Of a stretch of 64,000 nucleotides of DNA, positions 1-64,000 are shown piece after piece. The first letter of the stretch is position 1. Each line of letters opens with the position of its first letter. The DNA lies in NCBI GenBank assembly GCA_964016885.1, contig OZ024741.1, positions 268,274,001 through 268,338,000 of the forward strand, read 5' to 3'. The translations under genes were made by a program, and so were the position numbers. The DNA comes from Eledone cirrhosa. Its lineage: Eukaryota. The notes below the pieces were generated by a model. The model saw nothing but the letters and a program-made list of their open reading frames with translations. It was not told the origin of the DNA and did not search any database.

Positions 1-1379
1 GTCCTTCCATGATCTGCAAGTTTGGGTTGTGCCTTTGGTTGGTGAGATCAAAGTAATAGATCTTTCTTTTGAAAGCTACAGGGAGGGAATTCCAGAGGGA
101 TTGCATTCTGATGAGGAAAGTCTATAGAGATGGTTTGTGCAGGTGGAGGGGGATGCAATCTGGGGGAGGAGATGATTGAGTGGGGGTAGCATGAAATCCG
201 CCACTTCTGAAAAGGAGATGCCACTCTAGTAAACAGTAGAAGACATGTATTCAAGCAGCTATAATGTGTAAAAAGACTTGGTGTATGTAATTTATCTCTA
301 GTGGAGGAATATGTTAACAACAATCCACATACATTATTTTTAGTATAATTGACTACAGCACATTAAATAGCAACGTTTTTGCTCTAAGACTGCAAGTTTT
401 TACAGCAATTTGCCCTTTAGTAAAGACACTATAGACATTTGAATTAACAGATTTGTGGATATTTTCTGCTAAATCATTACAGGATGTTAGTTAATGTCGG
501 TTAGGGGGAGATAACTGTGTTTGGTGATACGGTTGCCCTAATATCCCACTTGTACACATAGACACTCATAACACTAAGTATGTGTGTGTATTGTCCAAAA
601 TCTATTTCTAACCATGAAATATGATGTTTTCAATAATATTTCTTTCTGGCAAATTATCACCACCATTGGTGTAACCATCATGTATGGTTAATAGCTGCAG
701 GAATTTGGCCATTAATGGATTCCTATTTGAGTATTGATGAGGGGTGGGGGAATCTAACAAGAGGTCAAAACCCTTGGCCCCTTGGCTTGCTGTTGACCAG
801 GCAATGGACTCATCTGCCAGCAGGTTTCTCATTAGAAATAGATTAAAACTGAGTGAGAGGGAAAAGATGTTTACTCTCTGGGCCGTTTATTTGTCAAATA
901 TCATAATTTGTGTGTAACTGGATGCTTATATCGTCATAATCATCATTTAACATATATTTTCCATGCTAGCTTGGATTAGATAGGTTGTCCCATTTGAGAA
1001 TAGTCAGATCTTACTCATACAGAAGTGTTTCAGGCTTGGCTTCTACGGCTGAGACCAACCACATTTACAGTGTGTGCTGGGTACTTTTTGTTGTGACACC
1101 TACACAACCACTTTACAGTGGGGGATAAGTACATAGGTGCTGAGTTACGGCATAGGAAGTATATATATATATATATGTGTGGTGTGTATCCCAAATTTTA
1201 GAATAGATATTGTACCCCTGCATGTCTCGTACAAGTGACGAAAAAGGTTGGTGTCAGGATGGGCATCTGGCTGTAAAACATCTCAAAACATCACATCCAA
1301 CCCATACCAGTATGGAAAAATGGATGTAAAAACTGATAAATACTATAGTCTCCATGTATATGTGCGTATATATATAAAA

Positions 1380-2050
1380 GCCTAAAAGTAAATTTAGCGA
1401 AGTAGGAAAGAAGACAGGAAAGTGGGCTTGTTCAATATGTCAGAAAGGTCTGGACAAAAATTCCATAAGATGTAGGTAGGCTAATGAAAAAGACTTTATA
1501 TGTGGCAGATGCACAGAGGAAGTAAGCACAAAAAACACACATGTAATAGATTCTCTTGGCTGCCAGGGGACCTCTCTAGAAATTGTTGACAGCTTCTGCT
1601 ATCTCGGCAATCAAATTAGTGGGGCAGGATGTCCTGAAGGTTTGCTAGCTTGGATAAGAACAGGCTGGAAGAAGTTCAGAGATCTATTACTACTGTTAAC
1701 AACAAAATGCTTTTTCTCAGAGTGAAAGGTTGACTGTGTGATACCTGTATGCGAACTGCAATGCTACATGGCAGTGAAACATGGGCCTTGACTGCAGAAG
1801 CTAGAAAAGAATGAGTCTAGTATGCTTCAATGGATGTGCAATAGTGACATAGCATAAGCAAGCTGAGGAGTAAATTTGGTATAAGAGGAATTGGAGGTAG
1901 TGTGCAAGAGAGGAGACCGTGTTAGTATGGACATGTGATGGAAGAGGCAGACATGGGATGAAGTGAAGGCTGACCTTAAAAAGGTAAGCCTTAGAACAGA
2001 AATGACTAATGACTGCAAGGGCTGGTTGCTATGCAGTAATGAAGAAGACT
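1380..2050 (+). mobile_element. Decayed RTE-clade LINE fragment (PHD-like finger, thumb, 3' end)
   Basis: Degenerate translation GKWACSIC..EIVDSFCYLG..RTGWKKFRDLL..MLHGSETWAL matches the intact copy at 61604-63676; many stops and frameshifts. Confidence 0.85.
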
Positions 2051-2492
2051 TACCCTCCCCCCTTCCACTAACACTCCCTAACAGTTATTCACTACTCCAA
2101 GCCCCAGACACGCGCATTCCTAACAGCTGCCCCACCCCCGTCATGTAGTTGGTGATAGGAAGGGCATTCAGCCATGGAGGGCTTGCTAAACAAAGAGTCA
2201 GGAGGACCTTTCAGTTGTGTCAAGGACACAACAGCCTCCCTAGTGTTGGTGATCTACACGATAAATGCACCCAGGACATGCTTTAAAGTGGTTGGTGAGA
2301 GAAAAGGCATCCATCCATAGAAATCTTGCTAACAGGGAAAGCAGATGTTAAAATGATAAGCAGCAGCATTTTATACTCACTTTCCATGTTAGAATTATGC
2401 TAATAATTGAAGGTAACCTTGGGGGGTCACACATATATGCTCTGCTATATACAAATACACACTGATATCTCTGACCCTTTTTGTTTAACCTC

Positions 2493-2845
2493 TTAGTATC
2501 AAGCCATTGGAAGGAAACCTTATACGGTTGTCCCTTAGTATCAGGCCATTGATGGAAGGAAACCATATACAGTTGTCTCTTAATATCAAGCCATTGATGG
2601 AAGGAAACCTTATACAATTGTTCCTTAATATCAAGCCATTGATGGAAGGAAACCATATACAGTTGTCTCTTAATATCAAGCCATTGATGGAAGGAAACCT
2701 TATACGGTTGTCCCTTAGTATCAGGCCATTGATGGAAGGAAACCATATACAGTTGTCTCTTAATATCAAGCCATTGATGGAAGGAAACCTTATACAATTG
2801 TTCCTTAATATCAAGCCATTGATGGAAGGAAACTTTATACAGTTG
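2493..2845. repeat. 45-bp minisatellite, about 8 units, with 180-bp higher-order period
   Basis: Unit ~TTAATATCAAGCCATTGATGGAAGGAAACCWTATACAGTTGTCTC; sequence from 2521 recurs at 2701; overlapping ORFs show 15-aa periodicity. Confidence 0.95.
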
Positions 2846-3277
2846 CCCAGCGTGCAAGAAATAATGATTAAAATAGGGGCATTGAGAAGGGCATACAGCT
2901 ATAAAGGAGTGCTTCAAAAGTTCTATCCAGACAATTCCATCATGGAAATAGATGTAAAATTAATGATGGTGAATATATATCATCATCATCATCATCATCA
3001 TCATTGAACATCCCTTTTCCCTGCTAGCGAGGGTTGGATGGGTCATCACAGACCAAGTCAGTACTTAATATGAGCTATTGACTACTCAGATGGGCCAGGA
3101 ACCACATCTCATTTACATACGTTCCCACACTTTACAGAGTGTACTGGGTGCATTTTATCATAGCACTAGGGAAATGTCATGTCTTTTATACAACTGAGGA
3201 GTCTTCTCAAGCCATTGTTTGGAAAGTTTTCTACAGCTGGATGCTCTCCTTATACCCAACCACTTTACAGTATGTAC

Positions 3278-3478
3278 TGCAAGGGTTGGCTGAAATGTTC
3301 ATAGGCTGACTATGAAGAAGGGATGTTAGGGTTGTGAAATCTTGTGTGCATTAATTTCAACTTTTCTTACTAATAACTGCATTGTTCTTTCCAGGGACTA
3401 TGTTGAGAAATAAACCTCATTTGGTCATTCCATGAGAGTATCTTGGTCAGCCTATGAACTTTTCAGCTGACTCTCATA
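3278..3478 (+). mobile_element. Internally deleted mariner (Tc1/mariner) element / MITE
   Basis: TIRs aagggttggctgaaatgttcataggctgac / gtcagcctatgaacttttcagctgactctc followed by ATA; internal gggactatgttgagaaataa encodes GDYVEK*, a typical mariner transposase C-terminus. Confidence 0.8.
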
Positions 3479-3519
3479 GGTGTGTTTTATCATGGAAATC
3501 ATCATCATCATGTGTGTGT

Positions 3520-3812
3520 GTAGCTGACTTCTGCCAGTTCTGATGAGTGTTCTAGCTGATTCTATCAACGGAACAAACAGCTTGCTCTTGAAATTATCAA
3601 GCAAATTGTTGACCATTCCACTGACACGTGTACCCTTTATTCTTAATTCTCAAGGATATTCAGTATAACCTAGAGTGTGATAAAGCTGGAACTTTGAATC
3701 ACAGGTAAAACTAATTTTTGCCAGTTCAATGGACTGAAACAACATGAAATCAAGTATCTAAAATTGAACACAACCTTACAATTGTAAGACGAACACTCTA
3801 ATCACTAAGTCA
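3520..3812 (-). mobile_element. tRNA-derived SINE (CORE-like family); related copies at 5160-5425 (-) and 27750-28060 (+)
   Basis: Shared body gtgaaattaacgtgcaagtggctgagcactccacagacac; tRNA-like head at the right end on the minus strand. Confidence 0.65.
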
Positions 3813-3974
3813 TATATATACAGAATATATTTATTATAAAGTTTAGCTATATAAAAACTTAATTGTTGAGCTAAAAGTGATGATAAAAAATGTATATACT
3901 GAAGGGATGTTTTATGCATAGAACAGCCAAACATTAACTGAATGAGCACTCAATGTGTGTCTTATTATTATTTT

Positions 3975-5098
3975 GAGGCACCGGGGCAGTGGATTGGCAG
4001 TATTGATAGGGTGTCAAATTACGTTTTGCTATGACCCTTTATATTCTGAGTTCAAATCCCACCAAGGTTAGCTTTGCCTTTCATCCTTATGGAATCGATA
4101 AAATAAAGTACCAGTGGTGAACTGGTGTCGAATGAAATGACCCCCCCCCCCCCCAAAAAAAAAATTGTTGTCCTTGTGCTTAAATCAGAAACCATTATTT
4201 TGAGGTGCTAAAAAGGCAATGGAATGGCAGAATCGGTAGAGCCTCAGATAAAATGCTTTGCAGTATTTGTTCTGGCTCTTTGCATTTGTGAGTTTTACCC
4301 TTTAGCATTTACATTACTCTATATTTACTATTATATTTTCAAGGTAAAGGCTTTATCTCACATAACATCAAAGCTATGAAATTTTGATGTTAGTTATTTT
4401 GAGAACAATACCTTAACATCAGTATGAGTGGCCAGTTTGAACAGAAAGTGATGAGAAAATTCTGGCCGGATGTGGCCGGTTTAAATGCTAAAGGATTAAA
4501 TCCCACCTTGGTCAACTTTGCTTTTCATCCTTTATGGGTAGGTAAAATAAAGTACTGGAGGTTGAATTAATGAACTTTGCCCTTCCCCCAAATTTACTGG
4601 CCTTGTGCCTAAATTTGAAATTATTATTTTGAAGCACCTAAAGGCAGTGGATTGACAGAATCACTTGGGCCTTGGACAAAATGCTTGCAGTATTTAGTTA
4701 CAACTTTTTACATTCTATGTTAAAATCCAGCCAAGGTAAACTTTACCTTTCATCTTTATCTTTCCAGGGTCAATAAAATAAAGTACCAGTTAAATACTGG
4801 GGCTGATAGTATAATATAATACCAGTAATACCAAATTACTGACCTTGTGCCAATTACAGAAAGAAATATTTTCTGGCACTAATCGGCAGTGGATTGGCAG
4901 AATCTCTGATGCATCAGACAAATTAATTTGTAGCACTAGTTCCAGCTCTTTATGTTCTGATTTCAAATCCCACCGAGGTCAACTTTGCCTTTCATCTTTC
5001 TGAACTTGATAAAGTAAAATACTGGGGTTGATTTAATCGACTCTCTACTCATCCAAACTGCTGGCCTTGTACCTAAATTAGAAACCCTTACTTTGAGG
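3975..5098 (+). mobile_element. Head-to-tail array of four tRNA-derived SINE copies
   Basis: Repeated units with A-box-like ggcagtggattggcagaatc, B-box-like gagttcaaatccc, central aactttgcctttcatcc..gataaaataaagtacca and tail ccttgtgcctaaattagaaacc. Confidence 0.85.
4298..4495. mobile_element. piggyBac-like MITE inserted into the SINE B-box
   Basis: TIR ccctttagcattta / taaatgctaaagga flanked by ttta and ttaa; another end of this family at 29640-29680. Confidence 0.7.
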
Positions 5099-5479
5099 CC
5101 TCAAGCATGTGCTTATTTTGCTTAAGAGCTAGTCCGTGGTTGTGTATATGTGCATGCAGTTGAACCTCCATCACTTCTAATGACGAGAATTAGAATTATT
5201 GGAAAATAAAAGTCTATGTGAGAAATTAACATTCATGTGACTGAGCATTCGACAGACATGTGGTTCTCAGGGAGATTCAACGTGACAATGTGGGACAAGG
5301 CTGGCGCTTTCAAATACACATACAACTCATTTTTGTCAGCTGGGGTTGAACTGGTACAATGTGAGATAAAGTGTCTTGTGCTGAAGGACACAATGCGCTA
5401 TTAGGAATTGAACTCACAACCTAGAATTGATGTATGAGTAATAAAATATGAAATATATGCGGAAAGTTGTTCATAGTAA

Positions 5480-6365
5480 CAAAACTACTACTACTTCTAC
5501 TAGTGGTGGTGGTCATGGTTGAACTACTGATGGTGGTAGTGGTAATATGCTATTCCTGATGGTGTTGCTAATACTATAGAGTAACAGTACTGATACTAGT
5601 GCATATATTGGTAGTTATAGTACTGATACTACTAATGGTGGTGTTTGTACTATCACTACTGCTGGTACTAATGGTGGCTATAGTATTGGAGTAGGTGGTG
5701 ATGGTGGTGGATAGTGATGGTGTGAGTGTAGTGTTGGGGGTAGTGATGGTAGTATTGGTAGTGGTGATAGTTGTAGTATTAGTGGTAGTGGTGATATTTG
5801 TAGTATTAGTGGTAGTGTTGGTAGTGGTGATAGTTGTAGTATTAGTGATAGTGGTGATAGTATTAGTGGTAGTGGTGATAGTTGTAGTATTAGTGGTAGT
5901 GGTGATAGTTGTAGTATTAGTGGTAGTGGTGGTAGTGTTGGTAGTGGTGATAGTATTAGTGGTAGTGGAGATAGTTGTAGTACAAGTGGTAGTGTTAGTG
6001 ATATTGGTAGTGATGATAGTTGTAGTATTAGTGATAGTGTTGGTAGTGGTGATAGTTGTAGTATTAGTGGTAGTGTTGGTAGTGGTGATAGTTGTAGTAT
6101 TAGTGGTAGTGTTGGTAGTGGTGATAGTTGTAGTATTAGTGGTAGTGTTGGTAGTGGTGATAGTTGTAGTATTAGTGGTAGTGTTGGTAGTGGTGATAGT
6201 TGTAGTATTAGTGGTAGTGTTGGTGATGGCTGTAGTGTTGTTGTTGTTGAAGGTGGTGGTAGTTATACTACTGCCACTGGTAGGGGTGGCTAGAATTATG
6301 GTATTGTCAGTGTTGGTGTTGATGGTAGTGGTAGTACTGCTACTGGTGATGGTTATAGTACGACT
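5480..6365. repeat. Low-complexity (GTA/GTG)n minisatellite with ~36-bp internal period
   Basis: gtagtggtgatagttgtagtattagtggtagtgttg repeats; source of the poly-Thr and poly-Val ORFs. Confidence 0.95.
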
Positions 6366-6386
6366 ATAGGTAGGCATATATATATA

Positions 6387-6464
6387 CAGGGTGTCCCCCA
6401 AAAATGTATACATATATTTATTAGAATGCTGTTGAAGTGTGTATACATATTTTGGGACGCCCTG
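6387..6464. mobile_element. 78-bp Tc1/mariner-type MITE
   Basis: TIR cagggtgtcccccaaaaatgtatac / gtatacatattttgggacgccctg, preceded by TA. Confidence 0.75.
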
Positions 6465-7889
6465 TGTGTGTGTATTTATATTTATAGAGAGAGAGACTTG
6501 GTGATGGAGGTGGTGGTGAGGGCCATGGTGGACCATGTTGGAGGTAATGGTGAGAATTGCTGAACGATATAAAAAGGGGGAGCGTGTCGGTGTTTAGAGA
6601 GGGGGGGGGACACTGTGAGAAAGAGAGAGAGAGAGATAAAAGAAGGTTAAAGAAGGAGGAATATGTGAGTGGTAGTGGTGGTGAGTGGAGGAATGAAAAA
6701 CAAAGGGGGGTAGTAGTGAGAGTATGTGAAAAGAAATAGTTGAAATTTCTAGGATGGAGGAAAGATTAGCCACCGGGGGGGGGGGGAGTGAAAGAAAGGG
6801 AAGAAGGAGGAGTGACCTTTAGAAAAGAGCGAAAGTCAGAAGTGTGGTGAGAGGAAGGAGTTAGATGAGAGAGGGAGAGAGGATTAAGTCATGATTTTTC
6901 ATCTGTAACCTGCCATGCACAGCGGCGTATTACTGGTATGAGGCCCGTCGCCAGGTTTTGGTGCCTGGGTAAGCTTCAAAGTATTCTGGGTGGCTGGGCA
7001 TACTAATTCGCTGTTATTCTAAGTTTTAGATTCAGAATAAGAAGCATATCACAGTAAATACTTTTCTCTATCCGAAGGTTGACCATTGAAAAGTAAAGGA
7101 TGAGGGCAGGGAACATCCTTCCTTGACGATGCCCCCTCCACCACCCACCTACCAAGTTGCTACCTGGGTGTAACACAGTAATATTTGTATCACCAAACAG
7201 TGAGATACGAACCTGAATTATCTTACTGCTGTCTTTACTATGAGGTGTTGTGGTGTGCATGCCTTTCTTTGTGATATTAACAGATTTTACTTTTCTGGAG
7301 TTCACCTATTCCATTGGTGGTGGTGCTGTGGTGATGGTGATGGTGATAGTGGTGGTGGTGGTGGTGGTATGGTAGTGGTGGTGCGGTAGTGTGATGCTGG
7401 TGGTGGTGGTGATGTTTCAATGTGGCGATGGTGGTGGTGTGGTAGTGTGGCGATGGTTGTGTGGTGGTAGTGTGGCGATGGTGGTGGTGGTGTGGTAGTG
7501 TGGCGATGGTGGTGGTGTGGTAGTGTGGCGATGATGGTGGTGTGGTAGTGTGGTGATGGTGATAGTGTAGTGTAGTGGTGACAGTGTAGTGTGTGGTGGT
7601 GATGGTGATCTAGTGTATGGTGATGCAGTGTATTGTGGTAATGTAGTGAATAGTGATGCAGTGTAGTGATGGTTGTGGCGGTGTTGTTGAGGTAGTGTGT
7701 GGTGGTGATGTTATTTAGCCCCAGGTCAGCCCTGACCAAGTAGTTCTATAATCAATGATGTTCCAGCTTTGACAATCCTCCCTTTTTAGACACTGTATAC
7801 AAAACCATATTAAGAAATATATAATGATGAGGGAGATTTGGCTGTTATTTCTAGCAGAGTAACACATGGTATACGGTATATTATGGTAT

Positions 7890-8190
7890 GGTATGGTCCC
7901 ATAACTCCTGAGGAAATCATAGAGGCGCCGTGGTGACATACAGCATTTCTTGGACATTTTAAACCTGGCAGATCCCATCCCTTTCCATGTCTGAACACAA
8001 CAGATTCTTCCAGAGAAGGAGAGAGAGAATGAGAGAAAGAAACAGAGAAAGAATCGGGGCCCAGTACTAGACTGATACATCTTTTATCGGCCTCAATAGA
8101 ATGAAAGGCAAAGTTGACCTCGGCAGGATTTGAACTCGGAGAGCATAGAGCTGGAATGAACACTGCCCGATGTTCTAACAACTCTGCCTA
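7890..8190 (-). mobile_element. tRNA-derived SINE with distinct 3' body; same family as 13829-14168
   Basis: Head shared with the 3975 array; colinear similarity to 13850-14160. Confidence 0.75.
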
Positions 8191-8819
8191 TACGGTATGG
8201 TTATTGTTTGTTTAAGGTAGTGTGGGGGTTGTATAGTGCAGTGTGGTGATGATACAGTACAATGTGTTATAGTGTAGTGTGGCAGTGGCATACAGAAGTT
8301 TTTTGGTGGTATGCTGGTGTACTGCAGTATTTCAGGTTCTAAGAATTTCCCATATGTATATGTTGATTTTTACATGCGCACACGCACTCAACCAAAAGCT
8401 TTTTATAATCATATGTTTAGATGTATGGTCTATCTCAGGCCACTCACTGATTTTATTCTCACACCTGGCTTAAGCCCTGGCATCCCTGATGTCTACTGAT
8501 TTTTAAAAGTTCTTTTAAGACTTAAAAGTATGTCAAGAAATAGTATTATGTCCAATAATAGTTTCAAAACACAGAATTAAAGTTAACTGTTATCACTTCC
8601 CTTTAATCCTGAGTTTTTATTTAATATGTATCCATTAATGACATAGGATTTACACAATTAGATTATGAATTACACCATTCATATTGAGGTGTATCTATTG
8701 CACAATGCATTTGACATGAATGCCGTTTCAAGAGAAATTTAGGTAATGATGAGTATTTTGGTAATATATATATGTAAAAGAAATCAAAGAACGCCTACAT
8801 ACTCATACAATTTTTATTT

Positions 8820-8864
8820 GCTGACAATGTTTCATCCATACCATTGGGCAGGAATCATCAGAGC
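8820..8864 (-). ncRNA. Minimal type I hammerhead ribozyme
   Basis: Minus strand: gct CTGATGA ttcctgcccaatggtatggat GAAAC att GTC agc; stem I gct/agc, stem II tcc/gga plus tgcc/ggta, GUC cleavage triplet. Confidence 0.65.
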
Positions 8865-9611
8865 TTTATAAACAAAAATACAGTGCTGAGTATAAGCTCT
8901 ACCGAGTTTAGTCACATGAACATTAGAAATATAATAGAGGGCAACAAGAGGGAGATCATGAATGGCTAGTATGGAGAGAGTGCATAGTGGGGTTGTTATT
9001 CAGCACTACAGCTAAATGCAATGGTACAGGCAGATATTTTTACAAGATGCAGAAGCATGTGAGGGCACATAAAGGCAAAAAGTATAGACAATAGTTAAAA
9101 CATATAATAAAAAATAAAAGGAAAATAATAATATAAAGAGATAAAAAAAAAATTTTTAATTAAAAAAGAAGAAAGAAAAAGTGCATTGGTCACTATATAT
9201 AACAGGTGATTTAGCTCTCCATAACTTAGAGTTATAGAAATACTAAAAGGCTCCCAAGGTATTTTCAGAAAGCCCAAATGGGATTTTATTCCTCCCCATA
9301 ATATACATAATCAAGGTATACTAGCATGTTACAGAATTATGTGGACCATGGGTAATATGTAAAGTGGTTGTGTAGGTGTCACAACAAAAAACACCCAGTC
9401 CGCATTGTAAAGTGGTTGTGTAGGCGACACAGCAAAAAGCACCCGGCACTGACTGTAAATGTGGTTGGCGTCAGGAAAAGCATCCAGCTGTAGAAACCAA
9501 GCCAAAATCAGTTCTGTGGGAGGGAATCACGGTCCCCTGACCTGATCTCCCACAAAGGGACAGCCTGTCCTACTCATGCTAGCGTGCAAGATGATTGTTA
9601 AACGATAATAA

Positions 9612-9658
<47 letters not shown>

Positions 9659-9661
9659 TAT

Positions 9662-9849
9662 ATAATATGTTGATTCCCGAGTTCTATTAACCACAGTTAA
9701 AAAAGGTACTCAATACATTGGCAGAGTATAGGCATTTTTTATTTTGATTTCATACAAATGAAATAAAAAATGCCTGTACTCTGCCAATGTATTGAGTACC
9801 TTTTTTAACTGTGATTACCCCCAATAGAACTTGGGAATCTACATATTAT
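9662..9849. repeat. Fold-back palindrome of HHR family A tail (ribozyme mostly deleted at the centre)
   Basis: ~80-bp imperfect arms; right arm tactctgccaatgtattgagtacc matches 43973-43995; centre gatttcatacaaatgaaa resembles stem II + GAAA. Confidence 0.85.
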
Positions 9850-9859
9850 GTAAATGTGT

Positions 9860-10125
9860 ATATCATCATCATTTTACGTCCACTTTCCCCTACTTGCAGG
9901 GGTGGGACGGGCCCTATTCAGCACAACATCTCTCGATTCGTCATGGTCCCTCGTCATCTCCTCCGCGAGCTTCAGCAATTTGAGATCTGCTCTCACCACC
10001 TCCACCCATGATCTTCATGGTCCTCCTCTACTGCGTCTTCCTTCTACTGAGATTTTTTGGTACTTCTTTACCCAGCGGTCACCCTCCATGCGCATCACAT
10101 GTCCAGACCAATGCAGTCTCTCCCA
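9860..10125 (-). mobile_element. RTE LINE 3' end (short-UTR subfamily) with (GAT)n tail
   Basis: Minus translation RLHWSGHVMRMEGDRWVKKYQKISVEGRRSRGGP..; similar to 22705-22852. Confidence 0.85.
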
Positions 10126-10464
10126 CACACCACATATATATACATATATATATATCATATGAGCAGAATACTCAGCATTACCTAGATTTCTCTTGAAAAG
10201 TTGGCATTCATGTAAGAAATTAATTGTATTGTTTGTCTATGTGTATGTCTACTCTTACCACTGCTCTTTCTTTTCTATGTAGTTATCACCTGCTCTCCAC
10301 TTCCTCCACATGCAGAATAAACGTTTTAATTTTCTACCTTTTACTGCCACTCTCACTCTCTTATACTATTACCACCTCTTACTTCCACTCATTTGCCTCT
10401 TTCTCTCTCTTTCATTCTTTTTCTTTCAATTCTCTTTCACTTCGAAATCTGTTTTATTATTTCT

Positions 10465-10920
10465 TAGCAGAGTTGTTTGACCATCAGACAAATGCTTACC
10501 AATATTGTTTCAGTTCTCTTCTTCTTTTCCCATCAAGGTTAACTTTGCCTTTCATCCTTCTAGTGTCGATAAAATAAAGTACCAGTCAAGTAGTGGAGCT
10601 GATATAACCAATCTCCCTATCTTCCCCCAAAATTACTGGCTTTGTACCAAAATTACAAAAAATAATTGTTTCTACTTTTGGCACAAGGCCAGCAATTATC
10701 CAGTGCATTACTGGTACTTTACTTTATCGACCCCGTAAGGATGAAAGGCAAAGTTAACCTCGGCGGGATTTGAACTCAGAATGACAAGGGCCGTAACTAT
10801 ATGCGTCAAAGCATGGTGTCCGACCCTCTACCGATACTGTCAGTCCACTGCCAAATAATAATGCTTAGCAGTATTTATTTCAGCTCTTTACTTTCAGAAT
10901 TCCTGTCCAGTGAATTAGCA
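10465..10920. mobile_element. Cluster of tRNA-derived SINE copies in both orientations
   Basis: aactttgcctttcatcc (+) and ggatgaaaggcaaagttaacc (-) central domains; similar minus copies at 42290-42920 and 58605-58730. Confidence 0.75.
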
Positions 10921-11061
10921 GTATTATTTGCTTTTGTTCAATGTTGTTTTGATATTGTATTGATATTGTTTCAATATTGTATTGATATTGTATCAATATT
11001 ATTTCGACATTGTATTGATATTGTTTCGATATTGTAACTCAAAACTCAATAAAATATATCA

Positions 11062-11400
11062 GCACAGGGCAGACATGGGCTCCATAAGCCATGCAAAAGG
11101 CAGTCTAGGAGGGCAGTGACTGCACAGGGCAGACATGGGCTCCATAAGCCATGCAAAAGGCAGTCTAGGAGGGCAGTGACTGCACAGGGCAGACATGGGC
11201 TCCATGAGCCATGCAAAAGGCAGTCTAGGAGGGCAGTGACTGCACAGGGCAGACATGGGCTCCATGAGCCATGCAAAAGGCAGTCTAGGAGGGCAGTGAC
11301 TGCACAGGGCAGACATGGGCTCTGTAAGCAGCCCTTCTAGGAGAACAGTGACTCCAAATGAAATATGACTGCATGGGGTAGACATGGGCTCTGTAAGCTG
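11062..11400. repeat. 60-bp GC-rich minisatellite (about 4.5 near-identical units plus a degenerate one) abutting an RTE 5' truncation
   Basis: Unit gcacagggcagacatgggctccatRagccatgcaaaaggcagtctaggagggcagtgact. Confidence 0.95.
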
Positions 11401-11419
11401 AAATATAGTCAAACCCCTC

Positions 11420-12832
11420 TAGGATAGCAGAGGTGTTCTAGAAAGGAACAACTACAGAAGAGTAAAACTAATGGACCAAGTTATGAAAGTGACGAAGTCA
11501 AATAGATGAAAGAAGTTCCTAGCCAAGAATAAGCTGCTATATTTAGCTTGTGTTGATCTAGAAAAGGGCCTTCAACAAAGTACCTCATTCTGTTATCTGG
11601 TGGCGCTTAAGAAAATTAAGTGTAGAAGAATGGCTTGTGAGAGTAGTGCAAGTCATGTACAGAGGATCTGTCAATAAAGTGAGAGTAGGAAGTGAGTTTA
11701 GTGAGGAATTCAAGCTACAGGTAGGGGTTCATCAGGGTTCAGTTCTCAACCCACTGCTGTTCATCATAGTTCTCTAGGCCATAACAAAGGAGTTTAAGAC
11801 TGGCTGTCCATAGGAACTTCTCTATGCAGATGATCTGATCCTTGTAGCTGAATCCATAAAAGATCTAGCAAATAAGTTCCGACTTTGGAAACAGAATTTG
11901 GAATCCAAAGGTCGGAGAGTAAACTTAGCCAAGACTAGTGCAACTAAATAGGAAAGACAATAGAACTCTGGTTCCTTCAAGGAAGTGGCCTGGCTCAATA
12001 TGTAGAAAAGTGTGGGCATAAACTGTACACAATGTAAATCTTGGGTACACAAGAGATGTAGCGGGATAACAGGAAGATTAACAGGACGAGAAGACTTTGT
12101 ATTTAGAAGATACACAGGGTTAATCAAAGGGAAGAACATCAGTGATACAAACCTTTTCCAATCACATGAAAGATCCATAGGAGTGGTTGATAGCTTCTGT
12201 TATCTAGGTGACCTAATTAGCAATGGAGTGGGGTGCTCAGAGAGCATAATAGCTTGAATAAGGGTAGGATGGAAGAAGTTTAGAGAGCTACTGCCACTCT
12301 TGACAACAAAAGGTTTCTCCCTTCATACAAAAAGATGGCTGTATGATGCTTGTGTGCGAAGTGTGATACTGTATGGTAGTGAAACATGGACAGTGACTGC
12401 AGAGGACATGTGTAGGCTGGGGAAAAATTAAACAACTATTCTTCGATGGATGTGCAATGTAAATGTGAGAGAAAGGCAGAGCTTGGATGAACTGAAGGAG
12501 AAACTGGGTTTAAGAGGAATCTAAAGTGTTATGAAGAGAGAAGACTGTATTAGTATGGTCATGTGATGCATATGGATGATGATGGCTGGGTGAAGGATGA
12601 TGATGGCTGGGTGAAGAAGTGCCAGGAAATCTCAGTAGAAGAAAGCTGCAGCAGAGGTAGACCAAGGAAGACCTGGCTGGAGATAGTGAGAGATGATCTC
12701 AAATCACTGAGACTCACTGAAGATATGACAAAGGAATGTGATGTGTGGAGAGATGCTGTGCTGAGAAAGGACCTGTCCAAACCATGCAAGCTTGGAAAAG
12801 TTGACATAAAACCGATGATGGAGATGTTAAAT
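11420..12832 (+). mobile_element. Decayed 5'-truncated RTE LINE
   Basis: RT motifs (VDLEK, GVHQGSVL, ELLYADDL), PHD-like finger, thumb and GAT-type tail, with stops. Confidence 0.9.
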
Positions 12833-12930
12833 ATTGGTGATATGTATATATAAACCCATAGAGTAAATATTTATTATTAGCACATTAAAAGTTTAAGCAA
12901 ACTATTTTCTGCTTTATTTCACATAGAAAT

Positions 12931-12960
12931 GACTTCTACAGGACTAGAACTGTTTCATTT
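12931..12960 (-). ncRNA. 3' half of a family A hammerhead, truncated in stem II
   Basis: Reverse complement aaatGAAACAGttctagtcCTGTAgaagtc nearly matches 21411-21438. Confidence 0.6.
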
Positions 12961-13584
12961 GTTATATATATATAAAGTGGTCATGTAGGAGTCACAACAA
13001 AAAGCACCCAACACACACTGTAATTTGGTTAGCATTAGGAAAGGCATCTAGCCAGAAACAGTCCTATATGAGCTAGACACAGTCACCTGATCCAACTTGC
13101 CTCTAATGGGACAACCCATCTAATCCATGCTAACATGGAAAATGGATGTTAAACAATGATGATGATGATGACATAATGTAATTTCTCTACTAATGAATCG
13201 AGTACCTTATTTAACTATGGTTCCTTTCCATTCTCATTTGGAAGACCATCTCATGACACCCTCCTTCGTGTTGGTGATCTACACAATAAATGCATCCAGT
13301 ACATGCTGCAAAGTGGTTGGTGATAGAAGGGCATCCAGTTGTAGAAAGCTTGCTAAACAAAAAGACGGGATGACCCTTCAGTTGTGACAAAGACATAACA
13401 AACTCTCCTGTGCACTCAGTAGAATGAGAGCCCATACGGAGGCGAGATGCAGACTCCCATTCTGTCTGGGAGGTCAGTAGCCTTGCTTCAGTATTGACTT
13501 GGTTTATGTGGACCCATCCAACCTTTGCTGCAGGGAAAGTAAGGCATTAAACAATGTTGATGATGATGATGATATATAGAGAGT

Positions 13585-14275
13585 GAAAGTGTGTGACTTA
13601 GTGGTTAGACATTTGGATTCACAATGGTGAGATTGTGGGTTTAATTTCCGGACAAGGTGATGTGTTGTGTCCTTGAGCAAGTCACATTATTTCATGTTAC
13701 TCCAATTCACTCAGATGTAGAAATGAGTTGCGATGTCGCTGGTGCCAAGCTTTATCAGCCTTTGTTTTTCCCTTGGACAGCATTATTAGCATGGAGAGGG
13801 GAGACTGATATGCATAGGTGACTGCTGGATGACTTGATGTATGGTCCAATAACTCCCAAGGGAGTCAGTGGGGTGCCGTATTGACATACAGCATTTCTAG
13901 AACGTTTTTAAACCTGGCAAAACTTATCTTTCTCCAGGTCTGAATATATGTAGATTTCTTCCAGAGAAGGATAGAGAGTGAGAGAATGAAAGTGAGAAAG
14001 AGACACCGGGGAAGAATTGGCCCTAGTACTAGACTGGTACATTTTTTATCGAACTGAAATGGATGAAAGGCAAAGTTGACCTTGGTGGTATTTGAACTCA
14101 GAGAGCCAAAATGAATACTACAAAGCATTCTATCTGATGTTCTAACAACTTTGCCAATTTGCTGCTTGGGTGACTGCTGGTGTTCCATAAAAAAATCCTT
14201 GCCCAGGCTTGTGCCTTAGTGAGGAACTCTCTAGCTGCAAACCCTATGGTCATTCATGACTGAAGGGGTCTTTCA
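13585..14275 (+). mobile_element. tRNA-derived CORE-like SINE interrupted by a second SINE (13829-14168, minus strand)
   Basis: Uninterrupted homolog at 60083-60425; 12-bp TSD ggtgactgctgg at 13817-13828 and 14169-14180. Confidence 0.85.
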
Positions 14276-14914
14276 TCATCATCATCATCATCTTCGTTTA
14301 ACGTCCATCTTCCATGCTAGCATGGGTTAGACGGGTGTTGTCCCACTTGAGGCAAGTTTGGTCGGGTGACCATGTCTCGCTCATATAGGACTATGTGGCA
14401 GGTTTTCTACAGCTGGATGCCCTTCCTAACACCAACCACATTTACAGTGTGGAACTGGGAACTTTTTACTGTGTTACCTACACGACCACATTACAGTGTG
14501 GACTGTGTGTTTTTTTCTCGTGACACCTACACAATCTCGATCTCATTATCTCATTTATTTGGTACCAACTTTACAGAGAGAGGTTGGTGTTAGTGGGAGT
14601 GGGAGGATAGGGTAGGGGTAGTGGATTGGGGTGTATATTTGGTTAAGAGGTGCCTACTGACTCTCAGTCGCTTAATGTCAATAAAGCTGGGGTAAGCACC
14701 AACCTCCACACTTGGGACAGATTTCATCTTGAAGTTCATATATATATAGAGAGAGAGTGTGTCTGCAGTGCTAATACCGGGAAGACCACTAATCATTTAT
14801 GGGTGTACTGAATGCATGGGGAGATGCAGAGTGGGTATAGTAATAGATAGAAACCTGACCGCAACACCAAGTGATTTGGGGTGCTTGGCACCAAGGTTGG
14901 GATTTTACCTCTCC

Positions 14915-14952
<38 letters not shown>

Positions 14953-14983
14953 CGATTTTAGTCTTCAAATTTATTATTATTAC

Positions 14984-15015
<32 letters not shown>

Positions 15016-16049
15016 CACAAAATACATTGTTAGGGACACAATAACATGTTTGTTCAAGGCTGGGTTGCACATGCAAAGGGTATCAAGGGAAGAAGGGCAC
15101 CATTTTATCCAAATATATGTCATCCTAGAAACAAATTTCTTTTTATATGAGGTGGGGGGAGCATAATGTTTTAAGTACTCAGGGCCCCAAATGATCTTAA
15201 TCTGGCCCTTAGTTTGTTCCACATGTCATTGACTCTGTGTACAAGGTTTCTAATCTTAACTGAAGTCATTCAATGGTGTGTATATGCTAATGGGCGAGGG
15301 GGGAGGGGGGGCTGGAGTTTGTGGCCACTCTTGTATACAATCACATGACATTCACCTATAGTTGTCAGCAGTAATAGAGAGAAAGAATTAGGTGGATTGA
15401 TGGAAAAATACAGGAAGGAAGTGGAGGTGGTGGAAAACGAAGTGTTGGTCGTGGTGGGATTGACGGTCGCGGTAGTGCAGGAACACCGACTGTAATGATG
15501 TGTATTTGGTAATTGTAGTACTGGTAGTGGTGGTAGCAGTGGCTGTAGTAGAAGTGATAGTAGTAGTGATGTTGGCAATGCTTGTAGTGACAGTGGTAGT
15601 AATAGTGTTAATGGCTGTGGTAAGAGTGGTAGTGATGGTGTTAATGGTTGTAATGATGGTTGTAGTAGTAGTAGTGGTAATGATGGTGTTAATGGTTGTG
15701 GTAGTGATGGTGGTAATGGTAGTGGTGATGGTAGGAGTGAAGATTGTGGTAGTGGTGGTTGTTATGCTTGAAAACTGGAGCTATGGATATTTGAATAAAG
15801 CGTCACTTTTATTTACACACGCTCACACATATTGGAAACACACATGGAAGATACGTACGTACATACACCAACACACACAGACAGACGTGTATACACATTT
15901 ACAGATGCACACATGGACAGACATGTACATCCACATATATGGACACACATACACACAAGGAGTTTACATGTACACATAGACACAAATACATACATACAAA
16001 CTACTGCCACCACAACCACCACCACCACGACAACCAATATAAGCAGTCT

Positions 16050-16363
16050 CTAGGACACGTGTACCTAGTTTCCCGCCCCACTAATACATATACACACCAG
16101 TCACAAATGCACACATACACGCCACTGCCACCACCATTACCATTATGATCAACTTCTAGGACACATGTACCTAGTTGTCTTCCTCCTCGACCCCTCACAC
16201 ACATACGCACTAATGACACAACTACCCCCCTCCCACCCCTACCACCACTATAAGCAGCCTCTAGGACACATGTACCTAGTTGTCGTCTTCCACCCATATA
16301 CACACTAATGACACAACTACCACCACTACCACTATAGACAGCCTCTAGGACACGTGTACCTAG
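16050..16363. repeat. Four spaced copies of palindromic 19-mer CTAGGACACRTGTACCTAG
   Basis: Copies at 16050, 16156, 16261, 16345 separated by related CA/ACC-rich spacers. Confidence 0.9.
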
Positions 16364-16870
16364 TTACCTCCCCTCCCGACTCATACATACACATATTACC
16401 CACACCACGTTCACAGCGGAGTCTAAATGACCTAGACGCCAGAGAAACGCGGTCAAACTCCCTCCTATTACCATCACCTCCCTATTTTCATTTATTTATT
16501 AATATCTTTCTCTCTCTATTCTCTGTCTCTTACTATCCCTTTTTCTCTCTCTTTGACTATATTTCTCTCTCTCTCTCTCTTCTCTATATCTTTCCTATTC
16601 ACCTATTATTTCTCTCCTATATTATCTTCTTCCTATCACTCCCTTCTCTTTCTCTCTCTGTTTCCACTACTACACACACTCATACACATGCATATATTCA
16701 GATAAACAGTCATAAACACCAGCACATAGCAATACACATGCACATACACCTACACAGATTGACACACATACAAACACGCACACATTCACACATACGCACA
16801 TACTTTGACACAGTCACACGAATACTCCTCCCTCACTCACAGCAATACATACATACATGCATACATATTT

Positions 16871-16901
<31 letters not shown>

Positions 16902-17099
16902 CACAAACACAATTACATCAACTCTCCTCACCACCACCACTACTATAAACAATACAAGGCGGAGATGAGGTGGTAAACTCTCTGTCTTTTTTTTTCTCTC
17001 TCTCTCTTTCTCCCTTTCTTCCTACTGACTGACAGAACGACCTAATCTTACAGATTTGGTTAGGGTCGCGGTCAACTCGGTGCTCCACCGACTGCCTTA

Positions 17100-17569
17100 C
17101 ATATTCTCCCTTCACTTTGCTCCCTATATTTCTCGCATTCTCTCTCTTTGCTCCTTACGCACTTTCCCTCTCTTCCCTACAATTCTCTCTCTCTAGCTCT
17201 CCTACAATTAATTCTCTTTTCTTACCTCTCTCTTTTTTTTACCTTTTTCTCCTCTCTTGTTTCTCCTATTCTCTCTATTTCTCCAATTTTCGCTTTCTCT
17301 CTTTCCACCCTTTTCTCCTCTCTTCTTACATCTCTGTCTTCTCTCTCTACCTCTCCAATTTTCTCTCTTTCTCTCTCTTGCTCTCCAATCCTCACTCTAT
17401 CTCTCTCTAGCTCTTCCTACAACAACTCTGTTCTTTCATCTCTCTTTCTTCCTATCCACTTTTCTCTCCTCCCTTCATCTCTTTCTCACCCTACATCTCC
17501 CTCTTTCTAAATTTCACTCCCTGCTGTAATCTTTTTCTCTTTACGTCTCTCACTCTCTAGATTTATTTT

Positions 17570-17609
<40 letters not shown>

Positions 17610-18250
17610 GTGACAATCCTATTACCTGCTCCATATTACATTTACTCTTTCTATTCGCTCATCCTCACTTTATTATTTTTCTCTTTCTCTCTTCCTGCTT
17701 TATTCATTCTTTCTGTCTCTCCCTTTGTCTCTCTCACTCTGCCTCTTACTTTGTCACTTTCTCTGTCTTTCACTCAGCCTTTGCCCTCTAATTTCCCGCT
17801 TTACTTCTATTCTCTCTGCCTGTCTCTTACCTTGTCTCTCTTTCTTTCTCTCAGCCTTTCCTCTCTAATTCACAGCTTTCCCTATCTTTACTCTGTTTCT
17901 CTCTTACTTTTCTCTCTTTCCTGGCTTTACCTCTCTTCTCCTTGTCTGTCACATTCTCTCTCTCTCTTTCATCAACCCCCTCTCTTTACTCAGTTTAGCT
18001 CTCTCTTACTCTAATTCTAAGCTCTACCTCTCTTTGCTCTGTCCATCTTACACTTTGTCTCACTCTCTCTACTGTTCCTATGGAAACCAGCTCAATACAA
18101 CACTGCCTCCCCTTACTTCTGACACACTTTCTGATTTTTCCTTCTCTCTTTTCTTTACATTCTTTCACCAACTTTTTGCACCCCCCCCTCTTCTTTCCTT
18201 TCTCCTCATCCTACTCTCTCTTCTTCTCTTCCTCCGTTCCTCCTTCCATT
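17100..18250 (+). repeat. ~1.1-kb polypyrimidine (CT-rich) tract
   Basis: Predominantly C/T on the + strand. Confidence 0.9.
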
Positions 18251-18339
18251 GTCGTCTGCTTCAATCAAAGTTACCGAAACTTTCCAGTTTCACTTGATAC
18301 TCCCCTCTCCCTTTGCTGGAGAGGAACAATGGCAGATTT

Positions 18340-21010
18340 CACCACCACCACTACCATACTACAACCACTGCTATATAACCACCGCCACCATACTACAACC
18401 TCTGCTATATAACCACCACCACCATACTACAGCCACTACTATATAACCATCAACATACTACTATATCACCACCACTATACTACAACCTCTGCTATATAAC
18501 CACCACCACCATACTATAGCCACTACTATATAAACACCACCACCATACTACAGCCACTACTATATAAACACCACCACCATACTACAACCACTACTATATA
18601 ACTACCACTACTATACTACAACCTCTGCTATATAACCACTACCACCAAACTACAACCACTACTATATAACTACTACCACTATACTACAACCACTACTATA
18701 TAACCATCAACATACTGCAACCACTACTATATCACCACCACTATACTACAACCAGTACTATATAACCCTCACCACCATACTACAACCACTACTATAAACC
18801 ACAACAATACTACAACTACTACTACTATTGTAACACCACCACCATACAACTATAACATCACCACCACCCTAATGCAACCACTACTACTATAACACCACCA
18901 CCATCCTACTACAACCACTGCTACTATAACACCACCTATTGCAGCACCACCATCATACTACAACCACTACTATAACTCCACCACCATACTACAACCATTA
19001 CTACTGCATTGTCATTATGTCACACTCACAATACTACAACCTACACAACCACTATTACTATAACACCGCCATCCTACTACAACCACTACTGCTAGTTTAA
19101 CACCACCACCATACTACAACTACTACTACTATTGTAACACCACCGCCATACTACAACCACTACTACTGCATTATGTCACACTCACAGTACTACAACCTAT
19201 ACTACCACCACATGCAGCTCGACAACCACCACTACCATCTCCCTCCCCTCACAACTATAACTAGAACCCCCTCCCCTCTGCCTCACGATAACAGCCATCA
19301 CATGACCCAGCAATATTTCATTCAAACATCCCCCCTCCCTCCAATAACCAGCGTTTCATCATACATACACATACAACACAAAATATATTTGCCTCTCTGG
19401 CGTTCATGATGGTTGTGTAGTGGTATGATGCTGTTTAGGAAGTAGTGGTGATGATGATGGTGGTGTGGTGATGGTAGTGGTGGTAGTGATGAGGATAGTT
19501 GAGGTAGTGTTCGGGTGATAGTAGTAGTGGTGGTGGTAGTGGTGGTAGTGATGAGGATAGTTGAGGTAGTGTTCGGGTGATAGTAGTGGTGGTGGTATTG
19601 GTGGTGGAGTGGTGGTGGTAGTGATGGGGATAGTTGTAGTGTTTGGGTGATAGTAGTAGTGGTGGTGGTATTGGTGGGGTGGGGGGGTAGTGATGGGGAT
19701 AGTTGTGGTAGTGTTTGGGTGATAGTAGTAGTGGTGGTGGTGGTAGTGATGGGGATAGTTGTGATAGTGTTTGGGTGATAGTAGTAGTGGTGGTGGTATT
19801 GGTGGGGTGGCGGTGGTAGTGATGGGGATAGTTGTGATAGTGTTTGGGTGATAGTAGTAGTGGTGGTGGTATTGGTGGGGTGGCGGTGGTGGTGGTAGTG
19901 ATGGGGATAGTTGTGATAGTGTTTGGGTGATAGTAGTAGTGGTGGTGGTATTGGTGGGGTGGTGGTGGTAGTGATGAGGATAGTTGTAGTGTTCGGGTGA
20001 TAGTAGTAGTGGTGGTGGTATTGATGGTGGAGTGGTGGTGGCAGTGATGGGGATAGTTGAGGTAGTGTTTGGGTGATAGTAGTAGTGGTGGTGGTAATGG
20101 TGTGGTGGTGGTGGTAGTGATGGGGATAGTTGTGATAGTGTTTGGGTGATAGTAGTAGCGGTGGTGTGGTGGGAGTGGTGATGAGGTAGTGGTGGTGATG
20201 GGAGTAGTGTTTGGGTGATAGTAGTAGTATTGGTGTGGTGGGAGTGGTGATGGGGTAGTGGTGGTGATGGGAGTAGTGTTTGGGTGATAGTAGTAGTATT
20301 GGTGTGGTGGGAGTGGTGATGGGGTAGTGGTGGTGATGGGAGTAGTGTTTGGGTGATAGTAGTAGTATTGGTGTGGTGGGAGTGGTGATGGTGATGGGGT
20401 AGTGGTGGTGGTGGTGATGGAGGTAGTGGTGGTAATTGTTTGGATGATAGTAGTAGTATTGGTGTTGTAGTGGTAGTGGTGATGAAAGTAGTTGTGGTAC
20501 TGTTTGGGCGATAGTAGTAGTATTGGTATGGTGGTGGTGGTGATGATGGGGGTTGTGGTGGGGGTGGTGATGGGAGTGTTGATGGTATTGTTTGGGTGAT
20601 AGTACTAGTGTTGGTGTGGTGGTGGTGTTGGGGGTAGTGATGTTATTGTTTGGGTGATAGTACTAGTGTTGGTGTGGTGGTGGTGTTGGGGGTAGTGATG
20701 TTATTGTTTGGGTGATAGTACTAGTGTTGGTGTGGTGGTGGCGATGGGGGTAGTGATGTTATTGTTTGGGTGATAGTACTAGTGTTGGTGTGGTGGTGGC
20801 GATGGGGGTAGTGGTGGTGGTTTGGGTGTGCTGGAATTGATTGTTGTGGTGTTGGTGCTACTGGTAGTATTGGTGGGAGTGTTTGTGATGATAATAGTGT
20901 TGATGGTGGTAATAGTGTGTGTGGGGGGAGTGGGTGGGGTGATCATGATATTGGTGATGGTTGTAGTAGTGGTGTTGAGTGTATATAGTGGTGGTGGTGG
21001 TGGTGGTGGT
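18340..21010. repeat. (ACC/ACT)-rich minisatellite (18340-19250) followed by oppositely oriented (GGT/AGT)-rich minisatellite (19410-21010)
   Basis: Units such as accaccaccatactacaaccactactat and gtagtgatggggatagttgtgatagtgtttgggtgatagtagtagtggtg. Confidence 0.9.
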
Positions 21011-21187
21011 CAAAAGCAGAGTTGCCATATTGGGCTGCAATTAGTGGATCATGCATTTTTTTTTCCATTTGGCAACTTCAAAATTTTAATTTTTTAATCT
21101 AAGAATCTTATTGAATATCATAAAATTAAATATAATCAGCTGATTTGAACTAAGCAGCCAGCATATAATATATATACATATATACAT

Positions 21188-21236
<49 letters not shown>

Positions 21237-21241
21237 TACAT

Positions 21242-21285
<44 letters not shown>

Positions 21286-21292
21286 GTATATA

Positions 21293-21330
<38 letters not shown>

Positions 21331-21333
21331 TTG

Positions 21334-21450
21334 TAATATAGATGAGATTCTACAGGACTAGAACTGTTTCATTCTTGAGAAATCATCAGGATTCCTGATG
21401 ATTTCTCAAGAATGAAACAGTTCTAGTCCTGTAGAATCTCATCTATATTA
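21334..21450. repeat. Perfect 117-bp palindrome centred on T21392, next to (TA)n
   Basis: Arms taatatagatgagattctacaggactagaactgtttcattcttgagaaatcatcagga and its reverse complement. Confidence 0.95.
21390..21438 (+). ncRNA. Type I hammerhead ribozyme (family A)
   Basis: gattc CTGATGA t-ttc-tcaa-gaa-t GAAACAG ttctagtc CTGTA gaatc; stem I gattc/gaatc, stem III ACAG/CTGT, GUA site. Confidence 0.85.
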
Positions 21451-21574
21451 AAATTTTTATACTCTGCTATGTATTGGGTACCTTACTTACTGTGGTTACC
21501 TCCAATTCAACCCGGAATAACTTACCTATATATATTTATATATCTCTATATATATATATATATATAATATACAA

Positions 21575-22852
21575 ATGGAAGAGAGAGAAATTACCCTCAG
21601 TAGATCCGACAGAGGAACCAGCTATTGAGATTGACGAATAAAGGGGCCAAGAGGCAATTAAGGAAATGAAAAATGGTAAGGCTGCTGGACCATCGGGAAT
21701 AGTTGCTGAGATGCTGAAGGTATCAGGGGACGTAGGCACTAAACTGGTTGCACGCATCATCAATCAGGCTATATATGGTGGTGTCATACCCAAAGACTGG
21801 TGCAGCAGTATTATCATAAATTGCTACAAAGGTAAAGGGGATGCTCTGGAGAGGAGCAATTATAGGGGTATAAAACTGATGGATCAGGTGATGAAAGTGG
21901 CAGAAAGGATATTAGCACAACTAATTAGAGAAAGGGTCAAACTGCATCTCAAGAGTACAACAGATGCCCTCTTCTTGGTGAGACAATTTCAAGAGAGGTT
22001 CTTAGAGAAAAATAAGCCACTATACTTAGCCTTTGTTGACCTAGAGAAGGCTTTTTATAGGGTACCCCAATCTGTCATCTGGTGGTCCCTAAGAAAGCTA
22101 GGTATTGAGGAATGGCTTGTGAGGACAGTGCAAACTTTGTACAGAGGTACTGTCAGTAAAGTCAGGGTAGGAATGGAGTTTAGTGAGGAATTCCAGATAC
22201 AAGTAGGAGTACATCAAGGTTCGGTCCTCAACCCGCTCTTGTTCATTATAGTCCTCCAAGCCATAACAGAGGAGTTTAAGACTGGCTGTCCATGGGAACT
22301 TCTCTATGCTGACGATCTGGTTCTTTTAGCAGAATCAGTAGAGGAGCTAGAGAATAAATTCTGGCTTTGGAAACAGCAGTTGGAAGCAAGAGGACTGAGA
22401 GTGAACCTAGCTAAGACAAAAGTGTTGATAAGTAGAAAAGAGGACAAAACTCTGATTCCGTCAGGGAAATGGCCATATTCGATATGCAGAAAAGGAACTG
22501 CATAAATTCTATAAAATGCATACAATGCAGATCTTGGGTACACAACAGATGTAGTGGGATAGCAGGCAAACTAACAGGTATGGAGAAATATGTATGCAGT
22601 AGATGTACAGGGAAATTAGACAGTAGAAGTTGCATTGATAGACACATTTTTCAAATGCAGGCAGGTGCTATAGAAGTGGTGGATAGCTTCCGATACCTAG
22701 GAGATCAGAGTGAGAAGAGACCTCAGATCGCTGAAGCTCACGGTGGAGATGACAAAGGACCGTGACAAGTGGAGAGATGCTGTGCTGAATAAGACCTGTC
22801 CCACCCTTGCAAGCAGGGAAGAGCGGACGTAAAATGATGATGATGATGATGA
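21575..22852 (+). mobile_element. 5'-truncated RTE LINE with internal deletions
   Basis: ORF 21666-22505 is an RT (KGKGDALERSNYRGIKL, ELLYADDL); jumps from YLGD directly to the 3' end; (GAT)n tail. Confidence 0.92.
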
Positions 22853-23120
22853 ATATATATATATGTATATGTTTAGAATTGGAGCTCTGAAATAGCAATA
22901 TATATATGGATGTATTGCAAAATACATTATATATACATCCATATGTATATGTATATATATGTGTGTTAAGTATTTCCATAGAAAGGGTAAAGGAAAGAAG
23001 AGTGCTCTATATATAGTACAGAGCTATTTAATTATGTAATAAACAATACAATATATATATATATAAATATAAATATAAAAATAGAAAAATAGAAAAATGA
23101 ACACAAACACACACAGACAC

Positions 23121-23176
23121 CCGGATGTGGCGCATGCGCAAACTGAGCACGCAACCCACACACAAACAAAATGGCG
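23121..23176 (+). promoter_or_regulatory. Clustered ETS-, NRF1- and YY1-like promoter motifs
   Basis: CCGGATGT (23121), GCGCATGCGCA (23130), CAAAATGGCG (23167) within 56 bp of otherwise CpG-poor DNA. Confidence 0.45.
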
Positions 23177-23222
23177 TAGGATAGAAGAAAGGAAAGGCAC
23201 AGAAACGAAGAAAGAAATCCCC

Positions 23223-23267
23223 AGTCACTGAAGAGGTCACAGAGTGTGTGACGAAAGAACTATGACT
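23223..23267 (+). ncRNA. Minimal type I hammerhead ribozyme
   Basis: agtca CTGAAGA g-gtcac-agagtgt-gtgac GAAAG aa CTA tgact; stem I agtca/tgact, 5-bp stem II, very short stem III. Confidence 0.7.
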
Positions 23268-23481
23268 ATATATATATAAACAACTATCTGGTTGTGGAAC
23301 CAACCAACCAACCAGAAATTTATAAATTTGTAAATTTATAAATATATATTAAATTAAATTGAAGTGAAAGCAACTGGTGCGTGTGTTTCTTATTGGCAAC
23401 ATGACCCTCCCAAAGTATAACAATATCGGTTTCAACACACGATTTCAGATAAAGAATCTTGCTAAACAAATTCAGAAACGA

Positions 23482-23587
23482 AATACAATATAATTATTCC
23501 ATTACCCAAGGTTTCACGAAGTCAGACGCTACTGTTAGAATTGTCTCTTTCCCGAAACCTTGGGTAATGGGATAATTATATTGTGTT
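23482..23587. repeat. Fold-back of HHR family B 3' half
   Basis: Arms aatacaatataattattccattacccaaggtttc / gaaaccttgggtaatgggataattatattgtgtt; homologous to PLE pLTR at 53015-53050. Confidence 0.8.
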
Positions 23588-23862
23588 ATTTATTACATAA
23601 TTAAACATATATATATATATACATATATATGTGTGTGTATATATATATATCAACTAGAAATTGATTGACATATATATATATTTAAAATAAACACATGAAA
23701 CAATCACAGGGGGTAATTTGTAAAGTGTGTAATCACACATAGCTAGGTAGGTAACTAATTAAAGTTTAACTAGAGCTTCAAATATTACCTTTTTAAAAAA
23801 AAATATATATATATACATACATATTTATGTATGATATATATACACATACATATATGTGTATA

Positions 23863-23901
<39 letters not shown>

Positions 23902-23910
23902 CATATATAT

Positions 23911-24043
23911 ATATTTATTAAAATAACAGATTAAAGTTTAAGCAAAGAATCGCTGCTTTCACCCTTAACGGGATCTAAGATCCCGTTAAGGGTGAAAGCA
24001 GCGATTCTTTGCTTAAACTTTAATCTGTTATTTTAATAAATAT
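23911..24043. repeat. Perfect 133-bp palindrome centred on A23977 within a remnant HHR core (family C)
   Basis: Centre gatct-a-agatc; right arm ctAAGA t-ccc-gttaa-ggg-t GAAAGC a GC; tail continues to ~24130, and its end also occurs at 14955-14985. Confidence 0.9.
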
Positions 24044-24151
24044 TTGCTCTACGGTTCTTATATATTTGATATATATTTTCCTTATCGAGCCCTCTTTGGA
24101 TTTTAGTCTTCAATTTTATTATTATTACTATATCATATATATATATATATA

Positions 24152-25210
24152 TCATCATCATCATCATCATCATCGTTTAACGTCCTGTGGGAGGGGGTGG
24201 GGCATATTGTCTATATGCTTCTGCTTTGGGTTGTACTCATGAGAAGTCGGGTCTTCTGTATTACTGTGTGACGCCAGAGGTCACGGTCATGTGTCATCGC
24301 CTTTGAGAGGTGCAATTAGGTAAGGTCGGCTTTTATCACCTCATCCCAGGTCTTCTTGGGTCTCCCCACTCCATGGCTTCCATCGACTTCTAGCGCTTTG
24401 CACCTTTTTATGCAGCTGTCATCCTTCATACGTATCACATGTCCATACCAATGCAGCCTCTTCTCCTGCACACAGCATTTGATTCCTCTTATGCTCAGTC
24501 TCTCTCTTAATTCGTTTATACTTTGCTGTTCGCGTATATTACTATTACACATCCATCGGAGCATGCAGGCTTCGTTTCTTTCTAATCTACGCAAGTCTTT
24601 TACAGACAACGCCCAGGTCTCACTACCATGTAACATTGCTGTTCGTATGCACGCATCATACAGTCTGCTTTTCCTTTTGAGGAAAAAGCCTTTTGCAGCT
24701 AGCAGTGGCAGTAGCTCCCTGAACTTCTTCCATCCCGTTCTTACCCTGGTACTTTCCGAACACCCACCTCCATGGCTAATTCAGTCACCTAGGTAGCAGA
24801 AGCTGTCTACTGTTTCTACAGACCCCTCCCAGAATTTGGTAGTGCTTGTTTCCTGTGGCCATTTGCTGATTGCTGTCCTGGTAAAGTCTACATTCTTAGC
24901 TAAGCTTCTTGAGATCCCACTACATCTCTTGTGTACACACTGTTTGCATTTGGGGCCGAGGATGGAGTTCCTACCTACACCTTTCCTACATACTGAGCAA
25001 GGCCATTTCCCTGAGGGGATCTGGGTTCTGCTTTCTCGTCTACTTATGAGGACCTTAGTCTTTGTCAGGTTGTCTTTGAGACGCTTTCTTTCTAGTCCCT
25101 GCTTCCATGTTTGGAATTTCTTCTCTAGTTCCACCATAGATTCAGTTATAAGTGTGAGATCATCTGCATACAGGAGTTCCCATGGGCATCTGGTCTTAAA
25201 CTCCTCTGCA
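24152..25210 (-). mobile_element. 5'-truncated RTE LINE
   Basis: ORFs 24781-25137 and 24316-24636 closely match the 61604 ORF; (CAT)n at the left end is the tail. Confidence 0.92.
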
Positions 25211-25239
25211 ATACTATAATGAACATATATATATATATA

Positions 25240-25491
25240 CAGGGGTGGTGGAACTGGGGAGGGGGGTACATGTCCCCCTTCCCCAAATAATTATATTTTT
25301 CTTCCCAAACTACCAAAATACACATCTATTTGTATATGTGTTACAATTCATGTACATGCTATATTTGTTGCATATCAAAGTTTTTTATATTTTGGTTGAT
25401 ATTTGATGATAAGAGCTAAACTAATCACTACAACTAAATTGACCAAATCCACCCCACCCCACCCCATTCAGAAATGCTTCCACCGCCCTTG
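25240..25491. mobile_element. MITE with GC-rich TIRs (PIF/Harbinger-like) in a TA tract
   Basis: caggggtggtggaa ... ttccaccgcccttg. Confidence 0.55.
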
Positions 25492-26726
25492 ATATATATA
25501 TATATATATATATTACTGTTTACTCAGGGAGGTAAGGAGGTAACAACTGAAGAACTGTCTGTGACCCTTTCCAGGGTTTTTCGAGACATCCAGGAAGAAA
25601 GCATGTTTGAATTGGACACTTTGAATCCTTTGAATCCTTTGAACAGAGGTGATGGTACAAACTCCTTGGAACTCTTTCGATACCAAACCACCTGAATCTA
25701 CCCCTGATTCTATGATTCTAAGCTGTATATTTTAAAGTGTTTTTATTCATCAAAAATCTTTTATCATAGTTTTATCTAAAAACCTTTGTTAAGTTATGTT
25801 CCAAACATCAACACTGTTTAACATCTATTTTCCATGCTTGCATAGGTTAGATGGATTGTCATATTATGAGGTTAGCCAGGTCAGGTCATGTAACCATATC
25901 TTGCTCATACAGATCTTTTGGGAGCTTGGTTTCTATGGCTAGATGCCCTTCTTAACACCGATCAGGTGTTTTTTTTATCATGGTATTAGCTTGACCACTT
26001 AACAGGGTGGGCTGGGTGCTTTTGTTGTAATGGCACCAGCACTATCCCTGTGCAGAGTGGACTGGGTGACTTTTGTCATTGCAACAGCACTGTGGGAAAG
26101 CAGGTGTGAAGTATGTTCAGCTTTCCATGCATGTATGGGTTGGACAGGAGAGGTGTATCATGTATGTGGAAGGCAGAGCAAGGAGTAGGCTTACATCCTC
26201 ATCATTGTTAAACATCTACTTCCCCCACCCTCCTGGGCAGAGAGGCTGTCATGTTCTAAGACAAGGCTGGACAGGAGACCACAGTTAGATCATACATCCT
26301 GTGAAACCACATCTAGTTCATAGACCCTGTTTTTGTTTTGCCATGTTGGCATAGGTTGGTGGAGGGGAGTGTATTTGCTTGTATGTGTCTACGCGGACCT
26401 GGGTGTGGATATGCATGTATGTGCATGGCTGCGTGTGTATGTATTTGTGTGCATGTGCAGGGATAGTCACGACATACAAGGGTATGAAATGGACGCATGT
26501 ATATGTGTGTGTGTGTGTATGTGCATGTATACAGGCTTGTGCATATGTAAGTATGTGGGTGTGTGTATATGCACGTATATATTTCTGTGTGGGGGGGGGG
26601 CCTGTGGGCATATGAGCGTGTATGTATGTACATGTGTCTGTCTGTGTGTGCATCTGTGGGTTGTATGTATGCACGGATGTATGCAGGTGTGTACACCTAA
26701 ACCTGTGCAAGAGTGCCCGTAAGGAC

Positions 26727-26762
<36 letters not shown>

Positions 26763-26907
26763 GCACAATTGTGAGTATCTGTAACTGTATGCATGGGTGT
26801 CTATGTGCATGTGTGTGCGTATATATATATGGGTGCATATATGTATGTGTGTGTATATATATATATGAGTAGGCTTGAATGTGTGCTTGTGTATGCAGGG
26901 GTATATA

Positions 26908-26954
<47 letters not shown>

Positions 26955-26971
26955 GTATGTGTATGTGTACA

Positions 26972-27010
<39 letters not shown>

Positions 27011-27480
27011 GTATGTGTATGTGTACATGTGTGTGTATATCTGTGTATACATGTACCTATGTATGAGGGTGTGAATATATGTATGTGTAAGTGTGTGGGC
27101 ACATGTGTACCCGTACATGCGGGTATGTGTGTGTACATGTCTGGACAAATATGTATGTGATCGGGAGTTCTGAGTGTCTGTGTGCGTGCACATGTATGTG
27201 TGGGTGAGTGTATTTCGAGGTACAAGCAAGCTCGGGGCATTCAAGACAGATTACAACCCCCTGCCCATATAGTAGTAATTCTGGTGGCAGAATTAAGGTG
27301 AGTGATAGCTTACGCCTGAATGGAAATAGTCAGTGGGCAGTTTTGACTGGTCAAAAATACAGATGACGACTCGAATTCTTGACCAATGGATGGGCTGTGT
27401 AAGCAGGATAATTATAGATGGGAGAAACTCAAAGGGACAGAATAGCATCAGACGGAAGATTTGCCTCAAAGTCGCTAGAC

Positions 27481-27569
27481 GTATCTGAGGAATTTGCGAA
27501 TCCAGAGTCAGGTTCAATCCATAAATAGATCGTACCACGAGCTGTTCGCCAGAGAAACAATTGTAATAC
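27481..27569 (+). ncRNA. Type I hammerhead ribozyme with extended stem II (family E)
   Basis: gtat CTGAGGA [~60 nt, gcgaa/ttcgc] GAAAC aatt GTA atac; palindromic stem III ACAATTGT. Confidence 0.75.
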
Positions 27570-29112
27570 TTTAATAAATTGTGTTTCGATGCATCACTGA
27601 TTCTTCATTTTCTATAATATTATACTCTGCTCTGAAGAAGCATAGAGTGCTCAACTGCCTATGGATACATCCAAGCAACCTTACTACAAATATATATATA
27701 ATGGTCTAGTGACTTTTTGGACACCCTGTATATATATTTCTGGGTTTTTGCAATCATTGGGTCTCAGGTACAATCACATTATGTGGAATCTTGGGCAAGT
27801 ATCATTTACTATATCCTTGTATCGACCCATACCTGGGTGGTGGTGGTAGTGTTTGGGGTGGGTCAAATTGGGTTGATGGAAACTTTTGGAAGCCGTAGGA
27901 TGTGCTGCACTTGTAATTAAAAAGCCCTGTGTTACGCTGAATCTTCCAGAGAATACATTAAGGGTTACAGTGTCTGTGGACTGCTCAGCCACTTACACGT
28001 TAATTTCATGAGCAAGCTTGTTCTGTTGATCATTCTTGAACATTCATCGTCGAAACCGACGGGAGTTCATCCCATTTCAGAGTCTAAACGACCATGTAGC
28101 TTCTATTGTGGGGTTTCATTCCGAACCACTGAGTCAGTCTTTATATACTATGTATCTTATACAAACACCAAGGATTAAAGAAGCCTTTTATACATTTTTT
28201 TTTCGTCCACTTTAGCATCCCAGCATGCAATTCAAAGATAATGTCGTGTTACGCACGCGCACATGTGAATAGCCTTGAATTTGTTCACAATTATCTTTGT
28301 ATAGACTGACATTTGGAGAGAGAAATAGATAGATAGATAGATAGATACAAATATGGAGAGGAAGGGAGACAGAGATCTACCATAAGTGAACCGAAATAAT
28401 GGTGTTATTTGTATTCTGAGATTAAAAAATGAAAGTAGGTCAAAAGGTGTATTGTGTTGAGAGGTAATCCAATTTTCAATGTAAGCTAAACAACATTCCT
28501 TATATTAAAGCATTGCTTAATCGTTGAAATGACAGTGGAATTAGAACGTACTGCCTTGTCCTTCTCCTCCCAATAAAATCTTGTTAGCTGGAAGAGACAA
28601 TATAATGCGCCAGATGTTTATTGTTACAGATGTCATAACAGTGGGAAAAAAAGTCATAGAAAAGAAAAAGTCACAATTATAGCTAGAAAAATAAAATGAC
28701 ACATTTCGTTTAAATATCTTAATAGTATTTCATAACCAATTAATCATTTCTTAACTAATTAATGACATTATACCTATCTAAAAAATAAAATATTCTATTA
28801 ATTTAAAAGAGAAATAAACAAAATATATACACTAAATCTATTAACATTTTTATTGTCCCTTCCCCCCTCCCCCGGGATTCTAACCATGACAATCCCGTGT
28901 TTTTAGTAGTTTTTCCACTTTTATTATATTACATAATGTGTCCGCTTCGATTTTAAAGCAGTATAGTGTAATTTGAGGGAGATTTGGTTGCTATCTCCAG
29001 CAAGTCGGAGCAGGCTATTGTTGCTATTTTTGTAGATTGGGTGAACATGTTGATCACCCCTTTGGCTCGTTAATAATTCTGGTGTTTGGTGTGGATGTGG
29101 TTTTGGTGACAG

Positions 29113-29424
29113 TGTGTGATGAAAGTGAAAATAATAAAACATGAGCAAGAATTCTCGGCCATCGCTACCCCCAATGATACGAGCACACACAGTGTGGGAA
29201 AACACTCTTTGGGGTGCAGAACGCCAAGCGCAGGTCTCCTTGCTGTCCCGGTGAATAGAATGGAGAAAGCGTTAACTCGAAGGTTAATGAGCGAGACGCG
29301 TTGTAATAGGCTTTCTAACTCGATGGGGGCTCTGCAGTCAATAGAAGTGGTTCGAAAGCCAAGAGAGCCAGAGGTTTCAACCGCCACAGGTTCAACGACC
29401 TCCAGATCAACAATGACTGAGTAG
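29113..29424 (+). CDS. Candidate host terminal coding exon (Ser/Thr-rich C-terminal tail); product unknown
   Basis: Unique, GC/CpG-enriched ~100-codon frame after a possible acceptor ggttttggtgacag; ends ..STATGSTTSRSTMTE*; no TE motifs recognised. Confidence 0.4.
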   Translation, partial: CVMKVKIIKHEQEFSAIATPNDTSTHSVGKHSLGCRTPSAGLLAVPVNRMEKALTRRLMSETRCNRLSNSMGALQSIEVVRKPREPEVSTATGSTTSRSTMTE

Positions 29425-30869
29425 ACATATGGCCAAAGACGTTCCAGCCATGTACATAAGACATTGTGCAATGGGACCTACAATTGTTTAAAGACAGTAG
29501 TGTGTGATTTGAAGAAGATTTGGCTGCTAAACTAGCAGATCGAAGGATCATGTAGAAGCTCCCTCGTTAGCTCGTAACAGTGGGCTTCTGTTGTTGTTAT
29601 TTAATCACGTCAATTGTGATGGACAGGCCTATGATTTAACCCTTTAGCATTTAAAGCGGCTGTATCCGGCCAGAATTCTAGCGGCCTAGCTAGTTTGTGC
29701 TCCCCGCCACCACCACAACCACCACCAGAGATGTCCTTAAACTTACCACCATTTTCATGAAAAGCACTATACGATGCACGACAAAAGTGCCGCCTGGGAT
29801 GGATCTCGCCTGATCACGCTACAGGATTTAAAGCATTGCAAATATGATCACTTTGATTTTTTTAAAGGTCATTTAGGAGAACTACATTATCTAATACGCC
29901 ATGACCTTATATAAATCAATAGAGTACGATTTGAGGGAAATTTTGGTACTATTTTTAACAGGTGGAGTGACTACTTAGAGTCTCTCGTTAGCTCCTGACA
30001 AAGTGCTTGCGGTAGTATGGTATAGTGTAAGTACAATAATCTCGGGGGCGGTACCAGCACGAATCTAATGAAGCGTTTTTGCAAATATCACTCCGTCAAA
30101 TGATCAAACTATTTATATATTGACGCTGAATTTGCTGAAGCAGAACAAATCTGTTAGTGACACTTAACCATAACAATAGATACTTTCTGCTGTATAGTGT
30201 CATCCATAGTAATCATATTTTTTTGTTTTTTTAACACAACACTGTATACTGGTAATAGTAAGGCTGTCCCTACTACTATGGAACACCGTATTAAAAACAA
30301 CAATCAAATCTTAACAAAAGAAATGGATACATTTGTTAATGTAAGTTCGTTCCACCTGAAATACAGGATAATCACAACTTACTTGTGACTGGTAATGCAC
30401 AATGTAATATGGTGGTAGTGCTATGCTGAATACAGTGTGGTGTGGTGATGTTATATATGTAGTACAGTGTAGCATGGTGGCAGGGTGATATATATGTAGT
30501 ACAGTGTGGTATGGTGCTTGTGGTAGTACAATGTTGTACGGTAGTGGTGGTAGTGTGATATATATATATATGCAGTACAGTGTGGTATGGTATGTTGGTG
30601 CTGGTGGTAGTACAGTTTTGTGTAGTGATGGTGGTGATAGTGTGATATATATATATGCAGTACAGTGTGGTATGGTATACTAGTGATGGTGGTAGTTGTG
30701 TTATATATGTATATAGTGTGGTGTAGTGGTGGTGTGGTATCTATATATACAGTGTGATATGGTGGTGGTGGTAGTAGTGTGGTATCAATCTATCATCTCC
30801 CTAACTCTTACCTTATCCCAATATATCCATCTTGTCAACTTTCCTTATGAACATTTAGTTGTAAGTTGA

Positions 30870-31110
30870 TGGTTCTTCTTCTTCTTTGCTCTTGCTCGGT
30901 GAGACTGGAATCATCCTAGGTCAATAATCCCAGAGGCATCATCATGCATAGAGCAGACCAGGTCCACCAGTTCCCTCCATCACTGGCAGTCCTGTCTCAG
31001 TCCCTCTGTATCCTCCAAGATGACATCGAGCCTCTGGAGATCTTCCTTAATCACATTCAGCCATCTGGTGAAGGGCCTACTGTGGGAATTCTTCTAGCCC
31101 ACTTCTAATA
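30870..31110 (-). mobile_element. RTE-like LINE 3' fragment of a different family, with (GAA)n tail
   Basis: Minus translation RPFTRWLNVIKEDLQRL..WRELV; a comparable (GAA)-tailed 3' end at 60890-61140. Confidence 0.6.
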
Positions 31111-31347
31111 AATATTGCTTGTACAGGTAATCAAAGTGTCTATATATGTTTTGGGAACACCCTAAATATGTAGGCCTCAGACAAAACTAAACAAAACAAT
31201 CATTGCAAAAAGTTGATGATCGTTAGTCTAAATTGCATAGAATAAGATCAACTGCAGTCTTCTGACACATGAAACCCATCTGGACAAGAATAATCAGTAC
31301 TCCCATAAAGTTACACCTGTATAACACCATCATTATACTACCAATAA

Positions 31348-33092
31348 CACTGTGTAACATATTTTTTGTTCCCCGGTTCTAAGTGTCATTTCATGGTTTG
31401 TTATATCCCATTATTATAAAAAAAACATTATTATTTAATCAGAAGTTTGGGTTTGTGGTCAAGAGTTTGATATTTCGAAATTTTCATATTTTTCAAGAAA
31501 AAACACATTTAAAAAATATTTATCAATTCATATAATTAAATCAACAGAGTATATATTTATTTTATTACACAAGCTTATCAAAAGCAAACAAGTAAAAACA
31601 AATAACACCTATAAAGCAACTTATACATGTCAGAAATGACTGGATTTCCTGGATTTGCAGTTGTAGTCCAGGTCGCATTCCCGCACTAGCCCCCAGATAT
31701 AGTCCCCCATCATTTTTTCATTGTAGTGGCCCTGGTACCTTCGCTCTATCTCTTTCACATCTTGGTGGAATCGTTCGCCTTGTTCTTCTGAGTAGGCGCC
31801 CATATTGTCCTTGAATTTTTCCAGGTGAGCATCCAGCATATGGAGTTTAAGCGACATCCAGCATCCCATGACGTCAAAAGCCTTTATCAGATCCTGCACC
31901 AGTTGCAGGTAGTTTTCAGCTCTGTAGTTGCCCAGGAAGCCCTTAACAACTGCCTTGAAACAGTTCCATGCTGTTCTCTCAATCCTATTGAGCTTATTGG
32001 AGAACTCGGTAGACTCAAACACCTTCTTTATCTGAGGTCCAACAAAAATTCCACCTTTGATTTTGGTCTCAGATAACTTGGGGAAGAACTCAAGAAGGTA
32101 CTTAAAAGTGGCTGATTCTTGGTTGAGAGCCTTCACAAACTGCTTCATCAACCCCAACTTAATGTGCAGTGGCGGCATGAGCACAATCCTGGGATCAAAC
32201 AGTGGGTCCCACATGACGTTCCGGGTCCCAACTACAAATTCTGTTCGCTGCTCCCAGTTCTTTCTTTTGTAGTGGTCAGAGGTGGCTCTGCTGTCCCAAA
32301 GGCAGAGGAAGCATTGGAATTTGGTAAAGCCTCCTTGGAGTCCAAGCAGGAAAGCCACCATCTTGAAGTCTCCAATGATTTCCCAATTGTACTGGTTGTA
32401 TTGCAAAGCTTCCAAGAGGACTTTCACACTGTAGTAATCTTCCTTCAGGCACACTGAATGAGCTAGGGGCAGTGTCGGGAACTTGTTTCCATTGTGGAGG
32501 AGGACAGCCTTCAAACTTGTGGTGGAGCTGTCTATAAATAGCCGCCACTCCTTGGGCACAAATGGCACCGCAATAACGTCAAACAGTCCAGGCACGTCAT
32601 GGCAGAAGCAGAGGCCATCCCTAAGAGTGTAAAAGCCTGAGAAAGGTTTGTGTTGACTTCTCTGACTTGTCACCTGCACTTCCTCCTTGACCAAGCTCCA
32701 CTGCTTCATCCTGGAGACGAATGCTTAAAACACAACTTACCCTTTATTCATGGTGCGAAAATCCAGTATCAATAAATCTCTTTAATCCACTTTTTAACAA
32801 TTTTATACTTTATTGCACTTTTATAATTTTCTTTAGGTATTACTCTTTATTTTATAATTTTAATTTAACGTGAAACATATATAAAAAAATCATTTAACAT
32901 AAGCAAATTAAACTTACATACAACATAAAATCCAGCATACAAATAATTCTAGTGAATAGCTTAGAATTTTTACAAACCCAAACTTTTAACTGTTTAATAG
33001 CACTTTTTTTTTTATTTATTTGGGACCTAAGCAACACAAAAAAAGTGATAACAAGCCAGGAACAGGTAAAAAAAAATGTTCGTTACACGGTG
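31348..33092 (-). mobile_element. Chapaev3-type (CMC superfamily) DNA transposon, internally deleted
   Basis: Termini CACTGTGTAAC / GTTACACGGTG, 3-bp TSD TAA (31345-47, 33093-95), subterminal inverted 14-mer aagtttgggtttgt/acaaacccaaactt, transposase ORF inside. Confidence 0.85.
31630..32709 (-). CDS. Chapaev3-like DDE transposase, catalytic portion (N-terminus missing)
   Basis: EWRLFIDSS..LKAVLLHNGN..IIGDFK..CFLCLWDSRA..PPLHIKLGLMKQFVKAL..SEEQGERFHQD; 359 codons without a stop. Confidence 0.85.
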   Translation of the reverse strand: MKQWSLVKEEVQVTSQRSQHKPFSGFYTLRDGLCFCHDVPGLFDVIAVPFVPKEWRLFIDSSTTSLKAVLLHNGNKFPTLPLAHSVCLKEDYYSVKVLLEALQYNQYNWEIIGDFKMVAFLLGLQGGFTKFQCFLCLWDSRATSDHYKRKNWEQRTEFVVGTRNVMWDPLFDPRIVLMPPLHIKLGLMKQFVKALNQESATFKYLLEFFPKLSETKIKGGIFVGPQIKKVFESTEFSNKLNRIERTAWNCFKAVVKGFLGNYRAENYLQLVQDLIKAFDVMGCWMSLKLHMLDAHLEKFKDNMGAYSEEQGERFHQDVKEIERRYQGHYNEKMMGDYIWGLVRECDLDYNCKSRKSSHF

Positions 33093-33369
33093 TAATCAGT
33101 ATTGCTATAAAGATACACCTGTAGACCATTAGCTGCAAACTTATGAAGAACAAACTGTGATTGCATATTCTGTTAACTCTCCATTCACTGCAGACTTGAT
33201 ATTTAACTATGCAGGAGAAAAATTCCCATAAAGCATTGTAAAATAAACTTTACTCTGAAGATAGTTTTCCCTTATGTCTGACAATGTTTATTCTTCAGTA
33301 AATAATAATCTAATAATTCACAGTTTATTATCAACTTTATTATTTATATAGTTTAACTAAATCGGTGAT

Positions 33370-34500
33370 TGGTGACCCTGAGAAGAAAAGAGCTTGTAAT
33401 CATGACAACTGAAAGCTCTGTTGCACTGAAACTGCCCTAGTTCTGGCCCCTACAAAAAAACAGAAGTATGGTTCACACAAGATGAGGTCTAGTTTACAAT
33501 AAAAGACATCACTCCAGATCTGACCATGTCCTTGTATGTGACAGCAGTGCTAGATGAAGAAACTGCAACCAGAGTATTAGACATTTTAATCAAACCACCA
33601 GCTGATAATAAATAGGAACCATTAAAGAATAGACACATTGAAACATTCAGAATGAGTGAACATGAGGCAGCAGCTAAAATATTAGATACCAATGGATTAG
33701 ATATGAATTTTAGTACTCCCTGGTGTGACACCTGGTTTTCTGTTAAAGGAGGTACTCCTGTGACAATTCCCCACCCCCAATTCAGTCATTCATAATTCAT
33801 ACTGAGCTCAAAGACCCATGGAAGTTAGCAAAAGTAGCAGGCAAGCATTGCAATGAACACCATGAGGTCAACCCCAAGACATAGTAAGGTCACACAAAGT
33901 GACATTTGTTCCTATGATAAGAAATTTGGAGCAAAAGCTACCAAGTGCAGTGAGCCATGCAGCTTCAAGAACTCTTCACCATTGACTTTGGAAACCTCTA
34001 GTGCCAATTGCCAATAAACAGTCTGGTGGCTGGCAAACAAAATTAACTGCTCCTGCGTGTCTACAATCGGATCTCCAGACAAAGATTCCTAATTCACACA
34101 TGAGCAGAAGTGAGTGTCATCCAAGCATCTTCAAAAGACCTTCATTACAGAGAATAGGGTCAACCTTCGGCAGCTGCCAATGGTTCTAAAATCAAAGCTT
34201 ACAGACACCAGACTCTCTTTCTCTCACTCTCCACATAGGCTCACAAGAATATACATGAACATTTGCCATTGCTGATGTCCATCAGTCTATCATTGAAGCA
34301 GACATCTTTCAGGCCCACTCACTGCTGGGGTTGATCTTCAGGGGAGACAACTTGTCAATAGCAACACATGCCCCTCTTTCTCTGGCAACATTTGCACATG
34401 CAGATCCTCACATATTAGCTGTCTCTGAGACCACGAATGAGTTCTCAGACCTCCTTGTGAACCACCTCAAACTCACTACCCTGACATTCTCTCAACCCAC
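33370..34500 (+). mobile_element. Decayed Ty3/Gypsy LTR retrotransposon 5' part (PBS, gag, protease)
   Basis: PBS-like TGGTGACCC; gag-like VALKLP*FWP..WF..LDILIKPPADNK*EPLK; protease-like RFLIHT*AEVSVI and ADVHQSIIEAD. Confidence 0.75.
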
Positions 34501-34596
34501 AATATATATATATATATACTCTTTTATTCTTTTACCTGTTTCAGCCATCCGGCTGAGGCCATGCTGGGGCACCGCCCTATATATATATATATATAC

Positions 34597-34631
<35 letters not shown>

Positions 34632-34714
34632 GGAGGTGAGTTTTATTGTAGCACAATAAAGCAATGCAAATATTGGATAAGTAGCACTCAACAGTTTATA
34701 GGACTGGAGTATAA

Positions 34715-34923
34715 ATAATATAAAATCAAAAGATGGTTAAAAGAGTTCCATGTATTTTATTATGCACATTTCAAAAACAAATATCATCATGGGATGATAT
34801 TTGCATTCTCATCAGATAAAATAGGGAGACATAATGAGAATGTAAATATCATCCCATGATGATATTTGTTTTTGAAATGTGCTTAATAAAATACATGGAA
34901 CTCTTTTAACCATCTTTTGATTT

Positions 34924-34931
<8 letters not shown>
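34715..34931. repeat. Fold-back palindrome (~98-bp arms, 21-bp spacer) of HHR family D'
   Basis: Arms differ at only a few positions; the right arm begins at ATGA of the CUGAUGA core; flanked by (TA)n. Confidence 0.92.
34755..34821 (-). ncRNA. Type I hammerhead ribozyme (family D')
   Basis: ttttat CTGATGA gaatg-caaatatcatc-ccat-gatgatatttg-ttttt GAAA tgtgca TA ataaaa. Confidence 0.8.
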
Positions 34932-34997
<66 letters not shown>

Positions 34998-35242
34998 TAC
35001 ATATATATATACATATATATATAAATATAATTTTCAAACATATTTTATTATTTGTTTGACCCGAATAGCTTGGTCGTTTCTATGGCTCTGCGGTTAATGG
35101 TTTAACCGTCATCTCAGTGTCTTTGGCCTTTTAACGTATGTTGATGCTCTAGTTCACTCGTTTCTACGGAGCGCTTGCCACACATCTCCGAAGTTGTTTT
35201 TTGCTAATTTCCAACAGCCGAAATGCGATTCTCGCTAATTTA

Positions 35243-35301
<59 letters not shown>

Positions 35302-35330
35302 CAGGAAAGAAGGTTGACATGGTTTGCTAT

Positions 35331-37560
35331 ATCATCATCATCATCATCATCAACGTTTAACGTCCGTGTTCCACGCTTGCATGGGTTTGGACGGGGGTAG
35401 TCCCACTTGAGGCAAGAGTGATTGTCTTGCTCGCATAGGACTGTCTGGCAGGTTTTCTACAGTTGGATGCCCTTCCTAACACCAACCACATTTACAGTGT
35501 GGGGCTGGGAGGTTTTTACCGTGTTGCCTACACGGCCACATTACAGCGTGGACTGTGTGTTTTTTTTGTCGTGACACCTACACGATCTCATTTGTTTCGG
35601 CCTGGATGGCGCGGCACCAACATAACTTTACATAGAACGGTGCGGTGTGGATGGGGTGGGGGTGGTGGTGGTGGGACGGAGTGTATTTTGTTAGAGATGC
35701 CTACTGGCTGGAGTAGGTTTTACTATATATTTAGGTAAGGCGGGTCTTCTCTGTTACTGAGTACCGCCAAAGGTCTCGGTCCAGTGACATTGTCTTGGAG
35801 AGGTGTAAGTGTGTGATGTCGGAGTTTATCAGCTCGTCCCAGGTTTTTCTAGGTCTGCCTATTCCGTGACTACCGTCTATCTTTATTGCCCTGCACTTTT
35901 TTATACAGCTATCGACTTTCATGCACATCACGTGTCCATACCAATGTAGCCTTCTCTCGAGTAAACAACATCTGATCCCTCTTATCTCTAATTTTTTCCT
36001 TAGTTCGTTTATGCTTTGCCGTTCACGTATATTACTGTTACACATCCAGCGGAGCATGCAAGCTTCGTTCCTCTCTAGTCTGCGTATATCCTCTGCACAC
36101 AATGCCCAGGTCTCACTGCCATGCAGCATTGCTGTTCGTATGCAGGCATCGTACAACCTGCCTTTCATTTTTAGGGAGAACCCTTTAGCAGCTAATAGTG
36201 GTATAAGCTCTCTGAACTTTTTCCAACCAGTTCTGACTCTAGCTACAGTACTTTCAGAGCACCCTCCCCCACTGCTGATTTTATCGCCCAGGTAACGGAA
36301 GCTGTCCACTATTTCTATAGAACCCTCTGCGCAATTGAAAGAGCTAGTATTTAGTGGGCACTTGCTGCTACTTATTGCACCAGAACACCGGCCACATGTA
36401 AAATCTATGTTCTTAGTTAGCTTACCTGTGATCCCACTACATCTTTTATGCACCCATACTTTGCATTTAGGACATAAAATGGAGTTTCTACCTACGCCTT
36501 TCCTACACACCGAGCACGACCATTTCCCAGAAGGGACCGCCGCCTTATTTTCTTTCCTACAAACTAGAACCTACGCCTTTCCTACACACCGAGCACGACC
36601 ATTTCCCAGAAGGGACCGCCGCCTTGTTTTCTTTCCTACAAACTAGAACTTTGGTCTTAGCCAGGTTAATTTTAAGTCCTTTTGACTCTAGGCCGTGCTT
36701 CCATGTTTGGAATTTCTTCTCTAGCTCGGCCATTGATTCCGCTATGAGTTTCAGGTCGTCTGCGTATAGGAGTTCCCATGGGCAGCCTGTCTTGAACTCC
36801 TCTGTTATAGCCTGAAGGGCAATAATAAATAGTAGGGGGCTGAGAACAGAGCCCTGATGGACGCCAACTTTTACGCTAAACTCTTCACTATATTCGTTGT
36901 TAATTCTAACCTTGCTGACTGTTTCTTTATACATGGCTTGTATAGGCCTCACAAGCCATTCGTCAACGCCTAGTTTTCTAAGAGTCCACCAGATAATGGA
37001 GCGGGGGACTCTGTCGAAGGCTTTCTCCAAGTCGACAAAAGCTAAGTAGAGGGGTTTACCTTTAGCTAGGTACTTCTCCTGTAGTTGTCGTACTATGAAA
37101 AGAGCGTCTGGTACTTTTGCCTGACACAAACCCGAACTGCATTTCATCTAGGTCAATTCTCTCTCTGATTAGTTGCGCTATTACTTTTTCCGTGACCTTC
37201 ATGACCTGGTCGATTAATTTAATGCCTCTATAGTTACTCCTATCTAGGGCGTCTCCTTTACCCTTATAACAGTTAACGATGATGCTGCTATGCCAGTCCT
37301 TCGGAACAACCCCATTCTGTACGACTTGGTTAACTATGCGGGTGACCATGGTGTGTCCCACCGTGCCAGATGCCTTCAGCATCTCAGCAACTATTTCCGA
37401 AGGCCCAGCCGCCTTACCCGTCTTCATATCCTTGATTGCCTTACTTATTATACTCCCCTCGACTAACACTGCTGGTCCCTCTATTGGGTCGATATGGGGG
37501 AGACTGTCTTTCCCCCATTTAGTAGCCTTTCGTAGTGACACTTCCAAGCTACCTTCTTAT
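35331..37560 (-). mobile_element. 5'-truncated RTE LINE with long 3' UTR, frameshifted, with a 79-bp internal tandem duplication
   Basis: ORFs 37062-37547, 36557-37147, 35731-36510; duplication at 36491-36649; (CAT)n tail. Confidence 0.95.
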
Positions 37561-37561
37561 C

Positions 37562-37592
<31 letters not shown>

Positions 37593-38855
37593 TGTGTATA
37601 TATAAATGTCCAGAAACATATACACAATACATTTCCTATATCAATCATGTTGCTCTCAATAAGAAGTTTGCTTTCCAATCACAAGTTCTTGTCATGACTG
37701 GCAACTCACCTTACCGAGGTGTCAGGTGATGCCTATGAAGGTGCTTGGTTGTTCCAGCGCCTTAGCCTCAGCTCTGGCACCCCTTATGATGTGTGAGCAA
37801 TTGACACACATTCCTACTTAGTGTTGAATAAATATTTTCTTTCATTTTGATTATATATTTTTGTGTGAAATTATGTAATTAAGTACGATCTATATTGTTT
37901 GTGTGTATATTTTCATTCTGTAAGGATTATAAATAATTTGTAATATTATTTATACAATTGTGAATTTAACTCAATCTTGTATTATCAGAGAATAAATAAA
38001 AATTATCATCACAATTTCCTGTCCCCATGAGTATATTATAAATGAAGAAATCCTTTGAAGCTCCAACTCCCAACCATTGTGATGTATTTTGGAAGATTTC
38101 AATTAGCTAGACGCATGCTATGGCTCCCAGACATTAGACATGCAAAGGGGACAATTTGTTGATCCCCACCAGAGGGGAAACAGAAGAGAGAAAGGGCTAA
38201 GAAGACCTGTTTGTGAGGATTTGCGGGAAGGGGTGGGATGGACATCAGCTCTGAAGATATAAAAAAATCATTTCAGACCTGCCAACATCTAAAAACCCAA
38301 ACGGGAGATATTTCATAATGAAATCTATACCCATTTTCACAAGAGAAGACATCTCTCACCCACCCCAAAGTGAGTGGGAGATCTCCTCCGTCGGGGTGGG
38401 GGTGGGGGAGTTGACTGGTATATCATTTGAACAGGCAGAATCTTGTCTAAGTAGGTGTTGGCATTTATGAATTAAATTATAGTGTAATACACAACTCTTT
38501 GAACTGTAAGATTAACCATTTCAGTTAACATACAACATGAACTGACAAAATGGTCAATGCACTGGAGGATGCGAGGGAGAAAGCCAGTGTTTAGTGGTTT
38601 TCTTACCGGAATTTGAATCATAAAGCTTAACCGTTATAATTATACGTCATAAGTCATGTGCCTATGACGTGTAAGGAAGCCATAATTTCAGGCAAAGTAA
38701 GAAAGAATTGCACAATACATAGTAAAATGCATATGCTTACAATAGAGGAAAACACAATATTCCTGATGATGAGACCGTGAAATTCTTAAAACATCGATTA
38801 CCTTATAAACTGAGGAAAATTCGTGACATTTCTAATAAAGAAAATAGCAGATGGG

Positions 38856-38891
<36 letters not shown>

Positions 38892-38984
38892 CCAAAGATT
38901 AATATGGTTCGTTGATTACTCAACGAATACAGTTTTACAATAGATTAGAAGCACTCAACAAAAAAAGTTTTCCTTGAGTTTTTA

Positions 38985-39242
38985 ATATTATTCAAAATGT
39001 TAACAAATGAAAAATATTCGCATAATCAAAATATATACTTTATTATATATATTTCAAAGGTACTGTGCTGATAAGGGAATTGAATAATCAAGACCGTAGC
39101 GGTTTGTCATATATCAAATCATATATTTTGTCTGATGGGGACGTACTGAAAAAAAACAGCACAGTACCTTTGAAATATATATAATAAAGTATATATTTTG
39201 ATTATGCGAATATTTTCCATTTGTTAACATTTTGAATAATAT
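38985..39242. repeat. Fold-back palindrome (86-bp arms) of HHR family D
   Basis: atattattcaaaatg...gtactgtgctg / cagcacagtac...cattttgaataatat; left flank 38890-38960 matches the reverse complement of PLE tail 51860-51920. Confidence 0.9.
39125..39190 (+). ncRNA. Type I hammerhead ribozyme (family D, A9G variant)
   Basis: attttgt CTGATGG ggacgtactg..cagtaccttt GAAA tatata TA ataaagt. Confidence 0.7.
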
Positions 39243-40147
39243 ATATATATATACGATGCATAACGGGAGGTGGAAGTCCATCATATATATATATATGGGG
39301 AGGGAATTGTGTGTACATCGCTAAACAACTGGTGCTGTTTGTTTATATCTCGTAGCATTTCGACATACAGAGATCGATTAAATAAAACAATTACTAGATC
39401 TAAAAATCAGTACTGGAGTCGATATGACCGACTATATCATGAAAAGCGGAACCCCAGCATGGCCCCTGTCCAATGGCTAAAACAAGTAAAATAATGGTTT
39501 CTTTATTTATATATATATACACGCACACAACTATCTAGAGAGAGGTTCCCATTACAATTACAGTTCGCGCGCATGTGTGTATGTATGCGCGAGATAGAGA
39601 GAGGAATAAAGAGAGTATATACATATATATATACTTAAACATGTTTGTATATAGACATTACTACCTACTAACATTATCCTGTATCCCCTCACTTCCCCTT
39701 TATTGCTGAGCTGTCAGTGAAATAACAACCAGACAATCCGACACATGGCCTCATTTCAGGACGTTCACCCCTTCGTTATTCTTTGGCTCCCGGCTCTCTG
39801 CACTTAATTCACTGCTGTCTGGCAATTATTTCACCACCTCTCTCTCTCACACACACTTTGATTCTTACTCTGCTTCTGTTTCTCTCTCTCTCTCTCTCTC
39901 TCTTTCACTCTATCTATCAATCTATTCTCTCACGATGCTCTTCTTTCAATATTTCTCTCTTTCACACTCTCTTTATTTATTAAGCTAGATAGCTTGTAGA
40001 GGTGAGTATCGTAAAATGCCTGTCATTAACCACGTAATGTACGATCGTCGAGCAACAGGCCGTTATACTCCGAGTAGTGATGTAATTCTCATAACTACAA
40101 TATCAACCACAATAATACGTCGCGTATATATATATACATATATACAT

Positions 40148-40222
<75 letters not shown>

Positions 40223-40313
40223 CATATATACATACATATATACATATATATATACATATATACATACATACATATATATACATATATATATATACATATA
40301 TACATACATATAT

Positions 40314-40344
<31 letters not shown>

Positions 40345-40381
40345 ATATAAGATCAAAAGATGGTTAAAGGAGTTCCATATA

Positions 40382-40448
40382 TTTTATTATGCGCATTTCA
40401 AAAACAAACATCATCAAGCAATAATATTTGTGTTTTCATCAGATAAAA
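40382..40448 (-). ncRNA. Type I hammerhead ribozyme (family D', minus copy)
   Basis: Reverse complement of 40602-40668. Confidence 0.8.
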
Positions 40449-40601
40449 CAGGAGAACATGATATGAAGGCTAAAAAAACACTTGTTGATAGTGCAGTTTT
40501 AAATCAACATGCAGTTTTAAATCAACAAATCAACATGATATGTTGATTTAAAACTGCACTATCAACAAGTGTTTTTTTAGCCTTCATATCATGTTCTCCT
40601 G

Positions 40602-40668
40602 TTTTATCTGATGAAAACACAAATATTATTGCTTGATGATGTTTGTTTTTGAAATGCGCATAATAAAA
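40602..40668 (+). ncRNA. Type I hammerhead ribozyme (family D')
   Basis: ttttat CTGATGA aaacacaaatattattgcttgatgatgtttgttttt GAAA tgcgca TA ataaaa; palindromic stem III ATGCGCAT. Confidence 0.82.
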
Positions 40669-40705
40669 TATATGGAACTCCTTTAACCATCTTTTGATCT
40701 TATAT

Positions 40706-40736
<31 letters not shown>

Positions 40737-40839
40737 ATATATGTATGTATATATGTATATATATATATATGTATATATATGTATGTATGTATATATGTAT
40801 ATATATATATATGCAATATATATGTATATATATATATAT

Positions 40840-41403
40840 ACAACCTGTCTCATGGTCGGGTCGTTGCCGACTAAACTGGCAACCCCACCAAGGTTTCTTG
40901 GTGAGGAGGGTGACTTTGGACATCCTGCAGGACTAAAAACAAAACCTGTCAAAGGGCAAAGGAGCTCTTAAGAGTCAATGGCCATCCAAAATCACCGGGA
41001 GAGATGACCCCTTAGCCTTTGTCAAGGCAGAATTCTAGGAGAAGGAAAACTCTGATATAACACCTGCAACCCTGATGGTATCCAATGATGTTGACTTGTT
41101 CTTCTTTTTGGTAAATATCATCTTGGTTAAGAGAGTGGGACTGGCTTTGTGCAGTGCCTTTGCTCACTATAAAAGCTTCACGGCACAGGCATTGCTTTAT
41201 ATCTGGAGATCTCTCTGCACTTGTCGTCACATGGTACCATGGGCCCAACACTATGTGTCAATAATTGTCACAAGTGTAGTCTTTGTACCAGAGTTTTCAA
41301 GTCGCTGGCTGGACTAAAAAGTCACTCGTTCAGCGCATCAGTAGGGGTTCTCCTACATGGATATAAAGTAGTGGCCGTACTCGAAAACGAGTTGGCAGCC
41401 ACC
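40840..41403 (+). mobile_element. Bipartite non-autonomous RTE derivative (5' UTR-like part joined to 3' zinc-finger end)
   Basis: ctaggagaaggaaaactctga resembles RTE 5' UTRs; downstream [17 protein letters not shown] resembles a BovB-type C-terminal C2H2 finger; flanked by (TA)n. Confidence 0.55.
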
Positions 41404-41464
41404 ATATATATATGTATATATATGTATGTATGTATATATGTATATATATATATATGTATATATG

Positions 41465-41520
<56 letters not shown>

Positions 41521-41615
41521 TATGCATGTATACGTACATACATATATGTATACAGACGTACAGTAGCTAAACTGATACGTGCATATATGTATGTGTACCT
41601 GTATGCATATGTATA

Positions 41616-41650
<35 letters not shown>

Positions 41651-41766
41651 GTGCATGCTACTGTACGTCTGTATACATATATGTATGTACGTATACATGC
41701 ATACTTACATTTAAGTAAGTGCCATACTAAGAGTGAGAAATGAAATTTCGTTTTCATTTTGTTTCA

Positions 41767-41804
<38 letters not shown>

Positions 41805-43777
41805 CTTAGAGTTTAGACTCAAAGATGTCATTTACAATCATTTCAGCTCTCTCTATATATATTTATAGAGAGAGAGAGAGAGAAATATATCCGCTTGTAA
41901 CTCTACAATTTACTCTCGCATAAACATACGCACATTTACACAATATATTTCCTATATCAGCCAAGTTACTACAATAAGTTCGCTTTCCAATCACAAAGTC
42001 CTGTCCTTGTAAATAGTCATTTCTTCAAAATTACTCATATATATTATCATACTAAACATTTATGTAATTATATCCTAGAAATAAATTATTAAAATATCAT
42101 TTTTATCTTTAATCACTTCCACATGTCAGTAATCAACACAAACTATAGGGTTTCCCTTATACAACAGGAATTTGCCATATTCTATGATTGTTCATCTATC
42201 AAATAATCCTAGTATGAAAGGCATAACAATCCTGGATTCCAAAAATTAAATACATCCAACGCTATTGCCATTTAGTAAATAAAGGTTTCTGATTTAGGCA
42301 CAAGGCCAACAATTTTTGGGTGGACGGAAGTCGATAAAATCGACTCCCAATGCCTTACTAGTACTTTATTTTATCCACCCAGTAAGGACGAAAATCAAAG
42401 CAAATCATGACGGAATTTGAACTCAGAATGCAAAGGGCTGTAACTATATGCTATAAAGCATGTTGTCCGACACTCTACCAATACTGTCAATCCATTGTTC
42501 TCTTGCTAGTAAATAATTGTTTCTACTTTTGGCACAAGGCCAGCAATTATCTCAGTGCATTACTGGTACTTTATTTTATCGACCCTGTAAGGATGAAAAG
42601 CAAAGTTAACTTCGGTGGGATTTGAAATCAGAACGTCAAGGGCCATAACTCTATGCTGCAAAGCATGGTGTCTGATGCTCTACCGATACTGCCAATTGGC
42701 GACAAAATGCCAACAATTTTGGTGGGAGCGAAAAACAATTAATTTCGGCCCAAGTGCATTAATGGGGCTTTATTTTATCGACCCCATAAGCATGAAAAGG
42801 CAAAGTTAACCTCAGCGGGATTTGAACTCAGATCGTAAAAGGACGTAACTCCATGCTGCGAAGCATGTTCGACGCTCTATCGATACTGCCAATTCACTTC
42901 CCTTCTGCTAGTAAATAATAAAGAACAAAGCAACAAAAATAAAAGGAAAAGGTCCAAGTAAATTCTTACCCTTTCGTTACCAGATTTCCAATGAAATCAC
43001 TGCCTATGATTTTCAAATAACTTTGAAAATAGTCAAGAGCTTGGGGGATTTAGTAAAATAACTAACTTTCTTATTAAGTTGACGCGTGGAGCATAACAGA
43101 AATTCTTACTTAAAAGTTGGATGGAAGGTTTTTACAGAAATATAAACATTTTAATCTTCTAATGAAAAACACTGAATAATTTGTAAAATAATCAAGAGTT
43201 TGGGGGATTTTGTAATATAATTTTCTTGTTACTAAGTTAATGTTTGGGGTAGAGCTTAACAAAAGTAACAACCAGTGCCATCCATCACCCACCACTCCCT
43301 TCGTGAGAGATCCAATATTCCTGGAAATCTAGCAGCAGCACAACTCCTTGAACATCTCCCACCTCATCCTCACTCTAGCTACAATATTTTCAGTACATCA
43401 ATCTCCTCTACTTATGAGGTCACCTAACTAGCAATATCTATCTATTTAACTTCTAGTAAACCTTCTGAGCATTTGACCGAATTTATTTCACAAGTAACCT
43501 TTAATCTTGACTTCTCCTGTCCACCTGTCACATATGATGTTTACTTACACTTCTTGTACATCCATGTTACACAGTGGGTAAAACATGGAGGTTCTGCTAT
43601 TGAATTCTGAATATTGAGAAAGGCCATTTCCCTAATGGGAGCAGAATCCTATCCTTTAGCTATCCTAAATATTAAAACTTTGATTCCAGATTTTGTTTCC
43701 ATTTGTCTGGAACTTAGTCTCTGATTTCTCTGTGGTTTTTATGAAGGCTAGATTATCAGTATAGAGGATCCTGCCCC

Positions 43778-43835
<58 letters not shown>

Positions 43836-43840
<5 letters not shown>

Positions 43841-43965
43841 TTTATAGAAGGAGCTTCTACAGGACTAGTACTGTTTCATTCAGATGAAATCTTCAGGAAG
43901 CTTCCTGAAGATTTCATCTGAATGAAACAGTACTAGTCCTGTAGAAGCTCCTTCTATAAAATAAA
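43836..43965. repeat. Perfect 130-bp palindrome, no spacer, centred on AAG|CTT
   Basis: Exact reverse-complement arms; (TA)n on the left and after the tail (ends ~44037). Confidence 0.95.
43899..43949 (+). ncRNA. Type I hammerhead ribozyme (family A); identical overlapping copy on the minus strand at 43852-43902
   Basis: agcttc CTGAAGA t-ttc-atct-gaa-t GAAACAG tactagtc CTGTA gaagct; stem I covaries with the 21390 copy. Confidence 0.88.
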
Positions 43966-44035
43966 AAATGTTTACTCTGCCATGTATTGAGTACCTTACT
44001 TACTGTGGTTATCCCCGACTCAACCCGGGACCTAC

Positions 44036-44102
<67 letters not shown>

Positions 44103-44167
44103 ATATATATAATATATATAATATATATATATAATATATATATAATATATATATATATACACACACA

Positions 44168-45762
44168 CCTTTGACAGAGTCCCCCGCTCCATTATCTGGT
44201 GGGCTCTTAGAAAACTAGGTGTAGATGAATGGCTTGTGAGAGCTATACAAGCCATGTATAAAGAAACAGTCAGCAAAGTTAGAATTAACAACAAATATAG
44301 TGAAAAGTTTAGCGTAAAAGTTGGTGTTCATCAGAGCTCTGTCCTTAGCCCCCTCCTATTTATTATTGCCATTCAGGCTATAACGGAGGAGTTCAAGACT
44401 GGCTGTCCATGGGAACTTCTATACGCAGATGATCTAACGCTCATAGCTGAATCAATGGCTGAACTAGAGAAAAAATTCTAAACATGGAAGTATGGCTTAG
44501 AATCAAAAGGCCTTAAAGTTAACTTGTCTAAGACTAAAGTCCTAATATGTAGGAAGGAGAATAGGGTACTGGTCCCATCTGGGAAATGGCCATGCTCAGT
44601 GTGTAGGAAAGGAGTAGGCAGAAACTCCATTTTATGTCCCAAATGCAAAGTATGGGTGCATAAAAGATGTAGTGGGATCACAGGTAAGCTAACTAAGAAT
44701 ATAGATTTTATATGTATGCCGGTGCTCTGGTGCAATAAGTAGCAGCAAATTCCCACAGAATACTAGCTCATTCCCTTGCCCAGATGCTTCTATAGAAATA
44801 ATGAACACATTCCGTTACCTGGGTGACAAAATCAGCAGTGGTGGAGGGTGCTCTGAAAGTACAGTAGCTAGAGTCCGAACGGGATGGAAAAAGTTCAGAG
44901 AGCTTATACCACTATTGGCCGCTAAAGGGTTCTCTCTAAAAATAAAAGGCAGGCTGTATGATGCCCGCATACGAACAACGATGTTACATGGCAGTGAGAC
45001 ATGGGCCTTGTGTGCAGAGGATCTACGCAGACTGGAGAGGAACGAAGCTTGCATGCTCCGTTGGATATGTAATAGTAATATACGCGAACGGCAAAGCATA
45101 AATGAACTAAGTGAGAAATTAGGAATAAGAGGGATCAGATGCTGTTTACTTCAGAGAAGACTACGTTGGTATGGTCACGTGATGCGCATGAAAGATGACA
45201 GCTGTATAAAAAAGTGCAGGGCGATCAAAATAGACGGTAGTCACGGAGTAGGTAGACCGAGAAAAACCTGGGACGATTTGATAAAATCCGACCTCACACA
45301 CTTACACCTCTCCAAGACAATGTCACTGGACTGAGATCTTTGGCGCTACGTAGTAATACAGAAGACCCGCCTTGCCTAAGTACAAAGTGAAACCTACAGT
45401 CAGTAGGCACCTCTTAACCAAAATACACCCCGTCCCACTAACCCTACCCCCACTGCCATCTACACCACCCCTTTCGATGTAAAGTTATGTTGGTACCACA
45501 ACACCCAGTCCTAAATAAATGAGGTCGTGTAGGTGTCACGAGAAAAAAAAACACAGTCCACGCTGTAATGTGGCCGTGTAGGTAACACGGTAAAAACCTC
45601 CCTGTCCACACTGTAAACGTGGTTGGTGTTAGGAAGGGCACCCAGCCGTAGAAAACCCGCCTGACAGTCCTGAGCAAGACAACCAATCTTGCCTCAAGTG
45701 GGACAATTCCCGTCCAGACCCATGCTAGCGTGGAAAATGGACGTTAAACGATGATGATGATG
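44168..45762 (+). mobile_element. 5'-truncated RTE LINE with long 3' UTR
   Basis: ORFs 44236-44481, 44524-44742, 44801-45334; (GAT)n tail; close to the 35331-37560 copy. Confidence 0.95.
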
Positions 45763-45790
45763 CTAATGATTAGACGTCTAATCATTAGAC

Positions 45791-45878
45791 GTGTCCGTCG
45801 AACCTGCGGGTCCAGAATCAGACAGATCCACACAATGATCGCGTCTCGAGCTGTCCGCCGGCGAAACAATTGTAACAC
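45791..45878 (+). ncRNA. Family E hammerhead, core mutated (probably inactive)
   Basis: gtgt CCGTCGA ... GAAAC aatt GTA acac; stem I gtgt/acac versus gtat/atac at 27481; preceded by a perfect 26-bp palindrome at 45763-45788. Confidence 0.6.
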
Positions 45879-46008
45879 ACAATAAATTGAGTTCAGATAC
45901 ATCACTGATTTTTCGTTTTCTATTCTATCATACTCTGCTCTGTAAGAGCATAGAGTGCTCAACCGGCATACCGCCTATGGAAGCATCTTAGCTACCATCA
46001 GACACACA

Positions 46009-46096
<88 letters not shown>

Positions 46097-46168
46097 TATA
46101 CATATATCATCATCATCGTTGTTTTTTACGTCCATTTTTCCATGTTTTCATATTATATTTATATTCAT

Positions 46169-46471
46169 TTGTAGGATAATGTAAAAATTTCAGCGTAAGT
46201 AAGCTGTTAAAACAGCAAAATGCTGTTGAAATGGTGTTGGGTAAAACATTACCTCGAAGGACAGAAATCAGAGGCCCAGATGAGTGTATTTTAATGTTTG
46301 TGATCTCTTCTCATCCATTCTATTTCTTCCTTCGTATTAATCCTTTGAGTCAACTCACTTCGAGTTGCTGATTTCTGTCTTTGAGGTAATGTTTGTTTTA
46401 TCCAATGCCGTTTTGATGGCATTTTACTGTTTTAACAGCTTTCTTACACTGACTTTTTCCATTTTCCTACG
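46169..46471. repeat. Old diverged inverted repeat (~100-bp arms, ~95-bp spacer)
   Basis: aagctgttaaaacagcaaaatgc..aaacattacctc..gacagaaatcag versus ctgatttctgtc..gaggtaatgttt..gcattttactgttttaacagctt. Confidence 0.7.
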
Positions 46472-46544
46472 AATTCTAATACACTCTTGTTTCAAAACTT
46501 GATATTCAAATTAATTTTGTTTATTTATATTTATATGTGAGGTG

Positions 46545-46590
<46 letters not shown>

Positions 46591-47499
46591 TTGTCATCCG
46601 CTTTCCCTACTAGCAAGGTTTGTACAGGTCTATATTGACCAAGTCAGTACTGAAGCGGGGCTACTGACCTCCCAGACAGTCCAGGTGGCCTGCATCTTGC
46701 TTACATACAGCCTTACGTTCTATCGAGTGCACCGGAGAGGTTGTCATGTCTTTGAAGCTTTAATGACTAGATGCCTTTCCTATCACCAACCACTTTACAG
46801 CATGTTCTGGGTGCATTTATCATGTAGATCATCAACACTAGAAAGATCGTCATGTCCTTGATACAACAACTGAAGGGTCCTCTCAATTCATTTTTTTTTT
46901 ATAGGCATGCTTTCTACTGTGGGGTGCCCTTCCTGTTGTCAACCACCTTTTGCAGTGTACCAAGTTAGCCCTTGTCCCAACAAAAGAGCCCTCTCCACTC
47001 TGAGGGTTGGGGAAATAGAAGGGAGATAAGTGTGAAGTTATGGCAAGTGTGGTGGGATTTAATGAGTGGGGAAGGGGATGTGGTGGTAAGAACACTGAAG
47101 TGGTGGAGGTGGGGTGCATCGATGGTTTTGTCATTAGCACTGGGGAGGAGTTGGTACCCACCAATGCTAGAAAGGGGAGGTGTGGTGATGAAGAGAATAA
47201 TTAAGAGGTGATTGTGGAGGGGATGCAGGTAGGGTGTACTGGGGGGGGGGGGTAGCTACTAAGGTGTGATAGTGAGGGTATCTAGGAGTTCTAGGGGGCG
47301 GCAGCAGCTAAGGAATTAAAACAGGAGAGGCATATATAGAGTTGGTGTGAGTAGAGATGGTGAATTTTGCTGCTAGAGTGTGCTAGTGGAAGGGGCATGT
47401 ATAGGTATAGGGTTGCTACTTGGGGGCAATAGTGTGAGTATCTAAACGTTTTGGGGGTGGGCAGCAGCTAAGGAGTGAACGCTAGTAGTTGAGAATTGG

Positions 47500-48432
47500 A
47501 TGGAAAAAGTTCAGGTAGCTACTACCACTACCAGCCACAAAAGGTTTTATCCTCAAAATGAAAGGCAAATTGTTTGATGCTTGAGTGTAAACAGCAATAC
47601 TGCATGGATCTTGGGCACGGTGTGTAGAGGGACTGCAAAGACTGGGAAGAAATGAAGCCCACATGCTCTGACGGGTATGTAATTGTATTATACTAAAAAC
47701 GGCAAAGCATCAATGAACTGAGAGAGAAACTGGGCATAAGAGGCATCAGATGTGTGCAGGAGAGGATATTATGGTGGTATGGTTATGTGATGCATATGGA
47801 GAATGACAGCTGTATAAAAAGCTGAAGGAAATTATGGAAGAGGAAGACCTAAGAAGGTTTGAGATGCTGGGATATTTAAACCTCTCAAAAATGATGACAT
47901 GAGATCGAAATCTCTGGCAATATGCTGTACTGCAGAAGACCCACCTTCCCATGTGCTCATGATGAAACAAATATCAATTCATTTATGGCATGTTGTTCAT
48001 ACAAACTAACATTGCACCCCCAATGGAACTTGCTCACTTCATTTCTCTCCAGTCTCCATATATCCTCTGCATATACTGTCCATGTCTCATTGCTGTGCAA
48101 CATTGCACTCTTCTCACGCAGGCATCATACACTTTACCTTTCATTTGCAAAGAAAATTCCTTTGTTGTCAAAAGAGGTAGTTGTTCCCTAAATGTTCTCC
48201 AGCCTTTTTTTATTCTAGCTACGATGCTTTCAGGGCAACCCTCCACCCCACCCCTCTACTGATAATTAGGAAACCTTAGTATCAGAAACTATAAACTACT
48301 TCTATAGTACCTTCCTGTGACTGAAAAGATTTCATGTCACTGCTGCTCTTACTACATACTCTTTCTGTACATCTGCCACCTGCAAAGTCTATATTTTCTA
48401 ATAGTCTGCCTACAATCCCACTACACCTTTTA
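47500..48432. mobile_element. Two decayed RTE fragments in convergent orientation (47500-47965 +, 47985-48432 -)
   Basis: RIGWKKFR*LLP on +; ESIVARIKKGWRTFREQLPLLTTKEFS on -. Confidence 0.75.
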
Positions 48433-49212
48433 TAATCATCATCATTACCGTTTAACATCCATTTTCCACACTAACATAGGTTAGATGAATTGCCCAGTTG
48501 TGAGACAAGCCAGGTCTAATGACCATGGCTTGCTCATATAGGACTGATTTTGGCTTGGCTTGGCTTCTATGCTCTTCCTAACACCAACTACATTTACTGT
48601 GTGTGCTGGGTGCTTTTTGTTGTGACACCTACTTTTTGCCGTAATACCTACTCAACTACTTTGTAGTATGGGTTAGGCACCTTTTGTTGTTTTGGATTCA
48701 TACATTACATTGAGTACATCATATTAACTTCTTACCGACTCCTTTTCTACGTATTCACTATGGTCACTTTCTTGATGAGTTCAAAGTCTTGTATTCTATT
48801 CTACTTAATAAAACTTTGATCTTTTCCAGGTTTACTCTGAGCCCTTTTGATTCTAAGTTCTAAGCTTCAAATTGGAAAGTCATGTCATATAGCATTACAA
48901 CACCCTACAATTCTATCAGGAGTTACAATTATATACATACATGCTAGTATATCATCATCATCACCATTTTCATAGCTGTTTTTCCATGCTTGCATGGGTT
49001 AGTCCAGTCCTCTCTATTACAGCATTTCTCCACTGGTTTATTTACTATAAATAATCTGACAGTCAAGCTTAAGTATGGAGTACTTAAGAGTTGAATAATG
49101 GACTTACTAGTCTTAACGAGTAACATCTATATAATCTATATGTGTGTGTGTACATGTACATAATCATCATCATCCATTTTCCATGCTTGCATAGGTTAGA
49201 CAGGTTGTCACA

Positions 49213-51929
49213 ACCTTAAATTAGAAGTAGAAAATGGTACCAAAATAGTTAATTTCCTAGACGTTACCTTTAACTTAAACACTGGCTTCTATTACCCTTT
49301 TCATAAGCCCAATGAAAACTTAAACTATGTTAGTAACCATTCCAATCACCCTAAATCTGTAAAAAAAAAAGGTATAGTAAATAGTGTGCAAAAACGAATT
49401 AATAAAATATCAGCCAATAAACATATATTTGATGAAAACGCTGAATACTACAACAACGCATTAAAAAGAGCAGGATATACGAATAATATAGAATATGTAG
49501 ATAATAATAATCCAAGTATTAATCTTAATAAAAATAATAACATACATAAGAGAAACTCTATTAATTATAATTCAAACACCCATACGCCAAATAAATTGAG
49601 GATACGAACTAGAACTAAACCAGTCATATGGTTTGCCCCCCCACCTGCTTCTGTCGCAGTTAAAACACCAATCGCAAAATTATTCTTTAAAGCTCTTGAC
49701 ACCTCTTTCCCTACTCAACATAAATACCATTCCATTTTTAATAGACATACCATTAAATTCTCCTATTCTACAACCAGTAACATGGCCCAAAACATCGCCA
49801 AATTAAACACTAAAATCCTAAAACAAAACCAGCATAATGATATTAATAATAGAGTTAACATAAATGACACTAAACCTAAATAATTGTAGAAATAAAACTG
49901 ATTGCCCTTTGCAAAATAATTGTTTAGATAGTAATTTGGTTTATAAATGCACCGTAAAAACTGATCACAATACTTACAACTACATAGGATCGACTTCTTC
50001 CACTTTTAAAGCCAGATTTGCGAACCATAAATGCTCATTCTCGAACTCAAAGAGGAAATCATCCACGTCTTTATCACAGCTCATATGGTCATTAAAAGAG
50101 AAGAATTTAAAATACTCCATTCTTTGGACAAAACTTCGGAACTGTGGAGTTTACCACAACTCAAGTATATCAAATAACTGCGCACTCTGTACAATGGAGA
50201 CCCTGTTGATTATTAATAACTACGAGACCCTAATTAACAAAAAAAGGGAATTATTCTCTAGTTGCCTCCACATTCTTAGCCTCCCACAAAACGAGAAAAA
50301 AAAGAGAGAGAAACATTAAACCATTAAAAACTTGGTTGTTAGACGTATAAAATCAACAGGGAAAAACTTTAGTGGCCTTTAATATTGCACTATCTTATAA
50401 CTATCTATAGAAGAAATAACGCTCGAATGAAAGACACTTGTTCAATAACATGCCGGAACATTGATACACATAACATTATTCTGTTAACTTTGATCCATAC
50501 CATTATTTCTTTATTTCTCTATCCTTATCTTCCTACTTAAGTTTTAAATCTGAGTTTTATACCCAACCCTTACATCTTTACTGAACTTATTTATAAGTGT
50601 GAATTTTTCATGCGTTTCTGATCTCTTATTTATAATATGTATGTAATTATATTTTCTATGTTTTTAAATGTACCTACCGCATTCTTATATCCATGATTCA
50701 AATATAGAGCAAATATCCAAATTATAAATTATTATAAACATTATTTAGCACTATGAATTATCCATGCATTTATTATTGTTTTTCTTACATATATGTATTT
50801 AACTTTAACACGTAGAACTTTATTATATAAAATTATAACCGTTATCATTTACCTAAAGTATACTGTATCATTAATACATAATATAAGATATATCCTTATA
50901 TAACTCCCAGTATCTTTCTATACATAATTTTCAGTTAACTTCTAAATTTTTTGATTGTTTTTACTTTGAGCTAGGAATAATTAATACATGTACACACGGT
51001 TATATATGGGTATATATTTAGTTTTAACATGCCTCAATCTATTATTTTATTTTTATTTTATTTTCATTATCATTTACCTAAAATATACTGGCTCATTAAT
51101 TAATATATACCTATATACATAACAGTTATTTAAATTTTTCTAACAATAAGTACTTCAAAAGCTTCACATACCTAATACGTTGACAATGACTAACTTCATT
51201 AAAGATTACATTTATGAAAATATTCAACAGTGTAAACTTTCCTTAATAATGGCCTGTTAAACCCTTTAAATCTTATCATCAAAAAATTCAGAAGCCTAGA
51301 CATGTTAACACACTTATAAAATTTACAAAACTAATATATAAATAACCACCAATTTTATTTTTAAAAACCTAAAATATTGATTCTTCACCCTAAGATAACA
51401 TAAATTAAATATTTTCAAACTTAACCGTTTAACTTTCGGAAAAAAAATCTCCTTCTACATATATTACCACTTATCTTCCCTCTCTCTATATATATTATCC
51501 CAGCGGCTCTCATTGACCGCTTTCCCTGATAAATTGTAGTATCATACATTTTAAAATCTCTATAACTGGTACATTAAGCAACGTTTTTCTTATTCACACA
51601 TTCTCTATTGAATTTATTACGTTTTCGCATTTTCTCATTATGAGGGTATAAATGTTAAATTTTCTCTTAGGTTAATCACTACCTTGATTAAATCTTAACC
51701 ATTTAACATCCCAGGGTATGTCATGTATCATTATATTTTGTCTGACGAGGACGTACTGTTGTACATCCGAAATATGTATAATAAAATGTAATTGATCAAA
51801 AGAACATCTATTTTATTAATATTTATATTCTAATATTAATAACTCCGGAAAATTATTTTACTGTAGAGTGCTTCCAATCTACTGTAAAACTCATTCTTTG
51901 ATATACTCATTGAATTTTGTTTAACTCTT

Positions 51930-51930
<1 letters not shown>
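49213..51930 (+). mobile_element. 5'-truncated Penelope-like element (RT C-terminus/thumb, linker, GIY-YIG, long 3' region, HHR pLTR), ending at (TA)n
   Basis: VNFLDVTFNL..YYPFHKPN..SNHP; WFAPP..IFNRHTIKFSYS; CRNKTDCPLQNNCL..VYKCTV..YIGST..FKARFANH..CALC..E; frameshifted. Confidence 0.92.
51735..51787 (+). ncRNA. Type I hammerhead ribozyme in PLE 3' pseudo-LTR (family D)
   Basis: attttgt CTGACGA gga-c-gtac-tgtt-gtac-a-tcc GAAA tatgta TA ataaaat; canonical core. Confidence 0.88.
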
Positions 51931-52002
<72 letters not shown>

Positions 52003-52402
52003 CACATATATATGTTTATATATATATACATTAATAAATTGAATATCACAATACCACTAGCTGCTTCACACAATGCATGGTGCTGCAACATCGTGCCACT
52101 CAATGTTAGCCGGGGTTAAAGAGATGGAATTTGGTAATGAGGTGGTAAAAATTGAACAAATTCATCAGAGCAATTAACAACATTTCAATATGATTAGCGA
52201 CTTAATGATCATCAAATCATCGAATAACGACATCAAAGTTATTGATATATCCCACAAATTAATTATGGTCATTAACAAAAATTAATATAGCTAACATTAA
52301 ACAATTGATAATTGGGTCAATTGGGAAGAAGACCAAAGAATATACATATGTGTGTTTATATATATATATATACTTTGTGATCCTGTCTCTATGTTAGTAC
52401 TC

Positions 52403-52430
52403 CTGAAGAAGGACTAAAGCCCGACACGTC
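52403..52430 (+). ncRNA. Degenerate ultra-minimal hammerhead (family F); relative at 58419-58446
   Basis: CTGAAGA aggactaaagccc GACAC GTC and CTGACAA aggactaacgtcc AAAAC ATT; each has core substitutions. Confidence 0.4.
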
Positions 52431-52505
52431 AAACTTTCTTTCTCCTTTTCCATATAAAGTGTGAAACTAATAAGACTTTTTGTACCTCTGTTTGTTGTCT
52501 CCTTG

Positions 52506-52568
<63 letters not shown>

Positions 52569-52823
52569 TATATATATATATATGTGTGTGTGTATGTTTG
52601 GAAATACAGCCAAGAGAATGGTTGTTTAATAAATAACATATAGTAGGGTGTATCTATTTGTTCAAGGCTGAGAGTTTCTTGCTATGTGCTTCTTCAGGCA
52701 ACAAATATAAAGATACACCCATGTATGCGTACCCATACATACATGCACACATATGCACATACATATGCATACACACACACATATATATATGTATATATAT
52801 ATATATATGTATATATGTATATA

Positions 52824-52908
<85 letters not shown>

Positions 52909-53031
52909 GTATATATATATATATAAGTATTGAAGTTTCCGTTGAAAATTGAAAAAGTCATAGGAGTGAAGAGTGCTCTATGTAAGTGCCAGAGCTAAAT
53001 TTAATGTATAATAAACAATGCAATATAATTA

Positions 53032-53099
53032 CCTCATTACCAGAGGTTTCCCGAATAAGACGAATACGAAAAACGTCCTCATTCGTTCGTCGGATAAGG
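53032..53099 (-). ncRNA. Type I hammerhead in PLE pLTR (family B, U4C variant)
   Basis: ccttat CCGACGA a-cgaatgag..cttattcg-g GAAACC tct GGTA atgagg. Confidence 0.7.
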
Positions 53100-53857
53100 C
53101 AATTTAAAATATAGTGAAATATTTGAAAAATCTCCCCAAGAAAGGCAAAAGTTTAACGAGCCAAAAAAATATAAATAAAAGTAATGCAAGAGATATATAA
53201 AAAAATAAGGAAATATAGTTAGGGTATGTGTATACATGTGTGTATATTCACTCACAAATGTACATATGTGTGTATATACAAATGCATGTGTATAGTGAAA
53301 AAACATGTGCGAAAGTACATATATGAGGGTAAGCATATCAGTGTATGTGTGACCACAAATACGTATATATGTTGAAAAAGGAATTGTAAGATAATAGAGT
53401 TAACGTACATCCAGATACAGGTATTAAGGAATGAAATATACACACGTACAAGTATGAAAGCACGCGTATAAACACACACGCGCGCGATCACACACATGCG
53501 AGTGATGTATAGAGGGAAGGGAGTCTATCAGCCAAAAGGGTGTCAGTCTGGGGCTCGTTACATATAAAAATGAAACAATATAAGAGAATAAAAAATTTTA
53601 AATCAAAGAGAAAGTAAGAGGGAGGGGTTATCAATTATAAATTAACACTAGAAAAAAAGAAAACAAACATAGGTTCGTACGTACACACACATATATATAT
53701 ATATAAATATATATATATAAATACGTACAGACAAAAGCACATACATACACACGTAGCACATATATATATATATATATATATCGGCACATGTATATCTAAT
53801 CACAAGTACGTACGCGACTATATATATATATATACATATATACACACATACATACAC

Positions 53858-53896
<39 letters not shown>

Positions 53897-54274
53897 CATA
53901 AACACATACATTCACCCATACACACACACACACGTATATATAAGTATGTAAAAAACATAGATATAAAAACACACACACACACACACATATATACACACAC
54001 ACGCACACATACGGAGACGTTCGTATACATATACAGAACGCATACACATACATGCACACACACACGCATAGATACAAATTATAAACCAGCCGTATGAATA
54101 AATGAGTACAAATATAAAAGCGGCTGCGAAGCAACAGAATATATCTGAAGTTGAAAACACAAGTGACATGTGGTAACAAGTAGTGAAAGAAAATGTGGAA
54201 GTAAAATGTGGAATTGTGAAGATATTAGGTAAGTGAATCAAAAAGTAGGGGGGGGCACTGGTGGATGTGAAGTA

Positions 54275-54395
54275 AAAATAAATAAAAATAAAAATAAAAA
54301 TAAAAATAAAAATAAAAATAAAAATAAAAATAAAAATAAAAATAAAAATAAAAATAAAAATAAAAATAAAAATAAAAATAAAAATAAAAATAAAG
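54275..54395. repeat. (AAAAAT)n microsatellite in the PLE 3' region
   Basis: About 19 copies. Confidence 0.95.
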
Positions 54396-56245
54396 TTAAA
54401 AATAAATTAGAAAGAGAAGTCTGTAAAGAGGATAATTAAAGGAAAGTGAAGAACAAGAGTTTATGAGTTAAGTTTATATGAGCTGGAAAGCAAGTGTGAT
54501 TTCATGTGTGGGCAACTGGTGAAAATTTCTGTTTTTGCATTTAGGCAGGTTTTTTGGTGATATAATGTTTTGTAAAATCCAATATTTTTCACTTTGCAGA
54601 GTGCGCATCTTCTTGTTCCTCTTTCATATTCTTTAGATTGGTTCAAAATTGACCAATCTAATTTATATTGGATACCTTGGTCTTTCAAATCCCATATTCT
54701 GCTAGCCAGAGCTGTTGTAAATCTTTTTTCAGGATGTCGGAAAGATGCGATATGTGAGTAATAACGCGTTTTGAATTTGTCTTGTGTCATACCCACATAT
54801 CGTTCGCTGGTGGCTGGTAGGTTGTTGCTGATGGTTAGCTGCATATACAATGGCTTTGGTGTTGCATTTACCTTGTAACGAGCATTCACTTTTGACTCTA
54901 CAGGAGCAATTTTGATGTTCTCTGGGTGTTTTCTTATTGAGGATATAAGATTTAATAGGGGGACCGCAGGAATAGCTAATTTTGACACAGTTTCTATTGA
55001 AGATCTTATAGTATCTATTTGTTCTAGGGAAATGTTTATCTAAGAGCTCTAGGAATGTTTTGCCTACATTAGTTTTAACTGCTAAAGAGTAGGGGTGTGT
55101 GAACCAGATTATTTTTCTTTTCCTATTATTATATTTAAAGGAGTTAGTATTATTGGGTATGTACTTAATCGGTTCGCTGAATCCGCTATTTTGAAGGGCT
55201 TTATTATAGTAGGGGGATGCCTTATTGAAAATAGCTTCTGAGGAAGAGAGGGTGGATATCCTATGGCTAATATTAGGGATAAGGTTTTTAAAAACTATAG
55301 GAGGATGGTAAGAGCCTTTATTTATATATTTTAAATTTTCATTGGGTTTATGGTATGGTTTATAAGAAGCAATAGGCAGATCTAGGTTTATATCTAGAAA
55401 ATTAACATTGGAAAGGTTAGTGTCAATAGTAATTTTAAGATTAAAACTAGCGAAGGTTTTTATTAAGTCTTTCCTTAATCTATCTAAGTTATGGCCTATG
55501 GTGGTATGGGAAAGTATTAGACCATCGTCGCGATAAAGCCCAAATGTATGGTTAGGGAATTTCTCTTTAAGTGTGTGTGTAGGAGGAATATTATATATAT
55601 ATATATATATATATATGCAGGATACAGATTAAGACCTTTAGAAGCACAAGTACTGAAAAGATTATGGTACCTCCATATTTGTGTATGGAACAAGCTCCTA
55701 TATTCTGTACTAGGAAAATACTCTGTGCCCCCCCCCCCCAACTGAAACCCTAAACATGTGCTTACTTTGCATAATTGTTTAATCCAGGGTTGCATATGTG
55801 GTAGCTGTTACACTTCTCCGGGATGTTTGATACACAGATCCCACCCATCACCACCACCACCACTGTTTACCCCCACCATCATGTCACCCCCCCCCCCACC
55901 TACTGTACCGCTTTCTGGTTATGTCTACCACTGCTAAAATCATCTTCCCACATCCTTGAAAAGTCTCTGTTGTTTTGCCTGAATGTCTATCAGTAATTCT
56001 ATCTCTTTCTTTCTTTCTCTCTCTCTCTCACTCCACCCCAACAACCCCACCTGTCTTTCTGCCAACCCTGCAACCCCTAGATCCCCCCCACCCGCCCTGG
56101 CATTTGACACACTTAAATTTTTTTTTAATTTATACTTACCCAGCTTTTTTTTTCTTCAACATGACCCAGCAAATCTCTCCCCTTAGTGTTGAACTCAAGT
56201 ACATTGGTTTGACATAGACACAAGCCCCCATCCACACATGTATGC

Positions 56246-56312
<67 letters not shown>

Positions 56313-56974
56313 ATATAAACATATATATATTGTAAAGGGTCAGTGCCCAACGGCTGAGTGCATATTTATATATGTATATATGTGTGTATGTGTGTGTGTG
56401 TGTTGCAAAATGAAAATAAAATCGAAGATAGGTTGTTAAATAGTTCATTGTTTTACGATCGTTTCAAAGGGTTAATTGATCATGGTAGATCGATATATCA
56501 ACTAGCAGGTTGTGGTTATGTCGCTACCTGTCTCTAGTTTCAAAATAACTGATTTATCGCACTGTCTTCTTCAAAAACAATGTATATGTATACATAATGT
56601 AAAGAGTTAGTGCTCAATGCTTGCATGTGTTGGATCCATTCTTCTCAGCTTGACATCTCTCCAGTTGCTGTGTTCCTTCATCATATATATATATATATAT
56701 ATATATGATATGTCACAATGATATGTCACATACTACACAGACTCGGCATAACTGGAAAAGTAGGTGAGTGGCTGCATGATTTCTTAAAAGACAGAAGCCA
56801 GACAGTTGCAGCAAATGGGGTCATTTCAAATACACGACGCATCACCTGGTCTGAGAATCAAACTCATAACCTCAAAATTACAAGCAGAATGCTCTAACCA
56901 CTAAGCAATGCAATACCATATACCACATATGATTATGATTGAAAAATAAGGTTTTTCAATGGTTCAATGTTATT

Positions 56975-57450
56975 TGGACTAGTTTATAGCAATTCTGATG
57001 ACCTTCCTCTTTTGTACAGTAGATACTTGGTAGGGATTTCTTCTTCCTAGATTGCCTTGGAGACATCCTTCAAGCTGGGATGTTAATTCATTTAAGATAC
57101 ATTTCTCCCAGCCCACCATCAATTGTTTTATGCCAGGTGCTCTTTGCTTATCAAGGCCTTTGCTTTTCATGTGTTGGCCACCTTAATGCTATCTTTGCTA
57201 TTCTGTCTTAGTCAATGCTCAGTATGTGGCCTAGTTATCTGAGCTGCCAACATTTTATTAAAAGAAAAAAGCACTATTGTAACAAGTTTTGCAGAAATGT
57301 TCCTCAGTTGATGGTTTTTTGGCCAGAAGATGTAGCAAATTTTTTCTCATCCACCCATTGTGGAAAGCATTGATCTTATGTCCACTTTAACCACTTGCCA
57401 ACCTTCTGAGCCATACATCAGGACAGGACATATTACCACATACCTGATAG
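56975..57450 (-). mobile_element. Decayed RTE-like LINE 3' fragment (another family)
   Basis: AFHNGWMRKICYIFWP..QLR*LGHIL..RIAKIALRW. Confidence 0.6.
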
Positions 57451-57576
57451 CCTAAATGTCAGACTATTACTTATCCTGTTCTACAATAACAATCATCATC
57501 ATATCCCTTTTTTCATGCTTGCCAGTTCATAACATCCCAGCTTGAAGGATGTATCCAAGTAATCCAGGAACAAGAA

Positions 57577-58190
57577 ATGCCTACTAAATACCTACTGTAC
57601 AAAAAAGGAAGGTCATCAGTTGACAATAAATATAAGCTAAACAAAATAAAGACTGAAGATATTAGCTGCATTATTGCCAACGGTGAAAGAATGTATTCTT
57701 TTTATTACCTTCCAATGAGACATAATGTGATAGATAGAATGATTTGCAATGCATCGCGGAAGATGAAACTAAAATCAAATAAGGAGGAATATGTTGAGAT
57801 TTATGGCTCAAATGAATACTGGTGGAACATAAAAATAAAAATTGTCACCAAATTAAAAAACAACCGGCTTGATATTGTTGTTTGAGACCACACATTAAAA
57901 ACATACTCTGTTGTAGAGATCAGCTGCCCACTTGATGTCAGTGTGGTAAGAAAAATACAAAAAAAGGAGGATACCTATGGACCATTGATGAGGAATTTGT
58001 AGATCTAGTATCCAGCTTTATACCCATTATTATTGGAACTACAGGATATATACCAACCCACCTGACCCGAAGTTTAACTGAACTTGGTTTTGTGGAAAAA
58101 GAATGCAGCTCCTTAATTCATAAGCTACAAATGGCTGCAATATCTGGAACCTTCAAAATTTTAAAAACATTCTTATGATTCAAAATATGA
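57577..58190 (+). mobile_element. R4/Dong-like non-LTR 3' end with restriction-like endonuclease
   Basis: YYLPMRHNVI..NNRLDIVV*D..VVEISCPLD..KKEDTYGPLMRNL..IPIIIGTTG..ISGTFKILKTFL (PD..E/D-K RLE pattern). Confidence 0.75.
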
Positions 58191-58789
58191 ATGCTTACAC
58201 AAGAGACAACAATTTCCTTTTCTTTACACCCTTGCCACAGGGAAAGTGACTGGTCAAAAATACTCAAAATTAAGGGAAAGAGAGAACATACATACATACA
58301 ATACATACATACACACATACAAGCATGAAAATAGATGTTTAACAGTGAATTTTCTACAAACGTTTTTTCCATTTTTTCTTTTTCTTTCTATTCCTTCTTT
58401 TATTTCTCATTCTATCTTCTGACAAAGGACTAACGTCCAAAACATTGAGACTCTTTTCCTAATACATCAAACGTTAAACAAGTATATATCTTCAGTGTAT
58501 TTTATCATTTGGTGTATTGTTTTCCGTTTCATTTTTGCACACACACACATATAAACACACTCACAGAAACCTTTTTACACATATATATGTATGAGTATAA
58601 TAATAATTGTTTCTACTTTTGGCACAAGGCCACAATTACCACATTACTGGTACTTTATTTTATCGACCCCGTAAGGATGAAAGGCAAAGTTAACCTCGGC
58701 AGGATTTGAACTCAGAATGGCAAGGACCTGTACAAATGTCATTAAAGTGAACAGTGTATGAATCATGATATACATGTGTGTGTATGGAG

Positions 58790-59410
58790 GGGGATATCAG
58801 GTGTAGTGTTGGCAAATTTCAGGAAGCATGGAGGTTTTAAAGGATGCAGTATCTTGGCAGCTAACAACTGATGCAGGTAGTTTGTTCCATGCTTCATCAA
58901 CTCTGAGCATGGAAAAAATGTTTCCGAAAGTCATGGGAGCTGTGCTGTTTTCTGACTTTGTAGGCATGCCCATGTGTGTTAGACACATGGAGATCAAAAA
59001 GTTGCTCAGGGTTGTTGTTGGCAAGATGGTTAATAATTTTGTGGGTATTTACCAAGTCAGTTGCCAGATGTCGAAGCTTCAATGTATCCATGCCCAGGGA
59101 AGCAAGGTGTTCTGAGTATGGTAGATGCCTGATGGAAGGTATTTGCTTGGTTTCACGTCTCTGAACAGTTTCCAGGGGGTCAATGTTCTGAGCAAGATAG
59201 GGGTTCCAGACTGGTGATACAAATTCTAAGTGTGGCCGCACCATAGCTATATACAACTTTAAATAGATAGCTGGAGAGTCGCTGACAAAGGTGTTGCTGA
59301 GTGATGCCAAGACACCCTCTGCTTTCTTGACAATTTTAGAGATGTGCTTTGCCCAACGCAAATCACTGCTGACAGTAATGCCCAGGTCACGTTCACAAGA
59401 AGACTTCTTG
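58790..59410 (-). mobile_element. CR1-clade LINE 3' end; small CR1-like RT piece also at 56745-56828 (+)
   Basis: ERDLGITVSSDL..LYIAMVRPHLEFVSPVWNPY..LETVQRR..FRKHFF..RVDEAWNKLP. Confidence 0.88.
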
Positions 59411-59957
59411 ATATTAGTATGTGTGCATATATACAGGGAACAGTTTGTATGCATATTTATGTGTGTGTGGTGTGGTGTGTGTGTGAGTGTGTGTATACTT
59501 GTATGCAGAGAGCTACTCACATGTTTGAATATGTGAGAACAGGTGTATAAGTATAAATGTGAATTTATATGTTGAAGAAATTTCAATATATATTATTATC
59601 AGTACATTGTGTATAAATAACTGTACTTAACTTTAAAAATTACTATAGACAACTGTGTACATATTTATTTAACTGAATACACCAATGCACATGTACATAA
59701 TTGTATACAGTACGTAATTGTATATACATATACACATTTATAACCCATTATATACAAGAGCAACTGCACAAATGTGTATACATCTCTACACATCTATATC
59801 TTACTATATACACCAGTAAGAGTATATAGGTGTATATAATTCTACACACCAGTGATAGTACAGACAAATATATAGCCAATGTATATAGCATGTTGTAACT
59901 GTAATATAGATTTCTTTATTTTCCACAAAGGCGCATATAATATATTGTATAGATCAC

Positions 59958-59996
<39 letters not shown>

Positions 59997-60082
59997 ACTA
60001 TATATGTGTGTGTGCACTATATGTGTGTGTGTGTGTGAGTGTGTGAGTGTGGGTGTGTGTGTGCACTATATATATGTGTGTG

Positions 60083-60425
60083 TGAAGGCACATGGCTTAG
60101 TTGTGAGAGCAATGGGCTCGTAATCGTGAGGTTGTGTGTTCAATTCTCAGATCGAGTGATGTGTAGTGTCCTTGAGCAAGACACTTTATTTCACGTTGCT
60201 CCAGTTTACTCAGCTGTAGAAATGAGTTGCGATGTCACTGGTGCCAAATTATATTGGCCATTGCCTTTCCCTTGGTCAACACTGGTGGTGTGGAGAGGGG
60301 AGACTGGTATGTATGGGTGACTGCATGTCTTTCACAAACATACCTTGCCCGGACTTGTGCTGCGGAGGGGGAACTTTCTAGGTAAAAATCCCATGGTCAT
60401 TCGTGACCGAAGGGGGTCTTTACCC
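60083..60425 (+). mobile_element. Full-length tRNA-derived CORE-like SINE
   Basis: tggcttagttg A-box, gttcaattc B-box, gtgtccttgagcaagacact core. Confidence 0.8.
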
Positions 60426-60553
60426 TTTTTTATATATATACATACATATATATATATATTTATATATGCAAAGTTTTATTTAAATTGTTGGGTTACAACG
60501 AGTAAATATTTATAACTGATATAAAAGCACTCAACAAGTATTTGGAGTATATT

Positions 60554-60871
60554 TACGATATTAAATAAATGGAAACTATATTTATAAAACCATATTTATT
60601 TCATTATATTATGCCTTCTTCAGACAAAATACAATATAAACAGTCTTATAAATAGATAGATTCGACATACCTTTCAACTTCATCTTCCAAATCAACTTTT
60701 TAAATGGAAGATGAAGTTGAAAGGTATGTCGAATCTATCTATTTATAAGACTGTTTATATTGTATTTTGTCTGAAGAAGGCATAACATATTTTTAATATG
60801 ATATCCCTGAAATATATATAATGAAATAAATATGGTTTTATAAATATAGTTTCCATTTATTTAATATCGTA
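60554..60871. repeat. Fold-back palindrome (~136/167-bp arms, 15-bp spacer); left arm lacks part of the HHR
   Basis: tacgatattaaataaatgg...catcttcca / tggaagatg...ccatttatttaatatcgta; flanked by TA-rich tracts. Confidence 0.92.
60763..60828 (+). ncRNA. Type I hammerhead ribozyme (family D-like)
   Basis: tattttgt CTGAAGA agg..catatt-ttt-aatatg..cct GAAA tatata TA atgaaata; palindromic stem III ATATATAT. Confidence 0.82.
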
Positions 60872-61195
60872 TATATTTATATATATATCTTCTTCATTCT
60901 TCTTCTTATTTCTGAGCAGGTCATGGGGGAAGAGTCCTCAAACACTCCTTCCAGCAGGTCCTGTCAGAAGCAACCATCTCCAACTGATCCGGCTGGATCA
61001 CCAAGTGTGACAAGCCAAGCTCATAGATCTTATCCAAACATCTTGCTCGGGATCTACTCCTGGGTCTCTTGCTGGCTCATAAAATCTGACCAGCGATTCT
61101 TTCCTGAGACATTCTAACCACATGCCGTTAGTATCGGAGCTGTGAGCTCTCAATTTAAATATATATATATATATATATATATAAGCAAACTTTAA

Positions 61196-63980
61196 ACAAA
61201 CTTTAAAAAACCCGACAACCACCTGATCACCTATAGATCAGGGGAGCACTCTAGTCAGTTAGATTTTATCCTCATCAGAGGACGTGACAGATGGACGGTC
61301 GTAAACACAAAAGCCTTCCCTAGTGAGGAATGTACATCCCAACATAGCTTAGTTGTCAGCGACCTCACGGTCAGAACTAGACGAGCCCTGAAACAGAGGC
61401 CAACCTGGAGAAGAAAGATCTGGAAGCTGAAAGTCCCCTCAACCAGTAACAGATTTAAAGATATTTTACTCAACGCCTACGACAGTAAAGAAGAACAGAT
61501 AGAGACATTTAACGTAGAAGAGAACTGGGAGTTCCTAAAAAATAACTTACTAGAGGCGACGGATGAGGTTTGTGGCTGGAGTAAGACCTCAAGCAGGAGG
61601 AGAGTGACTTGGTGGTGGAACAATAAGGTAGATGAAGCAGTCAAGGCCAAGAGACAGGCATGGAAAGAATGGAAGAACGGGGGGAGCAGGGTACATTACA
61701 TAGAGACCAAGAGGGAAGCTAGGCGACAAGTATACTTAGCTAGGAGGGAAGCAGAGGATAGAAAATTCAAGCATGTTTTACAACGTGAGGACCAGAAACA
61801 GGAGGTATTCAAGATTGCGAGGCAGTGTGTCAGAGATAGTTGTGATGTCATTGGAGAGAAGTGTATCCGGAATGATAAAGGTGAGCTTGCCCTCACAAGT
61901 GCTGAGAAGAAAGATGCATGGAAGAGTCATTATGATAGATTACTAAATGAGGAGAATGCATGGGAAGAAGAGACCCTACCCCACGTAGACCCTATAGAGG
62001 GACCAGCAGTACAAGTCAGCGGCAGCGTAGTAAGTAAGGCAATCAGAGATATGAAGATAGGGAAGGCAACCGGTCCATCGGGTATAGCTGCCGAGATGCT
62101 GAAGGCATCTGGGTCTGTAGGTCACACTATAACCACACGTATCGTTAACCAGGTAATACTAGAGGGGGCCATACCAAAAGATTGGTGCAGTAGCATCATT
62201 GTCAACTGCTACAAAGGTAAAGGCGATGCACTAGATAGAGGAAACTATAGAGGTATAAAGTTGATGGACCAGGTCATGAAAGTAACAGAAAGAGTTATAG
62301 CACAGCTGATTAGGGACCGGGTGAATATAGACGAGATGCAATTTGGGTTTGTTCCAGGGAAAGGCACCACTGATGCGCTCTTCCTTGTGAGACAATTACA
62401 GGAAAAGTACCTAGCTAAAAGTAAGCCACTCTACTTGGCATTTGTCGACCTTGAGAAAGCCTTTGACAGAGTTCCACGTGCAGTAATCTGGTGGGCTCTT
62501 AGAAAACTAGGAGTAGATGAATGGCTTGTGAAAGCGGTACAAGCCATGTATAGGGGAGCAGTCAGCAAAGTTAGGATTGGCAATGAGTATAGCGAGGAAT
62601 TTAGCGTACAGGTTGGGGTCCACCAGGGCTCTGTTCTTAGCCCTCTCCTGTTCATCATAGTCCTGCAGGCAATAACGGAGGAGTTTAAGACCGGATGCCC
62701 ATGGGAACTCCTGTATGCTGATGACCTCGCACTCATAGCTGAATCTATGGTAGAACTAGAGAATAAATTCCAAACCTGGAAGCAGGGACTAGAGGGAAAG
62801 GGCCTCAAAGTCAACATGACAAAGACTAAGGTCCTTATAAGTAGACGAGAAAACAGAACCCAGATCCCCTCAGGGAAATGGCCTTGCTCAGTATGTAGGA
62901 AAGGTGTAGGTAGGAACTCCATTCTTTGCCCCAAATGCAAACAATGGGTACACAAGAGATGTAGCGGGATCTCAGGAAGCTTAATTAAGAATGTAGGATT
63001 CACATGCAGCAGCTGTGCTGAAACAGCAAGCAAACAGCCACAGGAAACAAGTACCACCAATCTCTGGGAGGGCCCTGTAGAAACAGTAGACAGCTTCTGC
63101 TACCTAGGTGACCGAATTAGCAACGGAGGTGGGTGCTCAGAAAGTACAATAACTAGGGTAAGAACGGGATGGAAGAAGTTTAGGGAACTACTACCACTGC
63201 TAGCTGCAAAAGGCTTCTCCCTCAGAATGAAAGGCAGACTGTATGATGCGTGTATCCGAACAGCGATGTTGCATGGTAGTGAGACCTGGGCGCTGAAGGT
63301 GGAAGACTTACGTAGATTAGAGAGAAACGAAGCCTGCATGCTCCGATGGATGTGTAACAGTAATATACGTGAACGACAAAGCATAAATGAATTGAGAGAG
63401 AGACTGAGCATAAGAGGAATCAAATGCTGCGTGCAGGAGAGGCGGTTACGCTGGTATGGACATGTGATGCGTATGAAGGATGACAGCTGCATAAAAAGGT
63501 GCAGAGCACTAGAAGTTGATGGAAACCGCGGAGTGGGGAGACCCAAGATGACTTGGGATGAGGTGATAAAAGCCGACCTTACCCAACTACACCTCTCAAA
63601 GTCAATGACACACGACCGTGACTTCTGGCGTCACGCAGTAATACAGGGTACCCGACCTCCCATGGGTACATGCTGAAGCATATAAACAATATGCCCCCCC
63701 CCCCCCCCACCGCAAGGTGGTCGTGGAGGTGCCACGGCAAAAAAGCACCCAGCCCACACTGTAAAGTGGACGTGTAGGCGCCACGAAAAAGCACCCAGCA
63801 CTCACTGTAAATGAGGTTGGTGTTAGGAAGGGCATCCAGCTGTAGAAATCAAGCCAGATCAGTTCCTGTATGAGCAAGGCATGGTCAGCCGACCAGACAC
63901 TGCCCACAACAGGACAACCCGTCTAACCCATGCTAGCGTGGAAGAACGGACGTAAAACGGTGATGATGATGATGATGATG
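61196..63980 (+). mobile_element. Young 5'-truncated RTE LINE with (GAT)n tail
   Basis: Open frame from the APE C-terminus to stop; possible TSD aagcaaa (61183-61189 and 63981-63987). Confidence 0.97.
61202..63676 (+). CDS. RTE ORF (partial APE endonuclease, reverse transcriptase with PHD-like finger); no native start
   Basis: In-frame upstream of the 61604 ORF: FKKPDNHLITYRSGEHSSQLDFIL..ECTSQHSLVV; then QFGF..VDLEKAFD..QGSVLSP..YADD. Confidence 0.95.
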   Translation, partial: FKKPDNHLITYRSGEHSSQLDFILIRGRDRWTVVNTKAFPSEECTSQHSLVVSDLTVRTRRALKQRPTWRRKIWKLKVPSTSNRFKDILLNAYDSKEEQIETFNVEENWEFLKNNLLEATDEVCGWSKTSSRRRVTWWWNNKVDEAVKAKRQAWKEWKNGGSRVHYIETKREARRQVYLARREAEDRKFKHVLQREDQKQEVFKIARQCVRDSCDVIGEKCIRNDKGELALTSAEKKDAWKSHYDRLLNEENAWEEETLPHVDPIEGPAVQVSGSVVSKAIRDMKIGKATGPSGIAAEMLKASGSVGHTITTRIVNQVILEGAIPKDWCSSIIVNCYKGKGDALDRGNYRGIKLMDQVMKVTERVIAQLIRDRVNIDEMQFGFVPGKGTTDALFLVRQLQEKYLAKSKPLYLAFVDLEKAFDRVPRAVIWWALRKLGVDEWLVKAVQAMYRGAVSKVRIGNEYSEEFSVQVGVHQGSVLSPLLFIIVLQAITEEFKTGCPWELLYADDLALIAESMVELENKFQTWKQGLEGKGLKVNMTKTKVLISRRENRTQIPSGKWPCSVCRKGVGRNSILCPKCKQWVHKRCSGISGSLIKNVGFTCSSCAETASKQPQETSTTNLWEGPVETVDSFCYLGDRISNGGGCSESTITRVRTGWKKFRELLPLLAAKGFSLRMKGRLYDACIRTAMLHGSETWALKVEDLRRLERNEACMLRWMCNSNIRERQSINELRERLSIRGIKCCVQERRLRWYGHVMRMKDDSCIKRCRALEVDGNRGVGRPKMTWDEVIKADLTQLHLSKSMTHDRDFWRHAVIQGTRPPMGTC

Positions 63981-64000
63981 AAGCAAAGAGATATTTAATT

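Follow-up and report, generated by a model that had tools for sequence, protein, structure and literature searches.

Inverted pairs of Penelope-like 3' ends in Eledone cirrhosa meet at family-specific walls that are likely transcription starts

Palindromic element ends in the 64-kb window

The analysed window, a stretch of 64,000 nucleotides from the Eledone cirrhosa genome, contains short palindromes that consist of head-to-head 3' ends of Penelope-like elements (PLEs) with Hydra-clade motifs and are sited in (TA)n (Table 1). Every palindrome named in an earlier note on this DNA is present, and the coordinates given there were mostly right. Two more were absent from its list: one of family B (40525), which lies inside 21334..43965 and whose arm start is 70 nt upstream of C3, and one of family C (60697), whose right arm has its start 4 nt downstream of the family C initiator-like A, with C3 following 84 nt later. 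A palindrome at 41517-41707 has no hammerhead and was set aside.

Table 1. Hammerhead motif and PLE-derived palindromes in the window
Feature	Position	Strand	Axis	C3	Arms and remarks
Type I minimal hammerhead motif	43899..43949	+		43905	Stem I 43899-43904 with 43944-43949; palindromic loop III
Family A palindrome	43836..44036		43900/43901		Short arm 43836-43900 (-), tailed arm 43901-44036 (+); flanked by TA tracts
Family A sister-subfamily palindrome	21323..21527		21392	21395	
Family D palindrome	23911..24130		23977		Axis 8-9 nt 3' of family D wall; core box variant CAGAAGA
Family B asymmetric palindrome	34630..34936			34815	Tailed arm (-) to -17 (34832); other arm from +3 (34834)
Family B palindrome	40345..40710 (palindrome 40238-40812)		40525	40608 (+), 40442 (-)	Arms from initiator-like A 40538
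C-like family palindrome	38890..39242			39132	Left arm ends in loop II (39070); right arm from ~39076, 56 nt upstream of C3
Family C palindrome	60470..60871 (also given as 60605-60789)		60697	60771	Right arm from 60687
Family A-related palindrome	9650..9850				Arms are tail only, both 3' of cleavage site; 16-nt spacer 9745-9760 is a core/stem-II piece
Palindrome of a further family	23485..23584				Arms begin at GAAA; 38-nt spacer in stem-II region
Lone family A-related fragment	12931..12962	-			Begins in loop II, adjoins TA tract

The hammerhead motif of the family A palindrome is predicted from its sequence to be cleaved after 43943. A folding prediction contains its stem I, and the copy at 21395 carries a compensatory change. 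A motif and stem scan identified CUGANGA and GAAA boxes, stems I and II and a palindromic loop III in families A, B and C, while long copies of family D carry the variant box listed in Table 1 and depart from CUGANGA. An Rfam search of the window returned hairpin look-alikes but no hammerhead match. The 43900/43901 axis is perfect and lies within a self-complementary AGCT at a candidate transcription start (A at 43899); this junction type is also spanned by one short-read contig.

The elements share several features with the Hydra-clade PLEs described in PMC8557442, namely a reverse transcriptase with RW and DKT motifs, a CxCX5C linker, a hammerhead in the pLTR, (TA)n insertion and tandem and inverted 5'-truncated copies with an optional tail. 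The DKG to DKT change that marks this clade was found as SDKT in the ORFs of loci L101, L173 and L276, and the N-terminal RWK position reads RWR in L101 and L276 and RWI in L173. By eye, the linker before the C-terminal GIY-YIG domain was recognized in L276 as CNCRNRVDC, and the ORF at 54729-55628 of the window has the same CxCX5C spacing; the endonuclease region of L276, where absence of the CCHH motif is a Hydra-clade mark, is interrupted. A Pfam search gave no family match for the PLE ORFs. Most arms end in TA tracts, and the pLTR-ORF-pLTR layout with (TA)n insertion is exemplified by L276, in which hammerhead motifs at 662 and 3921 surround the ORF and define a unit of 3,259 nt. The ORF begins 160-210 nt past the tail anchor. 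Short copies number thousands to tens of thousands per family; these copy numbers and the unit length of L276 differ from those in PMC8557442, and breakpoint walls are not described in the accessible text of that paper.

Breakpoint walls and the position of the ribozyme

Arms sampled from other parts of the genome were mapped in four families. The 30 loci from the first DNA search were excluded from the breakpoint counts, because this search favoured copies beginning at the junction of the window. The arms end at a sharp 5' wall whose position is family-specific. Hammerhead stem I lies at the wall in two of the four families (A and D), and the walls of families B and C are located upstream of the ribozyme. 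The earlier note had proposed that the folded hammerhead stalls reverse transcriptase, which then snaps back onto its own cDNA, and that the element boundary would thereby be dictated by the ribozyme fold. Its expectation that breakpoints would peak rather than scatter was supported, but across families the peak is not tied to the ribozyme.

In family A, 37 of 95 arms start within -1..+3 of an A at C3-6 and only 2 of 95 in the 49 nt that precede this interval. The corresponding stop rates per nucleotide, 0.152 for the wall as compared with 0.010 within the ribozyme and 0.0018 upstream, indicate clustering far above chance. The peak marks the 5' edge of stem I, with 31 of 90 arms, whereas an approaching polymerase would encounter the 3' edge first, where just 4 of 90 arms start; this speaks against a stall at the folded ribozyme. 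Ends at -57 to -85 in this set were not accepted as breakpoints; there the alignment stops within a poly-C run. The wall of family D, at C3-5, is weak (9 of 89 arms; an arm there in three of nine pairs). In both families the wall coincides with the first stem-I base and many arms end inside the ribozyme (34/95 in A, 23/89 in D), as a stall would have it, and stop rates within the ribozyme exceed those upstream (0.009 versus 0.0035 in D; 0.010 versus, rounded, 0.002 in A). Centres within stem II or loop III also occur (L104, L046).

The wall of family B is placed 69 nt from the ribozyme, with 27 of 87 arms starting within 2 nt of an A at C3-69. Genome matches at this wall numbered 4,781, against 325 in a 9-nt window at stem I; a 9-nt control window gave 814, a count that may be inflated because this window is near the wall. 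A small excess of ends at C3-8..+3 in the family B sample (7 seen, 1.4 expected, P = 7e-4) is a possible contribution of the ribozyme. The subfamilies of family C diverge, which makes reference-based end calls unreliable, and ends were therefore called without a reference: 26 of 49 called ends or axes fall 71-90 nt upstream of C3 and none 27 nt or less upstream, so that the wall is situated ~80-90 nt upstream of the hammerhead core (about C3-89). The general form of the stall model is contradicted by the main walls of families B and C, and we regard it as quite improbable despite the features of families A and D and the small stem-I excess that agree with it. Among the few ORF-bearing arms sampled, none was seen to start at a wall.

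Within the window, the observation that symmetry axes repeatedly fall at the ribozyme core was confirmed in part; 40525 and 60697 turn upstream. The axes at 43900/43901 and, at the same position in the sister subfamily, 21392 do lie in the 5' strand of stem I. At 23515-23554 the arms diverge immediately 5' of GAAA, in what is the stem-II region in a related family, and the lone fragment said to stop in stem II (12931-12960) starts in loop II. Other assignments were right in part. The axis at 23977 is 3-4 nt into the core box, but the box is not the CUGANGA named; one arm of the palindrome at 34715 starts at the ATGA, but its partner does not; the left arm of 38985 does end at 39070, in loop II, but the right one extends further upstream of C3; and around 9744-9760 the spacer derives from the core and stem II, but neither arm does.

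Promoter-like motifs and the base preceding the wall

Each wall is placed on an initiator-like A. A TATA box, TATAAATA, precedes the family A wall by 29 nt and that of long copies of the sister subfamily, whose spacer has diverged, by 30-32 nt; no TATA box was found at -30 in families B, C and D. A TCACT-like motif at -88 to -90 is conserved across the diverged subfamilies of family C, and TCACT has been named initiator-like in a rotifer pLTR (PMC3846280).

Untemplated G residues at L1 and SVA insertions have been interpreted as copies of the cap (PMC4859970). Where the template of family D has T at -1, G was found 53 times, A 30 times and C 17 times among 100 matches listed of 1,443 (hand count; first 30 checked), compared with G in 16 of 65 non-T bases at -2 (Fisher P = 4e-4). 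Pooling families A, B and D, G precedes 21 of 35 wall arms versus 23 of 65 other truncated arms (P = 0.02); a strict test limited to -1 bases unexplained by the partner arm was not significant (11/31 versus 4/14, P = 0.74). Many -1 G bases of family A could derive from the partner arm, and the lone central G-C pair of family B is ambiguous because the template base is C. Palindrome 40525 carries G at 40537, a position occupied by C in long copies.

The initiator-like A at the walls and the non-templated G of family D make it likely that the wall is the transcription start, i.e. the capped first base of the mRNA, rather than the site of a ribozyme stall, which leaves the G at -1 unexplained. 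The exact start sites predicted are C3-6 (A), C3-69 (B), about C3-89 (C) and C3-5 (D). In families A and D start site and stem-I edge coincide and are thus indistinguishable; in B and C, where the ribozyme is apart, the peak follows the candidate start site. These data suggest that the element boundary, contrary to the proposal of the earlier note, is not set by the ribozyme. Because no common exon sequence precedes the family A wall, an AG that ends at -5 was not taken to mark a 3' splice site there.

The location of the walls on sense-strand promoter motifs, with the extra G on the sense 5' side, also bears on the template strand, which PMC8557442 and PMC3846280 call open together with the formation of PLE inverted repeats. 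For the Penelope palindromes of Adineta vaga, which share head-to-head inverted pLTRs, a junction palindrome, a one-sided tail and TATA and initiator-like motifs in the pLTR with the elements studied here, self-priming on an antisense RNA was proposed, with the argument that it explains head-to-head polarity and intron retention (PMC3846280). The walls instead point to a capped sense template and priming in vitro takes place on sense RNA (PMC11167929), so that antisense self-priming appears extremely improbable here.

Arm asymmetry and formation of the palindromes

The outer ends in families A, B and D are bimodal, with one long-tailed and one short-tailed class, and exactly one arm was tailed in all 52 scored head-to-head pairs, as the earlier note had observed. 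Most pairs overlap on the RNA; L081, L086 and L117 do not. The tailed arm reaches further 5' in 25 of 52 pairs, the short-tailed arm in 15, and both reach equally far in 12. Perfect loopless centres were counted by hand in 38 of 100 family B and 24 of 100 family A palindromes, and junction types occur in mirror forms (L031/L034 versus L035/L043; L037 versus L053). The arms of one palindrome share subfamily variants (0 differences in L249 versus a median of 16 to other loci; 0 versus 7 in L245), and pairing of two RNAs from different loci via the ribozyme is therefore unsupported.

One explanation of these pairs is that a single cDNA runs off at the capped start, folds back and is copied onto itself, with later central deletions producing uneven arms; such deletions could indeed mimic arm asymmetry. 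Shared variants would be expected of one template, a tailed arm made first is compatible with 37 of 52 pairs, and short templated repeats are present in some spacers (40511-40537). Shared variants fit two primings on one RNA equally well, however, and perfect loopless centres, which need just the 4-nt annealing of two ends, are common. Together with the mirror forms and the short-tailed arms that extend further 5', this makes fold-back unlikely. As 15 of 52 pairs have no arm that fully includes its partner, two cDNAs, started at each of the two known tail sites, are favoured, and snap-back is weakened in its simple form.

Alternatively, the walls may reflect no RNA end at all but self-complementary words (AGCT, ATAT) that act as repair hot spots, or a few palindromic masters amplified as units. 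The commonest junction in family A, and likewise in B, is one identical perfect palindrome. That of family B is nevertheless present on three variant backgrounds, arms starting at the wall are also joined to TA tracts or other sequence (L100, L171, L185, L192), the family D wall has no self-complementary word, and junctions are diverse. We consider such an origin highly improbable.

The palindromes are probably paired 3' ends whose inner ends lie at the family-specific start of the capped mRNA, where two cDNAs ran off and were joined head to head. This explanation builds on the observed wall, initiator-like sequence, family A TATA box, family D G excess, two outer ends and ORF position. The mRNA would start in the upstream pLTR, so that priming sites would occur twice, ~60-190 nt from the cap and again at the 3' end. 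Once the RT-endonuclease had nicked the two strands of the TA tract, it would prime at both the near and the far site; both cDNAs would copy through the uncleaved hammerhead up to the cap, sometimes adding C opposite the cap. Joining of their ends would use four self-complementary nucleotides (AGCT in A, ATAT in B), be blunt, or follow trimming. Only where transcription begins at the first stem-I base (A, D) would the axis meet the ribozyme. Priming in TA tracts, as the earlier note had it, is supported. Its read-through of the cleavage site also agrees with an uncleaved template, since the predicted cleavage site is the exact start of only 1 of 90 tail-anchored family A arms; the circular template it considered is not needed. 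More tentatively, an RT-endonuclease dimer may perform symmetric double priming, nicking both strands, copying the capped 5' end twice and fusing the cDNAs. Every short palindrome would then be a fossil of a transcription start and its cap, and mRNAs of some families would begin at the first stem-I base, tying ribozyme folding to the cap.

A Penelope-like protein studied in vitro, Poseidon of Anolis, nicks and extends both strands of an AT-rich target, uses uncleaved RNA and has two internal start sites that define the tail (PMC11167929). The Poseidon ORF begins within the ribozyme, whereas the ORF here begins well after it; 5' ends of insertions and inverted arms are not treated in the accessible text of that paper. 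Formation of the palindromes resembles L1 twin priming in its working, not in its product. In L1 twin priming the two parts are not known to overlap on the RNA; an L1-type product was rejected here, as the arms usually cover the same stretch and form a palindrome. Shared with L1 are the inversion obtained from two primers on one RNA and the untemplated G that marks copies reaching the cap (PMC4859970).

The palindrome structure was already known, and the breakpoint rule was not found in the literature searched, mostly open-access papers, among which none listed maps PLE inversion points to a start site. Tens of thousands of short copies in the genome provide a base-level readout of insertion, in which walls on sense-strand initiators and the extra G argue that the template is a capped sense mRNA primed internally close to its 5' end, and that two cDNAs are made. 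An assignment to non-LTR retrozymes, which form head-to-tail arrays with a hammerhead per unit, was rejected, as the copies here lie dispersed in head-to-head orientation. The sole family A array seen (L088) repeats the whole palindrome together with its TA tracts.

Inner arm ends relative to the ribozyme

The window belongs to a 3.0-Gb genome in which four Penelope-like element (PLE) families, A to D, form head-to-head palindromes in (TA)n. Exact pattern counts were 1,892 for the family A tail and 13,811, 38,702 and 36,009 for B, C and D. Copies extending beyond the tail reach an RT ORF (L101, L173, L276), and L276 is laid out as pLTR, ORF, pLTR with a unit of 3,259 nt. The elements carry DKT and RW motifs together with a CxCX5C linker and target (TA)n, in agreement with the Hydra clade as described in PMC8557442, and by motifs and target they appear to match Hydra-clade PLEs. 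The palindromes are real and their structure was already known, as 5'-truncated inverted copies with a one-ended tail are reported in parts of PMC8557442 and PMC3846280; no breakpoint rule for PLE palindromes was found in literature searches.

Inner (5') arm ends were mapped relative to the hammerhead core base C3. Sequence 3' of the ribozyme served as the anchor, and matches were taken in order along contig C1 (90, 70 and 70 loci for A, B and D); a duplicate locus was removed, as were two of the three tandem copies in L088, and identical contexts were merged. Two-arm counts in these families were limited to arms with an exact match to the anchor and 330 nt of sequence upstream. For family C, 50 loci, the last five picked as close pairs, were combined with C arms met in other loci, a choice that enriched the sample for palindromes.

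Among tail-anchored family A arms, 31 of 90 begin at C3-7 to C3-2 (nt upstream of C3), one at -8 to -56, four at +34 to +46 and one exactly at the predicted cleavage site. With both arms counted, 37 of 95 begin within -1 to +3 of the A at C3-6, 34 deeper in the ribozyme and two in the next 49 nt upstream. Of 89 family D arms, nine begin at the A at C3-5, a further 23 in the ribozyme and nine in the 49 nt adjoining upstream. Family B arms begin no more than 2 nt from the A at C3-69 (27/87), at C3-8 to +3 (7/87) or further 3' (5/87). For family C, where 31 of 80 arms gave no call, 26 of the 49 ends or axes that could be called fall 71-90 nt upstream of C3 and none within 27 nt upstream; by eye, stem I holds the ends of two arms (L302, L309). 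Genome-wide family B patterns, which demand non-template bases upstream, differ somewhat in capture rate and give counts without denominators, yielded 4,781 matches at the pile-up base (6 of 100 among the matches listed being a long-copy variant), 325 in a 9-nt stem-I window and 814 in a 9-nt window 8-16 nt past that base. The earlier note had expected a peak at the ribozyme; from these counts, the peak is therefore family-specific and linked to the ribozyme in two of the four families.

All palindromes named in that note were recovered. The axes at 43900/43901 and 21392 lie within the 5' strand of stem I as claimed, while the palindromes at 34715 and 38985 end in the ribozyme with one arm each and at 9744-9760 the spacer, not the arms, is ribozyme sequence. 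The palindrome at 23977 was confirmed, but the CUGANGA box assigned to its axis was not, since the family D core reads CAGAAGA. Family D may not cleave, although with 36,009 anchor matches it ranks among the families with most copies. Type I minimal hammerhead motifs were found in several families by a motif and stem scan; an Rfam search of the window gave no hammerhead match.

The proposal that reverse transcriptase reads through an uncleaved ribozyme is supported. Its companion, that stalling at the folded ribozyme sets the element boundary, is not supported: families B and C turn far from the ribozyme, and the family A peak lies at the far edge of stem I, whereas polymerases pause at first contact with a stem. 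A minor stall effect on arm ends is possible, in line with seven family B ends at stem I against 1.4 expected and with stop rates that are elevated within the ribozyme of both A and D. Cleavage and circles are proposed in passages of PMC4209133; no observation here needs them.

The pile-up base as a putative transcription start

The base at which inner ends pile up, termed the wall, is an A in pyrimidine-A context: CCAGCT (A), TCATAT (B), TCACTA (C) and TTAGTT (D). Those of A, B and D we take to be initiator-like; the word TCACT is so named in part of PMC3846280. TATAAATA is located 29 nt upstream of the family A wall and, with a different spacer, 30-32 nt upstream in a sister subfamily. Family D long copies carry T at -1, directly before the wall, and non-template junctions carry G 53, A 30 and C 17 times (hand count of 100 among the matches listed, first 30 rows re-checked). 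G at 53/100 listed compares with 16/65 at -2 (P = 4e-4). In families A, B and D taken together, a G stands before 21 of the 35 arms that begin at the wall and before 23 of the 65 arms truncated elsewhere (P = 0.02); a strict test of the G excess was not significant (11/31 vs 4/14). Untemplated G in L1 and SVA is read as copied cap in passages of PMC4859970, and starts inside the pLTR are described for Penelope (PMC2377424, in part) and Chlamys-3 (PMC8557442, in part). From sequence, we infer that the wall is the transcription start of the element RNA.

The first A is missing in about a third of family A wall arms among the matches listed, T being the commonest substitute there (20/31, hand count), as would result if the cDNA end had received an untemplated A. 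The family C splice-site-like word (see table) has a spacing near the 46-nt Penelope intron given in part of PMC2377424.

Origin of the paired arms

Outer ends are bimodal (A ~+55/+130; B ~+95/+185; D ~+65/+95), which fits the two internal priming sites, nicking of both strands and uncleaved template described in vitro in passages of PMC11167929. One tailed arm and one short arm were present in 52/52 scored pairs. The tailed arm extended further 5' in 25 pairs and the short one in 15, with the two level in 12; in those 15, neither arm can have been copied from its partner, barring a later deletion. Both arms of a palindrome carry the same variants and so derive from a single RNA or a single source locus. 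At the most frequent junctions the arms overlap by a 4-nt self-complementary word located at the wall (A 24/100, B 38/100 among the matches listed), which would follow from annealing of two cDNA ends. The best reading, which we consider fairly probable, is that doubly primed cDNAs run off the template at its capped start. Short copies would be primed near the mRNA 5' end and long copies in the 3' pLTR.

Further features of the window

Features of the window and related loci
Position	Strand	Feature
40238-40812		palindrome left out of the earlier note; turns 70 nt upstream of C3
60605-60789		palindrome left out of the earlier note; turns 84 nt upstream of C3
23974-23990		family D core box (also L276:662-700)
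43899		candidate start = exact first base of stem I, family A; likewise in family D (L181-L290)
60718-60730		5' splice-site-like word, family C, ~40 nt past initiator-like A, kept across diverged subfamilies
43982-43992, 34683-34693, 38945-38955, 60525-60535		short word shared by tails of otherwise unlike families
49200-50319	+	degraded PLE ORF, RT and endonuclease motifs resembling L276
54461-55628	-	degraded PLE ORF, as preceding
41517-41707		inverted repeat, multi-copy, without hammerhead motif
23223-23310		further hammerhead family, very short stem III, no inverted partner at this copy (also L038, L080, L083)
61196-63676	+	LINE-type copy
35731-37556	-	LINE-type copy
44146-45334	+	LINE-type copy
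24316-25290	-	LINE-type copy
21642-22765	+	LINE-type copy
31630-32724	-	ORF, 364 residues

The short word common to the tails is a candidate protein-binding signal. A hammerhead family present in L036 and L047 is arranged head to tail at ~467-nt spacing, retrozyme-like, in L047. Tandem arrays are covered in part of a retrozyme preprint (10.64898/2026.07.22.740005), whereas the palindromes here are not such arrays. The 364-residue ORF, without a match in a Pfam search, presumably resembles a transposase. The longest ORF of the LINE-type copies matches Pfam RVT_1 and PHD.

Follow-up and report, generated by a model that had tools for sequence, protein, structure and literature searches.

A duplicated hairpin near the insertion ends of Hydra-clade PLEs in Eledone cirrhosa as a probable signal for the start of target-primed reverse transcription

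Penelope-like elements (PLEs) are the closest retroelement relatives of telomerase. According to Craig et al. 2021 (PMC8557442), the Hydra-clade EN+ PLEs have, as do the elements described here, a single ORF of ~710 aa with RWK and DKT motifs, a CxCx5C linker, CxxC and CxH motifs and no CCHH, as well as ends which carry a hammerhead, (TA)n targets and an inverted copy plus tail. The Poseidon element PAc (Frangieh et al. 2024, PMC11167929) belongs to another clade, and its protein cuts and extends both strands and is a predicted dimer, with RT starting internally, 3' of the hammerhead, at sites which match the genomic ends and requiring RNA 3' of the start (the internal starts have their counterpart here in the insertion ends, and we infer the RNA requirement, the extension of both strands and the dimer for our elements too). 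Both papers treat as open how PLEs choose the RT start and why their insertions have an inverted copy and, optionally, a tail.

We analysed a window of 64,000 nucleotides of E. cirrhosa DNA and a 1.26 Mb sample made up of six blocks chosen regardless of content plus the window. The initial annotation of the window had listed eleven hairpins from what it took to be otherwise unrelated families; all eleven are present where it placed them, and all are at the 3' ends of Hydra-clade PLEs, whose Hydra-type proteins are 36–45% identical and so are related after all (Table 1). Where a copy continues into the ORF by read-through, the motif occurs twice, as HP1 after the hammerhead and HP2 before the ATG. 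The translations have a C-terminal GIY-YIG, the CxCx5C linker, CxxC and CxH and no CCHH, and the hammerhead lies in the pLTR of elements inserted in (TA)n. Full ORFs of the 54461–55628 family have RWK and DKT (a modified DKG), as do most ORFs from metagenomes, some of which have DKS. It should be noted that our quick protein tree was made of our own and metagenome rows only and that the Hydra-clade assignment rests on motifs, that Pfam gave no family for the four window ORF fragments, and that the monomer structure predicted from a seven-row alignment is of low confidence (pLDDT 53).

Table 1. Hairpins, hammerhead motifs and ORFs of PLEs in the window (cuts are predicted).
Feature	Position	Strand	Remarks
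HP1, young family	43974..43992	+	element end 44036 in (TA)n
Type I hammerhead motif	43899..43949	+	cut after 43943
Whole fold-back insertion	43836..44036	.	short-ended inverted arm and long-ended direct arm
HP1, one U-G pair	21461..21479	+	long end ~21526
Type I hammerhead motif	21389..21439	+	cut after 21433
HP1	27624..27648	+	long end 27690
Type I hammerhead motif, long stem II	27481..27569	+	cut after 27565
HP1	45932..45956	+	degenerate hammerhead core upstream; long end 46002
HP1 at PLE 3' end (ORF 49200–50319)	51842..51869	+	long end 51932
Type I hammerhead motif	51730..51792	+	cut after 51780
Hydra-type RT thumb and GIY-YIG ORF	49200..50319	+	5'-truncated, frameshifted
HP1	34686..34710	-	long end 34628; partner short-ended inverted arm ends near 34930
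Type I hammerhead motif	34753..34823	-	cut at 34761
HP1	60529..60548	-	long end 60467; same-arm hammerhead with internal deletion
Short-ended arm paired with HP1 60529..60548	cut after 60820	+	hammerhead intact
HP1, second stem broken	38953..38979	-	hammerhead without its 5' half; long end near 38890
HP1 at PLE 3' end (ORF 54461–55628)	52975..52995	-	long end 52926
Hammerhead motif, CCGACGA core	53027..53104	-	cut at 53038
Hydra-type RT and GIY-YIG ORF	54461..55628	-	5'-truncated, frameshifted; 1.4-kb 3' UTR joins ORF to hammerhead
HP1	23004..23024	-	long end 22960; hammerhead remnant ~23500–23520
HP1, long loop	24046..24090	+	hammerhead absent in copy; long end near 24130
HP1 beyond the initial list	9708..9727	-	left arm of fold-back with two long ends
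HP1 beyond the initial list	9778..9797	+	right arm of fold-back shared with 9708..9727

The consensus of the motif is RCUC-(free stem-loop)-UH-GAGY-RCU, with a 4-bp base stem, a 2-nt bulge and a covarying second stem. All eleven window hairpins form the RCTC/GAGY base stem (with a single U-G pair, at 21461–21479) and have the 2-nt TH bulge, which is absent from the initial annotation, and the second stem is 2–6 bp in 10/11 and 0 bp in the mutated copy at 38953–38979. Covariation was measured in 10/11 window copies, leaving out the long loop of 24046, and 97.1% of cells were paired compared to 84.0% when shuffled. With anchors placed by sequence only, pairs one, two and three above the bulge were formed in 61/67, 44/62 and 38/44 hairpins, against 48, 26 and 18 in the shuffled sets (0/5000 each), whereas assuming a bulge of another size gave 3–7/67. 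The base stem itself has compensatory changes at three of its four pairs (G-C/A-U/U-A; GTTC/GAAC; GCAC/GTGC), and in L387 and L392, which are of one lineage, both hairpins are altered together; both hairpins of one lineage read UCUC/GAGA. The initial annotation had noted the compensatory ACTC/GAGT and GCTC/GAGC pairs and variable loops. HP2 often has one pair only above the bulge, and RNAalifold predicted the 4-bp base stem alone. The hairpin corresponds to no Rfam family (0/135 matches in the window at the gathering score), and nearly all of the sub-threshold matches were of miRNA models to palindromes and microsatellites. A pseudoknot or triple helix with a downstream CUG or CUC could be drawn by eye for a few families and was rejected as inconsistent across families.

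Within the window alone the bare pattern is no more frequent than chance would give (11 matches with 9.2 expected; 5 with 2.5). The significance of the motif comes from its position and from wider sampling. The 1.26 Mb sample has 56 motif matches with a hammerhead core upstream, compared to 7–9 in shuffles, and the full motif is found in 12 of 31 hammerhead-first clusters, compared to 0.76 in shuffles (maximum 5). A model made from the hairpins of other organisms alone gave 23 matches at E<=10, which included 10/11 window sites, and its top five matches were all sites from the initial list, with E<=0.05 reached by four only. Genome-wide, a twin-hairpin pattern had 755 matches and the reversed control 58; a looser version of this pattern was lost in background matches (16958 versus 4936 for the control).

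The hairpin covaries and is conserved across distant hosts, and is restricted to one PLE clade, Hydra. Two hairpins were found in 25 of 36 distinct 5' regions from metagenomes, one in nine and none in two, and 9/10 mappable ends of these elements stop at -7..0 (two rows of this set were re-anchored by eye). In File S7 of PMC8557442, the motif was identified by eye in three of six published Hydra consensi (a coral and two sea cucumbers), with no clear motif in the other three. A search of the same supplement for four exact 9-mers from the 3' box gave six occurrences, four at Hydra ends and two inside Naiad or Chlamys ORFs, though line breaks can hide matches. Our survey of read-through copies (clusters 10, 15 and 16, which are without read-through, were left out) found no motif in clusters 5, 6 and 11, and cluster 6, which continues into an ORF whose product has a GxKF-like motif, is probably not Hydra-type.

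The hammerheads, predicted type I ribozymes by core and stems, were called 139 times in the 1.26 Mb and eight times when shuffled, although Rfam gave no hammerhead match in the window. CUGANGA, GAAA, UH and three stems were found at 6/11 window sites, where the call is intact and the hairpin lies 27, 30, 42, 50, 58 or 61 nt away. At 45932, 60529 and 38953 part of the core is missing or degraded, and in the 23004 copy a later insertion of ~420 nt splits the hammerhead remnant from the hairpin.

Insertion ends fall into two classes which are aligned with the two hairpins. The 1.26 Mb contains 148 TA-joined ends, of which 73 are short, 71 long and 4 other, and 119 are at -10..-5 of HP1 (short ends) or HP2 (long ends), compared to only 48/284 of all TA dinucleotides across the reference stretches concerned. 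Among the 18 references HP1–HP2 spacing is anywhere from 56 to 169 nt, yet the end offsets do not shift with it, and since ends lie 5–10 nt before HP1 or HP2, the length of the 'tail' is the hairpin spacing (the correlation between the two, r=0.99, is partly built into the end classification and is not counted as evidence). A hairpin is found at a near-fixed distance 3' of the insertion end in every family with mappable ends. The offsets are spread over ~5 nt and blurred by TA microhomology; in one family the short ends are scattered from -25 to +2, and there is a family in which HP1 is imperfect and HP2 not visible. In the window, the long end at 52926 is 6 nt before the HP2 start seen in read-through copies, and the young family at 43974..43992 has 28 genomic copies with 100% identity over 87 nt, with HP2 and a Hydra-type ORF start in its read-through copies. 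Both hairpins are also kept in tandem units of ~175–260 nt (L171, L274, L430, L433 and L434), including units without an intact ORF; some have a broken hammerhead core, and that of L274 lacks the CUGANGA box.

Inverted insertions combine the two classes. Among 40 diverging pairs, 37 are long plus short, one is short plus short, none is long plus long and two are unclassified (37/38 classified pairs, p ~1e-10). Where pairs are asymmetric, the short-ended arm is the longer in 26 and the long-ended arm in seven; a single-primer fold-back from the long end was rejected as a general route as this cannot give the 26.

We suggest that HP1 and HP2 are a conserved pair, each of which is probably an RNA landing pad for the RT-endonuclease and sets the start of target-primed reverse transcription (TPRT). 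The proposal in the initial annotation of a conserved cis-acting signal such as an RT recognition or priming element is supported by positional and comparative evidence, namely the near-fixed end distance, the covariation and the conservation in distant hosts. Each start would be set ~6–8 nt 5' of the base of a hairpin, where a UA in the RNA may often pair with the primer and pick the exact base. A protein dimer might sit on both hairpins of one RNA and nick both strands of the (TA)n target; one subunit would prime before HP2, copying HP1 and the tail to give the long end, and the other before HP1 to give the short end, after which the two cDNAs would run toward the 5' side of the RNA and join head to head. 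On this view no end would include a copy of HP2, and an ORF-bearing long-ended copy would need a template in which the 3' UTR and hammerhead run into HP1–HP2, perhaps from tandem read-through RNA, or from a circle or a template jump with its junction at the hammerhead cleavage site. That a ~20-nt duplicated RNA ruler programs a dimeric telomerase-related RT for two simultaneous TPRTs, on both target strands and from one RNA, is a more tentative proposal to which we would give slightly less than an even chance.

It is unlikely that the hairpins act in DNA instead, with GIY-YIG recognising donor DNA or single-stranded cDNA and cutting a fixed distance away to produce short and long ends. Such recognition would suit the sequence-invariant base stem and the folding energies, which are equal or better for the antisense strand (21 vs 32; 7 vs 23), though we consider these uninformative. 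Against it, the sense strand has more G-U than A-C (14:8 in the metagenome set, a weak strand test with p=0.14; 9:1 for family majorities, from related lineages and partly selected rows), and GIY-YIG nucleases are not known to join strands. In the published work the tail has been ascribed to EN-mediated resolution (PMC8557442) and is reported to have been needed for recognition by the D. virilis EN (PMC11167929); against this, the genomic ends of Poseidon are RT starts mapped on sense RNA (PMC11167929).

An antisense RNA template, on which the hairpins are telomerase-like boundaries where RT stops and palindromes arise by self-priming, is improbable. Self-priming on an antisense template has been proposed for rotifer PLEs (PMC3846280) and would also yield near-perfect palindromes of the kind common here (72/120 long plus short pairs), but it does not predict one short and one long end per insertion (37/40), the G-U bias is that of the sense strand, and the working in vitro template of Poseidon is sense RNA (PMC11167929).

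We regard as very improbable a role in transcription or translation, whether as a DNA promoter element or as a signal in the 5' UTR close to the ATG, with the nearby ends as a by-product. HP2 lies ~15–110 nt before the ATG and PLE pLTRs contain internal promoters (PMC8557442), yet the covariation of upper stems that have no fixed sequence suggests a single strand that folds, the ends follow their respective hairpins to within ~5 nt, and tandem units keep both hairpins without an intact ORF.

The initial annotation had placed the hairpin 30–65 nt downstream of the cleavage site, and while its place 3' of the hammerhead holds, the distance is 27–85 nt in most families and ~185 nt in one. The tertiary partnership with the ribozyme that it also offered, or a part in switching the fold of the hammerhead, is very unlikely, even though the hairpin never lies on the 5' side of the hammerhead, such minimal ribozymes have weak activity that may require assistance (PMC4209133) and the Poseidon ribozyme cleaves with protein only (PMC11167929), since distance is fixed to the insertion ends and not to the ribozyme, there are two hairpin copies, both present in the L274 unit without its CUGANGA box, and other hammerhead-bearing families are missing the motif.

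The preferred RNA landing-pad reading concerns a specific element which can be mutated and of which compensatory variants occur naturally, and it makes the quantitative predictions that RT starts 5–10 nt 5' of each hairpin and that tail length equals hairpin spacing. If the two-start ruler is true, one mechanism would explain both the tail and the inverted pLTR of PLEs, would account for hammerhead-junction regeneration via a circle or template jump and for retrozyme mobilisation, and would offer a logical reason for the hammerhead. Being short, the motif can also be used to recognise Hydra-clade ends in annotation, and it might provide RT-based gene writing with a minimal RNA tag.

The telomerase RNA template boundary element is likewise a structure which is bound by a sister RT and limits the template at a set distance; it differs in that it stops synthesis from the 5' side, and neither a pseudoknot nor a triple helix was identified in our elements. 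We found no description of the motif in the PLE literature searched (2026 preprint supplements, outside that scope, may bear on novelty). The parts of Craig et al. consulted describe no hairpin and a tail of 30–40 bp, compared to 56–169 nt here. No conserved or duplicated motif is described for Poseidon PAc (PMC11167929), in which an AC-rich stem-loop within the ORF holds the RT start; no such arrangement was found in our elements, where ends are 5' of the hairpin and in the UTR. By eye, the printed PAc RNA has no RCUC..UHGAGY but does have a UCUC/GAGA hairpin ~10–15 nt 3' of the mapped start. The 43-nt 'R2 tag', which is the core of the R2Bm 3' UTR (Wilkinson et al. 2023, PMC10499050), is also a small stem with conserved single-stranded bases, and its recognition by the RT protein licenses TPRT, with compensatory rescue shown. 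However, it is one site, which lies 5' of a start located at the 3' terminus of the RNA, and is copied into DNA, whereas the hairpins here are two, each apparently 3' of its own start and uncopied by the RT it would position. Finally, non-LTR retrozymes (PMC7229834; bioRxiv 10.64898/2026.07.22.740005) consist of short tandem type I hammerhead units derived from PLE ends, to which the tandem units here may correspond, and as the consulted parts of these papers name no cis signal by which the PLE protein selects retrozyme RNA, we offer the hairpin motif as a candidate for this.

The initial annotation had described a conserved hairpin downstream of the hammerhead cleavage site in otherwise unrelated families, and all 11 of its hairpins are present in the window. 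They share the form RCUC-[stem-loop]-UH-GAGY followed by an unpaired RCU, with a near-invariant 4-bp base stem, a 2-nt bulge in the 3' strand and a sequence-free upper stem; the hammerhead is intact at only six of the 11 copies. The window, from a 3.0-Gb animal genome, contains, besides microsatellites and pieces of RTE-type LINEs, two ORFs of Penelope-like elements (PLEs), both truncated (see the table). Full-length relatives of these ORFs (~710 aa) carry RWK, DKT, a CxCx5C linker and CxxC/CxH and have no CCHH, the marks that PMC8557442 gives for the Hydra clade. Type I hammerhead motifs were found by script search at 10 window positions, with 139 in a 1.26 Mb sample (six content-blind genomic blocks plus the window) compared with eight in a shuffle. 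An 826-aa open LINE reading frame, whose family we take to be RTE-type, lies at 61196–63676 (-), and other parts of the window hold several fragments related to it. The stretch at 43950–44036 has at least 28 genomic copies that are 100% identical over 87 nt, and the family is very young, possibly active, and suited to experiments.

Positions of selected PLE features
Feature	Position	Strand	Source
Truncated PLE ORF	49200–50319	+	ORF reading of window
Truncated PLE ORF	54461–55628	-	ORF reading of window
ORF-bearing copies starting in the loop of the second hairpin	L044–L046 region of block C2, L065 (C2 -159247, C1 -144927)		
Motif-less families with another hairpin	block C3 tandem array (310-nt units, within L082); L448, L449, L454		

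Counted in the window alone, the bare hairpin pattern showed no excess over chance; with context it did. In the 1.26 Mb sample, motif matches numbered 289 compared with 144–159 in three shuffles, and those with a hammerhead core upstream 56 compared with 7–9. A crude automatic test starting from hammerheads was passed by 12 of the 31 clusters with a sufficiently long copy (0.76 in shuffles); among the 19 failing clusters, several were anchored wrongly, carried mutations or rested on a false hammerhead call, whereas some genuinely have no motif. We note that a later insertion at 23061–23481 parts the hairpin at 23004 from its hammerhead, and includes the terminus of a different, also frequent element, which has a minimal core resembling a hammerhead (+) near 23225–23265 and no hairpin motif, and that a 75-nt tandem repeat (L333:1350–1750) has one motif-like hairpin per unit.

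The structure was examined in 67 dereplicated metagenome hairpins with anchors picked by sequence only. Just above the bulge, positions one to three were paired in 61/67, 44/62 and 38/44 cases (shuffled, 48.4, 25.8 and 17.5), values reached by none of 5000 shuffles at any of the three, and the bulge was UH in 63 of the 67, with alternative registers (0-, 1- or 3-nt bulge) at 3–7/67. For the 55 hairpins with loops ≤18 nt, after five mis-anchored rows were dropped, 91.7% of cells were paired compared with 78.6%, and the covariation score was 0.320 compared with 0.107, in a shuffle which takes no account of relatedness. RNAalifold recovers the base stem only, and a model built from these 55 finds 10 of the 11 initially annotated sites. 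Hairpins with U-A as their first pair mark one lineage in a quick tree, and both hairpins are altered there. G-U outnumbered A-C by 14:8 in the metagenome hairpins and 9:1 among 20 family majorities, and this strand test leans towards the sense strand, though not decisively; folding energies of the two strands were uninformative.

In copies reading through into the ORF, a second hairpin (HP2) sits between the first (HP1) and the start codon. It had gone unseen in the initial annotation because no window copy reads through. Genome-wide, the twin-hairpin pattern has 755 matches compared with 58 for a reversed control. In the family at window position 43974, HP2 is a GCAC/GTGC variant in all eight fetched read-through loci, with a Hydra-type ORF start after it in three, and a contig from another organism has the same run-on. 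In two ORF-bearing copies the 5' side starts within the loop of HP2 and abuts (TA)n, as though synthesis of the cDNA had halted at HP2.

Each family has two 3' ends, both joined to (TA)n, and mapping on 18 read-through references placed the short ends directly before HP1 and the long ends directly before HP2, with an HP1–HP2 spacing of 56 to 169 nt. The six blocks and window yielded 148 ends (73 short, 71 long and four other), of which 119 lay at -10..-5 from the hairpin base (117/141 with the window left out), compared with just 48 of 284 TA dinucleotides in the reference stretches. HP1 lies 27–85 nt from the hammerhead cut in most families of this genome (about 185 nt in one) and 31–71 nt in 35 metagenome cases. 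UA is usually present in this end interval, giving microhomology with the target; where it is missing, ends are sharp in one family and short ends scattered in one. In the most abundant family (43 ends, sampled blocks; L274:1000–1900) palindrome centres cluster 60–70 nt 5' of HP1 in 15/16, and a 257-nt tandem unit at L274:1000–1900 fuses the first ORF codons to half a hammerhead.

Diverging pairs in the blocks were long plus short in 37 of 40 cases (one short plus short, no long plus long, two unclassified), as were 83/88 pairs at loci fetched by one end. Among the 120 long-plus-short pairs, 72 were near-perfect palindromes and 15 unresolved, and where the arms were unequal the short-ended arm was longer in 26 and the long-ended in seven. 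The window pair at 9708–9797, with two long arms, is an exception outside the 40-pair count. A fold-back at 40344–40705 has two short ends and mirrored flanking microsatellites, which may reflect an inverted duplication at a later date or an error of assembly.

One metagenome scan recovered 78 Hydra-type loci with best segments 38–53% identical. The 36 distinct 5' regions (≥130 nt) held two hairpins in 25, one in nine and none in two, several of those missing hairpins being truncated, and nine of the 10 ends that could be mapped lie at -7..0, after re-anchoring of two rows by eye. By eye, in PMC8557442 File S7, the motif is clear in three of six consensi and not clear in the other three; Hydra-2_Amil (coral) and Hydra-2_Ajap (sea cucumber) show it clearly and Hydra-1_Ajap (sea cucumber) twice. 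The motif is missing from three hammerhead-bearing clusters with read-through, one linked to a GxKF-like ORF, and in one further hammerhead cluster HP1 is imperfect and HP2 not visible. Two motif-less hammerhead families have, by eye, a different small hairpin, ~8–12 nt to the 3' side of the ends, a hint that PLEs more widely may place an end shortly 5' of a hairpin.

The twin structured motifs each lie 3' of one end class, and each insertion has one end per class. We suggest that the RT-endonuclease would act as a dimer, each hairpin binding one of its subunits and setting the template start ~6–8 nt on the hairpin's 5' side; the two strands of a nicked (TA)n target would both serve as primers, with the two cDNAs presumably joining head to head. 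No end contains a copied HP2, but there are ORF-bearing copies with a long end (52926–55628), whose templates must therefore have passed from the 3' UTR through the hammerhead to HP1–HP2. Tandem arrays are present and could supply read-through templates, but the junction would be lost from them each round, so that a circle or a template jump, as PMC4209133 proposes, is likely required for the elements to persist, an argument rather than an observation.

Fold-back insertions, the tail, the hammerheads and the elements that carry them were known before; what appears undescribed so far is the doubling of the bulged hairpin and the correspondence of each copy to one of the two ends. The PLE literature searched, which covered few subscription papers, gave no description of the motif, and absence from print is not proven. 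The hairpin is a candidate RT-recognition cis element. The R2 tag (PMC10499050) is a precedent for a small RT-licensing RNA core. A second precedent is the Poseidon protein (PMC11167929), which starts internally, extends both strands and is predicted to dimerise. The Poseidon template RNA printed in the latter also has, by eye, a UCUC/GAGA hairpin which starts ~10–15 nt 3' of the mapped RT start, lies inside the required RNA region, and has the base-stem letters of the variant at our loci L387 and L392.
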